This document shows positions 1 to 64,000 of a stretch of DNA of 64,000 nucleotides, one piece after another; the stretch's first letter is position 1, and every line of letters starts with the position of its first letter. The stretch spans positions 343,423-407,422 of the forward strand of contig CAWAAF010000010.1 of NCBI GenBank assembly GCA_963779905.1, in the 5' to 3' direction. The notes beneath the pieces were generated by a model that was not told the DNA's origin, did no database searches, and saw only the letters and a program-made list of their open reading frames with translations. The DNA comes from an uncultured Chloroflexia bacterium. GTDB lineage: Bacteria; Chloroflexota; Limnocylindria; Limnocylindrales; CSP1-4. The translations under genes were made by a program, and so were the position numbers.

Positions 1-1689
1 GCACTGCTCGCCGCCCGACTGGACGGCCTGCCCCGGGAGCAGAAGGCGCTGGTGCAGGCGGCGAGTGTGATCGGCGAGCAATTCGAGTCGGAGCAGCTAG
101 GTCAGCTGGCGGGCCGCGAGGTGGCGGCAGACCTGCAGGCGTTGGTGCGCGCAGGGTTCGTGCTGGTCGACCGCTCCGCTGGCCCGCGCGCCTATCGCTT
201 CAAGCACCTACTCGTGCGCGACGTGGCCTACGCCAGCCTGCCCAAATCAGAGCGCGCCCGACTTCACGAGGCTTTCGGCCACGCGCTGGAGGCAGCCTCG
301 GGCGACCGGCGCGCCGAGATCGTCGAGATTCTCGCCCACCACGCTGAGCGCACGCTGACGTTGTCGCTTGAGCTCCGCCAATCGGGGCCCAATCTACGCG
401 ACCGCGCGCTTCGGGCAACGGACCTCGCCCTGGAAGCCGGCCAGCGCGCGCTGGAGCGCGGCGACACGCAGAACCTGGCGCGCTTCATCGCCACGGGACA
501 GGCGGGTGTCGCAGCCGCTGGCGAGGCCGGCGCGCTGAGAGTGCCTGATCTCGAACTCCTCGACGCCCGCGCCGAGTCCGCGCGCGGCAACTTCAAAGGT
601 GCACGGGAGAAACTCGAAAAGGCCGCAGAAATGGCGCAGCAGGCCGGCAGGCGCGACCTGGAAGCGCGCGCGCTGCTCGACCTGGGTGAAGTCCTCGTTT
701 ACGCCCAGAGCGAAGAGGACATCCCCGCGACGGATGCAGCCATCGAAGCCGCCGACCGCCTGTTTGTCTCATTGGGCGACAGCAGCGGCCACCTCGAGGC
801 GCAAGGCCTGATGCTCGAGAAGCTGTTCCAGATAGGCCACATGGGCGAAATGCTCACTCGCGGAATGGCGTTGATCGACGAAGCGATCGCGTCGGGCGAA
901 CGACCGATTGCGGCCGGGCTCATGGCTCGCCTGGTATCGGCTGCGATTTGGAGCGGAGACACGCTTCTCGCCGAACAGCTGGCCGACCGCGCCGACGAAA
1001 TAACTGAGGAGCTGGGATTACTCACCGCTCGACGGTTGTCGCGCTTCTTCCGAGCGCGGTTGCATTGGGTAAAGGCTGAGTACGAAGTGGCCGAGCGCGA
1101 GCTGCGCGAGTTGATCGCGGACTACGCGTCGGCCAGCGACGGGCGATACGACATCGCCACGGCGCGGCTCATGGGCGAAGACCTGATCTCCATGCATCGG
1201 CTGGAAGAGGCGGAAGTACAGGTTGACTTCGCGCTGCAGCGCAGCGTTGAAACTGGCGATCGATGGAGCCGGACTGAGCTTCTGGCCTATAAGGCCTGGC
1301 TTGCAGCCAAGCGCGGAGCGCTCGATGAGGCCGACTCACTACTGGTCGAAGCGCACGAAACGCTGCGCCCGTCCGATTACGCGGCCATCGGCCAATACAA
1401 CGTGCTGCTCGGCCACGTCCGCGCCATGGAGGGCCGTGACGAAGAGGCTGAAACCGCGTTCCAGCGCGCCATGGAAGCGATAGACGTCAGCGACAACTGG
1501 TCATGGCAGATGGGCGCCCTTGATCTGGCGGAACTGCTGATCTCGCGAGGCCGGGTCAAGGACGCTCTGCCCTTGATCGAACGCGTCTCCGCCGCGGTCG
1601 AGGGCACGCAGCTCAACATCGTGCGCAACCATCTCGCGACGCTGCAGGCACAACTAGAAGGGCAGCCGGCTGCTCGCGGCAACCTCTGA
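1..1689 (+). CDS. C-terminal part (5'-truncated by window edge) of a large STAND/AAA-ATPase + TPR-type regulatory protein (AfsR/LAL/adenylate-cyclase-associated ATPase family); no HTH at the C-terminus
   Basis: The frame is open from nt 1 (ALLAARLDGLPREQKALVQAASVIG...). The motif 'FKHLLVRDVAYASLPKSERARLH' is typical of the helical end of AAA+/NB-ARC regulators. It is followed by a long TPR-like helical repeat region, with the stop at 1687-1689. Confidence 0.55.
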   Translation, partial: ALLAARLDGLPREQKALVQAASVIGEQFESEQLGQLAGREVAADLQALVRAGFVLVDRSAGPRAYRFKHLLVRDVAYASLPKSERARLHEAFGHALEAASGDRRAEIVEILAHHAERTLTLSLELRQSGPNLRDRALRATDLALEAGQRALERGDTQNLARFIATGQAGVAAAGEAGALRVPDLELLDARAESARGNFKGAREKLEKAAEMAQQAGRRDLEARALLDLGEVLVYAQSEEDIPATDAAIEAADRLFVSLGDSSGHLEAQGLMLEKLFQIGHMGEMLTRGMALIDEAIASGERPIAAGLMARLVSAAIWSGDTLLAEQLADRADEITEELGLLTARRLSRFFRARLHWVKAEYEVAERELRELIADYASASDGRYDIATARLMGEDLISMHRLEEAEVQVDFALQRSVETGDRWSRTELLAYKAWLAAKRGALDEADSLLVEAHETLRPSDYAAIGQYNVLLGHVRAMEGRDEEAETAFQRAMEAIDVSDNWSWQMGALDLAELLISRGRVKDALPLIERVSAAVEGTQLNIVRNHLATLQAQLEGQPAARGNL

Positions 1690-2292
1690 CAGCCAGCGCT
1701 TCTCGCGCTCCATCGTCGTCGCCGGGCCGTGGCCTGGTCTGACGCTCAAATCGTCGGCCAAGCGGGAAAGTCGGGCCAGCGAGTCAATGATCTGTTCCTG
1801 CGAGCCGCCCGGGAAATCAGTCCTCCCCCAGGCGCCGGCAAAGAGTGTGTCGCCCGTGAACAGCAGGCGCTCGTTATCGGCCAGCAGGCAGACCGACCCT
1901 TCGGTGTGGCCGGGCGTGTGCAGGACCTGGAGTTCGATCTCGCCGAAATTGATGCGCGATCCCTCGGCCAGGTCAATGGCGGGCACCGACGGCGGGATGG
2001 GAAACGGCGCATAGAGCGGACTCGGCGACTCCAGGCCGTGGCGATCGAGCGAGTGCGCGGCTATTTGCGCGCCGGTTGCCTGCTGAACTGCCGCGTTGTC
2101 GCCAATGTGGTCCCAATGGCGATGCGTGCTGACGATCAACTTGAGCGTCCAGCCACGTTCCGCCAGCGTTCGGGTCAGCCACTCGACGCACGGTGTCGCC
2201 GTGTCGATCGCGATTGCCTCGCGGCTGGCTTCGTCGCCCAGGACGTAGAGGTTGGTCGAGACTGGGCCGATCGCCCTCTGCAGCAGGTTCAC
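1654..2292 (-). CDS. MBL-fold metallo-hydrolase (hydroxyacylglutathione hydrolase/glyoxalase II-like)
   Basis: THRHWDHIG (HxHxDH) and downstream His/Asp metal ligands ('HTPGHTEGSVC', 'TGDTLFAG'). The N-terminal Arg-rich extension of the 330-aa ORF is rejected. A GTG start at 2292 overlaps the upstream stop (GTGA). Confidence 0.7.
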   Translation of the reverse strand: MNLLQRAIGPVSTNLYVLGDEASREAIAIDTATPCVEWLTRTLAERGWTLKLIVSTHRHWDHIGDNAAVQQATGAQIAAHSLDRHGLESPSPLYAPFPIPPSVPAIDLAEGSRINFGEIELQVLHTPGHTEGSVCLLADNERLLFTGDTLFAGAWGRTDFPGGSQEQIIDSLARLSRLADDLSVRPGHGPATTMEREKRWLSEVAASSRLPF

Positions 2293-2723
2293 GAAGGCAG
2301 GTCGAGCCGGAAGAAGACGCCGACTGCCTGAACGTGCTTGCGGCCCAGCCAGTACATGAGGTTGCCCGGAAAAGGGTGCTGCGTGGTGGCGCGGATGACC
2401 GCATCGCGCTCCGGGCCTTCGGCGAGTCGCGTCGCCCGGAACCAGCTCGACGCCGCCCTGGGCCAGCGGTAGCTGCCGCCGCCGGCCGCCTGCAGGTCGC
2501 GCGTCCAGCCGACCTCGCCGTTCGGATGGCCCAGGTAGCGTTTGTCGCCGACGCGCAGCAGGCCCAGCAGTCGGGATCGGTCGCCCTGTCCGTCGCGGCG
2601 CGGAACGGTTACGTCGACCATGTTGCCGATACCGAAGCGACCCCACAGGCGCCGGACGAGTGGATCGATCAGCGCCAGAATTCGGTACTGCACGCGGAAA
2701 GCGCGCTGCCAGAAGCGAGACAT
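2289..2723 (-). CDS. deazaflavin (F420)-dependent nitroreductase family protein (DUF385/Ddn-like)
   Basis: Pattern matches M. tuberculosis Ddn (Rv3547) by recall: N-terminal amphipathic helix, then 'RRDGQGDRSRLLGLLRVGDKRYLGHPNGEVGWTRDLQAAGGGSYRW', then a C-terminal 'YW...' segment. Confidence 0.55.
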   Translation of the reverse strand: MSRFWQRAFRVQYRILALIDPLVRRLWGRFGIGNMVDVTVPRRDGQGDRSRLLGLLRVGDKRYLGHPNGEVGWTRDLQAAGGGSYRWPRAASSWFRATRLAEGPERDAVIRATTQHPFPGNLMYWLGRKHVQAVGVFFRLDLPS

Positions 2724-2752
2724 CCGGCTAGAGCATAGGCAGAGGTGCGGCG

Positions 2753-3502
2753 ATGGCGGACACGACCTTCACCTGGTACGGGCATTCATGTTTCGAACTG
2801 CGCACACCGGGCGGCAAGGTCGTCCTGTTCGACCCGTGGTTCGGCAACCCGACGTCGCCCAAGAAGGCCAGCGCAGTCGACCGTTGCGACGTGCTGCTGG
2901 TGAGCCACGGCCACTTCGACCACATCGGTTCGCCGCCACGGCAGGTGGTAGACGCCGATGCGCTGACGATTGCCCGCGCCACCAACCCGACCTGGCCGTG
3001 CATGCACGAGATGTCCCTGTGGCTGGACGAGGTGCTCGTCGGCTGCGATGCCGAGGTCGTCGGCATGAACAAGGGCGGCACGTTCGACGCGGGCAACCTG
3101 CCGATCACGATGGTCCACGCCGACCACTCGGCCGGCGACTGGTCGGCGCCCGGTGAGGGGCCGCTGTACCTGGGCGAGCCGGTCGGCTTCGTGCTGGGCC
3201 TGGAGGATGGCCGCCGCGTCTACTACAGCGGGGACACCGAGGTCTTCGGCGACATGGCACTGATCGGTGAGATGCACAAGCCGGATGTGGCGATATTGCC
3301 CATCGGCGGGCACTACACCATGGGTCCGAAGGGAGCGGCGCGAGCGGCCAAGATGCTGGGCGTGAAGAAGGTCGTGCCGGTGCACTACGGCACGTTCTCG
3401 ATCCTGGCCGGCACGCCCGATGAGCTGCGCGCCGAGCTCGCGGCGATCGGCGCTGCGGTGGAGGTGGTCTCGCCCGAACGCGGAGTTGCGACGCAAATCT
3501 GA
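2753..3502 (+). CDS. metal-dependent hydrolase, UPF0173 family (MBL fold)
   Basis: 'MADTTFTWYGHSCFEL', 'VLLVSHGHFDHIG', 'VHADHSAGD'. Intact 249-aa ORF. Confidence 0.8.
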   Translation: MADTTFTWYGHSCFELRTPGGKVVLFDPWFGNPTSPKKASAVDRCDVLLVSHGHFDHIGSPPRQVVDADALTIARATNPTWPCMHEMSLWLDEVLVGCDAEVVGMNKGGTFDAGNLPITMVHADHSAGDWSAPGEGPLYLGEPVGFVLGLEDGRRVYYSGDTEVFGDMALIGEMHKPDVAILPIGGHYTMGPKGAARAAKMLGVKKVVPVHYGTFSILAGTPDELRAELAAIGAAVEVVSPERGVATQI

Positions 3503-4048
3503 TGGTCCGCGTGCGGGTGGCGGATCCGGCGGGCGATGCCGCTCGGGTCGCCGAGATCTACCGCCCGTACGTCGAGCAAACCATCATTTCCTTCGAAGAG
3601 GTCGCGCCGACGGCCGACCAGATGGCCGACCGAATGCGGTCGACGCTGGCCTGGACGCCCTGGCTGGTGGCCGAAGAGGACGGCCGCGTGGTCGGCTATG
3701 CCTATGCGACCAGACATCGCGAGCGCGCCGGCTATCGCTGGTCGGTCGACATCTCGGTCTACCTGGAGGCTGGCGCGTCAGGGCCGCGGGATCGGGCGAG
3801 CGCTATACGCGGAGTTGCTGGACCTGCTGCGCCGGCAGCGCTTCGTGAACGTTTACGCCGGCATTACCCTGCCCAACGACGCGAGCGTGGGGCTGCATCG
3901 CGCAATCGGAATGGAGCAGATCGGCACGTACGAGCGGGTCGGCTACAAGTTCGGGCAGTGGTTGGGGGTGACATGGTTCGGCATGCGCCTGGCCGACCCT
4001 GCCGACCCGCCCGCCGAGCCGATCCCGTTTCCCGAGCTCGACCGGTGA
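3502..4048 (+). pseudogene. GNAT family N-acetyltransferase (phosphinothricin-acetyltransferase-like) interrupted by a single-base frameshift near 3785
   Basis: The N-terminal half ('AEIYRPYVEQTIISFEEVAPTADQMADRM...WSVDISVYLEAG') lies in the frame that starts at 3502. The C-terminal half with the CoA-binding motif ('RQGRGIGRALYAELLDLL...VGLHRAIGMEQIGTYERVGYKFGQW') lies in the frame that ends at 4048. Joining them requires a 1-nt deletion around 'ggcgcgtcag'. Confidence 0.6.
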
Positions 4049-4226
4049 AACGGTTGGTGCGCTGGGCAGCCGTGCTGTCGACGCTGATGCTCACGACCTG
4101 CAACTTGCCGCACATCAACGTTCCTCATTTCTGAGGGCGACGTTCCGCACTCGCTGCATTTGAGAGGGTTCTGAGAGCCTGAGGCGGGCAAATCGCGACG
4201 TAGACTCGCCTCGTTCGCGGCCGAGC

Positions 4227-6026
4227 GTGCCTGTGGCCGGCCCTCCGGACGAAGCTGTGGAGGTCGCCGTGAAGCGCTTCTTCGTCCTTGTCGTCGTCAC
4301 CGGCCTCTTAGTTCTGTTGCCATCGTCGGGCGTGCTGGCCTCGTCGGAGGCGCTGGTCACCGTCGGCTCGCCGACGGGCACGACGCCGCAGAACCATCAG
4401 AACGAACCCGCTGTCGCGATGGACGCGAACCACACCAATGTGCTCGCCGCCGGCGCCAACGACTTCGTCGATTGGCAGCCCTGCCCGGTGGGTCGTCCCG
4501 AGCTCGACGGCAGCTGCCGTGGTGCCAACACCGGCGTGGGACTGTCGGGCGTGTACTTCTCGCTCGACAGCGGTAACACCTGGGTCCAGCCCACCTACAC
4601 GGGCTTGACCAGCCACGACTGCACGAACACGAGCTGCACGCCGCATGTCGGACCGATTCATACCCTGCCCAAGTACTTCGAAAATGGCCTGGCCTCCAAC
4701 GGCGACCCGGCTGTCGCCTTTGGCCCAAAGCCCGACGAGAACGGCAATTTCTCGTGGGACAACGGCTCGCGTCTCTACTACGCCAACCTGGCCGGTGCGA
4801 TCAACGCCGCTTTCCCGCAGATCGAGCCGTTCAACGGGTTCCTATCGCTCGCCGTCTCGCGGCTTGATGACGTCGCCAGCGGCAGTTTCGAAAACAAGGC
4901 CAACTGGATGGATCCGGTGATCGTCGCCACTCGCTCGAGCGCCACCGCGTTCGAGGACAAGGAACAGATCTGGGCAGACAACGCTGCCTCCAGCCAGTTC
5001 TTCGGCAGTGTCTACGTGTGCAACGACGAATACCGCAGCAACGGCCACGGCAACGCCTTCGCTCAGACCGTCAACGTGTACATCTCGCGCGACGGCGGTG
5101 ACACCTGGCGTACCAAGCAGGTCCGCCCAGCCAACTCCACCGCGCCCACTGGCTTCCATGGTGCCTGCAACGTGCGTACCGACAGCAACGGGGTGGTCTA
5201 CCTGTTCTACACGCACTTCGAGGTTGGGACGCCGGGCGACGGCGCCCACACGATGCAGAAATCGTTCGACGGCGGCCTGACGTGGACGCGGCCGCGCGAC
5301 GTACTGCCGGCCAACGACGGCTGCTTCAACATCGATCCCGTCTACGGACGCTGCGTGCTCGACGGCTACGCCGGCGCGCGCATCGACCTGTTCTCGATGC
5401 CAAGCGTTGACATCGCCAACGGCGCTCCGACCGGCAATGGCGCGACCAATGAGATCGTGGACGCCTGGAATACCGGCGTCGACGGGCTGAACCATGAAAA
5501 GACCGTTCTCTCATGGTCGACCGACGGCGGCGCAACCTGGGCCAACCCGATAAAGGTGTCTGAGTCCGGCGACCGCCCGCTCTATGCAGCGCCGGCGCTG
5601 GCTCCCGACGGATCGGCGGTATACGTGATCTACGAGGCCGTGACGAGCCCATGGCGCGACACGGACATGACGTCGCCGCGACCGTACCTGGGCGTGATGC
5701 GCACGGCCACGATCGGCGGCAGCGGGGCGCCTGGCAGCTTCTCGACCCAGCACAGAGGACAGGTTGGCGACCTGCGCGCCAGCTACCCCGGTCATGACAT
5801 CTACCAGGAGCGGGTGGGCGACTACGTCTACGCCGCGGCCAGTAATGACTATGGCGTGGGCCTGTACGCCGGGGTCCAGAACGCGGCCGTGTGCCCGGCC
5901 GTCCAGACTTATCGAGCCAACTCGATAGCGCTCGGCACGCTTGACCTGTCAACCGTTCCCTACCCGCCAACGGATTGCCCAGCAACGTGGGGCAACGTCG
6001 ACATCTTTGCGCGTGACCGGCCGTAA
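4227..6026 (+). CDS. secreted BNR/Asp-box repeat protein (sialidase/glycoside-hydrolase-like beta-propeller)
   Basis: N-terminal hydrophobic signal/TM ('FFVLVVVTGLLVLLPSSGVLASS'). Four or more Asp-box motifs S-x-D-x-G-x-T-W ('SLDSGNTW','SRDGGDTW','SFDGGLTW','STDGGATW'). Intact 599-aa ORF. Confidence 0.8.
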   Translation: MPVAGPPDEAVEVAVKRFFVLVVVTGLLVLLPSSGVLASSEALVTVGSPTGTTPQNHQNEPAVAMDANHTNVLAAGANDFVDWQPCPVGRPELDGSCRGANTGVGLSGVYFSLDSGNTWVQPTYTGLTSHDCTNTSCTPHVGPIHTLPKYFENGLASNGDPAVAFGPKPDENGNFSWDNGSRLYYANLAGAINAAFPQIEPFNGFLSLAVSRLDDVASGSFENKANWMDPVIVATRSSATAFEDKEQIWADNAASSQFFGSVYVCNDEYRSNGHGNAFAQTVNVYISRDGGDTWRTKQVRPANSTAPTGFHGACNVRTDSNGVVYLFYTHFEVGTPGDGAHTMQKSFDGGLTWTRPRDVLPANDGCFNIDPVYGRCVLDGYAGARIDLFSMPSVDIANGAPTGNGATNEIVDAWNTGVDGLNHEKTVLSWSTDGGATWANPIKVSESGDRPLYAAPALAPDGSAVYVIYEAVTSPWRDTDMTSPRPYLGVMRTATIGGSGAPGSFSTQHRGQVGDLRASYPGHDIYQERVGDYVYAAASNDYGVGLYAGVQNAAVCPAVQTYRANSIALGTLDLSTVPYPPTDCPATWGNVDIFARDRP

Positions 6027-6098
6027 CGGTGACCACCGGGCCGTAAGCATCCGGCGGCGTAATTGGAGTGGCCTCGACGCATGAGTCGGGGCCATTTC

Positions 6099-6943
6099 CT
6101 AATTTGGGCTCCACCAAGTGACGCCGATGCCGGAGGGGCGGTCGTCCCAGCTGAAGCGGCCGTCGCGCTCGACCAGCCGCTCGCCGGCGAGCGCCACCAG
6201 CCGCTGATCCTTCGCGCTCCCCTCGCGCAGCCATAGCTGGCGGCGCGCCATCGCCAGGGCTTCGTCGGCCGACTCGAAGGTCGGCGGCGCGCGATCCACC
6301 CAGCGCACCTCGGGCAGCCGACCACGAGCGAACAGCAGAGCCAGCAGCTCGGGCATGGCCGGCAAGTCGGACGCGCGGCTCGCCGTGGACGTCGGCCCAG
6401 AACAGCGTGGCGACGGTCGTCATCGCGGCTTCGCCCATGACGGCGATGCACAGCCGGCCCGTCGCCGCTTCCAGGGCATCGACGAAAGGCCCGATCTCGG
6501 CGATGTCGTAGCCGACGTGGGCGATCAGCCCGACGTCGGCGGTCGGGGCTGCCGAAGCCATCGGCCAGCGCGTCTCGATCGTGCGGATGTTGGTGATACC
6601 CGCCGCGTCAGCATCTGCCGCAAGCGTCGATAGCATCGAGGGCGAAGGATCGACGGCGATGACCTCACGCGACGCGCAGCGCCATCGGCAGGGCGTACCG
6701 CCCGCCGCCGGCCCCGACATCGAGCCAGACGTCTTCCGGCTGCGCGAGATCCGAGCAGCAGATTGAGCAACTTCGTCGTCGGTCCGCCGAGGATCCGCGC
6801 GGAAGCGGTTGACCACCGGCGCGTAGAAGTCGGTCGGGTCGGCGACCTCGCGACAGCGCTCGACCTGCTCGTGGTCGGCGTCGACTCGCGCCGCTCCATG
6901 CGGCCAACAAGTGGTCGACGGCCGGGCGCAGAGCATCGCTCAT
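6099..6943 (-). pseudogene. class I SAM-dependent methyltransferase, heavily frameshifted (5 or more frame changes in about 850 bp)
   Basis: The SAM motif I 'VWLDVGAGGGRYALPMAL' and downstream segments are spread over three reading frames. The later segments are 'REVIAVDPSPSMLSTLAADADAAGITNIRTIETRW...GLIAHVGYDIAEIGPFVDALEAATGRLCIAVM' and a C-terminal 'LPELLALLFARGRLPEVRWVDRAPPTFESADEALAMARRQLW'. Confidence 0.5.
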
Positions 6944-6982
6944 TCCGGCAGCGTAAACGCGGCTGACTACACTCGACACGGA

Positions 6983-10709
<3,727 letters not shown>

Positions 10710-10720
<11 letters not shown>

Positions 10721-11387
10721 AGGCGAGGCTGTCAAGAATCGGCTGAGCCGGGATCGCGATGCCCTTATCAACCATCACCAGCAGCTGCTTGCCGTTTCGC
10801 GGCACGACATAGACGATCTTCGGGTCGCCCTGGCACACGGCGCCTTCGAGTGGCGAGGCATACTCCTCGGTGCTGGCCACCCGGATGCCATCCGAGGGTC
10901 CGCACAGGCTGTTGCCCGGAGCGCCCGGCGCAGTGATCTCGAATCTCTGCGAGACAATCCCGCCGACCGCACCCGACCCGGCGTCCGTTACCGCCAAATC
11001 CTTGTTCGCCTTGAGCCACGCCGCCCAGTCGGTTGGCACGGGCTGAATGCTGCCGTCGGTTAGGAACGCCTGGGTAGGAACGATAAAGAACACGCCCTCG
11101 CCGGCGCCCTTCGCCAGGAAAACCCCACCGTGCTTTTTCGTGTCGAAAACGCTCCACTTGCTGCCGCCGGTCTCCCCTGGGACCGTAAAGGTGAACGGAT
11201 CAACGAAGTTCATGGCGGCGTAATTGCCTGCCGCGAGCCCGCCATCTTTCAGCGCGGTGAAGCCGCTCGGCGCGGGCAATGCAGCGGCCGACGCACTCGG
11301 GGTGGGGCTTGCCGCGGCTGGTGCGCCGCAGCCCACGACTACAAGAGCCAACACGCTGGCGAGTCCGGCTGATCGGAACGCTGACAT
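10710..11387 (-). CDS. secreted lipoprotein of unknown function
   Basis: Signal peptide plus lipobox 'LALVVVGCG' after an internal Met (the upstream Arg-rich extension is rejected). Coherent low-complexity-free ORF. Convergent 11-bp overlap with the metH stop. Confidence 0.5.
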
Positions 11388-11568
11388 ACGAGACGCCTCC
11401 CTCTGCTCCCCCGCTGCCTCCCTGTGCTTCCAGAGTGAAATGAGGCCGGTGCCGGCGTCTGTCATCTGGGCGACACGTCGAGGGACAGCTCGTGGCTCGC
11501 GCCCAGACGCTCGTCGATGAAGCGGCCGCCAGCAGGAGGCCCTTGACGGCCTGGTCGCCAAGCCATAC

Positions 11569-11588
11569 ACTGAACCGTATGGTTCAGT
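11569..11588. promoter_or_regulatory. perfect 8-4-8 dyad ACTGAACC-GTAT-GGTTCAGT spanning the ArsR start codon; candidate ArsR/SmtB operator on a leaderless transcript
   Basis: Read directly. rc(ACTGAACC)=GGTTCAGT. The ATG (11579-11581) lies inside the dyad. Confidence 0.45.
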
Positions 11589-11938
11589 ATCCGAGGGCCC
11601 ACCTCGATGCCACTTTCGCCGCTCTGTCGGACGCGACGCGACGCGGTGTACTCGAGCGGCTGGGGCGTTCGGACGCTTCGATCACGGACCTCGCTGACAC
11701 CTTCCACATGACCCTGACCGGCATGAAGAAGCACGTCGGCGTTTTGGAGCAGGCGGGCCTCGTGACCAGCAAGAAGGTCGGGCGCGTTCGGACCTGCAAG
11801 CTCGGCCCGCTCCGACTCGAGGAAGAGACGGCATGGATCGAGAGTTACCGCCAACTCTGGGATTCACGCTACGACGAGTTGGACAAGGTCGTTGAGGAAC
11901 TCAAGCGGAAGGAGAAATCCGATGGAAACGACGGTTGA
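11579..11938 (+). CDS. ArsR/SmtB family transcriptional regulator
   Basis: 'LDATFAALSDATRRGVLERL...ITDLADTFHMTLTGMKKHVGVLEQAGLV' (HTH_20). The start ATG is embedded in a 20-bp perfect dyad (see findings). Confidence 0.8.
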   Translation: MVQYPRAHLDATFAALSDATRRGVLERLGRSDASITDLADTFHMTLTGMKKHVGVLEQAGLVTSKKVGRVRTCKLGPLRLEEETAWIESYRQLWDSRYDELDKVVEELKRKEKSDGNDG

Positions 11939-12404
11939 ACGGACATCCGAGCGCGAGCTCGTGGTCACGCGGACCTTCAACGCTCCGGCGCGCATCGTGT
12001 TCGACGCCTGGACCAAGCCCGAGCTGTTCAAGCGGTGGTGGGTGCCCAAGTCGTTGGGCATGTCCCTGCTCTCCTGCGAGCTGGACGCTCGCACCGGGGG
12101 CGGATACCGCCTCGTGTTCGGCCATGAAGGCGCGGTGATCTTTGAGGCGTACGGGAAGTACCTCGAAGTTACCCCTCCCTCGCGCCTTGTCTGGACTAAC
12201 GATGAAGGCGAGGGTGGACCTGTCACCACGGTCACCTTCGAGGAACAGGATGGCAACACCCTGCTCGTCGTGCACGACCTCTATCCCTCGAAGGAAGCTC
12301 TCGACGAGGCCATCGCATCCGGCTCTACGAGTTGGAACAGCGAGACCTTCGAGCAGCTGGACGAGCTTCTCGTCGCCCTGGGCGCAAGCGTCGCACGGCC
12401 GTGA
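11922..12404 (+). CDS. SRPBCC-domain protein (AHSA1/activator-of-Hsp90-ATPase-like), the typical partner of ArsR
   Basis: 'METTVERTSERELVVTRTFNAPARIVFDAWTKPELFKRWW...VVHDLYPSKEALDEAIASGSTSWNSETFEQLDELL'. 17-bp overlap with the ArsR stop. Confidence 0.8.
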   Translation: METTVERTSERELVVTRTFNAPARIVFDAWTKPELFKRWWVPKSLGMSLLSCELDARTGGGYRLVFGHEGAVIFEAYGKYLEVTPPSRLVWTNDEGEGGPVTTVTFEEQDGNTLLVVHDLYPSKEALDEAIASGSTSWNSETFEQLDELLVALGASVARP

Positions 12405-12463
12405 AGTCGTCGTAAGGCCTCCAAGGAAGGCATCGCCGCCTATTCGCCGCTTATCCTCCGCGT

Positions 12464-14086
12464 GTGGAAGTGCCGCTCGTGCCCGCCCGCCTCGTTCGAG
12501 GCAAGCGTGGTGCCGTGGCCAGTCCGCACTACCTCGCCAGCCAGGCGGGACTGGGCATACTTCGGGCCGGCGGCAATGCCATCGACGCGGCGATCGCCAC
12601 GAATGCCGCCCTGGCGGTAGTCGCCGCGCACTCCTGCGGCCTAGGCGGTGATGCGTTCTGGCTGATCTGGGACGGCGCCAAGGTCCACGCTCTGAATGGC
12701 AGCGGCCGGAGCTGCCCGGACGGCGACCATCGAGACGGCCGGTGCGGCCGGCCTCGAGGAGATGCCCGTCCGCGGTCCGTGGACGGTCACCGTTCCGGGC
12801 GCCATCCGCTCGTGGGGTGACGCTCATGCTCGCTTTGGCCGGCTAGCCTGGGCCGACCTGTTCGCGCCGGCCATCGACCTGGCCGACGGCTTCCCGGCGA
12901 CCGACGGCTGGGTCTTGTCCATCGAACGGTCGGCACGCATCTTCGGCGACCAGGGCGATTGGGCGAAGACTTTCCGGCCGCTCGGGCGGTCCTGGCGGAC
13001 GGGCGAAGTGGTGCGCCTGCCCAACCTGGCCAGCACGCTGCGAACCATCGCCAAAGAGGGCCCAGACGCCTCGTACTCCGGCTCACTGGCCGCTCAGGCG
13101 TGTGCTTACCTGGGCAGCTCGGGCTCGCCGCTGCGGCCGGCCGACTTCGCCGCCCACACGTCCACGCTGGACCGACCCGATCTCCATCGACTACCGCGGT
13201 TTCACCTCGGTCAGCCACCCACCCAACGCCGCCGGTCCGATGGCCCTCGAGATGCTGGGCATACTTCGCCACTTCGACCCGCCAGGGGCCGCCGACGACC
13301 CGACCTGGATCCATCTACGGACTGGAGGCGGCGCGCCTTGGCCATAGCCGATCGCGACGAGTTCCTGACCGACCCCGAGCACATGAGCGACGACGACCTC
13401 GAGATCATGCTCGACCCAGACCGCCTGGCCAAGCTGGCGGCGGACATCGACCCGCGCCACACGGCTGCCACGCCCGACGTCGCGATGGTTGCCGGCGACA
13501 CCGTCTTCCTGGCCACCGGCGACGGCGAGGGCAACCTGGTCAGCCTGATCGAGTCGAACTGGATGGGCTTCGGCTCGGGCCTGGTCGATCCGGCGACCGG
13601 CATCAGCTACCACAACCGCGGCTCACTGTTCAGGCTCGACCCGGATCACGTCAACGCGCTCGCGCCCTCGAAGCGGACGTTCCACACGCTCACGCCGGGC
13701 ATGCTGCTGCGCGACGGCAACCCGTGGATCGCCCACGGCTCGATGGGTGGCGAGATCCAGCCGCAGGTCTTCGCCCAGTTCGTGTCGGCGGTCGTCGACA
13801 GCGGCATGGATCTCGCCGCAGGCGCTGGCCCAGTCCCGCGCTGGCTGGCCGAGCCGATCGGCTTCTATGGCCCGCCGTCGATCTCGCTGCTCGAGAGCCG
13901 ACTTCGCGAATTCACTCGGCGACGAGCTGACTCGGCGCGGGCACGGGTCGAATGGGCGGCCGACATTCGACTCCGCGCACCGGCCACGCCAACGCCGTCG
14001 AGCTGGTGCCGGCACAGAGGACGGCGTCGGCCACGCTCGCGGCGGCGACTGATCCACGCACGGAAGGGGCGGCTCTGGCGTGGTGA
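12464..14086 (+). CDS. ggt: gamma-glutamyltransferase (GGT), with about 5 frameshifts (near 12700, 13175, 13325, 13900, 13985)
   Basis: 'ASPHYLASQAGLGILRAGGNAIDAAIATNAALAVVAAHSCGLGGDAFWLIWDG', 'PISIDYRGFTSVSHPPNAAGPMALEMLGIL', 'GDTVFLATGDGEGNLVSLIESNWMGFGSGLVDPATGISYHNRG', 'TFHTLTPGMLL...HGSMGGEIQPQ', and C-terminal 'HANAVELVPAQ...' found in alternating frames. Confidence 0.8.
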
Positions 14087-14184
14087 ATTCGGGCTTGTAT
14101 ACTCCGGCTCGGCCGGTCGCGCCGCGCTCACGACCCGTGCGGCTGGCCATCCCTTTTGTGGCCGCCCTGCCCTAGCGTGGTGCC

Positions 14185-14476
14185 GTGAGTTCGAACGTAG
14201 CCCAGAACTACCCGTACAGCAGCGAGACGGAAGCTGATCGCGAGGCCGCCCTTGCGCGCCTGACCGCACAGTTCGCCGACCTGGGTGAACGCATCGCCAA
14301 GGAATCGACCCCACTCGGGGAGATGCCTGCGGCTGCAGCCGGGTCAGCCCAACCTGTGGTGGGTCTTCGTCTGCCCACAGCACATCGACGGCCGCCTGCA
14401 CGTCGCCGGCTACGCACTTGAGAAGCACGCTCTGTACACGGTCTGCGACCAGGGCGGCGAATCGTTCCTGCGATGA
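14185..14476 (+). CDS. small hypothetical protein (about 95 aa) with one frameshift
   Basis: 'SSNVAQNYPYSSETEADREAALARLTAQFADLGERIAKESTPLG' continues in another frame as '...NLWWVFVCPQHIDGRLHVAGYALEKHALYTVCDQGGESFLR'. Its stop overlaps the next start (ATGA). Confidence 0.3.
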
Positions 14477-15644
14477 CGGATCCGGCCAAGTCTGAGTTCG
14501 TCACGTGCAACCAGTGCGGGCACAACGTGCCGCGCATGCGTTTCTGCATCCGCTGCGGCCACCCGCTCGAGGACGAATACAAGGGCGAACAGCTGCGGCG
14601 CAAGGGTTCGTTCGCCGCCCAGCCTGACGAGCCGGTGCGGACGATCGCGATCAGCACGCTCTTCCCGCAGCTGCCGCGCGCCGACATGCACATCTTCCGG
14701 ATTGCGTTGCTCGTCGGCACCGCCGCCGTGGTGGCACTGGCCGCCGTCGGCGCCTTCCCGCTGGCGGTGTCGACCGCCGCGGTGATCGTGCCGTTGCTGA
14801 TGGTGCTCTACCTGTGGGACGTGGACGTGTACGAAGACGAGCCACGCATCGTCATCGGCGCGACGATGGCCTGGGGTGCGGTGATGGGCGTGCTCGCCTC
14901 GATCGTCGTCCACCGCCTGCCGTCGGCGGCCACTGTTCATGGCTTTGACATTCCGGCGCTCTTCGTGGCCGGCGTCGTGGTGCCGCTCGTCGCGGGCCTG
15001 TTGATGCTCGCCGGGCCGCTCTTGCTGCTGCGCTGGCGGCGCTTCAACGACGTTCTCGACGGCGCCACGTTCGGCAGCTGCGTCGGCGGTGGCCTTCGTC
15101 GGCGCCAAGCTGCTGGCCGACTCTGCCTCGATGTGGAACGCCGGCCTGCGGCCCGGTGGCGACCCCGGCCAGTGGGCGATCAAGATCATCTCGCTCGCCA
15201 TCGTCGAGCCGCTGCTGGCGGCGGGTGCGGTTGGTGCCGTGGCTGCCGCCTTCTGGCTGCGCTATCGCGCGCCGGTGGCTGATCGCAAAGGGCTTGGCCT
15301 GGCCGGCATGCCGATCACGGCCAGCCTGGCCGGCGGTGCCTTGCTGGTGGCGGCCGGCCTGGCCCGCGCCGCGCTCGATCCGGTATTGACCCTGCTCGTC
15401 GAGCTGGTGGTGGCCGCCATCGCCCTGCTTTGGCTGCGCGTGGTCATCCACTTCGGCCTGCTCGAAGAGGCGCGCGAGGTGGAGATCGGACCAACCTTGC
15501 GCTGCCCCAACTGTGGCCAGGAGACGCCTCATCACACCTTCTGCGGAAACTGCGGCATCTCGCTGGCCGCCCTGCCGCGGCGCGCCGCGGCCGCGCGCCA
15601 GCGCCGAGGCTCCGGCGCCGGCGGCTCCGGCCGAGCCGAGCTAG
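14473..15644 (+). CDS. membrane protein with N- and C-terminal zinc-ribbon motifs flanking a polytopic TM region (one frameshift near 15070; 3' end uncertain)
   Basis: 'CNQCGHNVPRMRFCIRCGH' at the N-terminus. Long hydrophobic stretches follow. A second ribbon 'CPNCGQETPHHTFCGNCG' appears after the frame change. Confidence 0.5.
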
Positions 15645-15647
15645 CGC

Positions 15648-16575
15648 GTGAGCTACCAACCGCCCGCTCCACCACCGCCGCCCGGCGGGCCACCCGGCCC
15701 TCCCGGCGGACCGCCCGGTTACAACTACTACCAGCAGCAGTACACGGGCTATGGCCCGCCACCTGCGCCCATCGCGCCCATGCCCCACCCGCCGCGGCGC
15801 GGCGGCAACGCGATCATCGGCATCTTCATCGGTGCGCTGGTCGGCGTGGCTGTGCTTGTCGGCATCATCGTGTTCGCCAGCCAGCCACCGCCACCGGACA
15901 CCTGTCCAGACGGCGTGCTGTGTCCAGTGCCGCCACCGCCAACCATCCCCACCGGCGGCTCGCCACGGCCGACCGGCACGACAACCGGTGGTCTGCCCAC
16001 GCCTGTGCCCACGGCCCAGGGCACGACCCCGGGACCCGGCCAATCGCCGCAGCCGACGCCGGCCAGCAACGCTGCGCCGTTCGTTGGCGGCAAGGTCTGG
16101 CGCAGCCAGACGCTGGGCTACTCGTTCGAGTACGACGACAGCCTGTGGACACTTGGCAAGGAGGACGACGCCTTCGCGCAGCTGCTGCTCGGGCCGGTCG
16201 AGGTTGACGTAGTTGGCTACCCGTCCAGCACGTCGGTCGACGAAGCGTTGCAGCTGACCCTCCAGAACGTGGACACCTTCGTCATCGGTCGGGCGCCCAA
16301 CACGCGCCCGCTACGACGCCCTGCTGGGGCCGAGCATCGGCTACGTCAACGGCAAGGGCGGGGTCTTCTCCGGCACGTTCAAGAACGCGGACGGCACGCC
16401 CGGCGACACGGCCGGCATCGCCTTGATGGCGGCGACGCAGGGCAAGGCCACCGTCGTCTTCCTCGTGCTCGTCGAAAACCCGGACAACGACTTCGGCAGC
16501 GGCACGCTCAACCACGCGGCCCGGGTCGAGGTCGACAAGATGGTCAAGACGTTCCTGTGGGAGGGCGGCGGATGA
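15648..16575 (+). CDS. proline-rich single-pass membrane protein with extracytoplasmic domain of unknown function (one frameshift near 16300)
   Basis: GTG start. 'PPAPPPPPGGPPGPPGGPPGYNYYQQQYTGYGPPPAP', then TM 'AIIGIFIGALVGVAVLVGIIVFA', a Pro/Thr-rich linker, then a globular segment that continues in a second frame ('ARYDALLGPSIGYVNGKGGVFSGTF...VEVDKMVKTFLWEGGG*'). Confidence 0.45.
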
Positions 16576-18300
16576 CACGGCTGCTCAGCGCCGGCCTCGT
16601 CCTCGCCATCCTCGTCGGCAGCGGCTGCTCTGCCGCCACGCGCCCGGCCGCCAGCGGGGCGGCAGCCACTTGCCCGCGCGACGGAGACTCTCAAGATGAG
16701 CGGACCAGATGAGCTCACGCGCCTTGGGCCGACCGATCCCAATGAACAGGTCTACTTCACGGTGTCGCTGGTTATGCCGGCTGGCAACGACGTCGATAAC
16801 TACCTGGCCGCGCTATACGACCCGCAGTCGCCCGACTACCGGCACTTCCTGAACGCCCAGGCCTTTGGCGCACGCTTTGGCCTGCCGCTGGCGGACATCG
16901 ATTCCGTCGTCAGCTGGCTCAATGCCAACCACGTCCAGACCACCTTCAGGCCCGCCCAACGGACTTCGCTCGAAGTCAGCGCCCGGGCCGGCGACGTCAA
17001 TCGACTTTTCTCGGTCACGCTCGAAGACTTCATGACCAAGGACGGCGTGCGCTTCCACCGGCCCAACTGGCCAGCCCACCCTGCCGGCCGACATGACCGG
17101 CCGCGTGGCGGCCGTCGTTGGCCTGGACACGGAGCCGGTCGTGCTGAAGTCATTCCCGGGCATGTTTGCCTCGGGCGTGCCCAACGGCGGCATGAAGCCC
17201 GAACGACGTGGCGCGCGCCTATGAGATCGAGCAACTTCGTGCGGCGGGCCTCAACGGTGAGGGCCAAACCGTCGGCATCGTCTCGTTCGACACCTTCTAC
17301 CAGAGCGACATCGACGATTGGGACCAGGCCATGGGCATCACCGGCCCGAAGGTCGAATCGGTCAAGCTGCCGGGCGCACCAGACGAGCCGGCGGGCGGCA
17401 ACGACGAGGTCACGCTCGACATCCAGGTCATCAGGGGCATTGCCCCGGCCGCCCAGATCATCAATTACGAGGCCGCCAACAAGCTGTCCAACTTCGCCGC
17501 GATGATCTCCAAGATCGTCGATGACGGGCGTGTCGACCTGGTCAACGTCAGCTGGGGCAAGTGCGAGAAGTACTGGCCATCCGACGCGTTCAATGGCATG
17601 AACAAGGAGCTGCAGGCAGCCTTCGCCGCCGGCATCAGCATCTTTGTCGCCTCGGGTGACGACGGCGCCTATGGCTGCCGGCGCAACCGCATCTCGGACG
17701 ACCCGTTCGACCGTGACCTCAGCCCCAACGTCGACTTCCCGTCGGCCAGCACCAGCGTCATCTCCGTCGGTGGCACGTACCTGACCGTCCGCACCGACGG
17801 CACCTACTACAGCGAGGCCGGCTGGGAAGATCCGCTCGGTGGCGGCGGTGGTGGCGGCGGACTCTCGCAGCGCGTTGAACGGCCGGCGTGGCAGACCGGC
17901 TTGGGCGTCGAGAACAGCGAATCGAACGGCATGCGCCAGGTGCCGGACGTGGCCGGTCCGGCCGATCCAGCCAGCGGCTTCATCGTCATCTACACGCCAC
18001 CGGATGAGAAGCAGCAGTCAGGCGGCGTGGGCGGTACGAGCGCCGCGGCCCCCTTCTGGGTCGGCTCGATGGCGCTGGTCCGGCAGCTGGCTGGCTACGC
18101 ACGGCATCAATACGCTGGGCGCCCTGGGCCCGACCCTTTACCAGGTGGCAGCGTCGCGCCCGGACGTCTTCCACGACGTGGTTCGCGGCGGCAACCTGCT
18201 GCAGAGGCGCGAGCCGGGCTGGGATTTCTCGACCGGCCTTGGCACGCCGCGTGTCGCGCCGCTGGCCGACGCGCTGATTACCGCGCTCGGCGGTCAGTAG
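16572..18300 (+). CDS. S53 family serine peptidase (sedolisin/kumamolisin-like) with lipoprotein signal and pro-domain; about 4 frameshifts
   Basis: 'MTRLLSAGLVLAILVGSGCSA' (lipobox). Pro-kumamolisin activation-domain-like segment ('VYFTVSLVMPAGNDVDNYLAALYDPQSPDYRHFL'). Catalytic domain with 'SGDDGAY' and 'GGTSAAAPFWVGSMAL' (S53 Ser motif). The C-terminal end lies in a third frame ('GALGPTLYQVAASRPDVFHDVVRGGNLL...'). Confidence 0.75.
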
Positions 18301-19487
18301 TCAGCCGCGCGGCGGCGGCTCGCGGCCGGCGCTGAGCAGGAGCGCGGCCAGCAGGGTCGTGCGCGGCACGAGCGAGTCGAGCTCGAGGTACTCGTCTTCG
18401 GAGTGATCGCCGCCACCGATGGGGCCCAGGCCGTCGACGCGTCGGCACGCCCAGGCCGGCCGTGGTGTTGGCGTCCGACGCACCGCCCGTCGCGGCGTCC
18501 TTCAGATCGAAGCCGAGGCGACCGGCCAGCGACACGGCCGCGTCGACCAGGGCAGCCGTACCGGCCGACTTCTCCATCGGCCAGGCCTTGGCGCTCTGCT
18601 CGACCGTGCACGTCACGTCGGCGAACCGTCGTGGTGGCGCAATCCGCCGCACCTCCGCCTCCGCCTCGTCGAGGGCGGCGCGAGTGACTGCCCGCAGATC
18701 GACTTCGAGGCGTGCCTCGGCCGGCACGACATTGGGCCGCGTGCCACCGCTGATCACGCCGACGTTGACCGTCACGCCCGGCCAGCGGCCGTTGAGCGCG
18801 CTCAGCGCGAGTGCCTTGTGGGCCGCCTCGACGATGGCGTTGCGGCCCTTCTCCGGCTCGACGCCGGCATGCGCCGCGCGGCCGGTCATCACCAGCGTCA
18901 GATCGGCAATGCCCTTGCGCGAGCTGACGATGTCGCCGTTGGCGCGGGCCAGTTCCAGGACGAACGCAAAGTCGCTCGACTCGGCATGCGGCGCGATCAC
19001 CGGCTTGCTGGCCGGCGAGCCGATCTCCTCGTCCGGATTGGCGATGAAGACCAGCCGACCAAAAGGCAGGCCGCCAGCGACCGACTGAACGGCGGCGACG
19101 GCATGCAGACCGGCCAGCAGGCCCGCCTTCATGTCGGCCACGCCGGGGCCGTACGCCCGCGTGCCACGCTCCGTGTACGGGCGGCAGGGCGACCGTGCCA
19201 TCGGGGTAGACCGTGTCCATGTGGCCGACCAGCAGCGCGTTGGGACCGCCCCTGCCGGCGAAGGTGCCCACGACCGTGTCGCCCAACTCCGCGTTGGCTT
19301 CCAACTCGACCGTCGCGCCGAGAGCGCGGAAGCGATCGGCGACGATCCGGCCGACCTCGTCGACGCCGGCCTTGCTGTAGCTGCCGCAGTCGATCGCGAC
19401 CAGCCGGCGCAGGTCGGTGAAGAAGTCGGGCTGTGAGCGCTCGACCGCCGCGCGCAGAGCGCGCAGCTCGTCGTCGGTGACCGGCAT
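18301..19487 (-). CDS. M20 family metallopeptidase (ArgE/DapE/ACY1/CPG2-type), 2 frameshifts
   Basis: 'LLVGHMDTVYPDGT', 'GVADMKAGLLAGLHAV', 'FIANPDEEIGSPAS', 'NVGVISGGTRPNVVPAEA', and C-terminal 'GLGPIGGGDHSEDEYLELDSLVPRTTLLAALL'. Start abuts the MarR stop. Confidence 0.75.
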
Positions 19488-19981
19488 CAGTTGGCGGTGG
19501 CGGGCGATTGCCGGCGGGCGCGGCGGAAGCGTTCCTCCAGGCGCTGGGTCAGCGCCAGGTAGTCGGCCTTTTCGTCGTCCGTCAGACAGCCGAACAGCTC
19601 GCCGATGGCGGCGCGGTGAGCGGCCATCAGTTCGACCGGATCCGGTGCTTCGTCGGTCAGTTCGATCAGCGTGGCGCGACGATCCGTCGGATGCGCGACG
19701 CGGCGGACCATCCCCTCCTCTTCCAGGCCGTCGACAAGGGCGGTGATGTTGCGCGGCGTGACGCCGAGCGCATCGGCCAGGTCGCTCATCTTCTGGGCGC
19801 CCTCGCAGTGCAGTGACTCGAGCAGGCGCAGGCGTGACGTGCTCGGGCCGCCGGCCGGCGCCTGCGTGCGCAGCCAGCGTATGTATTCGCCGATCAGCGA
19901 CTCGAAAGACGCTGCCAGTTGGTCGGCCGGCGAGATCTCGATGGCGGGCTGGTTGGGGGCTGCGCTAGGTGTTGTATCCAT
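19487..19981 (-). CDS. MarR family transcriptional regulator
   Basis: 'LLESLHCEGAQKMSDLADALGVTPRNITALVDGLEEEGMVRRVAHPTDRRATLIELT' winged HTH. Intact. Confidence 0.85.
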   Translation of the reverse strand: MDTTPSAAPNQPAIEISPADQLAASFESLIGEYIRWLRTQAPAGGPSTSRLRLLESLHCEGAQKMSDLADALGVTPRNITALVDGLEEEGMVRRVAHPTDRRATLIELTDEAPDPVELMAAHRAAIGELFGCLTDDEKADYLALTQRLEERFRRARRQSPATAN

Positions 19982-20040
19982 TCACTATGTGCTATGTTAC
20001 TTTCCGGTAATTCATCGTAACAGAACGAGGTTCCCCAGCA

Positions 20041-20990
20041 ATGCGCGCATTCGCAATTGACGAGTTCGGCAAGCCAGGAGAGGTCAAGGAGCTGCCCGCA
20101 GCCGACACCCGGCGAAGGCGAGGTCGTAATTCGCGTCGCAGCCGCCAGCGTCAACCCCATGGACGCGGTGGTTGCCGCGGGTGGTGCTCAGCAATGGGCG
20201 CAGCACCGCTTTCCGCTGGTGCCGGGTCTGGACGCCGCCGGCAGTCGTGACCGCTGTCGGCCCCGGCGTGACCGGCATCAGCGTGGGTGACGAGGTCATG
20301 GCCAGCGCGTCGGACAAGCCCTACTACGGCGGCGGCACTTTCGCCGAGCTCGTGGCTGTACCGGTCCAGGCTGTCGCCAAGAAGCCCGTCAGCATCGACA
20401 TCAAGGCGGCTTCGACGCTGCCGTTGGCCGGCCTGACCGCGCTCGCCGCGATCGAAGCCATCGAGCCCCAGTCGGGCCAGACGATCGCCGTGATCGGTGC
20501 GACCGGCGCAGTCGGCAGCTTCTTCGTCCAGTTCGCCGCCAAGCGTGGCGCCACGGTAGTCGCGCTGGCCCGGCCCGGCGAACTCCGACTATGCCCGCCA
20601 ACTGGGGGCTGCCGAGGTGATCGACCACACCGCCGATCCGGTCGCCCAGATCCACAAAGCCCATCCAGACGGCATCGACGCGATCGCTGACTTCACCGGC
20701 AACCTGACGCTCGTCGCCGCGACATCGGTGCTGCTCAAGCAGGGTGGCCTGATCGCCTCCTCGGCGGCGCTACGGGCTCGATGTTGCGCTGTTCGCGCCG
20801 CGCGGCATCGAAGTTCGGCGGGTCAACGCACTGCCCAACAGCCGGCTGTCGGATCTGGCTCGGCTGATCGATGGCGAAGGCATCCTTCCGCCACACATCC
20901 AGGAGCGCATCGCTCAACGACGCAGCCGCCGCCCTCACCGCCGTCGGCCAGCGCCACAACCGGGGCAAGGTCGTTCTGACCATCGGCTAA
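20041..20990 (+). pseudogene. MDR-superfamily NADPH:quinone oxidoreductase / zinc-binding alcohol dehydrogenase-like, with 5 or more frame changes in about 950 bp
   Basis: Fragments across all three + frames: 'MRAFAIDEFGKPGEVKELP', 'GEGEVVIRVAAASVNPMD', 'GVTGISVGDEVMASASDKPYYGGGTFAELVAVP', 'GQTIAVIGATGAVGSFFVQFAAKRGATVVALA', 'GIDAIADFTGNL', '...RHNRGKVVLTIG*'. Confidence 0.6.
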
Positions 20991-21031
20991 TAGGTGTTGC
21001 CGGCGGCGCGCCCGCCGATATAGTCGGCCTC

Positions 21032-22738
21032 GTGCGCCTGATCGAAGTCCGCCTGCTCGATGGCCCGAACATCTACCGGCTCGAACCGGCCGTGCGCATC
21101 GAGATCGCGCTCGGCCGGCGCCGGTCGTGGTACGGCGAGCGCTCGCCCGGCCGGCTACGCCGTCGTCCGGCTTGGCGCCGCCGTGCCGCGGGCGAGGTCC
21201 CGTCCGCCCATCGCTGCCGTCGCCGACTGGGTGCGGCACCTTCATACGGCCGCGCTCGGCGAGCGCGGGGTACGGCCGCGCGTCCACCGCACGAGCGAGC
21301 CCGGCCACTGGGTCGTCTCGTTTCCGTGGCACGAGCACGGTCGCGCCGAGGCCATCGCCAACTGCGCATTTCGGCTGGCCGAACGCACGTGCCGACCCGC
21401 GCTCGCGAGCGCGCCGCCGTCACAGCTTGATCCGCCAGATCCGCGACGCCAACACGCGCCCGCCGTCGTGGATCACGGACGACGGATCGGCGCGTGCCGG
21501 CCATCTCGATCAGCGGCACCAACGGCAAGAGCACGACCACGCGCATGATCGCCAACATCCTGCGCACGGCGGGCAGGCACGTCGGCGTGACCACCTCCGA
21601 TGGCGTGATCGTCGACGACGAGCTGGTCGAGGAAGGCGACCTGACCGGGCCGCTGGGTGCGCAGAGCGTGCTGCGCAATCCGGACGTCGATGTGGCCGTG
21701 CTTGAGACGGCGCGCGGCGGCATCCTGCTGCGCGGCCTGGGCTACCAGTCCAACGACGCCTCCGTGCTGACCAACGTCAGCCCCGACCACCTCGACCTGC
21801 AGGGCCTGCACACGCTGCCCGAGCTGGCCGAGGTCAAGTCGGTCATCGCCCGCGTAACCAAGCCCGAGGGCGTGGTCGTCCTGAATGCCGACGATGCGCT
21901 GGTGGCGGCCGTCGGCCGGCAGGTCAAGGCGGCGGTCTGCTTCTTCTCGCTGAAGCCGGCCAGCGCGCGCATTCGGCGCCACCTGGCCGCCGGCGGGCGG
22001 GCGATGGTCGTTGAGGATGGCTGGATCGTGGAGGCCGTCGGCTCGCGGCGAAACAGGATCGTCGCCGTTGGCCGACGTGCCGGCGACGATGGGCGGCGCC
22101 GCGCGTCACAACGTGGCCAACGCGCTGGCGGCGGCCGGCGGCGCGATGGCACTCGGCGCGACGCCGCGAGCAGGTGGCCGCCGGCCTGCGCTCTTTCCGG
22201 CCGACATCGGCTCAGATGCCCGGGCGGCTCAACTTCTACCGCCTGGGTAACCGCGTCGTGCTGGTCGACTTCGCCCACAACGAGGCCGGCCTGCGGGTCG
22301 TTCTCGACACGGTCGATGCACTCATCGGCAAGCGCGGAGCACCGGCAGGCGACGCTGAGCACGATCGTGGGCACCGCCGGTGACCGGCCCGACGACGGGC
22401 TGCGTGCCGTTGGCCGGCTGGCCGGCGCGCGCAGCGACCAGGTCGCGATCAAGGAGACGCTGCACTACCTGCGCGGCCGATCGCGCCAGAGCGTCATCGG
22501 CGAGCTGAGCGCCGGCCTGCGCGAGAGCGGCGTTCGGCTGGCCGATGTGCCCATCTACGGCGACGAGCCGTCGTGCGCTGCGCGCGCGAGCTGACCACAG
22601 CCGGCCGGCTGGCGGCGCGGCGGACGGTGCCCACTGGCTGCTGCTGATGTGCCACGAGGACCGGCCCGGCGTGTTGCCGAACTCGAAGCACAGGGCGCAC
22701 GGCCGGTGACGGACGTCGCGGAAATCGTCACGAAATCT
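21032..22738 (+). CDS. cyanophycin-synthetase-like protein made of a CphA-type N-domain fused directly to a Mur-ligase (M) domain, with no ATP-grasp (G) domain; 5 or more frameshifts
   Basis: N-terminus 'MRLIEVRLLDGPNIYRLEPAVRIEIAL' and 'VADWVRHLHTAALGERGVRPRVHRTSEPGHWVVSFPWHEHGRAEAIANCAFRLAE' parallel the CphA N-domain of the neighbouring cphA. After about 30 aa comes 'DDGSARAPAISISGTNGKSTTTRMIANIL...VLETARGGILLRGLGY...VLNADDALVAAVG...DVPATMGGAARHNVANALAAAGGAMALG...GRLNFYRLGNRVVLVDFAHNEAG...IVGTAGDRPDD...'. That is the full Mur-ligase/CphA M-domain. Only about 70 nt separate the N-domain from the GTNGK P-loop. Confidence 0.6.
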
Positions 22739-23280
22739 CACGCGTAAAGGCGGCGCGGCGATAGCGATTGAGCGACGGCCACGCCTAGCGTGCCAGCCGT
22801 GGCGGAACTACGGGTCGGTCTTATCTGGCTGGCAGCCGGCGTCGTCGGCATGGCAAGCCTGCTGTGGTGGCGCTCTACGGACTGGCCGTTGGCCTGATGG
22901 CGATGCTGGCAGCGAGCGCGCCAATGCTGGCGGGGACGAGTCTTGCGGTCGCAGCTGACCGGCATCTGTCAGGGCTGTTTGCGGTTTCGGCTGCCTTTGG
23001 CTGTTCCTGGCCACCGGTCAGTTCATGGCTGGCGTGAACCCTGGGTCCGTTCGTCGGCGGCTACATCGGGCCTATTCGCGGTAGGTGGATCGGTCGTCAT
23101 CCTCGGCGCAGCGCTGGGGGCGTGGCGCATTACCCGTCCCGTCCGCTGCGACGTCCGTTCTGTTCGGACTGAGCGTGGAGCCCGCATCATCTGAGGTTGA
23201 CGTGCCCGCGCGGTGGTGGAGCGGCGCTCCAACGACGGACGATCACGTCCGAAATCGTCATATGAACGCAGGGGTATAAC

Positions 23281-24219
23281 CGTGGCCAAGGCACAGACAA
23301 CAAAGGACAAGGCAAAGGCGGCCGCTGAGGCCGGCGCCGAAGACATGGTGGCCGGTGCCGGCCTGATCGATGAAGCCGGCGGCGCCGCGCGCAAGACGGT
23401 CGGGCTGGCCGCGCAGGGCGCTGCGGACGTCACTCGCGGCGAGGACCAGCTGCGCGCCGCTGACGCCTACGGCACGCTCAGCGACGTCGCTGCCGTGAAG
23501 GGCCTGGTCGATACGGCCGAGGGCGCGGAAGTCCTCGAGGCTGCCGAGGAGGCGGCCGCCGTCAGCACGCTGATGGCCGCCGTCAGCGCGGAGAACATCG
23601 ACCGTGGCATGGTCCTCGCCTCGCTGTCCGGCCAGATCAGGGTGGCCAGCGACGTGGTCGACCTGATGGGCATGCCCGTCCTGGCCGAGTTCCTGGGCGT
23701 CAAGGGCCGGCAGCTGCGCGGGCTCGCCGTCAACGAGATCGGTCGGGCGATGGCCTCGGCTGCCCTGTCCGAGGGCATGGAAGCGATGAGCGACCGGCTG
23801 GCCGCGCTGGGCATGACCGAGGTCGCCGAGGGACTGCAGCGAGCTCGACACATCCGACGCACTGCTCGATGCCCGCGATGACGCCGCCGACGCCGGCATG
23901 CGCAACGCCGCCGCCGGCGTCGCCGAGCTGTCCGCCGCGCAGGCCGAGGCGGAGTGCGACCCGACAGCTGGCCGGTGCGGGCGTGGTGATGGTCGCCCAG
24001 GGCTCCGAAGAGATCGGGGCCGCCGAGGGCCTGGAGGCCGCCGAAGCAGCGAAGCCGAAGCGCTCGACGCGCAAGCCTGCCGCGGCAAGGCAAGTGCCAC
24101 GCCGCAAGGCAAGGCCAGCGCAAGCAAGGCCGCCGGCAGTCGAAGTCGCCAGCAAAGCGCAGACCGGCAAGCGCGCAGAGCGGCAAGGGCAGGGCGGCCA
24201 AGACGTCGTAAGGTCGTAG
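23281..24219 (+). CDS. alanine-rich, predicted all-helical hypothetical protein with Lys/Arg/Pro-rich basic C-terminal tail (2 frameshifts)
   Basis: GTG start 'MAKAQTTKDKAKAAAEAGAEDMVAGAG...'. Repetitive amphipathic Ala/Glu/Val-rich segments. The tail is 'KPKRSTRKPAAARQVPRRKARPAQARPP...KAQTGKRAERQGQGGQ'. No recognisable enzymatic motif. Confidence 0.35.
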
Positions 24220-24234
24220 CCGAGGGCACAGCTG

Positions 24235-25955
24235 ATGGGCGCCGCGCCGCAGCGCCAACCGCCACTCGCCGCTGAGCGGCGTCCTGCCGATCCTCGATTG
24301 GCTGCCGCGCTACGACCGATCCTGGCTGCGCAGCGACATCATCGCCGGCATCGCCGTGACGGCGATGATCGTGCCCAAGAACCTCGGCTACGCCGAAATC
24401 GCCGGCGTGCCCGTCCAGAACGGGCTGTACGCGGCAGCGGCCGGCGCACTGATCTACGCGCTGTTCTGCACGTCGCGTCACATCTCGACCGGGCCGAGCT
24501 CGTCGCTGGCCGCGGTGGCCGGCGGCGCCGTGCTGGTCACCGGCCTTGCCGGCGCGGATGCCGCGCAGCTCGTAGCCGCAATAACGCTCGTCACTGGCGC
24601 GCTGTTCGTGCTGATGGCCGTCCTGCGGCTGGGCTGGATCTCGCGCTTCCTCTCGCGGGCGGTGGTCACCGGCTTCCTGGCCGGGGCGGCAATCGATGTG
24701 GTCATTGGTGAACTACCCAAGCTGACCGGAACGTCCGCCGACGGGAGCAACGCGTTCACCGAGGCGGCCTCTTGGTTCGCCGGACTGAACGAGACGCACG
24801 TGGCGACGCTCGTTGTCGGGCTCGTCGCGCTGGCCGCGATCCTGGCGCTGCGGTTTCGCGGCGCCACGCGTGCCGGGCGCTCTGGTGCTGGTCGTCGGCG
24901 GTCTGGTCGCGTCACGCTTGTTCGATCTCGGCGCAGGCGGCGTCGCGTTGGTCGGCCCGGTGCCGAGCGGCCTGCCGCTGCCTCAGGTGCCCTCGCTCGA
25001 GCTGACGCTGCGCCATCTGCCGGAGGTATCGATCGCGGCTTTCGCGCTGCTGCTGATCGGCTTCTCGCAGACTGCCGGCGACGCGCGGACGTTCGCGACC
25101 CGCCATCGCTACCGCATCGACGTCAACCAGGAGGCGACCGCCCAAGGGATGGCCAACCTCGGCGCCGGCTTCTTCCAGGGCATGCCCGTATCGACCAGCC
25201 TGTCGGCGAGCTCGCTCAACGAGTCGGCCGGCGCGCGGTCGCCGCTGGCGTCGATCACGACCGGCCTGCTGGTCGTTGCCACGCTGATTTTCCTGGCGCC
25301 ACTCTTCGCCGATCTGCCGAAGGCGGTGCTGGCGGCGATCATCATCGACGCCGTCGTCTTCGGCATGATCGACGTGCGTGAGTTGCGCCGGTTGGCGCGC
25401 GTGAAGCCGGCCGACTTCGCCATTGCCATCGTCGCCGTACTGGGCGTGCTGAGCGTCGGTGTCCTGTTCGGCGTAGTCATCGGCATCGGCCTATCGCTGA
25501 TCTGGCTGATCGCGGTGGTGACACGCCCGAGCATGCCGGTCCTGGGCAAACAGGAAGGCACGCAAGTGTTCCGCGACCTCGAATCCCACCCAGAGGACGA
25601 GACCTTTCCCGGCATCGTCGTGCTGCGCATGGACGGCGGCCTGTTCTTCGCCACCGCCGAAGCGCTCGACGAACGAATTCGCGGCCTGGCCGCAGGACGA
25701 CCCGTCGATTCAGACGCTCGTGCTCGACCTCGAAGGAGTCGACCTGATCGATTCCCAAGGCGCGGCCAAGGTGACCGAGATCGAGGAGCTCGCCCGTAGC
25801 CGAGGCGTAAGCCTGCGCCTGGCGCGGGTCAAACCCGGCGTCACGAGGAGTGCTCGAGGCCGAGGGCGTGATCGCGCAGCGTGGGCAGCGACCACGTCCA
25901 CGGCAACATCTTCCGCGCGGTTGACGCAGCGCTCGCGGAACGGGTCGCCGACTAG
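24235..25955 (+). CDS. SulP family anion (sulfate/bicarbonate) transporter with C-terminal STAS domain; 4 or more frameshifts
   Basis: 'LPILDWLPRYDRSWLRSDIIAGIAVTAMIVPKNLGYAEIAGVPVQNGLYAAAAGALIYALF...GPSSSLAAV', later 'FFQGMPVSTSLSASSLNESAGARSPLASI', then STAS 'GIVVLRMDGGLFFATAEAL...LDLEGVDLIDSQGAAKVTEIEEL'. The stop codon shares a CTAG with the cphA stop. Confidence 0.75.
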
Positions 25956-28726
25956 CCCTCTTCGGCCTCCAGCTCGCCGGGGTCGGCGATGGCCACGCCG
26001 CCGCGCGCCTTTCGGGCGCCGATCGCTTCGCGGTAGACACGCTGCCGCGTCGTCGACGCACATAACGACCAGGTCGCCGGGTTTGGCCATGGCGAGCGCC
26101 ATCCGTGCCGCGCCCAGCTCGTCGAGGACCGCCTCGGCCTTCGCGGTGCGCGCGCCTTCGCGCTGGCCCTTCTCTGACGCCGTTCAGCACGTTGGCCGCC
26201 GACTCGCCCGCCGGCCGGCCACGCAGGTTGGCGTCCTCGCGCACGAGGATGGTGTCGAACGCCTGGGCCGCCAGCCGGCCGTACTCGCGCTGGTCTTCGT
26301 CGCGCCGGTCGCCGGGAATACCGATGACGCCGATCGTCCGGCCGTCTGCCATCGCCGGCATATGCCTCAACGAACTCGGCCAGCCGGCGCATGCCGTCGA
26401 CGTTGTGGCAGTAGTCGAGGATGAGCTTGAAGCCGTTGAGCTCGACCTCGTTCAGCCGGCCGGGCGCCTGGAAGAAGGACGTCGTGAAGGTGCGCAGGCC
26501 CTGGCGGATGTCGTGCAGGTGGGCGCCCGCCGCCCAGGCAGCGGCGGCCGCGGCGAGCGCGTTGGCCACGTTCATGCGTGCCCGTCCCCCGAACGTGGCC
26601 GGGATGAGGTGCGTGTAGAGCAGCGGCAGGGTGCGCGTGGCGTGGCGCAGCACCATCAGCTCGCCCTCGTCCGTCTGCTGCAGGACCAGTGCCGCTCCGC
26701 CGCGTCCGCAGTGGCCATCGACGCGGTCGTAGCCCTCCTCGCCGGCCTTGGTCTGCATCGAGAAGTAGACGACGTGGCCGCGGCTCTGGCGGGCCATCTT
26801 GGCGACCAGCGGGTCGTCGGCGTTGAGGACGGCCGTGCCTGCAGCGCGGCACCGCATCGACCAGTACGGACTTGACGGCGGCCAGCTGGCTCGACCGTGT
26901 CGATGCCGTGCAGGCCAAGGTGGTCGCCGGTGACGTTGGTCACGACGGCGATGTCGTTGCGGTCGTAGCCCAGGCCCTCGCGCAGGATGCCGCCGCGGGC
27001 GACCTCGAACACGCACGTGTCGACCGACGGGTTCTGCAGCACCATCCGCGCCGAGCGCGGCCCGCTCATGTCGCCCTTCCGGATCAGCCGGCCGTCGACG
27101 ACGATGCCGTCCGTCGTGGTCATGCCCACGCGCTTACCCATCAGCTTGAGGATGTGACCGATCATCCGGACGGTCGTCGTCTTGCCGTTCGTGCCGGTCA
27201 CCGCCACGATCGGAATGCGCGCGTTGGAGCCCTGTGGAAAGAGCATGTCCAGGACGGGCTTGGCGACGTATTGCGGCTCGCCTTCGGTCGGGTTGGTGTG
27301 CATGCGGAAGCCGGGTGCGGCGTTGACCTCGACGATCGCGCCGCCCTTCTCGCGGACAGGCGTGGCGATGTCGGGCGTGATGAAGTCGATGCCGGCGACG
27401 TCCAGGCCGACGACGCGCGCCGCCGTCTCTGCGATCTCGACGTTGTCCGGGTGCGCCTCGTGCGGTGCGGTCGATGGCCGTGCCGCCGGTCGACATGTTG
27501 CCGGTCAGTGCCAGCTGGACGCGCGTGCCCTTGGGCGGGACGTCGTCCGGCCCGAAGCCCTGCTTGGCGGCCAGCTCGAGGGCGATGTCGTTCAGCGCGA
27601 TGCGCGTCAAGCACCTTCTCGTGGCCGATGCCACGGCGCGGGTCGGCGTTCTCGATGTCGACCAGCTGGCGCAGCGTGTGGTCACCGTCGGCGTTGACGC
27701 CGGCCGGCACGCGCTGGGCGACGGCGGCCATCTTGCCGTCGACGACCAGCACGCGGTAGTCGTTGCCGTGGACGTAGGTCTCGACGACCAGGTCGCCGTT
27801 GCGGCTCTGAGCGCGGGCGAGCGGCACGGCGCGCCGGACGTCGTCGTCTGTGCGCAGGTCGAGGTTGACGCCGCGACCGTGGTTGCCATCGAGCGGCTTG
27901 ACCACGACCGGGAAGCCGAGCGTCTTGGCGGCGGCGACCGCCTCGTCTTCGCTGCGCACGCGTCTGCGAGCGCGGGACGGGCAGGCCGGCCGAGTTCAGC
28001 AGGTTGTTGGTCAGGCTCTTGTCGGACGCGATGTCGACTGCCAGCGCCGGCGTCTGCGAGGTCATCGTCGCCCGGATCCGGCGCTGGTGGATGCCCTGGC
28101 CGAGCTGGACAAGGCTGAAGCGGTCGAGTCGGATGAAGGGAATGTCGCGCGACAGGGCCTCGTCGATGAGGGCCTGCGTCGACGGCCCGAAGGCCTGCTT
28201 TTCGGCCAGCTTGATGAGGTCTTCGAGGGCACCGATGAAGTCGAGGTCGCCGGCTTCCGGCGCCACGAGGTGGTTGACCAGGGCGACCGCCAGCCGGCCG
28301 GCTTCCAGGCCGACCTGCTCCTCGCGGTACTCGTAGATGACGTTGTACTGGCCGGTCTTGCCCGCGCTGCGCGTCTTGCCGATGTGAACCTCGGTGCCGG
28401 CCAGGTCCTGCAGTTCGATGGCGATGTGCTCCGCGACGTGGCCCATCCACGTGCCTTCCTCGAGCCGCGTCACGAAGCCGCCGCGCCGGCCGAGCGAGCA
28501 GGCGTGATCTTCCAGGCCGGGCAGCAGCGCCAGCAGCGCGCGGTTGAAGTCCGGGAATGGTGTTCGACGGGAACTGCTCGAGCACGCCAAGGTCGACGAG
28601 CATGCGGATGACCGGCGTGCGCGACCAGAGGTTTGGCCCGCGCAGGACGCGCGTCTCGAGGATGCGCAGCGTGGGCTGCGGCGTGCCGCTGGCCGTCGCC
28701 TCGGCTGCCGGCGGCGCCTGTGTCAT
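25952..28726 (-). CDS. cphA: cyanophycin synthetase CphA (N-domain + ATP-grasp + Mur-ligase-like domain), at least 6 single-nt frameshifts
   Basis: Segments across three frames. N-terminus: 'MTQAPPAAEATASGTPQPTLRILETRVLRGPNLWSRTPVIRMLVDLGVLEQFPSNTIPGL'. N-domain: 'ALLPGLEDHACSLGRRGGFVTRLEEGTWMGHVAEHIAIELQDLAGTEVHIGKTR...YNVIYEY'. ATP-grasp: 'FPVVVKPLDGNHGRGVNLD...YVHGNDYRVLVVDGKMAAVAQRVPAGVNADGDHTLRQLVDIENADPRRGIGHEKVLD'. M-domain: 'IPIVAVTGTNGKTTTVRMIGHIL...FEVARGGILREGLGY...VLNADDPLVAKMA...NVANALAAAAAAWAAGA...APGRLNEVELNGFKLILDYCHN...TIGVIGIPGDRRDEDQ...'. Topology matches Synechocystis CphA, recalled from memory. Confidence 0.85.
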
Positions 28727-28740
28727 GTGAGTGGCTGGCC

Positions 28741-29575
28741 CTAGCTCGAGGCTTTGGCGATGTCGAGTGCGCGCAGGACCGGAGCGGCCACACGCTCGCG
28801 CCGGTCGAGGTCGAAGCGATAGCCCGACGGCAGCGAGTGCAGGATCACGTTGCTGATCATCAGTGGCTTGTGGGCACCGACTTCCCAGGCGTCGGTGTCG
28901 GATTGCGCGCCATCGATGACGGTGATGCTGCGCTTGCCGATGACTTCCATCACCCGGTCGGGCCCGACCACGCCGGCAGTGTCCTCGTCCACGCCGATGC
29001 CGAGCAGCGACGGGTTCTGGGCGATGATCGCCAGCAGCCGGCCGAGCCGGTTCCGCTGCTCGAAATGCTGGTCGATGATGACGCCGGGCAGGATGCCGAG
29101 CCCGGCCGCCATCTGGAACATGCGCTGCTTGGGCGTCGCGCCCGATGCGCCAAAGGCGACCATGTGCGTGCTCATGGCCGACGCGCCAGCGCTGGTGCCG
29201 GCGACGACGGCGCCCTCTTGCATGGCGCTGGACGACGGCCTGCGCCAGGGCTGTCCCGCCGAGGGTCGACGACAGGCGAAGCTGGTTGCCGCCGGTCATG
29301 AAGATGCCGGTTGCCTGTCGCACGAGTTGCGCGTGTTGCTTGTCGTTGGCCTGTGGCCTGGTCATGGCGTGAATGGGCATGACTTCGCGCGCACCGAGCT
29401 CACCAAAGATGCGGCGGTACATCTCGCCGGCCAGCGGGCCGAGCGAAGAAGCGGTGCTGATGACCGCGATTCGGGCATCCGGACCGCCGGCCAGTGCGAC
29501 GAATCGGTTCAGGATGACCTTCTCGCGCACCTTATCCTCGGCGCCGCCGATGATGATTACGTGGCCTTCGCTCAT
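28741..29575 (-). CDS. cphB: cyanophycinase CphB (peptidase S51), one frameshift near 29240
   Basis: 'MSEGHVIIIGGAEDKVREKVILNRFVALAGGPDARIAVISTAS...IFMTGGNQLRL' then, in a second frame, '...GAVVAGTSAGASAMS...IIDQHFEQRNRLGRLLAII' (GxSAGA active-site Ser). The TAG stop lies 15 nt upstream of the cphA ATG. Confidence 0.8.
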
Positions 29576-29666
29576 TAGCGGCCGAGTATAGGCCGTGATT
29601 GGGGGACGCCGACGTCACGGGAGGACAAGCTGGTCGCCGTAGCCGACGCACCGCTGCTGATTCATC

Positions 29667-30509
29667 TTGCGCGAGCCGCGCCGGTTGGCGGCGATTTTGC
29701 TGTTGTCGGTCTCGGTGGGACTGATCATCGCGTTCAACTACGCCCGGGCCGAAAACGCGGGCGCCGACGCAATCGCCTACTGGCAGGCGGTGCGCACCTG
29801 GCTGGCCGGCGGCGATCCGTATGTGACCGTCATCGACCCGACTCAGGCCAGCGGCCACATCCTGCCCTACGCCTATCCGCCGTGGACCCTTGTCGCTGTT
29901 CCTGCCCTGGGCGCTGTTGCCGTGGGACATCGCCTGGCTGGTCTGGCGCGCTGCCGGCGTCGTGCTCTTCGCGCTGGACGGTCAAGTGGGCCTACGAAAG
30001 GCGCCCGCTGGGCACGGCCGTGTCGATCGCGGTGCTTGGCCCGGCGCTGGTGGCCAACTTCGACTCGGGCAACATCAACATCTTCCTGACGCTGATGGTG
30101 TGGTGGGCGCAGTTCGTCGGCGATCGACTGGGCGGCGATGCTGTGGGCATTCGCAACGGCGCTCAAATGGCTGCCGGGCCTGTTGATCGTCGTTTTGCGA
30201 CCGCGCGCGCGGCTGTGGGGCCTGGCGTTCCTTGGCCTGTTCACGCTCTTCGCGCTGGCGACCTGGCCGCAGACCCTGCGCCAGTTGGAGATCGTCGCCT
30301 TCTACCCGCGCCCGCTCCGACTCGACTATTTCATCCTGGCCTGGGCGGCCGTGCCATGGCTCTATGCGCAGCCCTGGCCGACGTGGTGGCTCCAGCCAAA
30401 GGAGATCGCACGACATTGGCGTGAACGGCCGCCGTGGCGCGCATGGGTGCGCGGCTTCTTCGGTCTTGCGTCGGTGCCGTCAGCAAATCAGCGCTACGAC
30501 CTCAGGTAG
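29667..30509 (+). CDS. polytopic integral membrane protein, DUF2029/glycosyltransferase-87-like (4 or more frameshifts; true 5' end uncertain)
   Basis: Hydrophobic throughout. 'HILPYAYPPW' (Y-x-Y-P-P motif recalled from DUF2029/PimE-like mannosyltransferases), '...FDSGNINIFLTLMVWWAQF...', 'LKWLPGLLIVVL...'. Assignment is tentative. Confidence 0.4.
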
Positions 30510-31155
30510 GCCAGAACCGCCAACACGCGGCGGTTGTCCTGCGCCGCCGGCTCGAGACCGAGCTTGCCGAAGATTGCGCTGACGTGTCCTTCGACCGTCT
30601 TGGGGTCGAGCACCAGCTGGTCGGCGATGGCCTGGTTGGAGCGACCCTCCGCCATCAGGCCAAGAATCTCGCGCTCGCGCGGGGTCAGCTCATCGAGAGG
30701 CGAATGGGCTCGCGGGCGGCCCAGCAGGCGTGACACCACCTCTGGGTCAATGACCGACCCACCCGCCGCGACCCGCCTGACTGCATCGGCGAGATCGGCG
30801 ACCTTGGTCACGCGATCCTTCAACAGGTAACCGATGCCCGCCGGATCGTCGCGAAGGAGCTCGAGCGCATAGCGCGTCTCGACGTACTGCGATAGCACCA
30901 GGATGGCCGTACCCGGGTAGCGCAGACGAATCTGACGCGCCGCCTCGAGGCCCTCGGTGGTGTGAGTTGGCGGCATGCGCACGTCGACGATCGCGACGTC
31001 CGGCCGCTCGCGATCGATAAGCGTCAACAGCCCATCCGCATCGGCCGCCTGGCCAACCACGCTGAAGCCGGCGGCCGTCAGGGCGGAGGCGAGGGCCTCG
31101 CGCAACAGGATCGCGTCGTCGGCGATGGCAATGCGGATCGGCGTGGCGTTCAACG
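30494..31155 (-). CDS. NarL/LuxR family response regulator (REC + HTH_LuxR)
   Basis: 'IRIAIADDAILLREALASALTAAGFSVVGQAADADGLLTLIDRERPDVAIVDVRMPP...' and 'LTPREREILGLMAEGRSNQAIADQLVLDPKTVEGHVSAIFGKLG'. Intact. Non-ATG start likely. Confidence 0.85.
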
Positions 31156-31298
31156 GGTGGATCGTCGCACGAGCGGACCTGCGCCAGCAGCGGGTTTTCC
31201 CTTGCTTTTGCCCACCCGGGTTCCCGGGCCGGCTCGGCTGTCCGGGCGGCCAGCCAATCGAAGACTTACCTCCACCGACCAAACAGGAGGTAACCGAC

Positions 31299-31511
31299 AT
31301 GACCAGCTACCAGCAGACCCTGCCGCACTCCTCTCCCCTTCGGCTGGCGCCGATCGATCGCCGCTCGCTCTCGCGCGGACTGACCGTCACGCTTGCCGCC
31401 CTGATCGCCATGATCGTGCTCGCCGTCTCGATCGAGTTGACCATGGGTTACACGTCGTCCACTCCACCCGGCACGCCAGCGCCGCAGCCCGCGGCGGGCC
31501 TGGGCCTGTAA
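31299..31511 (+). CDS. small (70 aa) single-TM membrane protein of unknown function
   Basis: Shine-Dalgarno 'caggagg' 7 nt upstream of ATG. 'MTSYQQTLPHSSPLRLAPIDRRSLSRGLTVTLAALIAMIVLAVSIELTMGYT...'. Divergent from the response regulator. Confidence 0.5.
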   Translation: MTSYQQTLPHSSPLRLAPIDRRSLSRGLTVTLAALIAMIVLAVSIELTMGYTSSTPPGTPAPQPAAGLGL

Positions 31512-31534
31512 CAGCGGGTAACTCGACCTGTACG

Positions 31535-33524
31535 ATGCTGAGCAGCCAGATGACCGCGACGAGTGACGCGATCACGGTGGACGCACCGGACGCTGAAGAG
31601 GGAAGCCAGCGGGCGCCAGCCACGTTCGCCTGGCTGACGCTGCTCCTGGCGGCGTGGATCACGCTCGGCCTGCTGCTGGTCGCGACGGTCTACGCCAACC
31701 GCACGATCACCGACACCGTCGTCTCGATCTACCACGTCCCCTACTACCTGGGCGTGCTGGCGCTCGTCGGGCTGTGCCTGCTGCTGATCGTCCGGGCAAG
31801 GCGTGCCGGGCATGACTGGCGTGCCGCCTTCCCGCCGGGCTACCTCGGCCTGCCAGTCGGGGCCGTTCTGCTTGTGATCTGGCCCGTCGTCGAAATCGGC
31901 TGGCGCCAGGGCATCGGCATCTACCCCGACAGCATCGAGCAGGTCTTTGCGCCGAGCCGGCTGCTTGCCTTCGCCGGCGTCCTGCTGGTCGCCAGCGCGC
32001 CGCTCTATGCGGCGCTCAAGGCCGCCCCGACGCGCGCGGGCTGGCCGCCGGTGCTTTCGGCCACCCTCGTTCTGTCGGTGCTTGGCTTGATCGGTTTCGA
32101 ACCGGCCCAGAACGCGTGGCTGGAGGCGCCACTCAACAACGCCATCAGCCGTTCGGAAATCTGGGTGATGGATGCTGACGGCTCGCACCAGACCCAACTC
32201 ATTTCGCTCAAGGCCTTCGACCTTGGCAACGCGGTCTGGTCGCCCGATGGCACGCGCATTGCCTACACCATGGCGGCCACGCCCAAGCGTATCGGCGAGC
32301 TCGCGCCGAACGTCGCGATCTGGACGGCTAACGCGGACGGCTCGAACCAGCACGAGCTGATTGCCGGTGTTGGCTGGTACTGGCTGCCTCACTGGTCGTC
32401 CGATGGTGCGTGGATCCTGTTCACCCTCGATGGCCAGCATGGACCTGGATCGGGCGCGGGCATCCTGCCGCCTGCCGTTGGCTTTGGCCAGGGACCAGCC
32501 GCCGGCCAACCGCCGACGGTGACACCCAACGTCGACGTCTGGCGGATGCGCTCCGATGGCACCGGCGACGTCGAGCGCGTTACGACCGATCCGGCCGAGG
32601 ACCGCGCCGGCGTGTACTCGCCTGATGGCGCCAGCCTGCTCTTCGACAGCACGCGCGACGCGGGCCACACGGCGCTCTTCGTCGCACCAACCGGTTCCTC
32701 GGACGCGGTCCAGCTGACGACCATGGATGACGCGTGGGGTGGCTCATGGTCGCCCGACGGATCGCGCATCGCCTTCAATGGCGCGCCGTTCGGCAGTCGC
32801 CTCCGACATCTACGTGACCAACTTTCCAGTGAGCGGTCCGCCGCAACAACTGACCTTCGAATTCAGCAGCGACCGCGTTCCCAGCTGGTCGCCGGATGGC
32901 AGGCACATCGCCTTCGAAAGCGACCGCGAGAGCACCAGCGACATCTGGTCGATGGATGCCAGCGGCGCCAATCAGGTCAACCTGACCCGCACCGACGGCG
33001 CCGTCGAAGGACTGACCTCGGGCGGGCAGGCTTGGGGACCGGACGGCCGGATCCTCTACCAGCGCTCGCAGGACGAGCCGGCCGACGCCAGCACGCTCGT
33101 GCGCGAGAACCTGGGCGTGATGGGCACGCTGCTCGGGGCGCTGCTGCTCGCGTTCCTGGTGATGCTCGTGGTCAGCGTCGGCGCGCCGTTCGGCTCTGTC
33201 ACGGTGATCCTCGGCTTGTCGACGGCGGCAGCCGCGCTCGGCAGTGGAGAGTGGCGCTTCGTAGCCGCGGCGGTCATCGCCGGCCTCATCGTCGACGTGC
33301 TGATCCGGCTGGCCCCGGCGCAGCGCCGGTTGCTGGTCGGTACGGCCGCCGCCGCGGCGGCGTTCGTGCTCGCGGCGGGCGCGACCGTCCTGGCCACGAG
33401 CGTCATCGGTTGGTCGGTGACGTTGCTGCTGGGCGTGGCGATTGCCGGTGCCGCGCTGGGCGCGGGAATGGCCGCCTTGTTCGAGCAGACGCCGGCGACG
33501 GCGGATGGAGCCTCAGCCGATTGA
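31535..33524 (+). CDS. polytopic membrane protein with central periplasmic PD40/TolB-like WD40 beta-propeller domain (one frameshift near 32800)
   Basis: N-terminal about 5 TM helices. Repeated 'SPDG(T/A/S/R)xIA(F/Y)' PD40 signatures ('WSPDGTRIAYT','YSPDGASLLFDS','WSPDGSRIAFNG','WSPDGRHIAFESDR'). C-terminal 4-5 TM helices ('LGALLLAFLVMLVVSV...AAAVIAGLIVDVLI...AAFVLAAGATVLATSVIGWSVTLLLGVAIAG'). Confidence 0.6.
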
Positions 33525-35281
33525 GTAGCCGGACCGAGCGCGTCATCGCCCTGGCCGCGTTGGGCGCACTGCTGGCCGCGGTTCGCAACTTCGGGCCGTT
33601 GCTCTGGCCTTACGGCCTGGGCCAGAACTGGTCGCTGCCGACGCAGGTCTGGTTCTTCGTCGTCGACCTCTTGTGGGTGGCGGCGATGTGCGTGACCTAC
33701 TGGCGCTGGCCGTCGGGCCGCATGTGGAAGCTCTTCCTGGCTTACCAGGCGATCGCAACGCTGCTGGTTATCTGGATCTTCCCGACCTCGCTGACGTGGG
33801 CCGTCAGCCAGACCCTGATCGGACTTGGCAGCGTCGTGTTCGTCCACCTGGTGCTGGCATTCCCGACCGGTCGGCTCACCGATCGATACGACCGCCTGCT
33901 GGTAATCGGCGGGTACGCCTTCATTGCCGTCACCCGGGTGGCCTGGCTGGTGTACGTGGGACCCGCCCTTCCACAAGGACGCCTTCACGCCGTCCAACCC
34001 GTTCGAGCTGTTTCCGGATCCAACGCTGAACTTTGCCGTCGGTCAACTGGCCATCGTGCTGGCCACGCCGGTGTTTCTGGCGGCCGTCGTCATCGGCCTG
34101 TGGCGGCACTGGCAGCGCGCCACGCCGGCCATGCGCCGTGCTCTGCTGCCGATCATGCTCGCCGCGCCTATCCAGCTCGGCCTGATCGTGGCCTGGCACA
34201 TCGCCGACGCCAGCCCGACCGAAGCCAGCACGATCCGGGCGCTCCTGCAGCATCCGGTCGCCGGGCTCGCCGGCGTGATCTTCCCGCTCAGCTTCCTGGT
34301 CGGACTCTTGCGCGCCCGGCTGGCGCGCGGCGGAGTTGCCGACCTGGCCGTCGAGTTGGGCAAGGGCGTGCCGCTTGGGCGGCCTGCGCGACACGCTGGC
34401 CCGGGCGCTGCACGATCCGACCCTGGTGCTCGCCTTCCCGGCGCCATCGGGCGATGGCTACGTCGATTCGCAGGGCCGAACGATCGAGTTGGCCCAGGGC
34501 GACCCGTGAGCGCGGAACGGCGCGACTCGAGCGTGACGGCGAGACGTTGGCAATCCTGTCCTACGACGCGGCCATCGAGCGGGAGGACCCGGGCCGGGTT
34601 GATGCCGTGGCGTCAGTGGCGCGGATGGCCCTCGAGAACGAGCGTCTGGCAGCGCAGGTCAGGGCTCAGTTGGAGGAGGTCCGCGCTTCGCGGGCACGCA
34701 TCGTGGAAGCGGGCGACGCCGAGCGACGGCGCATCGAGCGTGATCTGCATGACGGCGCCCAGCAGCGGTTGGTCGTGCTGGCCATGCGGCTCGATCAGGC
34801 GCGCGACCAATCGGCTGAGGCATCGGCATTGATCGACGCGACGCGCGCCGAGCTCTTGGGCGTCGTTCGCGAGGTGCGGGATCTGGCGCGTGGCCTGCAT
34901 CCGCCGCTCCTGACTGAGGCCGGGCTGGCCGCTGCTGTCGAGGCGCTCGCCGAGCGCACGCCTTTCCCGGTCAAGGTCGACATCACTGAGCAGCGCTTCC
35001 CGGAAGAGGTCGAGGTGGCGGCTTACTTCGTGATTGCCGAAGGCCTGACCAACGTCGCCAAATATGCCGGCGCGAGCGAGGCGCTCGTCGAAGCGAAGGC
35101 AGCCGACGGCCGGCTGGTCGTGCGCGTCACGGACAACGGTCGCGGCGGCGCCGATCCAAACCAGGGCTCCGGCCTGCGCGGACTGGCGGATCGGGTGGCC
35201 GCGATCGGCGGGCAGCTCAAGGTGACGAGCCAGCGCGGTCGCGGCACGACGCTCATGGCCGAGCTGCCGACGGGCGCGTAG
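33525..35281 (+). CDS. sensor histidine kinase (polytopic N-terminal sensor domain, HisKA_3 dimerisation domain, HATPase_c), 3 or more frameshifts
   Basis: Multi-TM N-terminus. '[26 protein letters not shown]' (HisKA_3 H-box). '[21 protein letters not shown]...[50 protein letters not shown]'. Confidence 0.75.
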
Positions 35282-35289
35282 CGGCGCGC

Positions 35290-36072
35290 GTCGGACTGAC
35301 AATTCGGGCACCAGTAGACACGACGGCCGCCGGCGCTGATCTGGCTCTTGATGGGAGTTCCGCAGCGGCGGCACGGACGGCCGGTCCGGACGTAGACGTA
35401 GAGCCGGCCGGGCGTTCCAGCTGCGGTGGTCACCCGCGCACCGCCGCCGCGGTTGGCGCGCAGGATCGCGGCTGAGCGCTCGAGCAACCGCGGCGCGTCC
35501 CCTCGTCGACATCAGCGACCGGCCGGAACGGGTCGACGCGTTCGATGAAGCAGACCTCGCTTCGAATGACGTTGCCGACGCCGGCCAGGATCTTCTGATC
35601 GAGCAGCGCGTCGCCGATCGGCATGGCCGCGCGCTCCGGCGCAGTCGAGCCGGCGCAGGGCTTCGTCGATATCGAAGTCGGCCGTCGAAGCGTCGGGGCC
35701 CAGGCGTGACAGGGCTGGGTGGATGGCGACGGCACGGGTGTCCATCAGCTCGACGGTCATGGGGTCGAAACAGACGGCAACGGTCGCCGGCGTCTCGACC
35801 ACCGCTCCGGCACGGGCCGGCGGTCGACGCCAGCGCTCGCCCGGCCGGTAGCGGTGCCACGAGCCGTGCAGCCCAAGGTGCGTGTGCAGGGTCAGGCCGT
35901 TGTCGAAGCCGATCAGCAGGTGCTTGCCGCGAGCTTCCACGTTGGCGACGCGGCTGCCCACCAGACGGCCGAACTGAGCGTTGGCCCTGCCGCGGGCGCC
36001 ACTGACGGTCTGGTTCAGCAGCGATCGGCGCAGGACATCTGAGATGCGCGCGAGATTGTCGCCTTCAGGCAC
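35290..36072 (-). CDS. nei: Fpg/Nei family DNA glycosylase (endonuclease VIII-like), 2 or more frameshifts; 3' end uncertain
   Basis: GTG start giving N-terminal '[10 protein letters not shown]' (catalytic Pro2). '[25 protein letters not shown]'. H2TH '[24 protein letters not shown]'. Zinc finger '[29 protein letters not shown]'. Segments sit in three frames. Confidence 0.7.
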
Positions 36073-36082
36073 GGCTACTAGG

Positions 36083-36445
36083 ATGACGCGCATGAAAGCC
36101 GTGTCCCTGATTCGTGCCGCGCTCGCTGCGTGTGCCGCTGTGGCCGCGTTGGCCACCCCCGCCCTGGCCCAGCCTGACAACTCGCAGACCCTTCACTTCA
36201 CCCTGTACTGCCAGGACGGCCATACATGGAATGCCAGCTTCAACGGCGGGCCGGTCGCGTTCCACCTCGACGGTGGCCAATTGTTCATCTGGAAAGAGAT
36301 CGACTATGTGACACCTGATCAGGTGTCCGGATCGATCCTTCGCGGCATCCAGGGCTTCTCCGCCGCGCCGACCGTTGTCTGCACGTACACCGGTGCCGTG
36401 AGCGGCAACGCCTACACGGTTACCGGCTTCTATCCACCGGCCGAC

Positions 36446-36448
<3 letters not shown>
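36083..36448 (+). CDS. small secreted protein of unknown function
   Basis: 'MTRMKAVSLIRAALAACAAVAALATPALAQPDNSQ' signal peptide. Cys-containing about 95-aa mature part. The stop shares a CTAG with the lhr stop. Confidence 0.5.
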
Positions 36449-41120
<4,672 letters not shown>

Positions 41121-41287
41121 GGGACGGCGAGTATAGAAGCGAGCGTGAGACCGCACCAAAGTGCAGCAGACCGCACCTAATGACCATTTAGTCCTAGGGC
41201 CAACGGTCAGATGGTTGGATTATCTCGGCGGCCTACCGGTTCGTACTGTCGCCTTCCGTCACCAGCCGGACATCGCGGCAGGAGAAC

Positions 41288-44271
41288 ATGCGCTCGAGTC
41301 GGACCCTCTCATTCGCGCTCGCCGCCCTTGGGGCCATCTCCCTCGTAGTGCCCGTCGTGGCCGCCCAAAGCACGGCCGCCCAGTCGTACATCGTCGTCTT
41401 CAAGGACGCCGCTGCTGACCGAGCCGACTCCAACCCGTCCCATCCGCGAATCGACGCGGACAAGGTGGCGCGACTGGTCGCGGCGATCGCCAGCCGCACC
41501 GGCGTGAACCCGGCCAACACCTTCAGCGCTGTCTTTGGTGGCTTTTCGGCCCGCCTCAATGCCAGGCAGCTGCAGGCGGTCGCAGTCGGATCCGTCGGTG
41601 GCCAATGTGATGGCCGACGTACCGGTGCACCTGCAATTCGATGAAGTCGGCGCGCGCATGACGGAGACCCAGGTCAGGCTGACCTCGCCGAAGGTGCCGG
41701 CCGGCATCAAGCGCGTCGGTGCCACCAACAACGGCATTGCTGACATCGACGGCAACGGCGGCAAGGTCAACGCCGACGTCGCCGTCATCGACACCGGCAT
41801 CCAGCGCGATCACCCCGATCTCAACGTCGTCGGCGGCTACAACTGCACGTCCGCCAACCGCGGCAAGTGGGATGACGGCAACGGCCACGGCACGCACGTC
41901 GCCGGCATCATCGGCGCATACGACAACGGCCGAGGCGTGGTCGGTGTGGCGCCGGGCGTCCGGTTGTGGTCGGTCAAGGTCCTCGACGACACCGGCGACG
42001 GCCTGATGTCGTGGATCGTGTGCGGCATCGACTGGATCACCTCGCAGCGCAGCGGCGACGGCTCGCGGCCTCTGATCGATGTGGCCAACATGAGCCTGCG
42101 CTCGACGCTGCCGCAGGGCGACGACCACAACTGTGGGCGGACCTACCGCGATCTGATGCACTCGGCCCTGTGCCGCTCGGTCGCTGCCGGAACAACGTAT
42201 GTAGTCGCTGCGGGCAACGATCGCGACGACGCGAGCCACTATCGGCCCGCCGCCTACGACGAAGCGATCACGGTCTCCGCCATGACCGACTACGACGGCG
42301 TGGCTGGTGGCAACGGCACGCGCCCGGCCGACTGCCTGGCCGGCTACCCGGACGACACCTTTGCCGGCTTTTCCAACTTCGGCGCCGACGTCGACCTGAC
42401 CGCGCCCGGCGTCTGCGTGCTGTCGACCTGGGCGGGCGGCATGTATGCCTATGCCAGCGGCACTTCGATGGCCGCACCGCACGTCGCCGGCGCGGCCGCG
42501 CTGTACATGGCGCAGTTCCCCGGAGCGGAGCCGGACCAGGTCAAGATGGCCCTCCAACACGTCGGTCGCACGGACTGGAAGCGCTCGACCGACCCCGATG
42601 GGCGGCCCGACCTGCTGCTGTGGGCCACTGGTTTTGACCGGCCGCCCGACTTCAGCGTCGCGGCCACTTCTCCAGCTGGCTACGCCGGCCCCAACGCCCA
42701 ACTCGCCGTGCCCGTGTCGCTGACGCGCCTGCGCGGCTTCTCCTCGACTATCACCGTATCGATGTCGGGCCTGCCCGCCGGCCTGAGCGCTGCGCCGGTC
42801 ACCACCGGCAATGACAAGGCCGTCCTGACCGTGACCGGCTCAGACAAGGTCCGCAACGGTAAGTACACGGCCACGGTCGTCGCCGAGGATGGCGGATTGC
42901 GCCACTCGACCACGGTCACCATTCGCGTCGACGGCATCGCGCCCACCGCGCCGACGTCCGTTACGCCAGGTGCCGGCTTCTGGTATTCGCCCGACGGCCA
43001 GGTAACCCTGCGCTGGAGCGGAAGCACAGACAGCGGCAGCGGCGCCTCGCAGAACGCCTACGTGCGGCGCCGCGTGGCGAGAGCCAGCTCGGGCAGCTGT
43101 GGCGACTTTTCCAACGATGGCGATTGGTCCCTGCTGCCGACCGGTTACTCCGAAGATGCCCTGCTCAGCGGCTACTGCTACCGCTGGCAGATGCGTGCCG
43201 CCGATAAGGCGGGCAACGCATCCGATCCTGTCTCGACCGGCAAGGTGCTGGTCGACACCAGCGACCCGAAGGTGACGATCAGTAAGCCCGCGCCCGGCAG
43301 CACGATTGTCAGGTCAAAGCCCAGCCAGAGCGTCGAGTGGAAGGTCACGGATGCGGGCGGGTCGACGCTTGGCGGAGTCTCTGTTCAGCGTCAGCGCGCG
43401 ACAAGCCATCAACGTGGCAGCTGCGCCGGAGCGACGTGGAAGAACGATGGACTGGCACGCAACCTGAGCTCACCTACGACCGAGAAGGGGCTGGTCGGCG
43501 GGTCGTGCTACCGCTGGATCATCACGGCCCACGACAAGGCCACCAACTACAGCAAGACGACGAGCGGCTCGGTGCTGATCTCGTCGTCGGCCACCTCGTC
43601 GACCGAAACGAGCGCCGGTGGCGCGAGCCCGTCGATGGGTAGCGTCACCCTCACCCCGAGCGCCGGTTCGACGCTGCCGTCGACCGAAATGGTCTGGCTC
43701 GATGCCCGTTGGACCGCCAGCAACGCCGCCGGTTACGAGTTGCGCCTCAGTTCCAGCGGCGGCGCGAGCTGGAGCACCTTCACGCACGCCGAACGGCAGC
43801 ACGCCGTTCATGGCGCTGCGCCTGCCGGCCGGGCGGGTTTACGAAGTCCAGGTCCGCGCGCGGAACAGCGCCGGCGCCTGGAGCGATTGGTCGTCCGCGA
43901 CGACTGTTTCGCTCAAGCTGGCGCAGGCAGAAGGTTCCGGCTTCGAGAAGGTCGGCGCCTGGAAGTCGGCAATGTCTCGGGCGCATCGGGCGGAGCGGTC
44001 GCCTACTCGACGAGCAGTGGCGCAATCCTGCGTTACTCCTTCACCGGCCGGTCCGTGGCGCTCGTGTCGACGCTTGGGTCCGGGCCGGGGAATGGCCGAC
44101 GTCTACGTCGATGGCCTGCGCGCGACAACGATCAACCTCTCGTCTTCGACGCTCACCACGCGCCAGGTCGTCTTCACCCGCAACTGGTCAAGCAGCGGCG
44201 CGCACGTCATTTCGCTGCAGCTGCGTTCGTCGGCGCGCGTCGACGTCGATGCGGTGGTCGTCCTGAACTAG
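41288..44271 (+). CDS. subtilisin-like S8 serine peptidase with signal peptide, I9 propeptide, catalytic domain and long C-terminal Ig/FN3-like repeat region; about 4 frameshifts
   Basis: Signal 'MRSSRTLSFALAALGAISLVVPVVAAQS'. I9 'YIVVFKD...FGGFSARLNARQLQA'. Catalytic triad motifs 'VAVIDTGI' (Asp), 'HGTHVAGII' (His), 'GTSMAAPHVAGAAALY' (Ser). About 500-aa C-terminal beta-rich repeats ending 'ADVYVDGLRATTINLSSSTLTTRQVVFTRNWSSSGAHVISL...VVVLN*'. Confidence 0.85.
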
Positions 44272-45066
44272 CCGGCGGCCTCCGCCAGGAAGTCGCCCAC
44301 GATCTGGTTGAACTCCGCCGGTCGCTCGAGATTGACCATGTGCGCAACGCCCTCGAAGACATGCTGCCGGGCGCCCGGCACTTCGGCGGCGATGCGTTCG
44401 CTCGCCGAGATGACACCGGCCGTGTCCAGCGTGCCCCACATGACGAGCGTCGGCACCTGGATCTCGCCTAGCCGGTCGGCGGCGGCAGGGATCAGCGGCT
44501 GGGCCTGCGAGGCAGGCTGCTCGGCGAGGTAGTTATCGAGGTTCCACTCGACCATGTGCCGTCGCACATCCGGATCGACGCGGGTGGTCGGCTGGCCTAC
44601 GCCATCGGTCCAGATCTGGGTCTCGCGCTCGACCAGCTGCTCCCAGTGCTTGCCCGTCTCGAGGCGGTCGATCTCTTCCCAGTCGATGCCGTCATCGGGC
44701 ATCTGGTGGCCGCCGAGTCCTGATGCAACGGCAACCAGGGCATTCACTCGATCCGGCTGCTCGAGGGTGAAGTCGGTCGCGATCGAACCCCCACGCGATA
44801 GGCCGACGACGGAGGCCTTCTCGACGTCCCAGGTGATCGAGCAGGCGGCGGACATCGTCGCGGTTGGAGTACGGCCGATCTTCGCAGGTGGTCTTGCCAA
44901 AGCCGCGCTGGTCGTAACGGATGACCGTGAATCGATCCCGCCAGGCCGCCACCTGTTCGTCCCACATGCGCAGGTGGGCCACGCCGGCGTGCACCAGCAG
45001 CACCGGCGGCCCGTCGCCGTCGACCTCGTAGTAGAGCCGGGCGCAGGGGACATCCAGGTAGCTCAA
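44268..45066 (-). CDS. alpha/beta-fold hydrolase, one frameshift near 44800
   Basis: 'PPVLLVHAGVAHLRMWDEQ...VIRYDQRGFGKT' then, in a second frame, 'VVGLSRGGSIATDFTLEQPDRVNALV' (GxSxG nucleophile elbow) and C-terminal 'VFEGVAHMVNLERPAEF' (His). Confidence 0.7.
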
Positions 45067-46210
45067 GCGCGCTCCTCCAGCAACCGCAGCGTAGCCGTCA
45101 AAGCGTCAGCCGCTGTCTTCTTATTTGCCTCAACCAGCTCCGACGGGTCGGCCCGGACGAAGTCGGGTGGGTCCAGAAAGAGCTGCGGCGGCTCCGAGCC
45201 GTCATATCGCTCCGCTTCGGCCGACCACTTCGCGCGCCAGCCCGCGTCGGTCTCTGCCGGCAGGTCGCGGTGCGCCTGCGCCAACCAGACCAGCGACCAC
45301 GAGCGCGGCACCACACGGTAAGCGTCATACCCTCCCCCGCCGGTGGCCAGCCAGCGGCCACCCGTCCATTGATGCGAGATCTCGTCGAGCAGGACCGTCG
45401 CGAAGCGGTAAGCATTGGTCGTCAGTCGCAGGTGGGCCAGCGGGTCGTAGGCGTGGCTGTCGCAGCCGTGCTGGCTGACCAGGAAGGTCGGCTCGAACGC
45501 TTCAGCCAGGGCGGGCAGCAGCTCGGCAACGATGGGTTGCCACGATGCGTCCCCGCTATAGGCATGCAGCGGCACATTGACCGCGCTGCCGTGGGCGTTG
45601 GTGCGCCACGCTCGTCGACGAAGCCCGATCCGGGGAACAGGGTGAGTCCACTTTCGTGGATGGAGACTGTCAGCACTTGGGCATCGCCCCAGAAAAGCGC
45701 CTGTGTGCCGTCGCCGTGGTGCACGTCGAGGTCGACGTAAAGGACCCGATGGCCGGCATCGCGCGCGCGAGCCACGCCGAGCGCAACGTCGTTGTAGATG
45801 CAGAAGCCGCTGGCTCGCGCCGCGGAAGCGTGGTGCAGCCCGCCGCCCGGATGGAATGCGTGCTCGACCTCGCCCGCCAGGATGCGATCGACGGCGTCGA
45901 TCGAGCCGCCGGCAACGGTCGCCGAGGCTTCGTGCATGCCTTCGAAGGGCGGGCAATCGCCCGGCCCGATGCCCATCGTCGGCGGCCGCCATGGATCGTG
46001 GGCAAAAGTCTTGACGACGTCGATGTACTCGGCCGTGTGCAGGCGGCGCAGCTCCGCGTCAGTGGCCTCGCGCGGCTCAATGAAGTTCTCCGCGCCCACC
46101 GAGCGCATCAGCTCGATCGAGGGACCAAAGCGGCGCGGCGTCAGCGGATGCTCGGGACCAAAGTCGTAGTCGAGGCTGTGCGGGCCGTAAACGACCAGCG
46201 GCTCAGTCAT
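45063..46210 (-). CDS. histone-deacetylase-family protein (acetoin-utilisation AcuC / acetylpolyamine amidohydrolase-like), one frameshift near 45610
   Basis: 'HAFHPGGGLHHASAARASGFCIYNDVALGV', 'VLYVDLDVHHGDGTQALFWGDAQVLTVSIH', then '...YSGDASWQ...' in a second frame. Confidence 0.8.
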
Positions 46211-46800
46211 CAGTCGCCGTCGTTGTCCGCCGTCTCCCAGCCACCGGAGCTGAGTGCCGCCTGCCAGGCTGCCGCCGCCTCCTCACCGCGATCCAGCGCG
46301 GCCGCGTAGCGCCCAACCAGCTCGGCGAAGGCGCCCTCGTCCTCTTCGGGCATCTCGAGAACGGTGGCGGTTGACGGCAAGTCGCTCGTCGCGTCGCGGC
46401 CGGGCGTAGTCACGACGACGAGTGACGCACCCTGGAAGGACGCGGCGTCCCGCGCCGCGCCGACCGCCGAGGGCTCGAGCGGTTCGGCAACCACCAGCAC
46501 CCGGAATTCGGTCAAATAGGCGAGGCCGAGCTCGACATCCTGACCGTCGAGCCGCGGCTGCGGTCCCGCCATCGTGCTGGGCCTGGGCGTCGGCGCCGAT
46601 GGATCCCGGAGCAGCGCGGCGTGGCCGATGCCGGCCTTGCCCAAAGCCACTGTCACGCGATCGCCGTCGGCATCGTCGCCGATGGCACCAACCACGTCAG
46701 CCGGGGCGCCCGCAGCCCGGGCGGCCAGCGCGATCAGCGCCGCCGGCCGGTCGAGCTGGTCATTTGCGTCGAGCCCGGGCCGCCCGACGACGACGATCAC
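46210..46800 (-). CDS. hypothetical protein (Ala/Asp-rich; no confident family assignment)
   Basis: Intact 196-aa ORF ('MIVVVGRPGLDANDQLDRPAALIALAARAAGAPADVVGAIGDDADGDRVTVALGKAGIGHAALL...') in operon-like position between the M16 peptidase pair and the HDAC gene. Coding periodicity is plausible but no motif was recognised. Confidence 0.35.
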   Translation of the reverse strand: MIVVVGRPGLDANDQLDRPAALIALAARAAGAPADVVGAIGDDADGDRVTVALGKAGIGHAALLRDPSAPTPRPSTMAGPQPRLDGQDVELGLAYLTEFRVLVVAEPLEPSAVGAARDAASFQGASLVVVTTPGRDATSDLPSTATVLEMPEEDEGAFAELVGRYAAALDRGEEAAAAWQAALSSGGWETADNDGD

Positions 46801-48315
46801 GACTCGGCGTCGGCCGCTACGACGGTCATCGGCGCGAGGTTCAACTCGCGCAGCGCGCCTTCGACCTTGGACGCGTCACCCACTACAACGACCGACATGT
46901 CCGACGGCCGGATGAGGCGGCGCGCGGCGTCGAGCATGTCCGCTGCCGAGACGGCGGCGACGGCCGGCCGGTAGCGATCGAGCTCGTCGTCCGGCAACTC
47001 GTGGATGACCAGGCCGGCCAGGGCGGCAGCGACCTGCGCCGGCACTTCGAAGCGCAGCGGGAACACGCCGACGAGGTAGTCGCGTGCCGATTCGAGCTCC
47101 CTCGGCTCCACCTCGGCCTCGCGCATGCCGATGACGATCTGCCAGATGTCGTTCAGCGCCGGTGCCGTCACATCCGTCTCGACGGCGGTGCGAATGACAA
47201 ACGGACCGGCGGAGCGGCGCATGTCGAACGCCGACCAGATCGAGTAGGCGTAGCCCTTCTCCTCGCGGATGATCCGATTCAGGCGCGAGTCGAAAACGCC
47301 ACCGAGGATCGCGTTGAGCACGGCCACCGTGTAGAAGTCGGGTGTCTTGCGTGGAATGCCGACGTGGCCGACACGGATCTCCGACTGCGCCGAGCCGGGC
47401 CGGTCGACCAGCACCAGCCGGCTGCCGGCCGAGTTTGAGCCGGAATGCGTGGGCGCGCGGCCGTTGGCGCCGCCCTGGCCGCGCCAGCCGCCGAGTTGCT
47501 CCTGCACGATGGCTGGAAGGTCCAGGCCCGACAGATCTCCGGCGACCATCAGCGTCGCCCGGGCGGGGTCGCTGGCCTGCCCATGGCGCTGCGCGACGGC
47601 GTCACGATCGAGGCGCTTGACCGACTCCTCGGAACCGCCGAGCGGCCGTCGATAGGGCGACTGCTCGTCGAAGATGACCTCAGGAAACACACGCTCGGCG
47701 CGCCGGCGCGGGTTGGCCTTGGCCTGCAGCAGGTCGTTCAGCCGCTCATCGCGCAGCCGCTCGATCTCGGACTCCGGGAATGCCGGCTCGCAGGATCATC
47801 TCGGCCAGCAGTGAGACCGCGTCGGCGAAGCGCGAGCGCGGCACCTCGAGCGTCGCGGTCAGCGCTTCCCACGAAGCGTCGGCGTGGAGTTCGGCACCCA
47901 GCCGCTCGGAGGCCTCGATAAAGGCCATGGCGTCGCGCTTGGTCGTGCCTTCGGTCAGCGCCCGGCCGGTCATCGTCGTTACACCGGACAGCTCTTCGGG
48001 CTCGGCCGCGCCGCCGCCGGCCATGACCAGGTTCGCCGCCAACAACGCGCGCCCCGGCATGTGCGCCGACAACACGGTCAGCCCGTTGTCCAGGCGGAAC
48101 CGTTCGAACTTGGGAAAGTGGTAGTCGCGCGGCTCGCCGGCCGATGGACGTGTGTCGAGATGTGAAAGGTCGGGCCCTTGGAATACCGTCGCCGAATCTG
48201 TTTCGTCAGGCAGCTCGGCGACGCCGGTGTCGACGGCGAGCGTATCGGTCATGAAGCCGGCTTCCGGAGATTCCTTCTCGTCGTCGGGTCGGGCGTCTTC
48301 GTGCTGGTCGGTCAT
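46797..48315 (-). CDS. M16 family peptidase, second (probably non-catalytic) subunit of a pitrilysin-like pair; one frameshift near 47740
   Basis: 'FRLDNGLTVLSAHMPGRALLAANLVMAGGGAAEPEELSGVTTMTGRALTEGT' (no HxxEH). C-terminal half 'FYTVAVLNAILGGVFDSRLNRIIREEKGYAYSIWSAFD...' in another frame. Confidence 0.7.
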
Positions 48316-49637
48316 GCCGCCTCCTCCTCCGACCCTTCCGACCCCTCTGACTCGTCGGGCACGTAGGTCAGCACGACGCGGTTATCGGCGCGGAAAACCT
48401 GTTTGGCGACGTCACGGATCTGTTCGGCGGTGACGGCCAGGTAGCGTGGCAGCTGCTTATTGATCATGTCCGCGTCGTCGAACAGCGCCTCGAACTGGGA
48501 CAGCCGGTCGGCGACTTCCTCGACGCGCGACAGCGCACCGAGTTCGCTCGCCTCGGTCAGGGCCCGCGCGCGTTGCAGCTCGTCCTCGCTGACCAGTTCG
48601 GTCGCCAGTAGCTCGAGCTCATGCAGGAAAGCCTTTTCGGCCGTCTCGGCATCGACTTCCGGTCGCACGGTGACCCAGCCGGCGAAGATGTTGCCGCCGC
48701 CAACCAGCGGCAGGCCGAAGGCGGCCACGTCCTGGGCAATGCGCATCTCGCGCACAAGCTTGCGGTGCAGCCGGCTGCCCTTGCCGCCGGCCAGTAGCTG
48801 GGTGGCCACCTCGAGCGCGTCGAACTCGTCGGTGCCGTAGAGCGGGCAGCGGAAGCCAAAGTGGACGCGCACCATCGGCACCTTGTCCGGGACAGTGATC
48901 CGGATTTCCTCGCCGATGATCTCGGGCACGACCTTGTCGACGATCGGCCGGATGGCCGGGTTGGCGGGTATCGGACCGAAGAAACGCTCCGCCGCCGCGA
49001 ACGCGGCTTCCTCGTCGACGTCGCCGACTATCGACAGCACGCAGTTGTTGGGCGCGTACCACTTGCGGAAGAACTCGACGACGTCGTCGAGCGTGGCCGC
49101 GTCCAGGTCCTCCATCGAACCAATGGGCGTCGTGTGATAGGGGTGGTCGGCCGGGAAGGTCGCCGCCATCAGCTTCTCGTAGAACGAGCCATAGGGCTGG
49201 TTGTCGTAGCTCTGCCGCTTCTCGTTCTTGACCACCTCGATCTGGTTGTCGAGGTTCTCCTGGTCAAGCGCGTCGAGCAGCGTCGCCATGCGGTCGGCCT
49301 CGAGCCAGAGGGCGAGGTCGAGCTGGTGCGACGGCAGCGTCTCGAAGTAGTTGGTGCGGTCGAAGAAGGTCGTGGCGTTGTTCACGCCGCCGGCCGCCTG
49401 GACCAGGCTGAAGTGTTCGGCCTTGGTGACGTGGCGCGAGCCCTGGAACATGAAGTGCTCGAAAAGGTGGGCAAAGCCGGTCCGGCCGGGCTGCTCATGG
49501 CGCGAGCCGACGATGTACCAGAGGTTGACGGCGACGACCGGCGCCAGATGGTCAGGCGCGACGATCACGCGCAGGCCGTTGGCCAAGGTGCGCTGACTGA
49601 AGTTGATCCGCGGCAGGTCCGTCGCGGGCGGCGTCAT
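48312..49637 (-). CDS. M16 family zinc metallopeptidase (pitrilysin-like, catalytic subunit)
   Basis: 'LANGLRVIVAPDHLAPVVAVNLWYIVGSRHEQPGRTGFAHLFEHFMFQGS' contains the inverted zincin motif HLFEH. Intact about 442 aa. An alternative upstream ATG at 49691 is possible. Confidence 0.85.
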   Translation of the reverse strand: MTPPATDLPRINFSQRTLANGLRVIVAPDHLAPVVAVNLWYIVGSRHEQPGRTGFAHLFEHFMFQGSRHVTKAEHFSLVQAAGGVNNATTFFDRTNYFETLPSHQLDLALWLEADRMATLLDALDQENLDNQIEVVKNEKRQSYDNQPYGSFYEKLMAATFPADHPYHTTPIGSMEDLDAATLDDVVEFFRKWYAPNNCVLSIVGDVDEEAAFAAAERFFGPIPANPAIRPIVDKVVPEIIGEEIRITVPDKVPMVRVHFGFRCPLYGTDEFDALEVATQLLAGGKGSRLHRKLVREMRIAQDVAAFGLPLVGGGNIFAGWVTVRPEVDAETAEKAFLHELELLATELVSEDELQRARALTEASELGALSRVEEVADRLSQFEALFDDADMINKQLPRYLAVTAEQIRDVAKQVFRADNRVVLTYVPDESEGSEGSEEEAA

Positions 49638-49705
49638 GGAAGGTGTGGGCTGGGGCACGTGGCGGATTGTGCCACCCGCAGCGCTTGACATGCAGCAAGT
49701 CAGCG

Positions 49706-49725
49706 TGTTAGAAATGTATCTAACA
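49706..49725. promoter_or_regulatory. perfect 7-6-7 inverted repeat TGTTAGA-aatgta-TCTAACA in the AT-richer divergent intergenic region between the M16 peptidase operon and the ArsR-type regulator gene; candidate operator
   Basis: Read directly. rc(TGTTAGA)=TCTAACA. The local AT content is far above the 70% GC background. Located about 25 bp upstream of the 49749 start. Confidence 0.45.
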
Positions 49726-49748
49726 GCAGTTAGGGAGAAGACACAGAA

Positions 49749-50847
49749 ATGGCTCGAACCAGCAGCGCCACCACGGCACGCCCCATCGTGCGTGAATTGG
49801 CCGGCCAGGCCCAGCGCCTGGACGTTGTGTTCGACGCGCGCACTGCGTACGACTTCCTGATCGCGATCGAGGCCCACGGCGAGAAGGAGCACGAGAACGA
49901 CCTGCTCGCCCAGGACGCCGCCTGGCGCGAGCGAGCGAGCGAAAGCCTGTCGCCGGAGGTCAAGGGCCAACATCGACGCCTACTTTGGCGAGCACTCGCT
50001 GGGCCTGCCCTACTCGCTGCCGGCGATGGTCGTTGAGAACCCCGAGGTCACAGACGCGGCGTCGCTGGTGAAGCTGCTGCGCTCGATGCCGTCCGAAAAG
50101 CTGGCCAGCCGCCTGATCGGGGCGATGCTGAGCAAGTACAACGGCGAGGATCTGAGCGGCGACATCGTCGCCGGCGACAGCGACGCGCTCGACACGGCCT
50201 GCGAGCCATGGGACCAGGCGCACCGCGACAAGTTGTCGGCCTTCGTGGCCAACCGCGATGAAGAGCTGGAGCGGATGCTGGGCATCCTCGATGCATGGCT
50301 GCCCCTCTACCAGGAGGTCGAGCCGCGCGTCGCCAAGATGCTGAAGCGAGACGTTACCGCCCGTCAGGCGGTGCGTGCGCAGTACGACGGCAACCTGCCG
50401 GAGTTGATCGAGAAAACAACCGGCGGCCTGCGCTGGTTTCCTGAGGGCGGCGTACGGCGGGTAATCCTGGCCGCGCAGTACTTCGGCCGGCCGTTCAACT
50501 ACATCTTCCAGGGCCCGGATTGGCGCATGTTCGCCTATCCCATTTCGGAGAACGCTCTGGGCGCGGTCGACGCGGTTCTCCCTCCGCAGGCGACCGTCAG
50601 GCTCTATCGGGCGCTGGGCGACACGACGCGGATGCGCATCCTGCGCCTGCTCGGCGAGCGTGATTGGTACCTCACCGAGCTCGCCCAGCAGCTCGAACTA
50701 TCGAAGCCAACCATGAAGCACCACCTGGCGCTGCTGCGCGCCGCCGGGTTGGTCACGGTCACCGAGGAAGGCAGCCTCACCTACTACAGCCTGCGTCGCG
50801 AGCGCGTGCGCGAAGCGGGCGTGGAGCTGTCGCACTACATCGGCTAG
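49749..50847 (+). CDS. transcriptional regulator with about 270-aa N-terminal domain of unknown function and C-terminal ArsR-type HTH; one frameshift near 50000
   Basis: C-terminal 'LYRALGDTTRMRILRLLGERDWYLTELAQQLELSKPTMKHHLALLRAAGLVTV'. The N-terminal segment continues from 49749 in a different frame. Confidence 0.6.
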
Positions 50848-50894
50848 GCGCGAGCCGGCTACCCAGGGCCCAGGCCCAAAGAGAGGAGGACGAA

Positions 50895-51191
50895 GTGATT
50901 GTTGCGAGCCCCCGAGTTAGACGGATCACTTACACGAGTAATACGCCAGAGGACAGCAACTTGTACCCGATGGAACTGATCATCAAAAGGCAGACGGACG
51001 AGCGACTGGCAGAGGCGAAGGACAATCGCCTCTTCCGCGCCTCGCCGGCCGACAACGACGAGCGGCGTCGCCCAAGCTGGGCGGCCCGGGCGCGGAACCG
51101 GCTGGGCGACACGCTCGTATCCGCCGGTGAGACGTTGCGCAGCTCGCCCGACGAGCTGCAAGCGGCTCACTCCCACCGCGCGGCCCACTAG
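50895..51191 (+). CDS. small hypothetical protein (98 aa)
   Basis: Strong SD 'gagaggagg' 6-8 nt upstream of GTG. 'VIVASPRVRRITYTSNTPEDSNLYPMELIIKRQTDERLAEAKDNRLFRASP...'. No family recognised. Confidence 0.4.
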   Translation: MIVASPRVRRITYTSNTPEDSNLYPMELIIKRQTDERLAEAKDNRLFRASPADNDERRRPSWAARARNRLGDTLVSAGETLRSSPDELQAAHSHRAAH

Positions 51192-51275
51192 GCCGCGCGG
51201 TTTCTTTATCGGCGCAACTTGACGGCGGGCTGATCATCCGGGCTGAGGAGTCTCCTCGACCGAGGGGTAGGTACC

Positions 51276-52683
51276 GTGGGCATTGCTCAGCCGGCAATCA
51301 ACGAGCCTGTCGCGGGCGCCACCGTTGGCAGCCCGGCAGCCGCCCTACCGTTCGGGCAGCTACTCAACCTCTCCGTTTATTGGGCCGGGCTCAATGCCGT
51401 CTGGGCGGGGCTCGGCTTCGTCGTCTATCCGGCCCGTTTTGCCGAGATGTACGGGGCCGGCCTGGCACCGAGCTACCAGACGCTCTTCGAGACGATCCCC
51501 GTCCTGCTGGCGGTGGTCGTCCAACCGACGGTCGCCACCATCTCCGACTACACCATCAGCCGCTGGGGCCGGCGCAAGCCGTACATCTTCATCGGCGCCC
51601 TGCTCGACGTGGTGTTCCTGTACGGCTTCGCGTCGTCGAACGTGCCGCTGGTGATGTTCGCTTTCATCATGCTGCTGCAGTTCTCGTCGAACTTCGCGCA
51701 GGGCCCGTTCCAGGGCTATGTGCCCGACCTCGTGCCCAAGCATCAGGTTGGACTGGCCAGCGGAATGATGGGCGTGATGATCGTGATCGGGCAGGTTCTG
51801 GGCGCCGGTATCGCCGCGATTGGCCTGATCGCCGTGAACGGCTCGCCATACCCGCAGGGAACGCCCGAGGCCGGGCTCTTCGCTCAGCAGGCGTTCCTGT
51901 GGCCAACGGTCGGGCTGGCACTGGTCGAGGTCGTCACGATGGTGCCGCTGGTGCTCTTCGTGCGCGAGGGTCGCACTGGGCCGTCGCGCGAGGGTCGGTC
52001 GTGGTTCCAGATCGGTCTCTCGGCGTGGGGCGCGGACATCCTGCGCGAGCGCAGCTACGTCTGGATGCTGGTCTCACGGCTGTTCTTCCTGATGGCGCCG
52101 ACGTTGCCGCTGTCTCTGGGGCTGTACTACCTGCGCCAATCTCTGGGCGCGAGTGACGAGGAAGCCGCGCGCCAGCTATTCGTGATCGCGGCGGTGGTTG
52201 GCGTGACGACCGGTCTGGCCACGTTGCCGGCGGCCAAGCTGTCGGACCGCTTCGGGCGCAAGAACATGATCTATTGGGGCATCTTCCTGGGCCTGATCGG
52301 GACGGTCGTCCTCGGCTTTGCGCCGTCGTTCGATGATCGCGCTGCTGGCGTTGGTGCTCATCGGCCTGGCGTCAGGCTCGTTCCTGGCCGTCGACTGGGC
52401 GCTGATGACGGACATCATTCCCAAGGCGACGACCGGCCGCTACATGGGCATCTCGGCGGTGGCGACAGGTCTGTCCGGACCGCTGGCCCGAGTCTTGACC
52501 CTGCCCCTGCTGTCCGTCTTGATCCTGATCGGGCTACCACCCGGCGCGAATGCGCAGACGGAGGCCGACCAGAGCTCGTTCTATGCCGTCGGGCCGCGCC
52601 TCGTCATCCTGATTGGCGTGGCCTTCTTCATCGTTTCAGCGTGGGCGCTGCGCCACGTGGACCCCACACGGCGCGAGGACTAA
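51276..52683 (+). CDS. MFS transporter, one frameshift near 52320
   Basis: 12-TM pattern. 'ISDYTISRWGRRKPYIFIGALLDVVFLYGF', 'LQFSSNFAQGPFQGYVPDLVP'. The C-terminal 6 TM lie in a second frame. It is a paralogue of the 53182..54579 gene (roughly 60% identical). Confidence 0.8.
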
Positions 52684-53171
52684 CGACCGATAACGACAAT
52701 CCGCGAATAGCCTTCGGCCTGGACGTCGGCGACGGCCTGGCGCATCAGCTCGACCTGGTTGGCAACGACTTCGTCCGACACCACCCGGTCGGGGCGGCGC
52801 GCGTTGTGAGCGTAGAAGGCTTGCTCGGGCAGGTCGAACAGGATCGCCACCACCGGCACGCCGTAGCGGGCGGCCAGCGCGCTCAGCCGGCGCCGGTTCA
52901 TCGGGCGCAGGTTGGTCGCGTCGACCACCGCCGTCAGTCGCCTCTTCAGGCGGCCATTCACCAGCAGCGCCAGGATGCGGAAGGCTTCGGCTGAGGCCGC
53001 CTGATCGTTCGGATCGTCGGCCACCCACGCTCGCAACTCATCCGACGAAACGACCTGATACCGCTCAAAGTGCTCCCGCGCGAAGGTCGTCTTGCCGGCG
53101 CCGGACGGGCCAACCAGCAGTACCAGCGCCGGATTCGGCAGGTTCAGTTCCACCGCCACATGGTGGGCCAT
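52680..53171 (-). CDS. P-loop NTPase/kinase-like protein (AAA_33/zeta-toxin/polynucleotide-kinase-like ATP-binding fold)
   Basis: 'LVLLVGPSGAGKTTFAREHFE...VVSSDELR...TAVVDATNL'. An internal Met start is chosen; the upstream part of the 262-aa ORF overlaps the MFS gene and is rejected. Confidence 0.6.
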   Translation of the reverse strand: MAHHVAVELNLPNPALVLLVGPSGAGKTTFAREHFERYQVVSSDELRAWVADDPNDQAASAEAFRILALLVNGRLKRRLTAVVDATNLRPMNRRRLSALAARYGVPVVAILFDLPEQAFYAHNARRPDRVVSDEVVANQVELMRQAVADVQAEGYSRIVVIGR

Positions 53172-53181
53172 ACTGCGCTCC

Positions 53182-54579
53182 GTGGAAGAGGCGCCGCAGC
53201 TGGATTCGGCCGAACTCCCGCTGATCGGCATTACCGACGAGCCGGTCGTCGTTGCCCGGCCGACGAAGGCTCTGCCTCTCTCCCATCTGCTGACGCTGTC
53301 GCTGTACTGGCTGGGCATCAACGCCATCTGGTCAGGCCTGCACGTCATCATCCTGCCCAAGCGGATGGAGGCGATGTTCGGCCTGGGCGAGGCCGGTCTG
53401 GCCCTGGCCGTGGTGACCATCGCCGGCGTCATCACCGCCGTCATCGTCCAGCCAACGGTGGGCACCATCTCGGACTACACCGTGTCGCGCTGGGGCCGGC
53501 GCAAGCCGTACATCGTCATCGGTGGCCTGCTCGACGTCGTCTTCCTGTGGGCGCTGGCCAACGCCGAGACGTACGTGGCAGTCGTCATCGCCCTTGTGCT
53601 GCTGCAGTTCTCATCGAACTTCGCGCAGGGCCCGTTCCAGGGCTACGTGCCGGACCTCGTGCCGGCACAACAAGTTGGCCGGGCCAGCGGCTTGATGGGC
53701 ATCATGATCATCCTGGGCTCGATGGCCGGCGTCGGCATTGCCGCCATCGGCTACAACCAGCTGTCAGCCGGCGCGTCGGCCGAAGTGGTTCGCCAGACCA
53801 TGTTCTGGCCCACGCTTGCCCTGGGGGTCATCGAGGTCGTGACGCTCGTTTTCGTCGCACTGAAGGTCGATGAAGGCCGCCCCGGACCGACGCGCGCCGG
53901 TCGCTCGTGGACAAAGATCGCCCTTTCGGCGTGGGGCACGGACCTGCTGCGCGAGCGCAGTTACGTGTGGCTGCTCATTTCGCGGCTGCTCTACCTGGCC
54001 ATGCCGGGCGTGATCAGCGGCTACACCCTGTTCGTGCTCGAGCGCTCGTTCCACCTGGATCCGGCTCAGTCGACGCCGTTCCTGCTGGGCATCGGCGCGA
54101 TCGTCGCCATCTCGACGATCATCGCCTCGCTGCCGGCGGCCCGGCTGTCCGACCGCATCGGTCGCAAGCGCGTCATCTACATCTCCTTCGCACTGTCGGC
54201 CGTTGGCATCGTCGGGATGGCGCTCTCGCCCAGTCTGCCCTTGACCCTGCTATCGGTGGTGCCTATCGGGCTGTCGGCGGGCGCCTTCCTGGCGGTCGAC
54301 TGGGCACTCATGACCGACATCATTCCCAAGGCGACAGCCGGCCGCTACATGGGCATTTCCAACGTGGCGACGGCGTCCGCCGGCCCGCTCGGGCTGGCTG
54401 TGGCCGGCGTCGTGCTCTACGTCGTTACGCGCGCCGGTGTGCCAACTCCCGACGGTGGCGACCTCGAAAGCATCTTTCTGGGCGTCGCCCCACGCGCGGC
54501 GATAGGCTCGATGCTGGTCTTCGTGGTCGGCGCGACATGGGCGCTGCGCAAGGTAAACGAGAAACGCCGAGAGGACTAA
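53182..54579 (+). CDS. MFS transporter (paralogue of 51276..52683), intact
   Basis: 'ISDYTVSRWGRRKPYIVIGGLLDVVFLWAL', 'LQFSSNFAQGPFQGYVPDLVPAQQVGRASG'. 465 aa. GTG start assumed. Confidence 0.8.
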   Translation: MEEAPQLDSAELPLIGITDEPVVVARPTKALPLSHLLTLSLYWLGINAIWSGLHVIILPKRMEAMFGLGEAGLALAVVTIAGVITAVIVQPTVGTISDYTVSRWGRRKPYIVIGGLLDVVFLWALANAETYVAVVIALVLLQFSSNFAQGPFQGYVPDLVPAQQVGRASGLMGIMIILGSMAGVGIAAIGYNQLSAGASAEVVRQTMFWPTLALGVIEVVTLVFVALKVDEGRPGPTRAGRSWTKIALSAWGTDLLRERSYVWLLISRLLYLAMPGVISGYTLFVLERSFHLDPAQSTPFLLGIGAIVAISTIIASLPAARLSDRIGRKRVIYISFALSAVGIVGMALSPSLPLTLLSVVPIGLSAGAFLAVDWALMTDIIPKATAGRYMGISNVATASAGPLGLAVAGVVLYVVTRAGVPTPDGGDLESIFLGVAPRAAIGSMLVFVVGATWALRKVNEKRRED

Positions 54580-54620
54580 GGGGATCGTCCTCCCGGCGCG
54601 TCTCTTGAACGGTGTTCGAG

Positions 54621-54812
54621 CTAGCGGCGGTGCGCTCGGGCCCGGCTTGGCTCCCAGTGCCAGCCGCGCCGCGAGGGGATGTCGCGACCGTCATGAGTCT
54701 CGAACCGCTTGGTTTGGCGACTCTGGCGCAAGTCCCGGGCGAAGCGCCCGGCGTCCGCTTGCCGATGAAGGTCGGCGATCACGAACCCGGCCAGTTCCTT
54801 AGTTGCTGTCAT
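54621..54812 (-). CDS. small hypothetical protein (63 aa), translationally coupled to the upstream micro-protein
   Basis: 'MTATKELAGFVIADLHRQADAGRFARDLRQSRQTKRFETHDGRDIPSRRGWHWEP...'. No family recognised. Confidence 0.3.
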   Translation of the reverse strand: MTATKELAGFVIADLHRQADAGRFARDLRQSRQTKRFETHDGRDIPSRRGWHWEPSRARAHRR

Positions 54813-54904
54813 CGTCGTTGCCTCCTTTCGTAATCACGGAGCCCAGCAGGGCGACCTGGGTGACTGCACCAACTACGACGAGGAGGATCACGAGGAATTC
54901 CATC
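54800..54904 (-). CDS. candidate 34-aa hydrophobic micro-protein
   Basis: SD 'aggagag' upstream of ATG. 'MEFLVILLVVVGAVTQVALLGSVITKGGNDDDSN*'. Its stop region overlaps the ATG of the next small ORF. Confidence 0.3.
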
Positions 54905-54996
54905 TCTCTGCTCTCCTTTCTCGTTCGCTTGGCTGTTCCAATGCGCACAAGTTAGGAGTCGGGCAGGCGCTGTCCATCGGCCGACGGTCTTGATTG

Positions 54997-55030
54997 TTGC
55001 GTACGTCAAATGACGCAAGCGCTTAAGCGC
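54997..55030. promoter_or_regulatory. cluster of overlapping palindromes (TTGCGT..ACGCAA; CGTCA-aa-TGACG; 12-bp GCGCTTAAGCGC) in a lower-GC intergenic region
   Basis: Read directly in 'ttgcgtacgtcaaatgacgcaagcgcttaagcgc'. Sits upstream of the micro-protein/63-aa ORF pair and downstream of the decayed receiver fragment. Confidence 0.35.
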
Positions 55031-55099
55031 GTAGCAGTGGCCAAAGGCCGACTGCGAAGGCCAGCTATGTACGAACTTAGTAGCCGCAGGCAGCCAACG

Positions 55100-55420
55100 T
55101 CGCGGCGACGAACTCCTCGGGCGGGACGGACTTGGCACGAAGGCCGTCGCCGTACGAGCGATGCGTGAGTCGCCGGCCTCACCCCAACCCATGATCACGA
55201 TCTGGACGTCGGGCCAGGTGGCGGAGACGCGTTCGACGCAGCGCCTGGCCGTCGGCCAGCTCTGGTAGTCGCGGGTCCACGACCAGGACGCGCGCGCCAT
55301 CTTCAACGAGGCGCATCGCTTCGCTCGCTTCGCCGGCGGTGCCGACGACGTCAATACCAGCCACTCGAAGAGCATCGGCAAGGGCGGACCGGACACGTCG
55401 GTCAAGGTCGATGATTGGCT
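55100..55420 (-). pseudogene. remnant of a response-regulator receiver domain (frameshifted, no output domain)
   Basis: 'IDVVGTAGEASEAMRLVEDGARVLVVDPRLPELADGQAL' and 'PDVQIVIMGWGEAGDSRIARTA' in two frames, immediately downstream of the GAF-PAS histidine kinase. Confidence 0.35.
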
Positions 55421-55526
55421 ACAGGGAACGCGCCGATCTGGCGCGAGGCGTTTCCGGTCTCACACAACCCAATTTACGAAGGGAAGGCGCTCCAGCGCGT
55501 CGTCGCTTTGGACGGTTTTGTCTACG

Positions 55527-57665
55527 TCATTCGGCCGATGACGGCAGTGCTAGGGGCTCGTCCGGCAGTGGCGCGGCGACCGGCACGGTAACCGGTAATT
55601 CGTGTCCCGCGCGCCAGCCCGGCTGTGGACCTCCAGCACGCCGCCCAGGCGCTCGGCGCGCTGGCGCATCGCGATCAGGCCGAGCTTGGTGCCCGACACG
55701 CCAGCTCGGGTCGAAGCCGGCGCCATCGTCCTGCACCGCCAGCTGGATCTGTCCGTTCGAGCTGGTCAGCGAGATGCGCGCCGACTGGGCATTGGCGTGC
55801 TTGACGATGTTGTGCAGCGCTTCCTGGCCGATCCGGTACAGCTCCTGCTCAGCTTCTGCGGGCGAACCGGCGCTCGAAGTCCGACTCGACGGCTGATCGA
55901 CATGCCGGTACGACCGGCGACCGCGGCGGCGTGGTTGCGCAGCGCCTGCGATAGACCATCAGTCTCAAGGCCGCGCGGGCGCAACTCGAAGATCAGCGCA
56001 CGCATCTCGGCCAGGGCGTCGCTCTGCAGCTCGCGCACCTCGGCGAACTTGGCGCGGGCGGCGACCGGGTCGCGGTCGAGCAGCAGCTCGACTGTGCTCA
56101 GCGTCAGGCCCATGCTGAAAAGTGCCTGGGTGACCGAGTCATGCAGTTCGCGGGCGAGGCTGGCCCGCTCTTCGTTGGCGGCCAGCTCGACTGATCGGCG
56201 GCGCAGGTCTTCTTCCAGGCGGCCGCGCTCCGTCACGTCGCGCAGCGAACCGTGGGCGCCGGTGAACTCGCCGTCCTCGACGATGCCGATCATGTTGATC
56301 TCGGCCACGATCGTGCCACCTGCCGCCAACGGCGTGCGTACGCGGAATTGCTGCTCGACGTTGGGGTTTTCGCGGATCTCGCGCCATGCCGTCTCGGCCT
56401 GGCTCATCGAGTCGGGCATGAGCAGTTCCACCCAGTAGCGGCCCAGCACCCGGTTGGGCGTGTAGCCGGTCAGTCGCTCCAGCGCCTCGCCGACGTAGGT
56501 CATGCGACCGTCGGCGTCGACGGCGTAGACGAGGTCGGGCGAGTGGTCGACCAGGTAGCGGTAGCGCCGCTCCGACGCCTCGAGCTCGTCCGTCCGCTCG
56601 CGCAGGGCCGTGTAGAGCTGGGCATTGCGGGCGGCGATCGACGCTTGGCGGGCGAGCTCTTCCATCAGCGTCACGTCGCGCTGGTCGATCGGCCGCGGCT
56701 CGCGGTAGGTGATGGCGAGCGTGCCGAGCACGTCGCCGCCCGGCCCCATCAGCGGCGCAACGATGACCGCGCCAAGCTCGAGCCGGTCTGGCGAGTCGTC
56801 GTCCGGGTCGTGTGGCCAGCGCGCATCCGAGCGGTAGTCGGAAGTCCAGACAGCCTCGCCCTCAAGTGCCGCGAGGCCGTTGATGCCGCCGCCCAGCGGG
56901 AAGCGCTGCGAGCGCAGCCAAGCCCGCAGGGCCGGCTCGGTGTGGCGGGCTGCGACCATCGGCCGCAGGACCGTCCTCTCCTCGTTGATCAGCGTCAGGT
57001 GCGCACCGTCGGAATCCAGCAGGTCGCTGGCCGTGTCGACGACTTCCTGCAGCACTTCGGCCGCGTCAGGCACGTCGACGATGCGGCGCGCGATTTCGTC
57101 GAGCGCGCGGTGGGCGACGAGCGCACGCGTCAGCTCAGCCGCCTGCTCGCGCAGCTGCTGCTCGGACTCGCGCAGGTGCTTCAGCAGGTGGTGGTTGTCG
57201 ATGGCCGCGGCGGCGTGGTCGGCCAAGGCGCGCAAGCAGGGTCAGTTGCTGCTCGTCGAACGCGTGCGGTTCGCTGGAGAAGACGCCCAGTACGCCAAGT
57301 GGCTTCTGGTCGGCGAACATGGGCGCCGCCGCCATCGAGCGCATGTTCGCGGCGTCGACGATGCGGTCGGCCACCGGATGGTGGGCGAACGCCGTGTCGC
57401 TCCGGTAGTCGTCGGTGTGAAGGAGCTGGCCGCGCGCCAGCGCCGAGCCGTACATGCCACGGCCAAGCGGAAGGCGCAGGTCACGCAGCAGCTGGCGCGC
57501 GTCCTGGCTGGCGATGCCTGCGTCGAAGGCGAAGCGCAGCTCGCCGGAGGCCTCGTCGTAGAGGTAGATCATCGCGCCGTCGGACTCGAGCAGACGCGCC
57601 GCCTCGCTGACCGCCTCCTGCAGCAGCTGGGCGTCGTGATCGGCCGTCCGCATGTCCGTCGCCAT
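55527..57665 (-). CDS. cytoplasmic sensor histidine kinase, GAF-GAF-PAS-HisKA_3-HATPase_c (DosS/DevS-like architecture plus PAS), about 4 frameshifts
   Basis: Two GAF-like blocks ('GAMIYLYDEASGELRFAFDAG...LGVLGVF', 'GAHLTLINEERTVLRPMVAAR...GVLGTLAITY'). PAS ('YRYLVDHSPDLVYAVDADGRMTYVGEALERLTGYTPNRVLGRYW'). H-box 'ASLARELHDSVTQALFSM'. 'MQDDGAGFDP' (G1 box) and C-terminal '...PVTVPVAAPLPDEP'. Confidence 0.8.
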
Positions 57666-57680
57666 GTGTGCCGGGTTGGC

Positions 57681-58340
57681 TTAGCGCGGACCCATCATGT
57701 TGTGATCCACCGCCCACAGCGCCGCCTGCGTACGCGACGCCAGGCCGAGCTTGCCCAGGATATTGCTGACGTGCGTGCGTGCCGTGCGCTCGGTGATCGA
57801 CAGCTGGGCGGCAATCTCCTTGTTGGCGGCACCGCTGGCAACCAGCTGCAGAACCTCGATCTCGCGCGGCGTCAACGGCTCGGCGAGCGGCTCGTCCTTG
57901 CGCGCGCGCAGGCGCTGGGCGAGGACACGCGCGACCTGCGGGTCGAGGTGGACCTCACCGGCGCGCGCCGCGCGGATAGCCTGGGCGACTTCTTCGGCAC
58001 CGGCGTCCTTGAGCAGGTAGCCCGAAGCGCCGGCCTCGAGGGCGGCGGTGACCTTGTCTTCCTCGATGAACGACGTGACGGCAACGATGTCGGTCTCAGG
58101 ATGCGCGTCGTGGATGGCGCCGATGGCGGTCAGACCGTCGACGTTGGGCATGAGCAGGTCCATCAGCACCACGTCGGGGTTGAGCGCGTCCGCCTGGGCG
58201 ATGGCAATCGCGCCGTCAGACGCCTCGCCAACGACCTCCATGTCGTCCTGCAACTCGAGGAAGCCGCGCAGCCCACGTCGAACCACCTCGTGGTCGTCGA
58301 CAAGCAGGATCCGGATGCGAGCGGGTGACGCTGTGCTCAC
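57681..58340 (-). CDS. NarL/LuxR family response regulator, intact
   Basis: 'IRILLVDDHEVVRRGLRGFLELQDDMEVVGEASDG...PDVVLMDLLMPNVDG' and 'LTPREIEVLQLVASGAANKEIAAQLSITERTARTHVSNILGKLG'. Confidence 0.9.
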   Translation of the reverse strand: MSTASPARIRILLVDDHEVVRRGLRGFLELQDDMEVVGEASDGAIAIAQADALNPDVVLMDLLMPNVDGLTAIGAIHDAHPETDIVAVTSFIEEDKVTAALEAGASGYLLKDAGAEEVAQAIRAARAGEVHLDPQVARVLAQRLRARKDEPLAEPLTPREIEVLQLVASGAANKEIAAQLSITERTARTHVSNILGKLGLASRTQAALWAVDHNMMGPR

Positions 58341-58370
58341 TGGCCGGGAGCATAACGCTGGGACGGTCGC

Positions 58371-59922
58371 CTAAGCACAGCCGATGATCACGCCCTCGTT
58401 CGGCCTGAGGCTGAGCCGACCCTCGACGGCATCCGAGTCGCGATCGAGATGCGTTGACAGTGCGATCCGCCCAGCCGGGGCGCTCGTCACCAGATCCGAA
58501 CTGCCCAGATTCAAAAAGATCGCCAGCCGCCGGCCGCCTGCTTCGTGCCGCTCGTAGGCCAACAGGTCACCTTCCGCGGTAATCGGCGCCCAATCACCGA
58601 CAGCGAGAGCTGGCTCAGCCCTGCGCAGCGCGAGCAGCCGGCGATGGAGCTCGAGCATCGAGCCAGGGTCGGCGCGCTCCGACTCAACATTGATCGCGGC
58701 AACGTCATCACCCATTGGCAGCCAGGGCTGGCCGCCTCGTGAAGCCGCCGGTGGGCGAACCGTCCCAGCGCATAGGCGTGCGTTCTGGATCGCGGCTCTT
58801 GCCACCGCGCAGGCCTTCTGGGTCGCGCTGAGCTTCAAGCGGAATGTCGCCGTCGCACATGCCCAGCTCGTCGCCGTAATAGAGCGTCGGTGTGCCGCGC
58901 AGTGTGAGCAACAACATTGCGGCGACGCGCGCTTGTTCGGCACCCACACGGGAGGCGATGCGCGACCGATCGTGGTTGCCCAGCACCCAGTTGGGCCAAG
59001 CGCCATCCGGCAGCAGCGCTTCGTAGCGAGCGATGGCGGCGCCGATCCGTCGCGCCGACCAGGGCAGCGTGATCAGCTGGAAGTTGAACGGCAGTTGCAG
59101 GCCGTCCAGCGTCTTGCCGTAGAAGGTCACCAATTGTCTGGGCGGTAGCCAGATCTCACCGATCAGCAGCCGCCCATCGAATTCGTCGGCCACGCGGCGG
59201 ATGGCGGCGACGGGTACGTGAACGCGACGCAGGTCGCCCCAGGCGGGCTTATGTCCGGGACGCGTCGGCAGCAGCTCATAGCGTTTGGCCAGCAACTGGA
59301 TGACATCGATGCGGAAACCATCGATGCCACGCCGGAACCAGAAGCGCAGGACGTCGAGCATCGCCGCCTGCACGGCCGGGTTCCGCCAGTCGAGGTCCGG
59401 CTGCTCCTTCAGGAACGAATGGAAGTAGTACTGGCCGGTCGCTTCGTCCCACTCCCAGGCGCTGCCGCCGAAGTTGGCCTGCCAATCGTTGGGCGGTCCA
59501 CCTCCCGGCAAAGGATCGCGCCAGATATACCAATCGCGCCGCTCGTTGGTTCGGCTCGACCGAGACTCGAGGAACCATGGATGCAGGTTCGATGTGTGGT
59601 TCGGGACGAAGTCGAGCAGGACCTTGATGTCGCGTCGGTGGGCGGCCGCGATCAATGCGTCGAGGTCGGCCAGGTTCCCGAAAATAGGGTCGACGTCCAT
59701 ATAGTCGGCAACGTCGTAGCCGAAGTCGGCCATCGGCGAGCGAAATATCGGCGACAACCAGATGGCGTCGACGCCCAGCCAGGCGAGATAGTCGAGGCGC
59801 TGCGTGATCCCCGGCAGATCACCGATCCCATCGCCGTTGGCATCTTGGAAAGAGCGCGGGTAGACCTGATAGACGACGGCCGGTTGCCACCATGGCCGTG
59901 TTGTCGGTTGGTCGCCTCCCAC
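58371..59922 (-). CDS. GH13 alpha-glucosidase (oligo-1,6-glucosidase/trehalose-6-phosphate-hydrolase-like), one frameshift near 58720
   Basis: 'VVYQVYPRSFQDANGDGIGDLPGITQRLDYLAWLGVDAIWLSPIF', 'LLDFVPNHTS', 'GIDGFRIDVI', 'GEIW', 'VLGNHD'. The C-terminal beta-domain lies in a second frame. Confidence 0.8.
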
Positions 59923-59978
59923 GGGGCGGAACTTAGCGGCTGCTCCTATCGCATGTCGCGGGCGCCGCTACGTCCCTA

Positions 59979-60092
59979 CTTGCGCCGGCTGTTATCGGGC
60001 GACTGATCGCCTGAGCCCCAGCCGAAGAGCTGGGCCAGTACAGCCAGCACACCGACCGATGCCACCACCAGCCACAGTTCCTGTCCCATCAG
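59979..60092 (-). CDS. candidate 37-aa single-TM micro-protein between the GH65 and GH13 genes
   Basis: Strong SD 'aaggaggg' 8 nt upstream of ATG. 'MGQELWLVVASVGVLAVLAQLFGWGSGDQSPDNSRRK*'. Confidence 0.35.
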
Positions 60093-60194
60093 CTGATCCC
60101 CCTCCTTTTTCGGCGTGATCGCCAACTGCACCTTAGGAGGAGTCAGGCCGGTCGCAAATCATCAGGGTGTATTACTGGCCATGGGTCAAATGAC

Positions 60195-62336
60195 CTACAG
60201 GCACACCGTCCCGGGCGGCGTACTTGTCGCGCTCACGCCGCCCGGCGCCGGTCGGCGAGCTGAGGGCATGTCGATCATGGCTCGCTCGGCGCCGTGCTCG
60301 GCGTAGATGCGTGCGGGCTGCATGCGGATCCACGCTCGTTCCACCTCGATCGAGCGCCAACCCTCAGGCAAGATGACCTTCCGGACGGGCCACGTATGCG
60401 GCTCGCCTGGTCCGACACGGATGCCCGGCAGCCCGAAGAGAAGTCCCATCAGGAAGCCGCCGATATTGGCGAAGAACGGCCCGGCCTTCGGCGTATCGGG
60501 AAACATCGTGGGCGACTGCTCCAGCGTCTGCATGAAGCGATCCGCGACCAGCTTCGCGTAGCCATCGTCGAGCAACCGCGCCGACAGGGCTCGATCGCCC
60601 GTCCATGCCGCCCACGTACCGTACAGCGGCGAAAGCATCGCGCTGCCGACGTACTTGGGCGCCAGGCGGAGGTAGTAGTCGAGTGTTGCTCGGGTAGTCC
60701 GCTCGTCCAACTCGTACCACATTGGAAACAGCGCAGCCAGCGGTCCGGGCGTGGCGCCCTTCTCCTCGGTGGGGCGATAGTCGCGGTGGCTCATGATCGC
60801 GCCGGTACGACTGTGGACCGGCAGGGTCAGGCCCGCGAGAACCTCCCGCCAGGCCGGCTGAACGAATTCCCCAAGCGCCTCAGCGCAGGCGATCGCCTCA
60901 GTCAAGACGCGCCGCGCACCCATCACCGTGAAGGCGTCGTCGACGCTCCATCGAACCCGCTCGGCGATGCCCATCGACTGGCGGAACTCGAAGCCGCGAC
61001 CGTTGCGCGCCACACGGCTGGCAATCCAGTCGGCGACGCCGTAGAGAATGCGCGCGGTGGCCTGCGACAGAAAGCGCTCATCGCCGGTGGCGTGGGCGAA
61101 CAAGGCGAAGGCCCAGGCGACATCGGGCGAGACGTGGTCCTCGTACCACGACGCCTTGCCGCTGCCGGGGGCAGCCTCTTCGCCCAGCAGAGGCCCGCTC
61201 TCCCACGGGAACTGGATGCCGCGACGGCCCTTCAACTTGGCGTTCTCGCGCGCCGAGTCGAGCACGGTCAGCCGGTATTCCAGCAGGCTCCGCGCCGCGT
61301 CGGGCTGAAGCAGCATGAGCGCCGGGACGTCGAAGAACTCTATGTCCCACATGACGTGGCCGTAGTAGTAGTGGTAGTCGCTCCACTGGGCGAGCCCAAA
61401 GATGGACGTGCTGGCAGGCGCGGACACGTGCACCGACGAATTCAGGTAGTAGAACGCGGCGTCGGCCAAGCGTTGCCAGCGGTCGTCGTCCGCAGTAATT
61501 AGGACGCGTCCCCGCCACAATTCCTGCCACTCGAGCCGGTTCTCTTCGCGCAAAGCATCGAAGCCGTCCGCTGCCGCCTTGCCGACGAGCCGGATGGCTT
61601 CACGGTCCGGATCGCTGTGGAGCTTGGATGGCACGAGGCTGGTGATCGCCCGAAGCCTGTACGAGCGTTCGGGTCGCGCGCGAAGACGTACCTCGGTGGC
61701 GATATCGCTCTCGAGGCCCCAATCGACGGGCCTGGCCTCGGCGCTCGAGTCCCCCAGGAACTCCGTCGCGAGGGCGGCCCCAACCGTCGCTTCGCCCCCC
61801 AGGGATTCCCAGGCCAGGGCGCCGTCGATGCCATCTTCGCGCGCGTCGGCCGGATCAACGGTCCGCTGGATCATTCGGCCGTGAATGCGGCCGGTATGAA
61901 CGATCGCGCGGAGTACCAGATCGCACGTCCGATTAACCCTTACCGCTACCTCCTGCACAACGATGGTTGGCTGCTTGCGACTGCAGAAGGTGAGGACCTC
62001 GACGCGTGCCTCGACGCCATCCGCGGTGAAGGTAAAGAGGGTGGTCAGCTCGCCATTCGAAAAGTCGTATGACTGCTCGACGAAGGCGGCCTGTTGCGGG
62101 GAGCTGGTGAGCCAAACGTTGTCCAGGCCAATGTCGCCGGCGAGCGGATACGGTGCTGGTGCAGCGGCCTCGATTTGCGCCTGCGGGTGCAGCCCCGTAT
62201 AGCCGTTGACCATCGCGATCCCGGGTAGTAGCGGGACGTCCAGCACGCGCAGCCCGATCAGACCATTCGAAACGTAAGCGGGAAGGTCACCGCGGCCGCC
62301 GCTGGTGACAGGCGGCGGGCTGATTGGATTCGACAC
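60195..62336 (-). CDS. glycoside hydrolase family 65 protein (maltose/trehalose/kojibiose-phosphorylase-like), intact 713 aa
   Basis: 'YYYGHVMWDIEFFDVPALMLLQPDAARSLLEYRLTVLDSARENAKLKGRRGIQFPWESG' matches the conserved GH65 central (alpha/alpha)6 catalytic block, recalled from maltose phosphorylases. Confidence 0.75.
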   Translation of the reverse strand: MSNPISPPPVTSGGRGDLPAYVSNGLIGLRVLDVPLLPGIAMVNGYTGLHPQAQIEAAAPAPYPLAGDIGLDNVWLTSSPQQAAFVEQSYDFSNGELTTLFTFTADGVEARVEVLTFCSRKQPTIVVQEVAVRVNRTCDLVLRAIVHTGRIHGRMIQRTVDPADAREDGIDGALAWESLGGEATVGAALATEFLGDSSAEARPVDWGLESDIATEVRLRARPERSYRLRAITSLVPSKLHSDPDREAIRLVGKAAADGFDALREENRLEWQELWRGRVLITADDDRWQRLADAAFYYLNSSVHVSAPASTSIFGLAQWSDYHYYYGHVMWDIEFFDVPALMLLQPDAARSLLEYRLTVLDSARENAKLKGRRGIQFPWESGPLLGEEAAPGSGKASWYEDHVSPDVAWAFALFAHATGDERFLSQATARILYGVADWIASRVARNGRGFEFRQSMGIAERVRWSVDDAFTVMGARRVLTEAIACAEALGEFVQPAWREVLAGLTLPVHSRTGAIMSHRDYRPTEEKGATPGPLAALFPMWYELDERTTRATLDYYLRLAPKYVGSAMLSPLYGTWAAWTGDRALSARLLDDGYAKLVADRFMQTLEQSPTMFPDTPKAGPFFANIGGFLMGLLFGLPGIRVGPGEPHTWPVRKVILPEGWRSIEVERAWIRMQPARIYAEHGAERAMIDMPSARRPAPGGVSATSTPPGTVCL

Positions 62337-62420
62337 ACAACGACGATTGGTTCGAACGCCTGAAACGGGCTAGCGACGACCCCAGCACGATGTGCCGTTC
62401 TTCTCGCAATCAGCACGGTG

Positions 62421-64000
62421 TCAGACGGGCACGGCCTCAGCCCCCAGCCAATCCTGGAGTGGTCGCACGTCGTCTGTCTGCCTGAGAACGCCGGGCTCCA
62501 GGGTTGCGGCTGCAGCCAGCGCCGTGTCGATCGAGGTCAGGCACAGAATGCCGTCGGCCAGCGCGGCGCGCCGGATCTGGCCGGCGTCGGCGACAGCCGC
62601 GGACTCGGGCGAGGGCGTGTTGACGACCAGCGAGACGTCGCCTGAGGCGATCGCGTCGAGCACGGAACGGCGGCCAGTGCCGTGGCCCTCCTCCCCTACG
62701 CGCGTCAGCGTTTCGACGCGCGTGACCCAACATCGCCAGCGCCCGTGCCGTGCCGGCGGTTGCGCAGAAGCGGTAGCCGGCGGTTGCGAGCGACGCCGCC
62801 AGTTCAGCCAGCTCACTTTTGTCGGCATCCGCCAGCGACAGCAGCGCAAGCGGCGCGGCACTGCCGGCGCGGCGGGCCGGCGTCAGCCCAGCCGCCAGGA
62901 GCGCCTTGGCCATGGCGACGCGGCCGTCGGTGTGAAGGCCAATGACCTCCCCCGTCGACTGCATCGCCGGGCCCAGCAGTGGGTCCACGCCACGCAGTTT
63001 CTGGGTCGAAAAGACCGGCGCCTTGACCGCGACCAAAGGCCGCGACGGCACGACACCGTCCGCCCATCCCATGTCCGCCAGCCGCTCGCCCAGCGCGACC
63101 CGCGTCGCCAGCTCGACCATCGGCACGCCGGTCACCTTCGAGATGAAGGGCACGGTGCGCGATGCGCGCGGGTTGATCTCGAGCAGGAAGACGCCGTCGT
63201 CGCGCACGATGAATTGGCCGTTGATCAGGCCGCGCACGCCCACCGCCCGGGCAAATCGTGAGAACGACTCGACGATCAAATCCTGGTCGATCTCGGCTCA
63301 ATCGCTGCGGTGGATACACGCCGATTGAGTCGCCCGAATGAACGCCGGCCCGCTCGACGTGCTCGATGAGCCCGGGAATGAGCACGGTTTCGCCGTCGGT
63401 GACGGCGTCGACGTCAACTTCGATGCCGCTCATGTAGGCATCCAGCCGGACCGGGTGCTCCTGATCGACGGCGATGGCGCGTTCGACCAGCGCGGCGAGA
63501 TCCGTTGGGCCATAGGCGAAGGCGACGGCCAGGCCACCGATCACGTACGACGGCCTGACGATGACCGGGTAGCCGATGCGCTCGGCCACGACCAGCGCTT
63601 CGTCGGCCGAGGTGGCCATGCCGCCTTCCGGCTGCGGGATGCCCAACCGCTCGACCAGGCCGGCAAAGCGCGTCCGTTCCTCCGTCTGGTCGATTGCCGC
63701 AATGTCCAGGCCGCGCAGGCGGATGCCGTCAGCGGCTAGAGCCGGCGCCAGGCCAAGTGGCGTCTGGCCACCGAACTGGACGAAGGCATCCGGCCGGCCG
63801 GCAGTCGGTTCGCGCTCCACCGACAGGACCTCGAGCACGCTTTCGGGATCGAGTGACTCGAAGTAGAGCCGGGAGGAGGCGTCGAAGTCCGTCGATACGG
63901 TTTCCGGGTTCGAATTGATCATGATTGCCTGCCAGCCGAGGCGACGCAGGGCGTCGGCGGCCTGCACGGCGCAGTAGTCGAACTCGATGCCCTGGCCGAT
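62421..64000 (-). CDS. carB: carbamoyl-phosphate synthase large subunit CarB, 3' about two-thirds (second ATP-grasp half + MGS-like domain); 5' end beyond window; 2 or more frameshifts
   Basis: The frame is open to the window edge ('IGQGIEFDYC...AIMINSNPETVSTDFDASSRLYFE...'). '...IGYPVIVRPSYVIGGLAVAF', '...LLEINPRASRTVPFISKVTGVPMVELA', 'LSLADADKSELAELAASLATAGYRFCATAGTA' (MGS), and C-terminal 'VVNTPSPESAAVADAGQIRRAALADGILCLTS' in another frame. Confidence 0.85.

Follow-up and report, generated by a model that had tools for sequence, protein, structure and literature searches.

Single-base frameshifts across 64 kb of an uncultured soil Chloroflexota genome are most probably consensus errors of long-read assembly

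The window analysed here, a single stretch of 64,000 nucleotides, belongs to an uncultured soil Chloroflexota bacterium that is Ca. Limnocylindrales-like, and most of its longer genes are interrupted by single-base frameshifts. Judged from the sequence and its relatives, these frameshifts are very probably (about 95%) consensus errors of long-read metagenome assembly and not mutations in the organism. The source assembly was most likely Nanopore-only and of the Flye/Medaka type, a platform that we infer. An artefact had already been favoured by a sequence-only reading of this DNA, and that view is borne out by lesions that are private, zero nonsense codons, normal dN/dS values, clean relatives of the short-read style and a source contig of 556 kb.

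Extent of the frameshifts

With frameshift-aware protein-to-DNA alignment, using the ORFs of relatives as references, 56 frameshifts were located in the window. About 30 further junctions were called from a codon-usage Viterbi path and Pfam only, giving a total of about 85 frame changes or approximately 1.3 per kb; the roughly 70 counted previously were real and slightly understated. The Viterbi path showed numerous abutting frame changes on the same strand, and once the translations were stitched Pfam domains continued unbroken over the junctions, with each junction-spanning domain complete. Every frame-breaking event was exactly 1 nt long, as had been claimed, and no other length occurred among the 56 placed events, which comprised 54 insertions and two deletions. 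This 54:2 excess had been overlooked, and we rate it the most telling property of the set. In-frame stops were absent from the approximately 19,000 codons of the Viterbi frame path; seven that were flagged lay outside coding sequences or where the reference itself was frameshifted. Neither IS elements nor larger indels were seen accompanying the frameshifts in the window. A gene caller would report most of the genes above 1 kb in the window as fragments, and when CphA is compared with the public protein collection, its top matches are fragments of 220-450 aa that lie on long contigs.

Affected genes

The GNAT acetyltransferase (3500..4045, plus strand) has one 1-nt insertion at 3771-3778 (at 3772 against L084), covered by the Pfam domain Acetyltransf_4. 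This junction had been described as a deletion, which proved wrong: with a base removed the alignment scored 1463 instead of 745, and with one added 759. The BNR/sialidase-like gene (4248..6011, plus) is intact and was used as a control. In the methyltransferase-like gene (6105..6955, minus), for which four to five shifts had been proposed, five 1-nt insertions were placed (about 6366-70, 6670-71, 6746-53, 6767-68 and 6893-95). The same five were obtained against L014 and L083, and in the comparison with L088 they appeared as unpaired single extra bases at 6366, 6671, 6753, 6767 and 6893. The orthologues in L088 and L083 are intact (278-280 aa), as is the GNAT of L088 (181 aa). The B12-dependent methionine synthase metH (6986..10714, plus) contains three 1-nt insertions (7656-62, 8828 and 9114-15), in agreement with the earlier count; they were concordant against seven intact references, were read directly in the sequence and are crossed by Pfam domains. 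The junction example given previously was also correct, with one surplus base in ACCGGGCCAG, and the repaired MetH shows 86% identity over 99% of the intact P0001 (1,249 aa).

Further downstream, gamma-glutamyltranspeptidase (ggt, 12428..14083, plus; about five shifts before) has six 1-nt insertions (12708-10, 13166-67, 13317-18, 13336-41, 13901-02 and 13973-75), concordant in L001, L008, L015, L082, L083 and L084 and crossed by G_glu_transpept. At 14179..15629 (plus) a small ORF has one insertion at about 14335 (against L014 and L084) and a PrsW-like membrane protein two, at about 15076 and 15587 (against L082). Peptidase_M20 crosses both 1-nt insertions of the M20 peptidase (18316..19493, minus; 18438 and 19186, against L015, L019, L083 and L084). 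A second cyanophycin-synthetase-like gene of the Mur-ligase type (20990..22600, plus) has validated insertions at 21410, 21482, 22047-49, 22162-71 and 22340-43, found against L002 with partial backing from L009 and L083, and one Viterbi-only junction at about 21145; Mur_ligase_M crosses one junction. Four 1-nt insertions were placed in the sulfate permease sulP (24254..25940, plus; 24854 and about 25692, 25843 and 25878; four or more expected) as the consensus of alignments to P0245, P0243, P0252, P0272 and P0284, and Sulfate_transp and STAS cross the junctions. The cyanophycin synthetase cphA (25955..28800, minus), previously given six or more, has nine 1-nt insertions (26041, 26175-76, 26347-48, 26842-44, 26892-93, 27463-65, 27608-12, 27960-61 and 28549-50), each backed by all 4-6 covering references plus L083. 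Cyanophycinase (28744..29611, minus) has one at 29221 (6/6 references plus L083), crossed by Peptidase_S51. The GT87-family membrane glycosyltransferase (29667..30446, plus) has three 1-nt insertions (29887-95, 29973-74 and 30136-37; 10-11 of 11 references). A membrane ORF of about 0.4 kb with four to five shifts, as listed earlier, was not identified; this GT87 gene measures 0.78 kb.

The DNA glycosylase gene nei (Fpg/Nei; 35296..36072, minus), already reported as disrupted, has two events in 5/5 references, a 1-nt insertion at 35642 and a genuine 1-nt deletion at about 35489, where a deletion model scored 695 and a double insertion 659. Five 1-nt insertions, one more than the approximate earlier count, were placed in the large helicase lhr (36463..41100, minus; 36523-24, 36529-32, 37449-50, 39013-17 and 40889-90; 12-15 of 15 references); at its C-terminal site two insertions scored 620 against 589 for one deletion, and DEAD and DEAD_assoc cross the junctions. 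The S8 subtilase with Ig-like C-terminal repeats (41219..44268, plus) is disrupted as described, by at least one validated insertion (about 41571-83; at 41582 against L016) and two to three Viterbi-only junctions (about 43791 and 43958 among them). At 44280..46267 (minus) an alpha/beta hydrolase has an insertion at 44826-30 (against L002 and L016), and an HDAC-family deacetylase has a 1-nt deletion at about 45598 in 7/7 references (774 for the deletion model against 730). Single insertions were also found in the second M16 peptidase (46806..48264, minus; 1 nt at 47792, against L002 and L009) and in an ArsR-type HTH protein (49622..50844, plus; about 49959 against L009, Viterbi junction 49967). 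The C-terminal half of carB (62436..64000, minus), which continues beyond the window, has two 1-nt insertions (62718-19 and 63298, against L009), consistent with the two or more reported; CPSase_L_D2 and MGS cross the junctions.

For the remaining genes the junctions come from the Viterbi path together with Pfam. The S53 (sedolisin-type) peptidase (16572..18296, plus) has about four junctions of the +1 type at approximate positions (16661, 17068, 17197 and 18098), and Pro-kuma_activ crosses the one at stitched residue 340. The quinone oxidoreductase (20050..20987, plus), assigned four to five shifts before, has three clear +1 junctions (about 20571, 20769 and 20911), crossed by ADH_zinc_N and ADH_zinc_N_2; one or two more at its N terminus are tentative. 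Both sensor kinases are disrupted as stated earlier, with about five junctions each. In the PD40-repeat/membrane/HisKA_3 region (31284..35278, plus; about 32794, 33487, 33958, 34371 and 34506; Viterbi only) the Pfam domains flank the junctions, and in the GAF/PAS/HisKA_3 kinase (55530..57677, minus; about 57229, 55893, 55857, 55702 and 55594) GAF_2 and HATPase_c cross them. One +1 junction each was seen in MFS transporter 1 (51297..52687, plus; about 52332, crossed by MFS_1 and MFS_2) and in a GH13 alpha-amylase-family enzyme (58380..59880, minus; about 58737), where the Alpha-amylase match at 5-427 covers the junction at residue 381. The genes previously called clean, BNR (4248-6011), GH65 (60267-62309), M16 (48336-49640) and MFS-2 (53172-54576), are indeed intact.

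Sequence context and distribution

A dependence on homopolymers or GC-rich runs had been suspected, and the context test spoke against it. Among 38 well-placed events a run of at least 2 was compatible with 12 (32%; random insertion predicts 50%) and a run of at least 3 with four (16% expected), and the removable bases were mostly isolated single bases. Homopolymer miscalls on 454, Ion Torrent and R9-type Nanopore platforms are predominantly deletions or contractions, the opposite of the insertions observed here. Classical homopolymer or GC-run error of such platforms is thus very improbable, even with the metH example lying within CCGGGCC, runs of 3 touched at 29887-89, 39014-16 and 44828-30, and a local event rate that tracks G+C (rho 0.64, p = 0.02). 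Two-different-base ties at third codon positions were in excess (45% as compared to 28% expected), and AGTC/GACT was weakly enriched at the sites.

The distribution had been called non-random. Clean genes and dense clusters were compatible with a Poisson process, and what stood of the claim was an approximately 3-fold regional rate difference, with an excess at 12-31 kb, that follows G+C; overdispersion was mild. Assembly error does not fully account for the overdispersion, the regional difference or the AGTC/GACT enrichment.

Selection and comparison with relatives

Measured against L088, a congener at 86% identity, dN/dS was 0.20 for the methyltransferase (five frameshifts), 0.12 for GNAT (one) and 0.085 for the N-terminal part of metH (one), as compared to 0.06-0.20 for intact genes, over a divergence of 14% that leaves the measure blind to extremely recent inactivation. 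The frameshifted genes measured show no relaxed selection, their dN/dS of 0.09-0.20 matching intact neighbours, which counts against decay.

The closest relatives of the window are Nanopore-only Flye and Medaka MAGs. The MFD MAGs were assembled from Nanopore reads only, with Flye and a single Medaka round (PMC12313526). Frameshifts in lhr were found in 7 of 13 MFD relatives, with about 17 private events, about 15 of them 1-nt insertions and mostly at other sites (ten events in L016); among relatives whose contigs are named in the short-read style, 0 of 14 had any. The 556-kb source contig, present in NCBI and ENA, encodes P0121, which has the same sequence as the BNR protein of the window; on the L089 contig from another assembly (96.2% nucleotide identity) the intact BNR gene of the window is broken by six private frameshifts. 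Similarly, metH of L088 has about 26 private frameshifts, none of them at the metH sites of the window. No frameshift site of the window was common to any relative, L088 included, and no independent same-species assembly was found to overlap a frameshifted gene, with nothing above about 89% identity and L089 overlapping BNR only. The frameshifts are specific to each assembly, and once repaired the proteins match intact relatives over their whole length.

These comparisons make real, ongoing pseudogenisation, an M. leprae-like reductive evolution with frameshifts fixed in the lineage, less probable still than homopolymer error. Many genes are affected, some repeatedly (the methyltransferase five times in 0.85 kb, cphA nine times), yet metH, carB and lhr are among them, and the five-hit methyltransferase has the dN/dS of an intact neighbour, contrary to the suggestion that clustered loci fit decay better. 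The excess at 12-31 kb and the two deletions would suit decay; against them stand clusters that fit a Poisson process and an insertion excess made up of 1-nt events, unaccompanied by any nonsense codon, larger indel or IS element. Bacterial mutation spectra are reportedly deletion-biased and contain multi-nucleotide indels (Mira, Ochman & Moran 2001). Slippage mutations would show an association with homopolymers or repeats, which was not seen, and comparable lesions are private in other long-read assemblies and never occur in the relatives with short-read-style names.

Pervasive programmed +1 ribosomal frameshifting or transcriptional slippage, with the genes functional as written, agrees with nearly all events needing one correction that skips one nucleotide, but its probability is close to nil: the sites have neither a slippery motif in common nor a stop downstream (the best k-mer occurs in 8/31 sites only), the original frame can often be read on for hundreds of bases (ORF 6911-8974 runs beyond the 7658 site), no orthologue conserves the sites, homopolymers that would support slippage are absent from them, and equivalent private events are scattered in other long-read assemblies only.

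Proposed origin of the errors

Under assembly error, the consensus would have acquired about 85 single surplus bases, and a few missing ones, at a density of about 1.3 per kb. A tentative candidate for the proximate cause, somewhat short of an even chance, is that local coverage was low and strain microdiversity was collapsed as well. Two alleles of a SNP, mostly at the third codon position, may both have been retained as adjacent bases; alternatively, misaligned neighbouring variants may have been retained in this way. Such strain collapse would produce the insertion bias, the excess of two-different-base ties, the missing homopolymer link and the regional rate variation. The insertion-biased, non-homopolymer profile differs from that of textbook Nanopore data, and the proximate mechanism is therefore uncertain. 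Nanopore R10.4 bins below about 40x need short-read polishing, as indels lead to frameshifted gene calls (PMC9262707), and collapsed allelic variants give indel errors and apparent frameshifts (PMC8445201). As insertion errors of an unpolished assembly and not real pseudogenes, the broken genes would matter for database quality; the consequence lies there and not in biology, and carries no biological novelty.

Comparison with known systems

Reductive-evolution pseudogenes of Mycobacterium leprae, Shigella and recent endosymbionts resemble the window in that many conserved genes are interrupted, some several times. Unlike them, the window lacks nonsense codons, multi-nucleotide indels and IS elements, is insertion-biased instead of deletion-biased, and shows neither relaxed selection nor lesions common to relatives.

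The closer likeness is to the indel errors of long-read-only assemblies, as detected with protein-length tests of the IDEEL type, where 1-nt indels also fragment conserved genes, are assembly-specific and do not occur where relatives were assembled from short reads. Such errors are expected in Nanopore bins of low coverage that were not polished with short reads (PMC9262707, PMC12313526). However, the textbook long-read profile is homopolymer-centred and deletion-rich, whereas the window has 96% insertions and no enrichment in runs, and at about 1.3 per kb its events are dense for an R10.4-era consensus.

Collapsed alleles in a diploid trypanosome (PMC8445201) gave non-homopolymer indels at an uneven density along the sequence, both as in the window; in the trypanosome they arose where nearby variants shifted read alignments. 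There the reads were PacBio and the organism a diploid eukaryote, whereas the window would reflect strain microdiversity in a soil metagenome. The collapse model fits the third-position ties of the window, and in the trypanosome the apparent frameshifts vanished after phasing or error correction.

Detection and catalogue of frameshifts

Five independent lines of evidence (error spectrum, selection, privacy, a technology control and provenance) support the frameshifts in the window being a long-read assembly artefact and not a biological feature. They back the sequence-only reading, which had preferred uncorrected indel error in the assembly. Reading frames were traced with a codon-usage Viterbi path over six frames and a non-coding state, which replaced a GC3 frame plot whose strand assignment was too noisy. 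The path comprised 165 segments with many same-strand frame changes between abutting segments, and the translations stitched along it ran through about 19,000 codons without a stop. The change can be read directly in metH, where the frame switches across ACC GGG c CAG and the protein continues in the next frame. In the stitched translations Pfam domains were continuous over the junctions of metH, GNAT, ggt, M20, the quinone oxidoreductase, both cyanophycin-synthetase genes, cyanophycinase, sulP, GT87, nei, lhr, carB, the GH13 amylase, an MFS transporter, the S53 propeptide and the GAF sensor kinase.

To place the events, we compared the window with ORFs of relatives in a frameshift-aware protein-to-DNA dynamic programme, and an event was accepted if it was supported by the references covering the site. 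Contigs of relatives served as references (L001, L002-L081, L082-L084, the 86% identical congener L088 and the 96% identical contig L089), together with SulP homologues. Two database proteins, P0268 and P0255, were dropped as sulP references, since many of the events they produced were discordant and they seem to be corrupted predictions in their own right. In total 56 frameshifts were placed, about one third of which were located only to within about 20 nt. They were found in cphA (nine), ggt (six), the methyltransferase, the cphA-like gene and lhr (five each), sulP (four), metH and GT87 (three each), and the PrsW-like gene, M20, nei and carB (two each). GNAT, a small ORF, cyanophycinase, S8, an alpha/beta hydrolase, HDAC, the second copy of M16 and an ArsR-like gene had one each. 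Because some regions are without close references, about 30 further junctions have the Viterbi path and Pfam as their basis; these lie in S53, QOR, the PD40 and GAF kinases, the S8 C-terminus, MFS-1, the amylase and two small ORFs. The total of about 85, or about 1.3 per kb, bears out the at least about 70 frame changes counted earlier, and the genes that had been named as clean were also clean in our analysis.

The window derives from an uncultured Chloroflexota lineage. It has a G+C content of 66-71%, and a tRNA scan and an Rfam scan of it gave no matches. The repaired MetH retrieved intact methionine synthases of about 1,250 aa, the best with 86% identity over 99% of the length. Where named, these belonged to "Candidatus Limnocylindrales / Chloroflexota", for the most part from soil metagenomes. 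An Lhr-based scan of genome contigs, the source of references and of the technology control, had a best identity of 84% among the matches listed. Searches with the MetH protein, the metH junction and a CphA segment found no same-species assembly covering a frameshifted gene. The search for an uninterrupted same-species CphA segment gave no match above 89% identity, and the metH junction had no exact match in metagenome contigs, with the extra base or without it. A GH65 metagenome scan returned just three loci, all distant, so the island at 50-62 kb is left without a close reference.

Size, direction and sequence context

All 56 frame-breaking events were 1 nt in size, in agreement with the earlier view that each junction checked is a 1-nt indel. 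Insertions made up 54 of them (96%) and deletions two, one in nei (~35489) and one in HDAC (~45598). A double-insertion model for these two was tested and discarded, and the deletions were kept. In the same model test an apparent 2-nt event at the C-terminal end of lhr was found to be two insertions 6 nt apart. The GNAT junction, first called a deletion, is an insertion.

Sequence context was scored by comparing each possible single-base removal with up to four references, and most insertions fell on isolated bases. Adjacent unlike bases (GC, CG, TG, AC) often tied as the removable base, because either removal leaves a synonymous codon. For calibration, random bases were inserted at 260 clean, reference-covered sites and the identical analysis was run. 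A run of at least two bases was compatible with 32% of the observed insertions as compared to 50% of the simulated ones (p = 0.04), and a run of at least three with 10.5% as compared to 16%, whereas two-base ties were observed in 45% against 28% expected. An association with homopolymers is absent and there is, if anything, a depletion, contrary to the proposal that the indels follow homopolymer or GC-run contexts. Homopolymer-type platform error, which fails this test, is very improbable.

No common motif was found within 7 nt on either side of the 31 precisely placed insertion sites. The best 4-mer, AGTC/GACT, occurred near 8 of the 31 sites as compared to 1.6 expected (Bonferroni p ~0.02 within k = 4), and it does not match GANTC. 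This signal, the only one in a search for a methylation-type context, is weak and may be due to chance or be a by-product of the inserted base making codon-atypical words.

Distribution along the window

The 34.7 kb of covered sequence contained 52 validated events. Neither the largest interval free of events (2.6 kb, p = 0.65) nor the most crowded 1-kb bin (five events, p = 0.47) departed from Poisson predictions. The contrast between clean and heavily hit genes is therefore mostly sampling noise, and the clustering by gene suggested by the sequence-only reading is not meaningful. Overdispersion was mild (variance/mean 1.4-1.8, p = 0.04-0.06) and reflects a broad regional difference in rate, with 2.7 validated events per kb at 12-31 kb as compared to 0.9 per kb outside this region. 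The local event rate also correlated with local G+C (rho = 0.64, p = 0.02). Candidate causes of the excess at 12-31 kb are a coverage dip, strain diversity and basecalling in GC-rich DNA.

Comparison with relatives and selection

None of the events in the window was present in any relative, with up to 15 relatives covering a site. In the congener L088 the GNAT and methyltransferase genes, which are broken in the window, are intact. Its metH is broken by about 26 private frameshifts in the final 2.7 kb of this ENA contig (13660-16300), with none at the three sites of the window. Over 1.9 kb (1-1900) the contig L089 shares 96.2% identity with the window, and its BNR gene has six private frameshifts there, whereas the BNR gene of the window is intact. 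Inherited lesions were sought among the relatives including these two, and none was common to the window.

As pairwise values over about 14% divergence and not terminal-branch estimates, dN/dS ratios against the intact L088 orthologues were 0.20 for the methyltransferase (five hits), 0.12 for GNAT and 0.085 for metH. The intact neighbour genes fell in the same range (0.06-0.20), so the relaxed selection that gene decay would predict was not seen in the hit genes (0.09-0.20).

Genuine decay, as described in bacterial pseudogene studies, leaves nonsense codons, indels of several lengths, a deletion bias, and truncations or IS insertions. Real pseudogenisation by reductive evolution, the alternative kept by the sequence-only reading, has only a slim chance here: nonsense codons and other indel lengths are absent, no IS element was noticed, the bias is 54:2 toward insertion, dN/dS is not raised, the lesions are private, and the technology control given below also opposes it. 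Programmed +1 ribosomal frameshifting or transcriptional slippage can practically be dismissed, as the sites share no slippery motif (the best 4-mer being at 8/31), are absent from all orthologues and have no homopolymer tracts, and the old frame is often open long past the site.

Sequencing technology and provenance

As a technology control, lhr was scored in relatives with three intact references. Among the matches listed, lhr frameshifts were detected in 7 of 13 Nanopore-only MFD MAGs as compared to 0 of 14 relatives with short-read-style contig names, the latter being classed by contig name only (k141, k127, NODE etc.). About 15 of the approximately 17 events in the MFD lhr genes were 1-nt insertions. 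One MFD contig, L016 (OY969885.1, MFD01275.bin.c.5), was released as a complete chromosome and has 10 frameshifts in its 4.7-kb lhr gene, within 9898-12890. In lhr, the occurrence of frameshifts follows how the genomes were sequenced and assembled and not their phylogeny. The MFD MAGs come from Nanopore reads alone, with Flye as the assembler and a single round of Medaka polishing, and their authors indicate that those of lower coverage possibly contain Nanopore-associated errors (PMC12313526). The MFD group has also shown that bins below about 40x require short-read polishing (PMC9262707).

With regard to provenance, the BNR protein of the window is identical to the database protein P0121, which is located on a 556-kb contig (NCBI and ENA), a size typical for long-read soil metagenome assemblies. 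Its cluster mates belong to ENA assemblies whose contigs are named in Flye style (contig_N).

Gene content

The cyanophycin cluster (20990-29611) consists of cphA (25955-28800, minus strand), an S51 cyanophycinase (28744-29611, minus strand) and a shorter, Mur-ligase-type cphA-like gene (20990-22600, plus strand). The trio is syntenic in the relatives L083, L002, L016 and L009, and in the window it is split by a 3.3-kb insert with an Ala/Glu-rich unknown ORF and sulP. This stretch (22600-25900) is missing from the otherwise syntenic L002 and L009, as is 50900-62400, which holds two MFS paralogues, a small P-loop kinase, a response regulator with a GAF/PAS histidine kinase, the GH13 amylase and GH65. 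A stretch of 729 nt (22574-23302) that separates the cphA-like gene from the unknown ORF has no coding signal in any frame and no Rfam match. The gene nei (Fpg/Nei glycosylase) lies immediately downstream of the large helicase gene lhr (35296-41100, minus strand), and the pair is kept in the fetched relatives and may resemble the Lhr-Nei arrangement of actinobacteria. The stitched translation of the S53 peptidase has a run of eight glycines at about 17900 (DPLGGGGGGGGLSQ), which may be a real linker or an error in repeat length.

Meaning for databases and annotation

The genes metH, carB, lhr-nei, ggt, the cyanophycin cluster and others are ordinary genes, to be read as intact. At about 1.3 frameshifts per kb the public record splits or truncates the proteins of most genes above 1 kb, which inflates pseudogene counts, lowers coding density and brings fragments into protein databases. 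Anyone who scans the contig for split genes, decaying genes or novel short ORFs will meet false positives. The best matches to a 261-aa CphA segment (P0393-P0512) were almost all fragments of 220-450 aa, as compared to about 900 aa for intact CphA, and are found on contigs of tens of kb to more than 1 Mb, indicating that the frameshift-split artefact is widespread in protein databases. The error signature (96% insertions, not linked to homopolymers) is unlike the usual expectation, and homopolymer-aware polishers or filters would not repair it. Sister public long-read assemblies carry the same signature, including the MAG released as a complete chromosome. The result warns, as a matter of data quality, that public long-read MAGs have an error mode that favours insertions and is not tied to homopolymers, and is otherwise of low interest.

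Origin of the extra bases

The extra consensus bases are single, assembly-specific and not associated with runs. It is considerably more likely that Flye/Medaka Nanopore-only MAGs of GC-rich, microdiverse soil populations have a systematic, insertion-biased error mode outside homopolymers, missed by current MAG quality checks, than that either biological version holds. In those versions the extra bases would be real in the DNA, as +1 disruptions tolerated via recoding or as a fresh burst of single-base insertions free of other traces of decay, and we consider this scarcely credible.

The bases would originate when long reads are turned into a consensus or polished while effective coverage is low. 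To the model in which a strain polymorphism leaves its two alleles side by side in the consensus, or variants close to each other are misaligned and kept as adjacent bases, we assign a probability of about 40%. The main alternative to it is plain low-coverage noise together with a caller biased to insertions in GC-rich sequence. Such allele retention would give the insertion bias, the excess of ties between two different bases at degenerate codon positions, and the regional variation. It may be likened to collapsed diploid assemblies, in which an analogous effect has been documented (PMC8445201).

Follow-up and report, generated by a model that had tools for sequence, protein, structure and literature searches.

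The cyanophycin synthetase gene cphA1 is present in 1614 RefSeq genomes, and it is clustered with the cyanophycinase gene in 81% of the 658 genomes having both (PMC10206079), figures at odds with the view of the first-pass annotation that cphA genes outside the cyanobacteria are scattered. As the clustering of cphA1 with cphB is already the documented norm, the finding of such a pair is an ordinary one, and one more widespread non-cyanobacterial cphA1-cphB operon, as stated, matters little. Proteins related to this system in sequence or in substrate have also been described. CphA2 keeps the N and G domains and is devoid of the M-domain P-loop and of Mlid (PMC9427784), and CphZ is known to bind the carboxylate of arginine in a carboxypeptidase-like way (PMC9974463).

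In the current analysis we have considered a stretch of 64,000 nucleotides (the window), in which a cphB-cphA pair has been identified. This pair, for the synthesis and breakdown of the nitrogen-storage polymer cyanophycin, is most probably a genuine and conventional cyanophycin operon of Candidatus Limnocylindria (soil-type Chloroflexota), with reading frames broken by likely sequence errors. The genes of the locus are the following.

18300 to 19487, minus strand: M20 metallopeptidase, carboxypeptidase-G2-like (Pfam Peptidase_M20, M20_dimer); 2-3 +1 frameshifts near 19185 and 18430
19487 to 19981, minus strand: MarR-family regulator (Pfam MarR), intact, 164 aa
20070 to 21020 (approximate), plus strand: zinc-type alcohol dehydrogenase / quinone oxidoreductase-like protein (Pfam ADH_zinc_N, ADH_N), frame-switched
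21032 to 22747, plus strand: MurL, a paralogue of CphA1 that has no ATP-grasp domain; GTG start at 21032, ~571 aa, at least 9 frameshifts
23270 to 24210 (approximate), plus strand: ORF rich in Ala and Glu, its tail rich in Lys and Arg; frame-switched, without a Pfam family
24235 to 25955 (start uncertain), plus strand: anion transporter of the SulP family, STAS domain at the C terminus (from Pfam); at least 4 frame switches
25952 to 28726, minus strand: cphA, cyanophycin synthetase 1 (N, G and M domains); ATG at 28726, TAG at 25954-25952, ~922 aa when corrected
28727 to 28740, minus strand: cphB-cphA spacer of 14 nt, GGCCAGCCACTCAC, read straight from the sequence
28741 to 29575, minus strand: cphB, cyanophycinase (peptidase S51); ATG at 29575, TAG at 28743-28741, 277 aa after frame correction
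29640 to 30509 (approximate), plus strand: GT87 (DUF2029) glycosyltransferase (Pfam GT87), divergent from cphB

The two cyanophycin genes lie head-to-tail on the minus strand and are as compact as had been proposed, the 14 nt between them replacing an earlier figure of 15 nt from the cphB stop to the cphA ATG. The spacer is 3 nt in the close relative L001 and 8 nt in L002. Among the related loci with enough sequence, cphB is situated upstream of cphA on the same strand in all 71, at a distance of at most 400 nt in 65 of them. The description of a complete operon is right as to the pairing and the coordinates, but the genes are not intact ORFs in the given DNA. The 813-aa ORF spanning 27134 to 29575 is a chimera that runs through true cphB codons and then through out-of-frame cphA sequence.

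The domain assignments for CphA and CphB are valid only for the frame-corrected proteins, and in that form both pass the curated models for their families over their full length, as the first-pass annotation had anticipated. The corrected CphB shares 252 of its 277 residues with the CphB of L002 in a frameshift-aware alignment without any in-frame stop. It is matched by Pfam Peptidase_S51, scores 269.7 bits with TIGR02069 (cutoff 126.6) and finds the solved structures 7UQV (E-value 1.9e-64), 3EN0 (2.2e-60) and 7UQW, the last with the worst value of the three (5e-60). The segments GTSAGAS, IIDQHF and GVDEDTA, the first of which carries the GxSAGA motif recognised earlier, are identical or aligned to 7UQV, and we take them, from the literature on 3EN0, to be the seat of the Ser-His-Glu triad. 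By the equivalog model and by the solved structures the protein belongs to the cyanophycinases, although its ORF is interrupted by a single +1 insertion near 29218-29221. No signal peptide is seen on reading the N terminus of CphB, which places it nearer to the intracellular CphB type than to the extracellular CphE. From homology, it would act as a serine cyanophycinase of the S51 type, releasing beta-Asp-Arg dipeptides from cyanophycin.

The corrected CphA is identical to the protein of the P0001 contig at 881 of 922 residues, again in a frameshift-aware alignment without an in-frame stop. It scores 1142 bits with the curated CphA1 equivalog model TIGR02068 (cutoff 850 bits) over model positions 1-855 of 862, and is collinear with residues 1-857 of SuCphA1 (7LG5, E-value 3e-245). 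The Pfam families Cyanophycin_syn, ATP-grasp, Mur_ligase_M and Mur_ligase_C follow one another in this order, in agreement with the succession of N, ATP-grasp and Mur-ligase domains originally read from the sequence. The 7LG5 alignment reveals conservation of H57, C59, R70, H79, E82, H83, H267 and D585/H586 of SuCphA1, the roles of which are given in PMC9262961. The segments DGNHGRG, GTNGKTTT and GDHLG align to H267, the lysine of the M-domain P-loop and D585/H586, respectively (mutants of the G and M sites are defined in PMC9262961 and PMC9427784). In the N domain, HACSLG and, after 19 residues, HVAEH align to H57, C59, H79, E82 and H83. The metallopeptidase motif Cx19HxxEH is therefore kept, and primer-independent synthesis is predicted. 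Judged by its homologues, the G (ATP-grasp) domain would extend the poly-Asp backbone and the M (Mur-ligase-like) domain would attach arginine to each Asp side chain, so that CphA is expected to make multi-L-arginyl-poly-L-aspartate. An uninterrupted ORF for this CphA1 is not present in the given DNA, in which cphA carries 9 frameshifts.

The coding sequence of cphA is distributed among the three minus frames in a tblastn frame map and in the DNA alignment to L001. Eight of its frameshifts are +1 insertions near 28552, 27957, 27608, 27460, 26889, 26840, 26172 and 26036, and the ninth is found near 26347 in a variable linker. Of the ~10 shifts of cphA and cphB, nearly all insert a single base (+1) and lie outside homopolymers, and 10 of 12 inserted bases identified in the L001 DNA alignment are not extensions of the neighbouring base. 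This direction prevails elsewhere too, with +1 at 64 of 73 homologue-supported frame junctions and, by a composition-based frame caller applied to the whole window, 58 same-strand frame changes of +1 against 16 of +2/-1. MurL departs from this at its 3' end, with three shifts of -1 or +2, one of them in a (GC)n run. The metH, carB and lhr genes and the neighbouring genes are frame-broken likewise. The frameshifts in cph most likely stem from errors in sequencing or assembly rather than from gene decay, because the same defect recurs in all the neighbours and comes with neither in-frame stops nor faster divergence. With respect to the outgroups P0003, P0004, P0005 and P0008 the corrected CphA retains 85.3, 85.0, 83.5 and 78.7% identity, as compared with 84.1, 84.6, 82.3 and 77.1% for the intact P0001 protein, and no excess protein divergence from these outgroups is seen in it.

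The frameshifts could also be real; the cyanophycin genes and those around them would then be recently inactivated pseudogenes in a decaying genome. We consider this unlikely, although a uniform error process alone does not account for the uneven density of the shifts. Their density is highest from 16 to 32 kb of the window, a peak that takes in the cph locus: the 20-30.5 kb segment has ~2.7 per kb and lhr ~0.65 per kb; cphA has 9 and MurL at least 9, compared with 3 in the 4.6 kb of lhr, and an error-free copy of the exact window sequence has not been found. Natural indels are expected to be biased towards deletions and repeats, unlike a spectrum made up almost solely of +1 single-base insertions outside homopolymers. 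Decay is further opposed by the absence of nonsense codons and of excess amino-acid divergence, by the breakage of carB and metH as well, and by the intact orthologues in nearly all the relatives (cphA has 0-2 frameshifts in 21 related MAG loci). If the insertions originate as errors, the organism itself probably keeps an intact and functional cphB and cphA. The window would then carry about one spurious base per 0.3-1.5 kb, which makes ORF-based annotation of it unreliable, the 813-aa chimera included, and other findings drawn from it need to be read with this error rate in mind.

The host had been described as actinobacterium-like and the locus as a dedicated N/C-storage island. An actinobacterial or actinobacterial-like host with horizontally acquired cph genes is very improbable on the present evidence. 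The GC content is indeed high (0.68-0.71, close to the ~70% noted before), GT87/DUF2029 and Lhr occur widely among Actinomycetota, and some MAGs of that phylum have related cphBA clusters, but the CphA identity of these loci reaches only 62-66%. At 94% and 92%, the best CphA matches come from metagenomes, and those with a name belong to Candidatus Limnocylindrales / Limnocylindria of the Chloroflexota; the nearest MurL match reaches up to 85%, and its named close matches are likewise Chloroflexota / Limnocylindria. From about 6 to 58 kb the window shares gene order and ~70-75% DNA similarity with loci of Limnocylindria MAGs, typically across 25-42 kb in each locus, and some 30-45 kb of synteny thus link it to this class. 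GT87/DUF2029 and Lhr are syntenic in the Chloroflexota MAGs and are therefore not actinobacterial markers. The term island does not fit either, for the GC content is flat across the locus, no integrase or transposase is seen among the focal genes with Pfam, and the locus and its flanks are present syntenically in the relatives. In Candidatus Limnocylindria, a class of Chloroflexota abundant in soil and freshwater, cyanophycin metabolism appears to be syntenic and near-universal, and no link between this class and cyanophycin was found in our literature search.

A biological decoding of the frame changes, by programmed +1 ribosomal frameshifting or transcript editing, would fit their consistent +1 direction but can practically be dismissed, as the L001 DNA alignment reveals no common motif, slippery site or stop-codon context at the insertion sites, the shifts occur in every gene family and on both strands, the orthologues of the relatives encode the same proteins without a shift, and we know of no bacterial system that decodes in such a way.

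The SulP/STAS gene is present and convergent on cphA as had been reported, its TAG (25953-25955) overlapping the cphA stop in CTAG, and the stitched protein has both expected domains (Sulfate_transp, E-value 2.3e-85; STAS, 3.1e-14). Beside the window itself, L001 is the only one of 82 cphA loci in which it lies next to cphA, and it is not a conserved partner of cphBA. The Ala/Glu-rich ORF has no tblastn match in the 82 loci, and at the matching position the P0001 contig encodes a 319-aa protein without a Pfam match. The GT87 gene, with three frameshifts, all +1, near 29890, 29972 and 30134 (frame path 3>1>2>3), has a counterpart at this position in both the P0001 contig and L002 and is found upstream in 28 of the 82 loci. 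The dehydrogenase-like gene also has its counterpart in place in the P0001 contig, as does the MarR gene (164 aa), whose stop shares 1 nt with the M20 start. In this lineage it is MurL and the M20 gene that recur beside cphBA as conserved partners.

MurL corresponds to the second CphA-like gene of the first-pass annotation. Such a gene does begin at the GTG, yet it is not a second synthetase, being devoid of the backbone-extending ATP-grasp domain. It follows the frame path 2>3>1>2>3>1>2 and then three further shifts, and its product has a divergent N domain ahead of Mcore and Mlid. Pfam assigns only Mur_ligase_M to it and no ATP-grasp family, and TIGR02068 covers only model positions 476-833. 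The best PDB match is the M domain of CphA1 (E-value 1.1e-76), ~60 orders of magnitude better than any Mur ligase (best non-CphA chain of the Mur-ligase family, 1.7e-14). The N terminus is related to the CphA N domain with an hhalign probability of 72-78% and has no HxxEH. In an AF2 model of the MurL orthologue P0122 (pLDDT 90.4) the top Foldseek matches are 7LGJ and 7LGQ (TMq 0.77), the alignment passing from N to M with G skipped. Across 44 orthologues, GTNGKS (the P-loop) and DH do not vary. Assignment to CphA1 has been rejected for want of a G domain and for a TIGR02068 score of 394 bits, below the cutoff of 850, and assignment to CphA2 since the G domain is missing while the M domain is intact (GTNGKS, DH). 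The NCBIfam scores for MurC-F, FolC and MurT are all far below their cutoffs (e.g. murE, 98.7 against 257.3). MurL stands beside cphBA and convergent to cphA in 58 of 65 cphA-anchored loci, and cphA is located downstream of MurL in 9 of the 10 metagenome loci that are anchored on MurL and extend far enough.

The M20 protein matches PDB 1CG2 with an E-value of 3.3e-48 and scores 309 bits with NF004788, below the cutoff of 349. Its gene is found together with MurL in 34 of 52 cphA-anchored loci; in 14 of 18 MurL-anchored loci it lies next to MurL and is oriented divergently. A four-gene module cphB-cphA-MurL-M20, in which MurL and M20 form a side-chain 'write/erase' pair on cyanophycin, is therefore proposed tentatively, its chances being somewhat below even. 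Such a module may range over soil-type Chloroflexota (Limnocylindria, Thermomicrobiales), Actinomycetota and Dormibacterota, and no description of it was found in the literature searched. MurL, with an apparently competent Arg-ligase M domain, could attach arginine, or some other amino acid, to beta-carboxylates of Asp that are still free in cyanophycin or poly-Asp, with no need for the backbone to be extended, and M20 might be the missing hydrolase of beta-Asp-Arg (or side-chain Arg) in the lineages with the module. If true, M20 would represent a new fold family for the beta-Asp-Arg hydrolysis step. The two proteins are concrete candidates for new chemistry around cyanophycin.

Compared with the known systems, CphA shares the full-length N-G-M architecture of CphA1 from Synechocystis sp. 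UTEX2470 (7LG5/7LGJ) and Trichodesmium (TeCphA1, 7WAC), and differs from the cyanobacterial enzymes in its Chloroflexota host, ~19 extra N-terminal residues, another C-terminal tail and the 9 frameshifts of the gene as sequenced. CphB has the S51 fold family and the GTSAGA nucleophile motif in common with 3EN0 (Synechocystis), 7UQV and 7UQW and shares with known cyanophycinases the TIGR02069 equivalog and a place directly upstream of cphA, the one +1 frameshift being peculiar to the window copy. MurL resembles CphA2, the beta-Asp-Arg dipeptide polymerase (7TA5, 8FXH), as a reduced CphA1 paralogue that coexists with a full CphA1, but the reduction is the opposite one, with N'+Mcore+Mlid, P-loop and DH retained and G lost. 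Within a cyanophycin cluster the M20 gene takes the place of 'third gene', as do those of the beta-Asp-Arg dipeptidases CphZ, IadA and IaaA. Its product belongs to a carboxypeptidase-type metallohydrolase family, and CphZ also resembles a carboxypeptidase in its binding of arginine, whereas the fold families are distinct: M20/CPG2-like here, AstE/carboxypeptidase-A for CphZ, amidohydrolase for IadA and Ntn hydrolase for IaaA. The two-gene arrangement is common to this locus and to the RefSeq cphA1-cyanophycinase clusters of Sharon & Schmeing 2023 (PMC10206079), for which IaaA and IadA are considered there as third partners, while the recurrent partners here are MurL and M20, both absent from that paper.

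Peptides of a cyanophycinase and of a cyanophycin synthetase are recognisable on the minus strand in the six-frame translation of the region 20.5-30 kb, where they are dispersed over three frames. The GC content is 0.65-0.72 across the entire window, and the ORF listing is crowded with overlapping spurious ORFs. The stitched CphA sequence used as a query retrieves thousands of cyanophycin synthetases, of which the top matches are two intact metagenomic proteins, each of 930 aa, P0001 (94% identity) and P0002 (92%). The frames have been recovered by homologue-guided, frameshift-aware alignment and by a GC3 Viterbi frame caller, and the following features are obtained.

Features of the window after frame correction
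ATG 29575 to TAG 28743-28741, minus strand: cphB, 277 aa, one +1 insertion near 29218
28726..25955, minus strand: cphA, located by tblastn of P0001 against the window, in frames -1, -2, -3, -1, -2, -3, -1 and onward
~23270-24210, plus strand: Ala/Glu-rich ORF whose basic tail is rich in Lys, Arg and Ala, between MurL and the SulP gene
21032..22747, plus strand: MurL, the second CphA-like gene, at least 9 frameshifts
6995-10712, 36547-41160, 41275-43549, 44271-49666 and 62516-64000: context genes after stitching, assigned by Pfam or by eye

The frameshift-aware protein-to-DNA alignment places eight unambiguous +1 insertions in cphA, near 28552, 27957, 27608, 27460, 26889, 26840, 26172 and 26036, and a ninth frame event near 26347 in a variable linker. 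The corrected protein is identical to P0001 at 881 of 922 residues and has no in-frame stops. The spacer between cphB and cphA is 14 nt. The first-pass annotation, which had described complete cyanophycin genes at 21032-29575, is right in its coordinates, because 21032 is the start of MurL and 29575 that of cphB; the genes are complete after frame correction only and not in the DNA as given, where cphA has nine frame events and cphB one. The 813-aa ORF 27134..29575 is chimeric: codons of cphB run on into cphA sequence read out of frame.

The divergent intergenic region between cphB and the GT87 gene is 86 nt long (29576-29661). A TATACT hexamer ends 10 nt 5' of the cphB ATG, a position that hints at a very short cphB leader; the consensus promoter scan gave no sigma-70-type site there. 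No tRNA, Rfam or sigma-70-like promoter match is found at the cph locus, and the 64 kb as a whole contain no tRNA or Rfam element.

Profile searches with the frame-corrected proteins give full-length matches to both families with the expected domain order. CphB is assigned to Peptidase_S51 in Pfam and passes the NCBIfam cyanophycinase equivalog TIGR02069 (269.7 bits, cutoff 126.6). It matches the solved cyanophycinases 7UQV, 3EN0 and 7UQW with E-values of 1.9e-64 to 5e-60 and keeps the GTSAGAS, IIDQHF and GVDEDTA segments. CphA has a Cyanophycin_syn domain followed by ATP-grasp families and by Mur_ligase_M and Mur_ligase_C, and scores 1142 bits against the cyanophycin synthetase equivalog TIGR02068 (cutoff 850; model positions 1-855 of 862). 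It is collinear with residues 1-857 of SuCphA1 (7LG5; E 3e-245), with which it shares H267 of the G site, the P-loop and D585/H586 of the M domain, and H57, C59, R70, H79, E82 and H83 of the N-domain Cx19HxxEH motif that renders CphA1 primer-independent (Sharon et al., PMC9262961). By the textbook scheme (PMC9427784), the G domain of CphA would extend the backbone by Asp, the M domain would add Arg to the Asp beta-carboxylate, and the N domain would bind the polymer and cleave it into primers, while CphB would release beta-Asp-Arg from cyanophycin. The locus is a real and conventional cphB-cphA operon and a further example of a well-known kind, since cphA1 and cphB are clustered in 81% of the genomes that have both genes (PMC10206079).

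The DNA alignment with L001, a JGI metagenomic contig with the genes cphB'-cphA-SulP, CphA 92% identical, and the closest relative compared at the DNA level, shows that the frame changes come from single added bases in the window. Only 2 of 12 inserted bases extend the adjacent base and the other 10 do not, which disfavours long-read errors of the homopolymer type; the insertions have no common motif. On tblastn of the ORFs from 82 related loci, 64 of the 73 frame junctions in the window are +1, and the GC3/stop-aware frame caller counts 58 same-strand changes of +1 against 16 of +2/-1, some of the latter being ordinary gene boundaries. The window is estimated to carry about 40-60 single-base (+1) insertions, affecting nearly every gene on both strands, so that ORF-based readings of it are unreliable.

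A gene-specific decay of the cph locus, in which the frameshifts would be real, has been considered and is rejected. One-directional, non-homopolymeric insertions are unlike the mutation spectrum of gene decay, and nonsense codons are absent from the corrected CphA, which in a relative-rate test lies at least as close to the outgroups as do the intact sister proteins P0001 and P0002. Housekeeping genes are broken as well: three frame switches had to be stitched in metH before its five domains appeared, two in the carB fragment and two to three in lhr. In 21 related MAG loci cphA mostly has no frameshift and at most two. The frameshifts are thus very probably errors of sequencing or assembly. 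Two observations fit this reading less well. The density of the frame changes is uneven, with 18-19 per 8 kb between 16 and 32 kb and 3-9 per 8 kb in the rest of the window (about 2.7 per kb at 20-30.5 kb versus about 0.65 per kb in lhr), and three shifts at the 3' end of MurL are of -1 or +2, one of them within a (GC)n run. Exact-sequence queries with two ORFs of the window gave no match in public assemblies. The loci with one or two frameshifts in cphA (L027, L032, L034, L069, L074, L077 and L033) are mostly from long-contig 'MFD' assemblies; indel errors are therefore present in public assemblies of this clade, at a density far below that of the window.

The named near matches of CphA and MurL are from MAGs of Candidatus Limnocylindrales, Limnocylindria (a class of Chloroflexota) or 'Chloroflexota'. 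By blastn, the window from ~6 to ~58 kb is matched to the cphA flanks of Limnocylindria MAGs at 70-75% nucleotide identity, over genes that include metH, M20, MarR, GT87, lhr and an S8 peptidase, and the protein-level synteny is concordant. The contig of P0001 (JGI 3300041967), the nearest to the window, has the same order: GT87, cphB and cphA, an unknown 319-aa protein, a Mur-ligase-like protein of 569 aa, ADH, MarR and M20. Actinomycetota MAGs with related clusters have a CphA identity of only 62-66%. The GC content is flat over the cph locus, and no mobility genes are found by Pfam among the focal genes. The proposals of an actinobacterial host and of a dedicated island are unsupported because of this Limnocylindria affinity and synteny, the flat GC, the lack of a focal mobility gene and a SulP link that is not conserved. 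The operon belongs to a Chloroflexota (Limnocylindria) genome, and its copy in the window is damaged by probable sequence errors. Among the stitched context genes, the cobalamin-dependent methionine synthase MetH, the Lhr helicase and the C-terminal half of CarB are confirmed by Pfam; a subtilase is recognised by eye, as are two M16 peptidases together with a deacetylase-like gene, and an alpha/beta hydrolase.

The SulP/STAS transporter is a real gene convergent on cphA, as had been proposed, and is rejected as a part of the cyanophycin system, since L001 is the one locus besides the window where it neighbours cphA. The stops of cphA (minus) and SulP (plus) overlap in the palindrome CTAG at 25952-25955, and there is therefore no intergenic room for terminators. 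The Ala/Glu-rich ORF has no Pfam family and no counterpart in the 82 cphA loci; its slot in the P0001 contig is held by the 319-aa ORF, also without a Pfam match. The stretch just 3' of MurL (22800-23260), which the frame caller reads as non-coding, may contain a short ORF of hydrophobic, membrane-like character split over two plus frames. The stop of the intact MarR regulator (164 aa) and the start of the M20 gene share 1 nt (19485-19489, minus), as they do in the P0001 contig, and the two genes are translationally coupled.

Among GTDB loci anchored on cphA and with enough sequence, cphB lies upstream of cphA on the same strand in 71/71, MurL lies in convergent orientation no more than 5 kb downstream of cphA in 58/65, and a carboxypeptidase-G2 (CPG2)-like M20 peptidase then follows in 34/52. 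Among 18 metagenome loci anchored on MurL, 10 extend far enough downstream to be scored for cphA, which is there in convergent orientation in 9, and M20 flanks MurL divergently in 14. The M20 protein matches 1CG2 with an E-value of 3.3e-48 and scores 309 bits against NF004788, below the cutoff of 349. Such clusters occur in Limnocylindria, Thermomicrobiales, Actinomycetota and one Dormibacterota MAG. The surveys of cyanophycin clusters consulted deal with IaaA, IadA and CphZ and mention no Mur-ligase-like or M20 partner (PMC10206079, PMC9974463); other literature searches gave nothing relevant. From architecture and linkage, MurL may be a stand-alone side-chain ligase and M20 a beta-Asp-Arg or side-chain hydrolase. 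These two are the only parts of the locus that might repay experimental follow-up.

MurL has only Mur_ligase_M and a weak Mur_ligase_C in Pfam, and scores 394 bits against TIGR02068 (cutoff 850), restricted to model positions 476-833. Its top PDB sequence matches are CphA1 M domains (E 1.1e-76), the best other chain of the Mur-ligase family being at 1.7e-14. In profile-profile comparison its first 140 residues are collinear with residues 20-175 of the CphA N domain (probability 72-78%, E ~1e-5), with the HxxEH segment deleted. The AlphaFold2 model of P0122, an intact orthologue 85% identical to MurL, has a mean pLDDT of 90.4, and its top Foldseek matches are CphA1 structures 7LGJ and 7LGQ (TMq 0.77), in alignments that cover the N and M domains and pass over the G domain. 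The GTNGKS and DH motifs do not vary among 44 MurL orthologues. Taken together, the profile, PDB, N-domain, Foldseek and motif evidence identifies MurL as a 'CphA1 minus G' protein. The family is large, with at least 6870 proteins at E <= 0.001 among 8000 candidates scored, whose only annotation is 'Mur ligase family protein' or, by automatic assignment, 'cyanophycin synthetase'. No relevant paper turned up in literature searches on a G-less CphA, on 'CphA3' or on cyanophycin in Limnocylindria. CphA2 retains the N and G domains and is without the M-domain P-loop and Mlid (PMC9427784), whereas MurL is without G, and the two are thus mirror-image reductions.

Follow-up and report, generated by a model that had tools for sequence, protein, structure and literature searches.

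Based on the corrected gene and its relatives, we propose that the window, a 64,000-nucleotide stretch of DNA from an uncultured Chloroflexia bacterium, encodes a real, catalytically competent ligase that would act in trans on the Asp beta-carboxyls of cyanophycin-type acceptors and is co-inherited with a convergent cphA-cphB pair. We put this reading at slightly better than even odds (about 0.55). The stand-alone N+M cyanophycin-synthetase-like ligase, meaning both the window gene and its relatives, is referred to here as NM. Its domain architecture, intact catalytic motifs, purifying selection, ancient split from CphA1 and conserved synteny are direct results of the analysis; its substrate and the direction of its physiological role are what we infer from them. 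The features concerned have the following window coordinates:

18304..19518, minus strand: M20 metallopeptidase (ArgE/DapE/CPG2-like; Pfam M20 plus M20_dimer)
19487..19981, minus strand: MarR-family regulator between M20 and NM (Pfam MarR, E 3.5e-14)
20172..20983, plus strand: zinc-ADH/quinone-oxidoreductase-like gene directly upstream of NM, frameshifted (Pfam ADH_N and NmrA fragments)
21032..22747, plus strand: NM gene, ~569 aa after correction of about 10-11 single-base indels
21032..21450, plus strand: N-terminal domain of NM (aa 1 to ~140), treated here as homologous to the CphA N domain, but divergent
21488..22600, plus strand: Mur-ligase-type M domain of NM, Mcore plus Mlid (phmmer against PDB, family profile, motifs)
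25955..28760, minus strand: cphA, encoding a CphA1 (N+G+M, Cx19HxxEH present; frameshift-aware alignment, domain-wise tblastn)
28744..29575, minus strand: cphB cyanophycinase (Peptidase_S51), directly upstream of cphA, with 1 one-base insertion

Reading frame and domain architecture

The gene starts with GTG at 21032 and stops with TAA at 22745-22747; the original prediction had the correct start but set the end slightly short, at 22738. A frameshift-aware alignment to an intact homologue (P0002, 569 aa) extends over the full length at 85% identity, requires 10 single-base frame corrections and contains no in-frame stops. Nucleotide alignment with two intact orthologues (L083 and L084) reveals 8 one-base insertions and 3 one-base deletions that are specific to the window, none of these 11 indels lying in a homopolymer run. 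Such a gene might be a decaying pseudogene, a cphA duplicate without the G domain that is gathering frameshifts, and the density of 10-11 frameshifts in 1.7 kb (5.8 indels per kb) is indeed the highest among the window genes tested, with a Poisson P of about 0.001 against the pooled rate of the others. However, dN/dS is 0.12-0.18, equal to the value between two intact orthologues, and short-read contigs carry intact versions from close relatives (81-84% identity). Moreover, every lesion is a one-base indel, and frame errors of the same kind are present in every neighbouring gene tested, including metH, lhr, cphA, cphB, M20 and S8. We therefore reject the pseudogene reading as extremely improbable, given the dN/dS values and the same kind of indel in the neighbours. 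Since no in-frame stops accompany them either, we read the frameshifts as sequencing or assembly errors, not gene decay.

After correction, NM begins with an N-terminal domain of ~140 aa, which a short linker joins to a complete Mur-ligase-type domain. Pfam returns Mur_ligase_M (E 1e-21) and a weak Mur_ligase_C, so that NM has both the central ATP-binding domain (PF08245) and the C-terminal domain (PF02875) by which the Mur ligase superfamily is recognized, and zero Pfam matches to ATP-grasp. Intact homologues are 560-600 aa long and cover 100% of the corrected gene, which leaves no space for a G domain. We also rejected the idea that a G domain is hidden in another frame: in tblastn, the G domain of an orthologous CphA1 matches only the real cphA (27241-28158) and never the NM interval in any frame. 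Thus, the initial description of a CphA-like paralogue, in which an N-like domain is joined directly to a complete M domain without ATP-grasp, is borne out by the corrected gene and by more than 100 intact homologues. The AlphaFold model (pLDDT 93.4, pTM 0.92) means, as far as the prediction goes, that N and M hold a defined mutual arrangement. Rosetta-stone fusions were sought among unusually long NM matches (P0238, P0184 and others), but no Pfam domain was found in any of them, and they are probably mis-called ORFs.

Relationship to cyanophycin synthetases and Mur ligases

The M domain is clearly closest to that of CphA1. With phmmer against PDB, it matches residues 485-842 of SuCphA1 (7lg5) with an E-value of 2e-77, compared with about 1e-9 for MurE. 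The NM family profile reaches 4e-105 against CphA1 structures, whereas other Mur ligases range from about 1e-9 to 1e-24 in the same M-domain comparisons. In both PDB and NCBIfam, cyanophycin synthetases come out on top, with E-values more than 60 orders of magnitude better than that of the next Mur ligase. Sequence identity is about 39% (36-42%) to CphA1 M domains and about 23% to MurE. At the same time, NM falls below the cut-offs of both family models: it scores 385-397 bits with TIGR02068 (equivalog cut-off 850), the match being confined to model positions 474-836 or 474-854, and 96 bits with TIGR01085, the MurE model (cut-off 257).

The M domain contains the P-loop GTNGKST together with ETARGG, DHLD, NADD, RHNVAN, PGRLN, D(F/Y)AHN, GDRPDD and LRGR motifs. 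When conservation was scored in 117 homologues, K165, E224, D251/H252, N284/D287, R397, D411/H414/N415 and G448/D449/R450 were 100% conserved; the P-loop, Mg-binding Glu, DH, NxxD, PGR, DxAHN and GDR are all kept in the corrected window gene. Judged from sequence, the invariant residues correspond to the ATP/Mg ligands of TeCphA1 (K499, T500, E558, R731 and H748; PMC9427784). In the same 117 homologues, seven positions at which CphA1 is invariant have a different residue, likewise fixed. The substitutions relative to CphA1 are S166 for T, L232/R233 for R/E, D254 for G, H358 for M/F and P451 for R, along with the loss of the conserved D474, and one residue is inserted before LRGR. The DHLD and HN motifs, which are ancestral for Mur ligases, are kept in NM but altered in CphA1, and the region where MurE has DNPR reads KExLxYLRGR.

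The N domain is a more difficult case. Its sequence features are an RLxExRxLDGPNxY motif at the start, a conserved loop (GRRR(S/T)WYG) and a hairpin (HRTSEPGHW). The similarity to the CphA N domain that was originally read from the letters does not appear in ordinary HMM searches, an outcome that had been named in advance as telling against it. Pfam hmmscan of 31 NM N-termini at E<=10 gave 0 matches to PF18921, the CphA N domain, and hmmsearch of PDB sequences with the N-domain profile gave chance matches only (E>1). Among 1.84 billion protein representatives, the profile found 217 clusters, all of them NM-type or fragments; the best 150 of the 217 include nothing resembling a canonical CphA1 and no protein of 850-950 aa matched N-terminally. 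However, hhalign profile-profile comparison and two structure searches link the domain specifically to the CphA N domain: CphA2 and CphA1 are its best structural matches, and the listed matches include no Mur ligase. Because these more sensitive comparisons recover CphA N specifically, we treat the domain as a putative divergent, remote homologue of the CphA N domain and do not regard the proposed similarity as refuted. The domain does not have Cx19HxxEH, the primer-generating metallopeptidase motif present in 83% of CphA1s (PMC9262961); its helix has the sequence WVRRLH, in which one His is conserved and Cys is absent.

Compared with known systems, NM shares with CphA1 (TIGR02068; PDB 7LG5, 7WAC, 7LGM) all ATP/Mg/catalytic motifs of the M domain, the location beside cphB and, putatively, the N-domain fold. 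NM is also predicted to have the compact N-M unit that makes up the polymer-binding cleft at the Arg-adding site of CphA1. The differences are that the N domain of CphA1 is of the PF18921 type, usually with Cx19HxxEH, whereas that of NM lies below PF18921 detection, and that CphA1 extends the Asp backbone with its G domain; having no ATP-grasp G domain, NM should be unable to do so. CphA2 (PDB 7TA5, 8FXH), which polymerises beta-Asp-Arg dipeptides, is likewise a simplified CphA relative with one catalytic activity and an N domain without the peptidase motif. It is nonetheless the mirror image of NM: CphA2 combines N with an active G and a truncated, inactive M (PMC10273328), whereas NM combines N with a full-length, active-looking M whose motifs are intact, and has no G. 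MurE and other Mur ligases (MurC/D/F, FolC, MurT, PgsB/CapB) have the DHLD and HN motifs in common with NM. However, NM has neither the UDP-binding N-terminal domain nor the DNPR motif of MurE, and its context is cyanophycin metabolism rather than the dcw cell-wall cluster.

Neighbourhood and descent

NM was originally described as divergent from cphA, but the two genes, on the plus and minus strands respectively, are in fact convergent. The gap between them is 3.2 kb and is taken up by a SulP transporter and a stretch without assignment. The window cphA product is identical to the CphA1 of locus L001 at 710/949 positions, its gene having no stops and 10 one-base insertions. The same tail-to-tail arrangement with cphA-cphB is found in 23 of 25 informative loci from three phyla, the convergent cphA lying 41-6415 bp downstream of NM. 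The other two, L014 and L027 (Nakamurella), have no cphA within 10 kb, so the linkage is not obligatory. This synteny strongly supports the earlier suggestion that NM is a partner of the neighbouring synthetase with a function of its own, and the family-specific active-site substitutions support it as well. We also considered whether NM makes up for a broken M domain in CphA1 and rejected this, as the neighbouring CphA1s keep their M-domain motifs fully intact.

The M20 gene adjoins NM in 12 loci and is a conserved neighbour in Chloroflexota; it is absent beside NM in the Actinomycetota loci. M20 and NM are head-to-head in L001, the locus where orientation was checked, and another locus (L082) has the same M20-MarR-NM order as the window. 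Intact orthologues of the ADH-like gene (312-333 aa) are also found upstream of NM. The L001 orthologue of M20 has glutamate carboxypeptidase PRK06133 as its best NCBIfam match, at 292 bits against a cut-off of 349, and by sequence the enzyme is a candidate N-acyl-Arg or beta-Asp-Arg hydrolase. In Nocardioides alkalitolerans DSM 16699, a cultured carrier with NM at L010 10001-11632, the genes upstream of NM gave no informative Pfam match, with ORF choice there subject to high GC.

The intact relatives, ~570 aa in length, come from Chloroflexota (Limnocylindria), Actinomycetota (including cultured Nocardioides) and Methylomirabilota. In a crude NJ tree, 98/100 bootstraps recover the CphA1s as a clade that excludes NM, and 46/100 recover NM itself as monophyletic. 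The M domain of NM splits off outside the whole set of CphA1 M domains sampled, and the NM subtree mirrors that of CphA1. Judged by this position in the sequence tree, NM and the M half of CphA1 are ancient paralogues.

Possible roles in cyanophycin metabolism

In our preferred reading, NM would link an amino acid, through its alpha-amino group, to the Asp beta-carboxyl of a cyanophycin-type acceptor. Working in trans, it would modify chains of the cyanophycin or poly-Asp type that the M domain of CphA1 itself does not serve, with the divergent CphA-type N domain packing against the M domain. Since the N-M unit of CphA1 is the polymer-binding cleft of the Arg-adding site, N+M would be the minimal unit keeping that site, and since the M motifs of the neighbouring CphA1s are intact, NM would not be standing in for a dead domain. 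Its acceptor or amino-acid specificity probably differs from that of CphA1. As NM keeps only the side-chain-adding half of the synthetase, it probably carries out a separate, yet-undescribed step in the handling of the polymer.

A more speculative scheme, which we advance tentatively, joins NM with its M20 neighbour. M20 might strip Arg from Asp beta-carboxyls, either of beta-Asp-Arg dipeptides or of the polymer, and NM might re-load Arg or another amino acid on pre-formed poly-Asp without backbone synthesis, the two making up a cycle of cyanophycin side-chain remodelling. The Arg-rich GRRR(S/T)WYG loop would then help to bind an acidic, under-arginylated backbone. As part of the same scheme, NM may survive from an N-M ancestor that later received an ATP-grasp insertion and became CphA1, given that its M domain retains the DHLD and HN motifs ancestral for Mur ligases and falls outside all CphA1s in the tree.

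The acceptor might instead be a small molecule, with NM ligating an amino acid to free Asp or a short beta-aspartyl peptide; we regard this as rather unlikely. The products would be beta-Asp-Arg-type dipeptides, serving as CphA1 primers or as a separate solute, and M20 would run the reverse reaction. M20 hydrolases of the ArgE/DapE/CPG2-like type act on N-acyl amino acids, and beta-Asp-Arg is chemically one of these, in keeping with the presence of such a gene beside NM in a dozen loci, although not in Actinomycetota. CphA1 has very low activity in the first ligations, from Asp + Arg to beta-Asp-Arg (PMC9262961), so a dedicated primer-forming enzyme would be useful. The polymer-cleaving Cx19HxxEH site missing from NM is also in line with this idea, but the CphA1s of the window and L001 have that site, and a primer supplier thus seems redundant. 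In CphA1 the N domain binds polymer, and the retention of a CphA-type N domain in NM argues for a polymeric acceptor.

A non-catalytic or regulatory role, in which NM would use its N and M surfaces to assemble with CphA1 into hetero-oligomers and modulate polymerisation, appears distinctly unlikely. The N and M domains of CphA1 and CphA2 do contribute to oligomer interfaces and stability (PMC10273328; PMC9262961), and NM is tightly co-inherited with cphA. Nonetheless, complete conservation of the ATP/Mg/catalytic motifs in 117 sequences is unexpected in a scaffold, and the inactive M domain of CphA2 is, in contrast, truncated (PMC10273328). Even less probable is a MurE-like role as a peptidoglycan-type or some other Mur ligase, with no connection to cyanophycin beyond the location of its gene near cphA. 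Membership in the Mur ligase superfamily, the ancestral DHLD and HN motifs and the two loci without a nearby cphA are compatible with such an origin. However, the M-domain identities and the top database matches favor cyanophycin synthetases over MurE by a wide margin, the N domain is CphA-like rather than UDP-binding, and the synteny with cphA is kept across three phyla.

Cyanophycin metabolism as currently described comprises CphA1, CphA2, cyanophycinases and dipeptidases, the last being IadA, IaaA and the cyanophycin dipeptide hydrolases (PMC9974463). The literature searches brought up no relevant description of a CphA3 or of cyanophycin synthetase paralogues that are truncated, stand-alone or of N+M type, NM-type proteins are not mentioned in the 2023 bioinformatics survey or the CphZ paper, and no dedicated family model was found. 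An M-type ligase that stands alone and is conserved next to cphA-cphB in soil members of Chloroflexota and Actinomycetota would add a new enzymatic step, for which side-chain loading in trans, repair, capping and the incorporation of a different amino acid are candidates. NM thus bears on nitrogen storage and mobilisation in abundant soil bacteria and is a candidate biotechnology tool for modified cyanophycins and decorated poly-aspartate. Because N+M is the exact complement of the N+G of CphA2, it also offers a handle on the evolutionary assembly of the three-domain CphA1. NM proteins are at present annotated either generically as 'Mur ligase family protein' or wrongly as 'cyanophycin synthetase'; consequently, metagenomic counts of cphA based on M-domain similarity will run too high.

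Reading frame of the N+M gene

The gene for the stand-alone N+M ligase (hereafter NM) runs from a GTG start at 21032 to a TAA stop at 22745-22747 on the forward strand. No single long ORF spans the interval 21032-22747 (+); one continuous protein has to be pieced together from three forward frames. In a frameshift-aware alignment with P0002 (569 aa), which ranks second among the intact homologues in the database, residues 1-569 align at 85% identity with 10 single-base frame corrections and no in-frame stops. When its nucleotides are aligned with the intact orthologous genes L083 and L084, the window gene alone shows 11 one-base lesions (8 insertions, 3 deletions), none of them in a homopolymer run. 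Similar lesions, nearly all of them +1 insertions, are present in every gene of window region 6900-40900 that we compared with an intact orthologue (seven genes including NM). For the six genes other than NM, the reference was the syntenic orthologue on L001, an intact metagenome contig of 473 kb. No in-frame stop interrupts cphA, cphB, M20 or S8 in frameshift-aware alignment.

Genes compared with intact orthologues (coordinates, strand where assigned, lesions, indels per kb)
8322-10699, metH: 2 frame changes, 0.84
16645-18294 (+), S8 peptidase: 3 one-base insertions, 1.8
18304-19518 (-), M20 metallohydrolase: 3 one-base insertions, 2.5
21032-22747 (+), NM: 8 insertions and 3 deletions, 5.8
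25955-28760 (-), cphA: 10 one-base insertions, 3.6
28744-29575, cphB: 1 one-base insertion, 1.2
36531-39886, lhr: 2 frame changes, 0.6

Corrected NM has a dN/dS ratio of 0.18 with L083 and 0.12 with L084 (0.16 between these two), and relatives with 81-84% identity on short-read contigs have intact reading frames. Based on the lesions in all tested genes, the dN/dS of 0.12-0.18 and the intact relatives, we attribute the indels, on comparative grounds, to errors of assembly or sequencing. The pattern looks like that of a noisy long-read assembly, yet the indels are locally enriched over the cyanophycin genes; for NM, the Poisson P is ~0.001 when the other tested genes are pooled for comparison. 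A few kb from these indel-ridden genes, in contrast, an ORF of 1439 aa (30962-35281, +), in which PD40 repeats are combined with a histidine kinase (HisKA_3 + HATPase_c) at the C-terminus, is uninterrupted over 4.3 kb.

Domain architecture and descent

The gene first noted is confirmed, and the original prediction of an N-like domain joined directly to a full Mur-ligase M domain is supported. Pfam detected Mur_ligase_M (E 1e-21), a weak Mur_ligase_C and no other domain, so that ATP-grasp was absent as expected, but the expected PF18921 was not detected either. Searched against PDB sequences, NM aligns over its residues 151-517 with the Synechocystis CphA1 M domain (7lg5, residues 485-842) at E 2e-77, improving to 4e-105 with a profile of 117 NM family sequences; the best classical Mur ligases reach ~1e-9. 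The NCBIfam cyanophycin synthetase model TIGR02068 is matched at positions 474-836 alone (397 bits, cut-off 850), and NCBIfam has no model dedicated to the NM family. Nor is an ATP-grasp G domain hidden in other frames, since tblastn with an orthologous CphA1 G domain found the genuine cphA (27241-28158) alone. An AlphaFold model based on the family alignment has high confidence along its full length (pLDDT 93.4, pTM 0.92); in it, a beta-alpha N-terminal domain (1 to ~140) is connected by a short linker to a Mur-ligase core with lid.

The likeness of the N-terminal domain to that of CphA escaped ordinary HMM methods, whereas more sensitive methods support it, and do so specifically. PF18921 matched none of 31 NM-type N-termini even at E<=10, and an N-domain profile found no CphA among PDB sequences. 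Searched against 1.84 billion representative proteins, this profile collected 217 clusters, the best 150 of which included no canonical CphA1-like protein, with no protein of 850-950 aa matched N-terminally. However, hhalign of the NM N-domain alignment against 21 same-locus CphA1 N domains gave a probability of 90.5% (E 1.3e-6, 117 colinear columns), and in a Foldseek search of the whole PDB with an N-domain-only model (pLDDT 82) the top 12 matches were all structures of CphA1 or CphA2 (E 8e-4 to 5e-2), whereas the next match, an unrelated protein, had E 0.19. Both N domains carry an N-terminal R-x-L-x-G-P-N-x-[YW] strand-loop, and we assume its G-P-N-x-[YW] segment to be the hydrophobic loop of SuCphA1 (Y14, I17) that touches the M domain (PMC9262961). 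Invariant in the NM family are a GRRR(S/T)WYGxRxP loop and a HRTSEPGHW hairpin. The metallopeptidase motif Cx19HxxEH, responsible for primer generation in most CphA1s (PMC9262961), is present in window cphA and missing from the NM N domain. The profile search also located the NM-type motif mid-protein in P0238 (933 aa), P0184 (746 aa) and P0164 (610 aa), database proteins free of Pfam domains that are probably not true fusions but ORFs called wrongly across frameshifts in other noisy high-GC assemblies.

In a neighbour-joining tree of 60 M domains (MurE outgroup, 100 bootstraps), the CphA1 clade, cyanobacterial and proteobacterial members included, excludes NM in 98/100 replicates, while NM monophyly is weak (46/100). 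M-domain identity is 36-41% between NM and its own neighbouring CphA1 and 39-42% between NM and Synechocystis CphA1, compared with 47-51% between the neighbouring and the Synechocystis CphA1, and within NM the branches follow the same pattern as among the linked CphA1s. These sequence relationships point to NM as an ancient, co-inherited paralogue; the tree and the identities reject an origin as a recent truncated cphA duplicate.

Distribution and gene neighbourhood

Intact NM homologues, currently named 'Mur ligase family protein' or 'cyanophycin synthetase', come mostly from Chloroflexota (Candidatus Limnocylindria/Limnocylindrales). Those with 37-43% identity are found in Actinomycetota, Methylomirabilota and others. 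The actinomycetotal carriers are Nocardioides alkalitolerans DSM 16699, N. lijunqiniae, Marmoricola and Nakamurella, and cultured Nocardioides give experimental access to the family. Co-occurrence with full-length cphA was borne out: in 23/25 informative loci cphA and then cphB lie 41-6415 bp downstream of NM. Their arrangement is tail-to-tail, not divergent as had been proposed. In the window lineage and in close relatives' contigs the order is S8 - M20 - MarR - ADH - NM - (unknown) - SulP - cphA - cphB.

Further features of the neighbourhood
16645-18294 (+), sedolisin/kumamolisin-like serine peptidase (Pro-kuma_activ + Peptidase_S8), adjoining M20 here and in homologous loci L001 (7118-8773) and L082 (2558-4339); a homologue precedes M20 in L003
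18304-19518 (-), M20 metallohydrolase (L001 8763-9986), best NCBIfam match glutamate carboxypeptidase PRK06133, below cut-off
22750-25950, ~3.2 kb of additional DNA between NM and cphA
24356 to ~25800 (+), SulP-family sulfate permease (Sulfate_transp + STAS), frameshifted

NM-cphA spacing is 41-300 bp in most other loci. Within the window gap, the stretch ~22900-24300 has no Pfam match; a close relative carries a 323-aa unannotated gene and SulP in this position. Window CphA1 has a complete Cx19HxxEH (HACSLG...GHVAEH), so judging by its motif it should be primer-independent by the criteria of PMC9262961.

An M20 ArgE/DapE/CPG2-like hydrolase adjoins NM in 12 loci, one from an Actinomycetota MAG and the others from Chloroflexota and Methylomirabilota; in L001 the two genes lie head-to-head. 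Since the NM-cyanophycin cluster contains no IadA, IaaA or CphZ-type dipeptidase, M20 may be its beta-Asp-Arg (N-acyl-Arg) hydrolase.

Active site and possible function

The P-loop Lys, the Mg-binding Glu (ETARGG), DH of DHLD, NxxD, PGR, DxAHN and GDR are all 100% conserved in 117 NM members and correspond to ATP/Mg ligands mapped in TeCphA1 (PMC9427784). Other positions, 100% fixed in 19 neighbouring CphA1s, are fixed otherwise in NM.

Switched positions (NM, then CphA1)
S166: T
L232 / R233: R / E
D254: G
H358: M or F
P451: R
474, variable: D
extra aromatic residue before LRGR: absent

A protein made of N and M retains exactly the Arg-adding site of CphA1 and does without backbone extension. 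In the best-supported reading, plausible overall, NM would be a trans-acting ATP-dependent ligase joining an amino acid to an Asp beta-carboxyl left free in an acceptor of the cyanophycin or poly-Asp type, its acceptor or amino-acid specificity being altered relative to CphA1. Alternatively, the acceptor might be a small molecule; NM would then make beta-Asp dipeptides or primers, in a pair with the M20 hydrolase. The conserved motifs, the ranking of similarities, the synteny and the dN/dS speak against three further readings, in which NM is a regulatory partner, an unrelated Mur ligase or, given the broken frame, a pseudogene. NM does not stand in for a dead CphA1 M domain either, since the CphA1s next to it have lost none of their M-domain motifs.

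NM differs from known enzymes. CphA1 is rejected as an assignment by the missing G domain and the sub-cut-off score, and MurE by an identity of only 23% and the absence of a UDP-binding domain. Nor is NM a CphA2, which retains N and G with a truncated, inactive M domain (PMC10273328) and is thus its mirror image. We found no description of a stand-alone N+M architecture in the cyanophycin bioinformatics and structure literature searched, the coverage of which is incomplete, and an earlier description is possible. In a Pseudomonadales MAG (L031, 7685-13012), a further gene comes after cphB and cphA, and its product matches the M domain of NM/CphA with 34% identity over NM residues 137-547; it is possibly a cphA1'-type second synthetase gene as in Proteobacteria.
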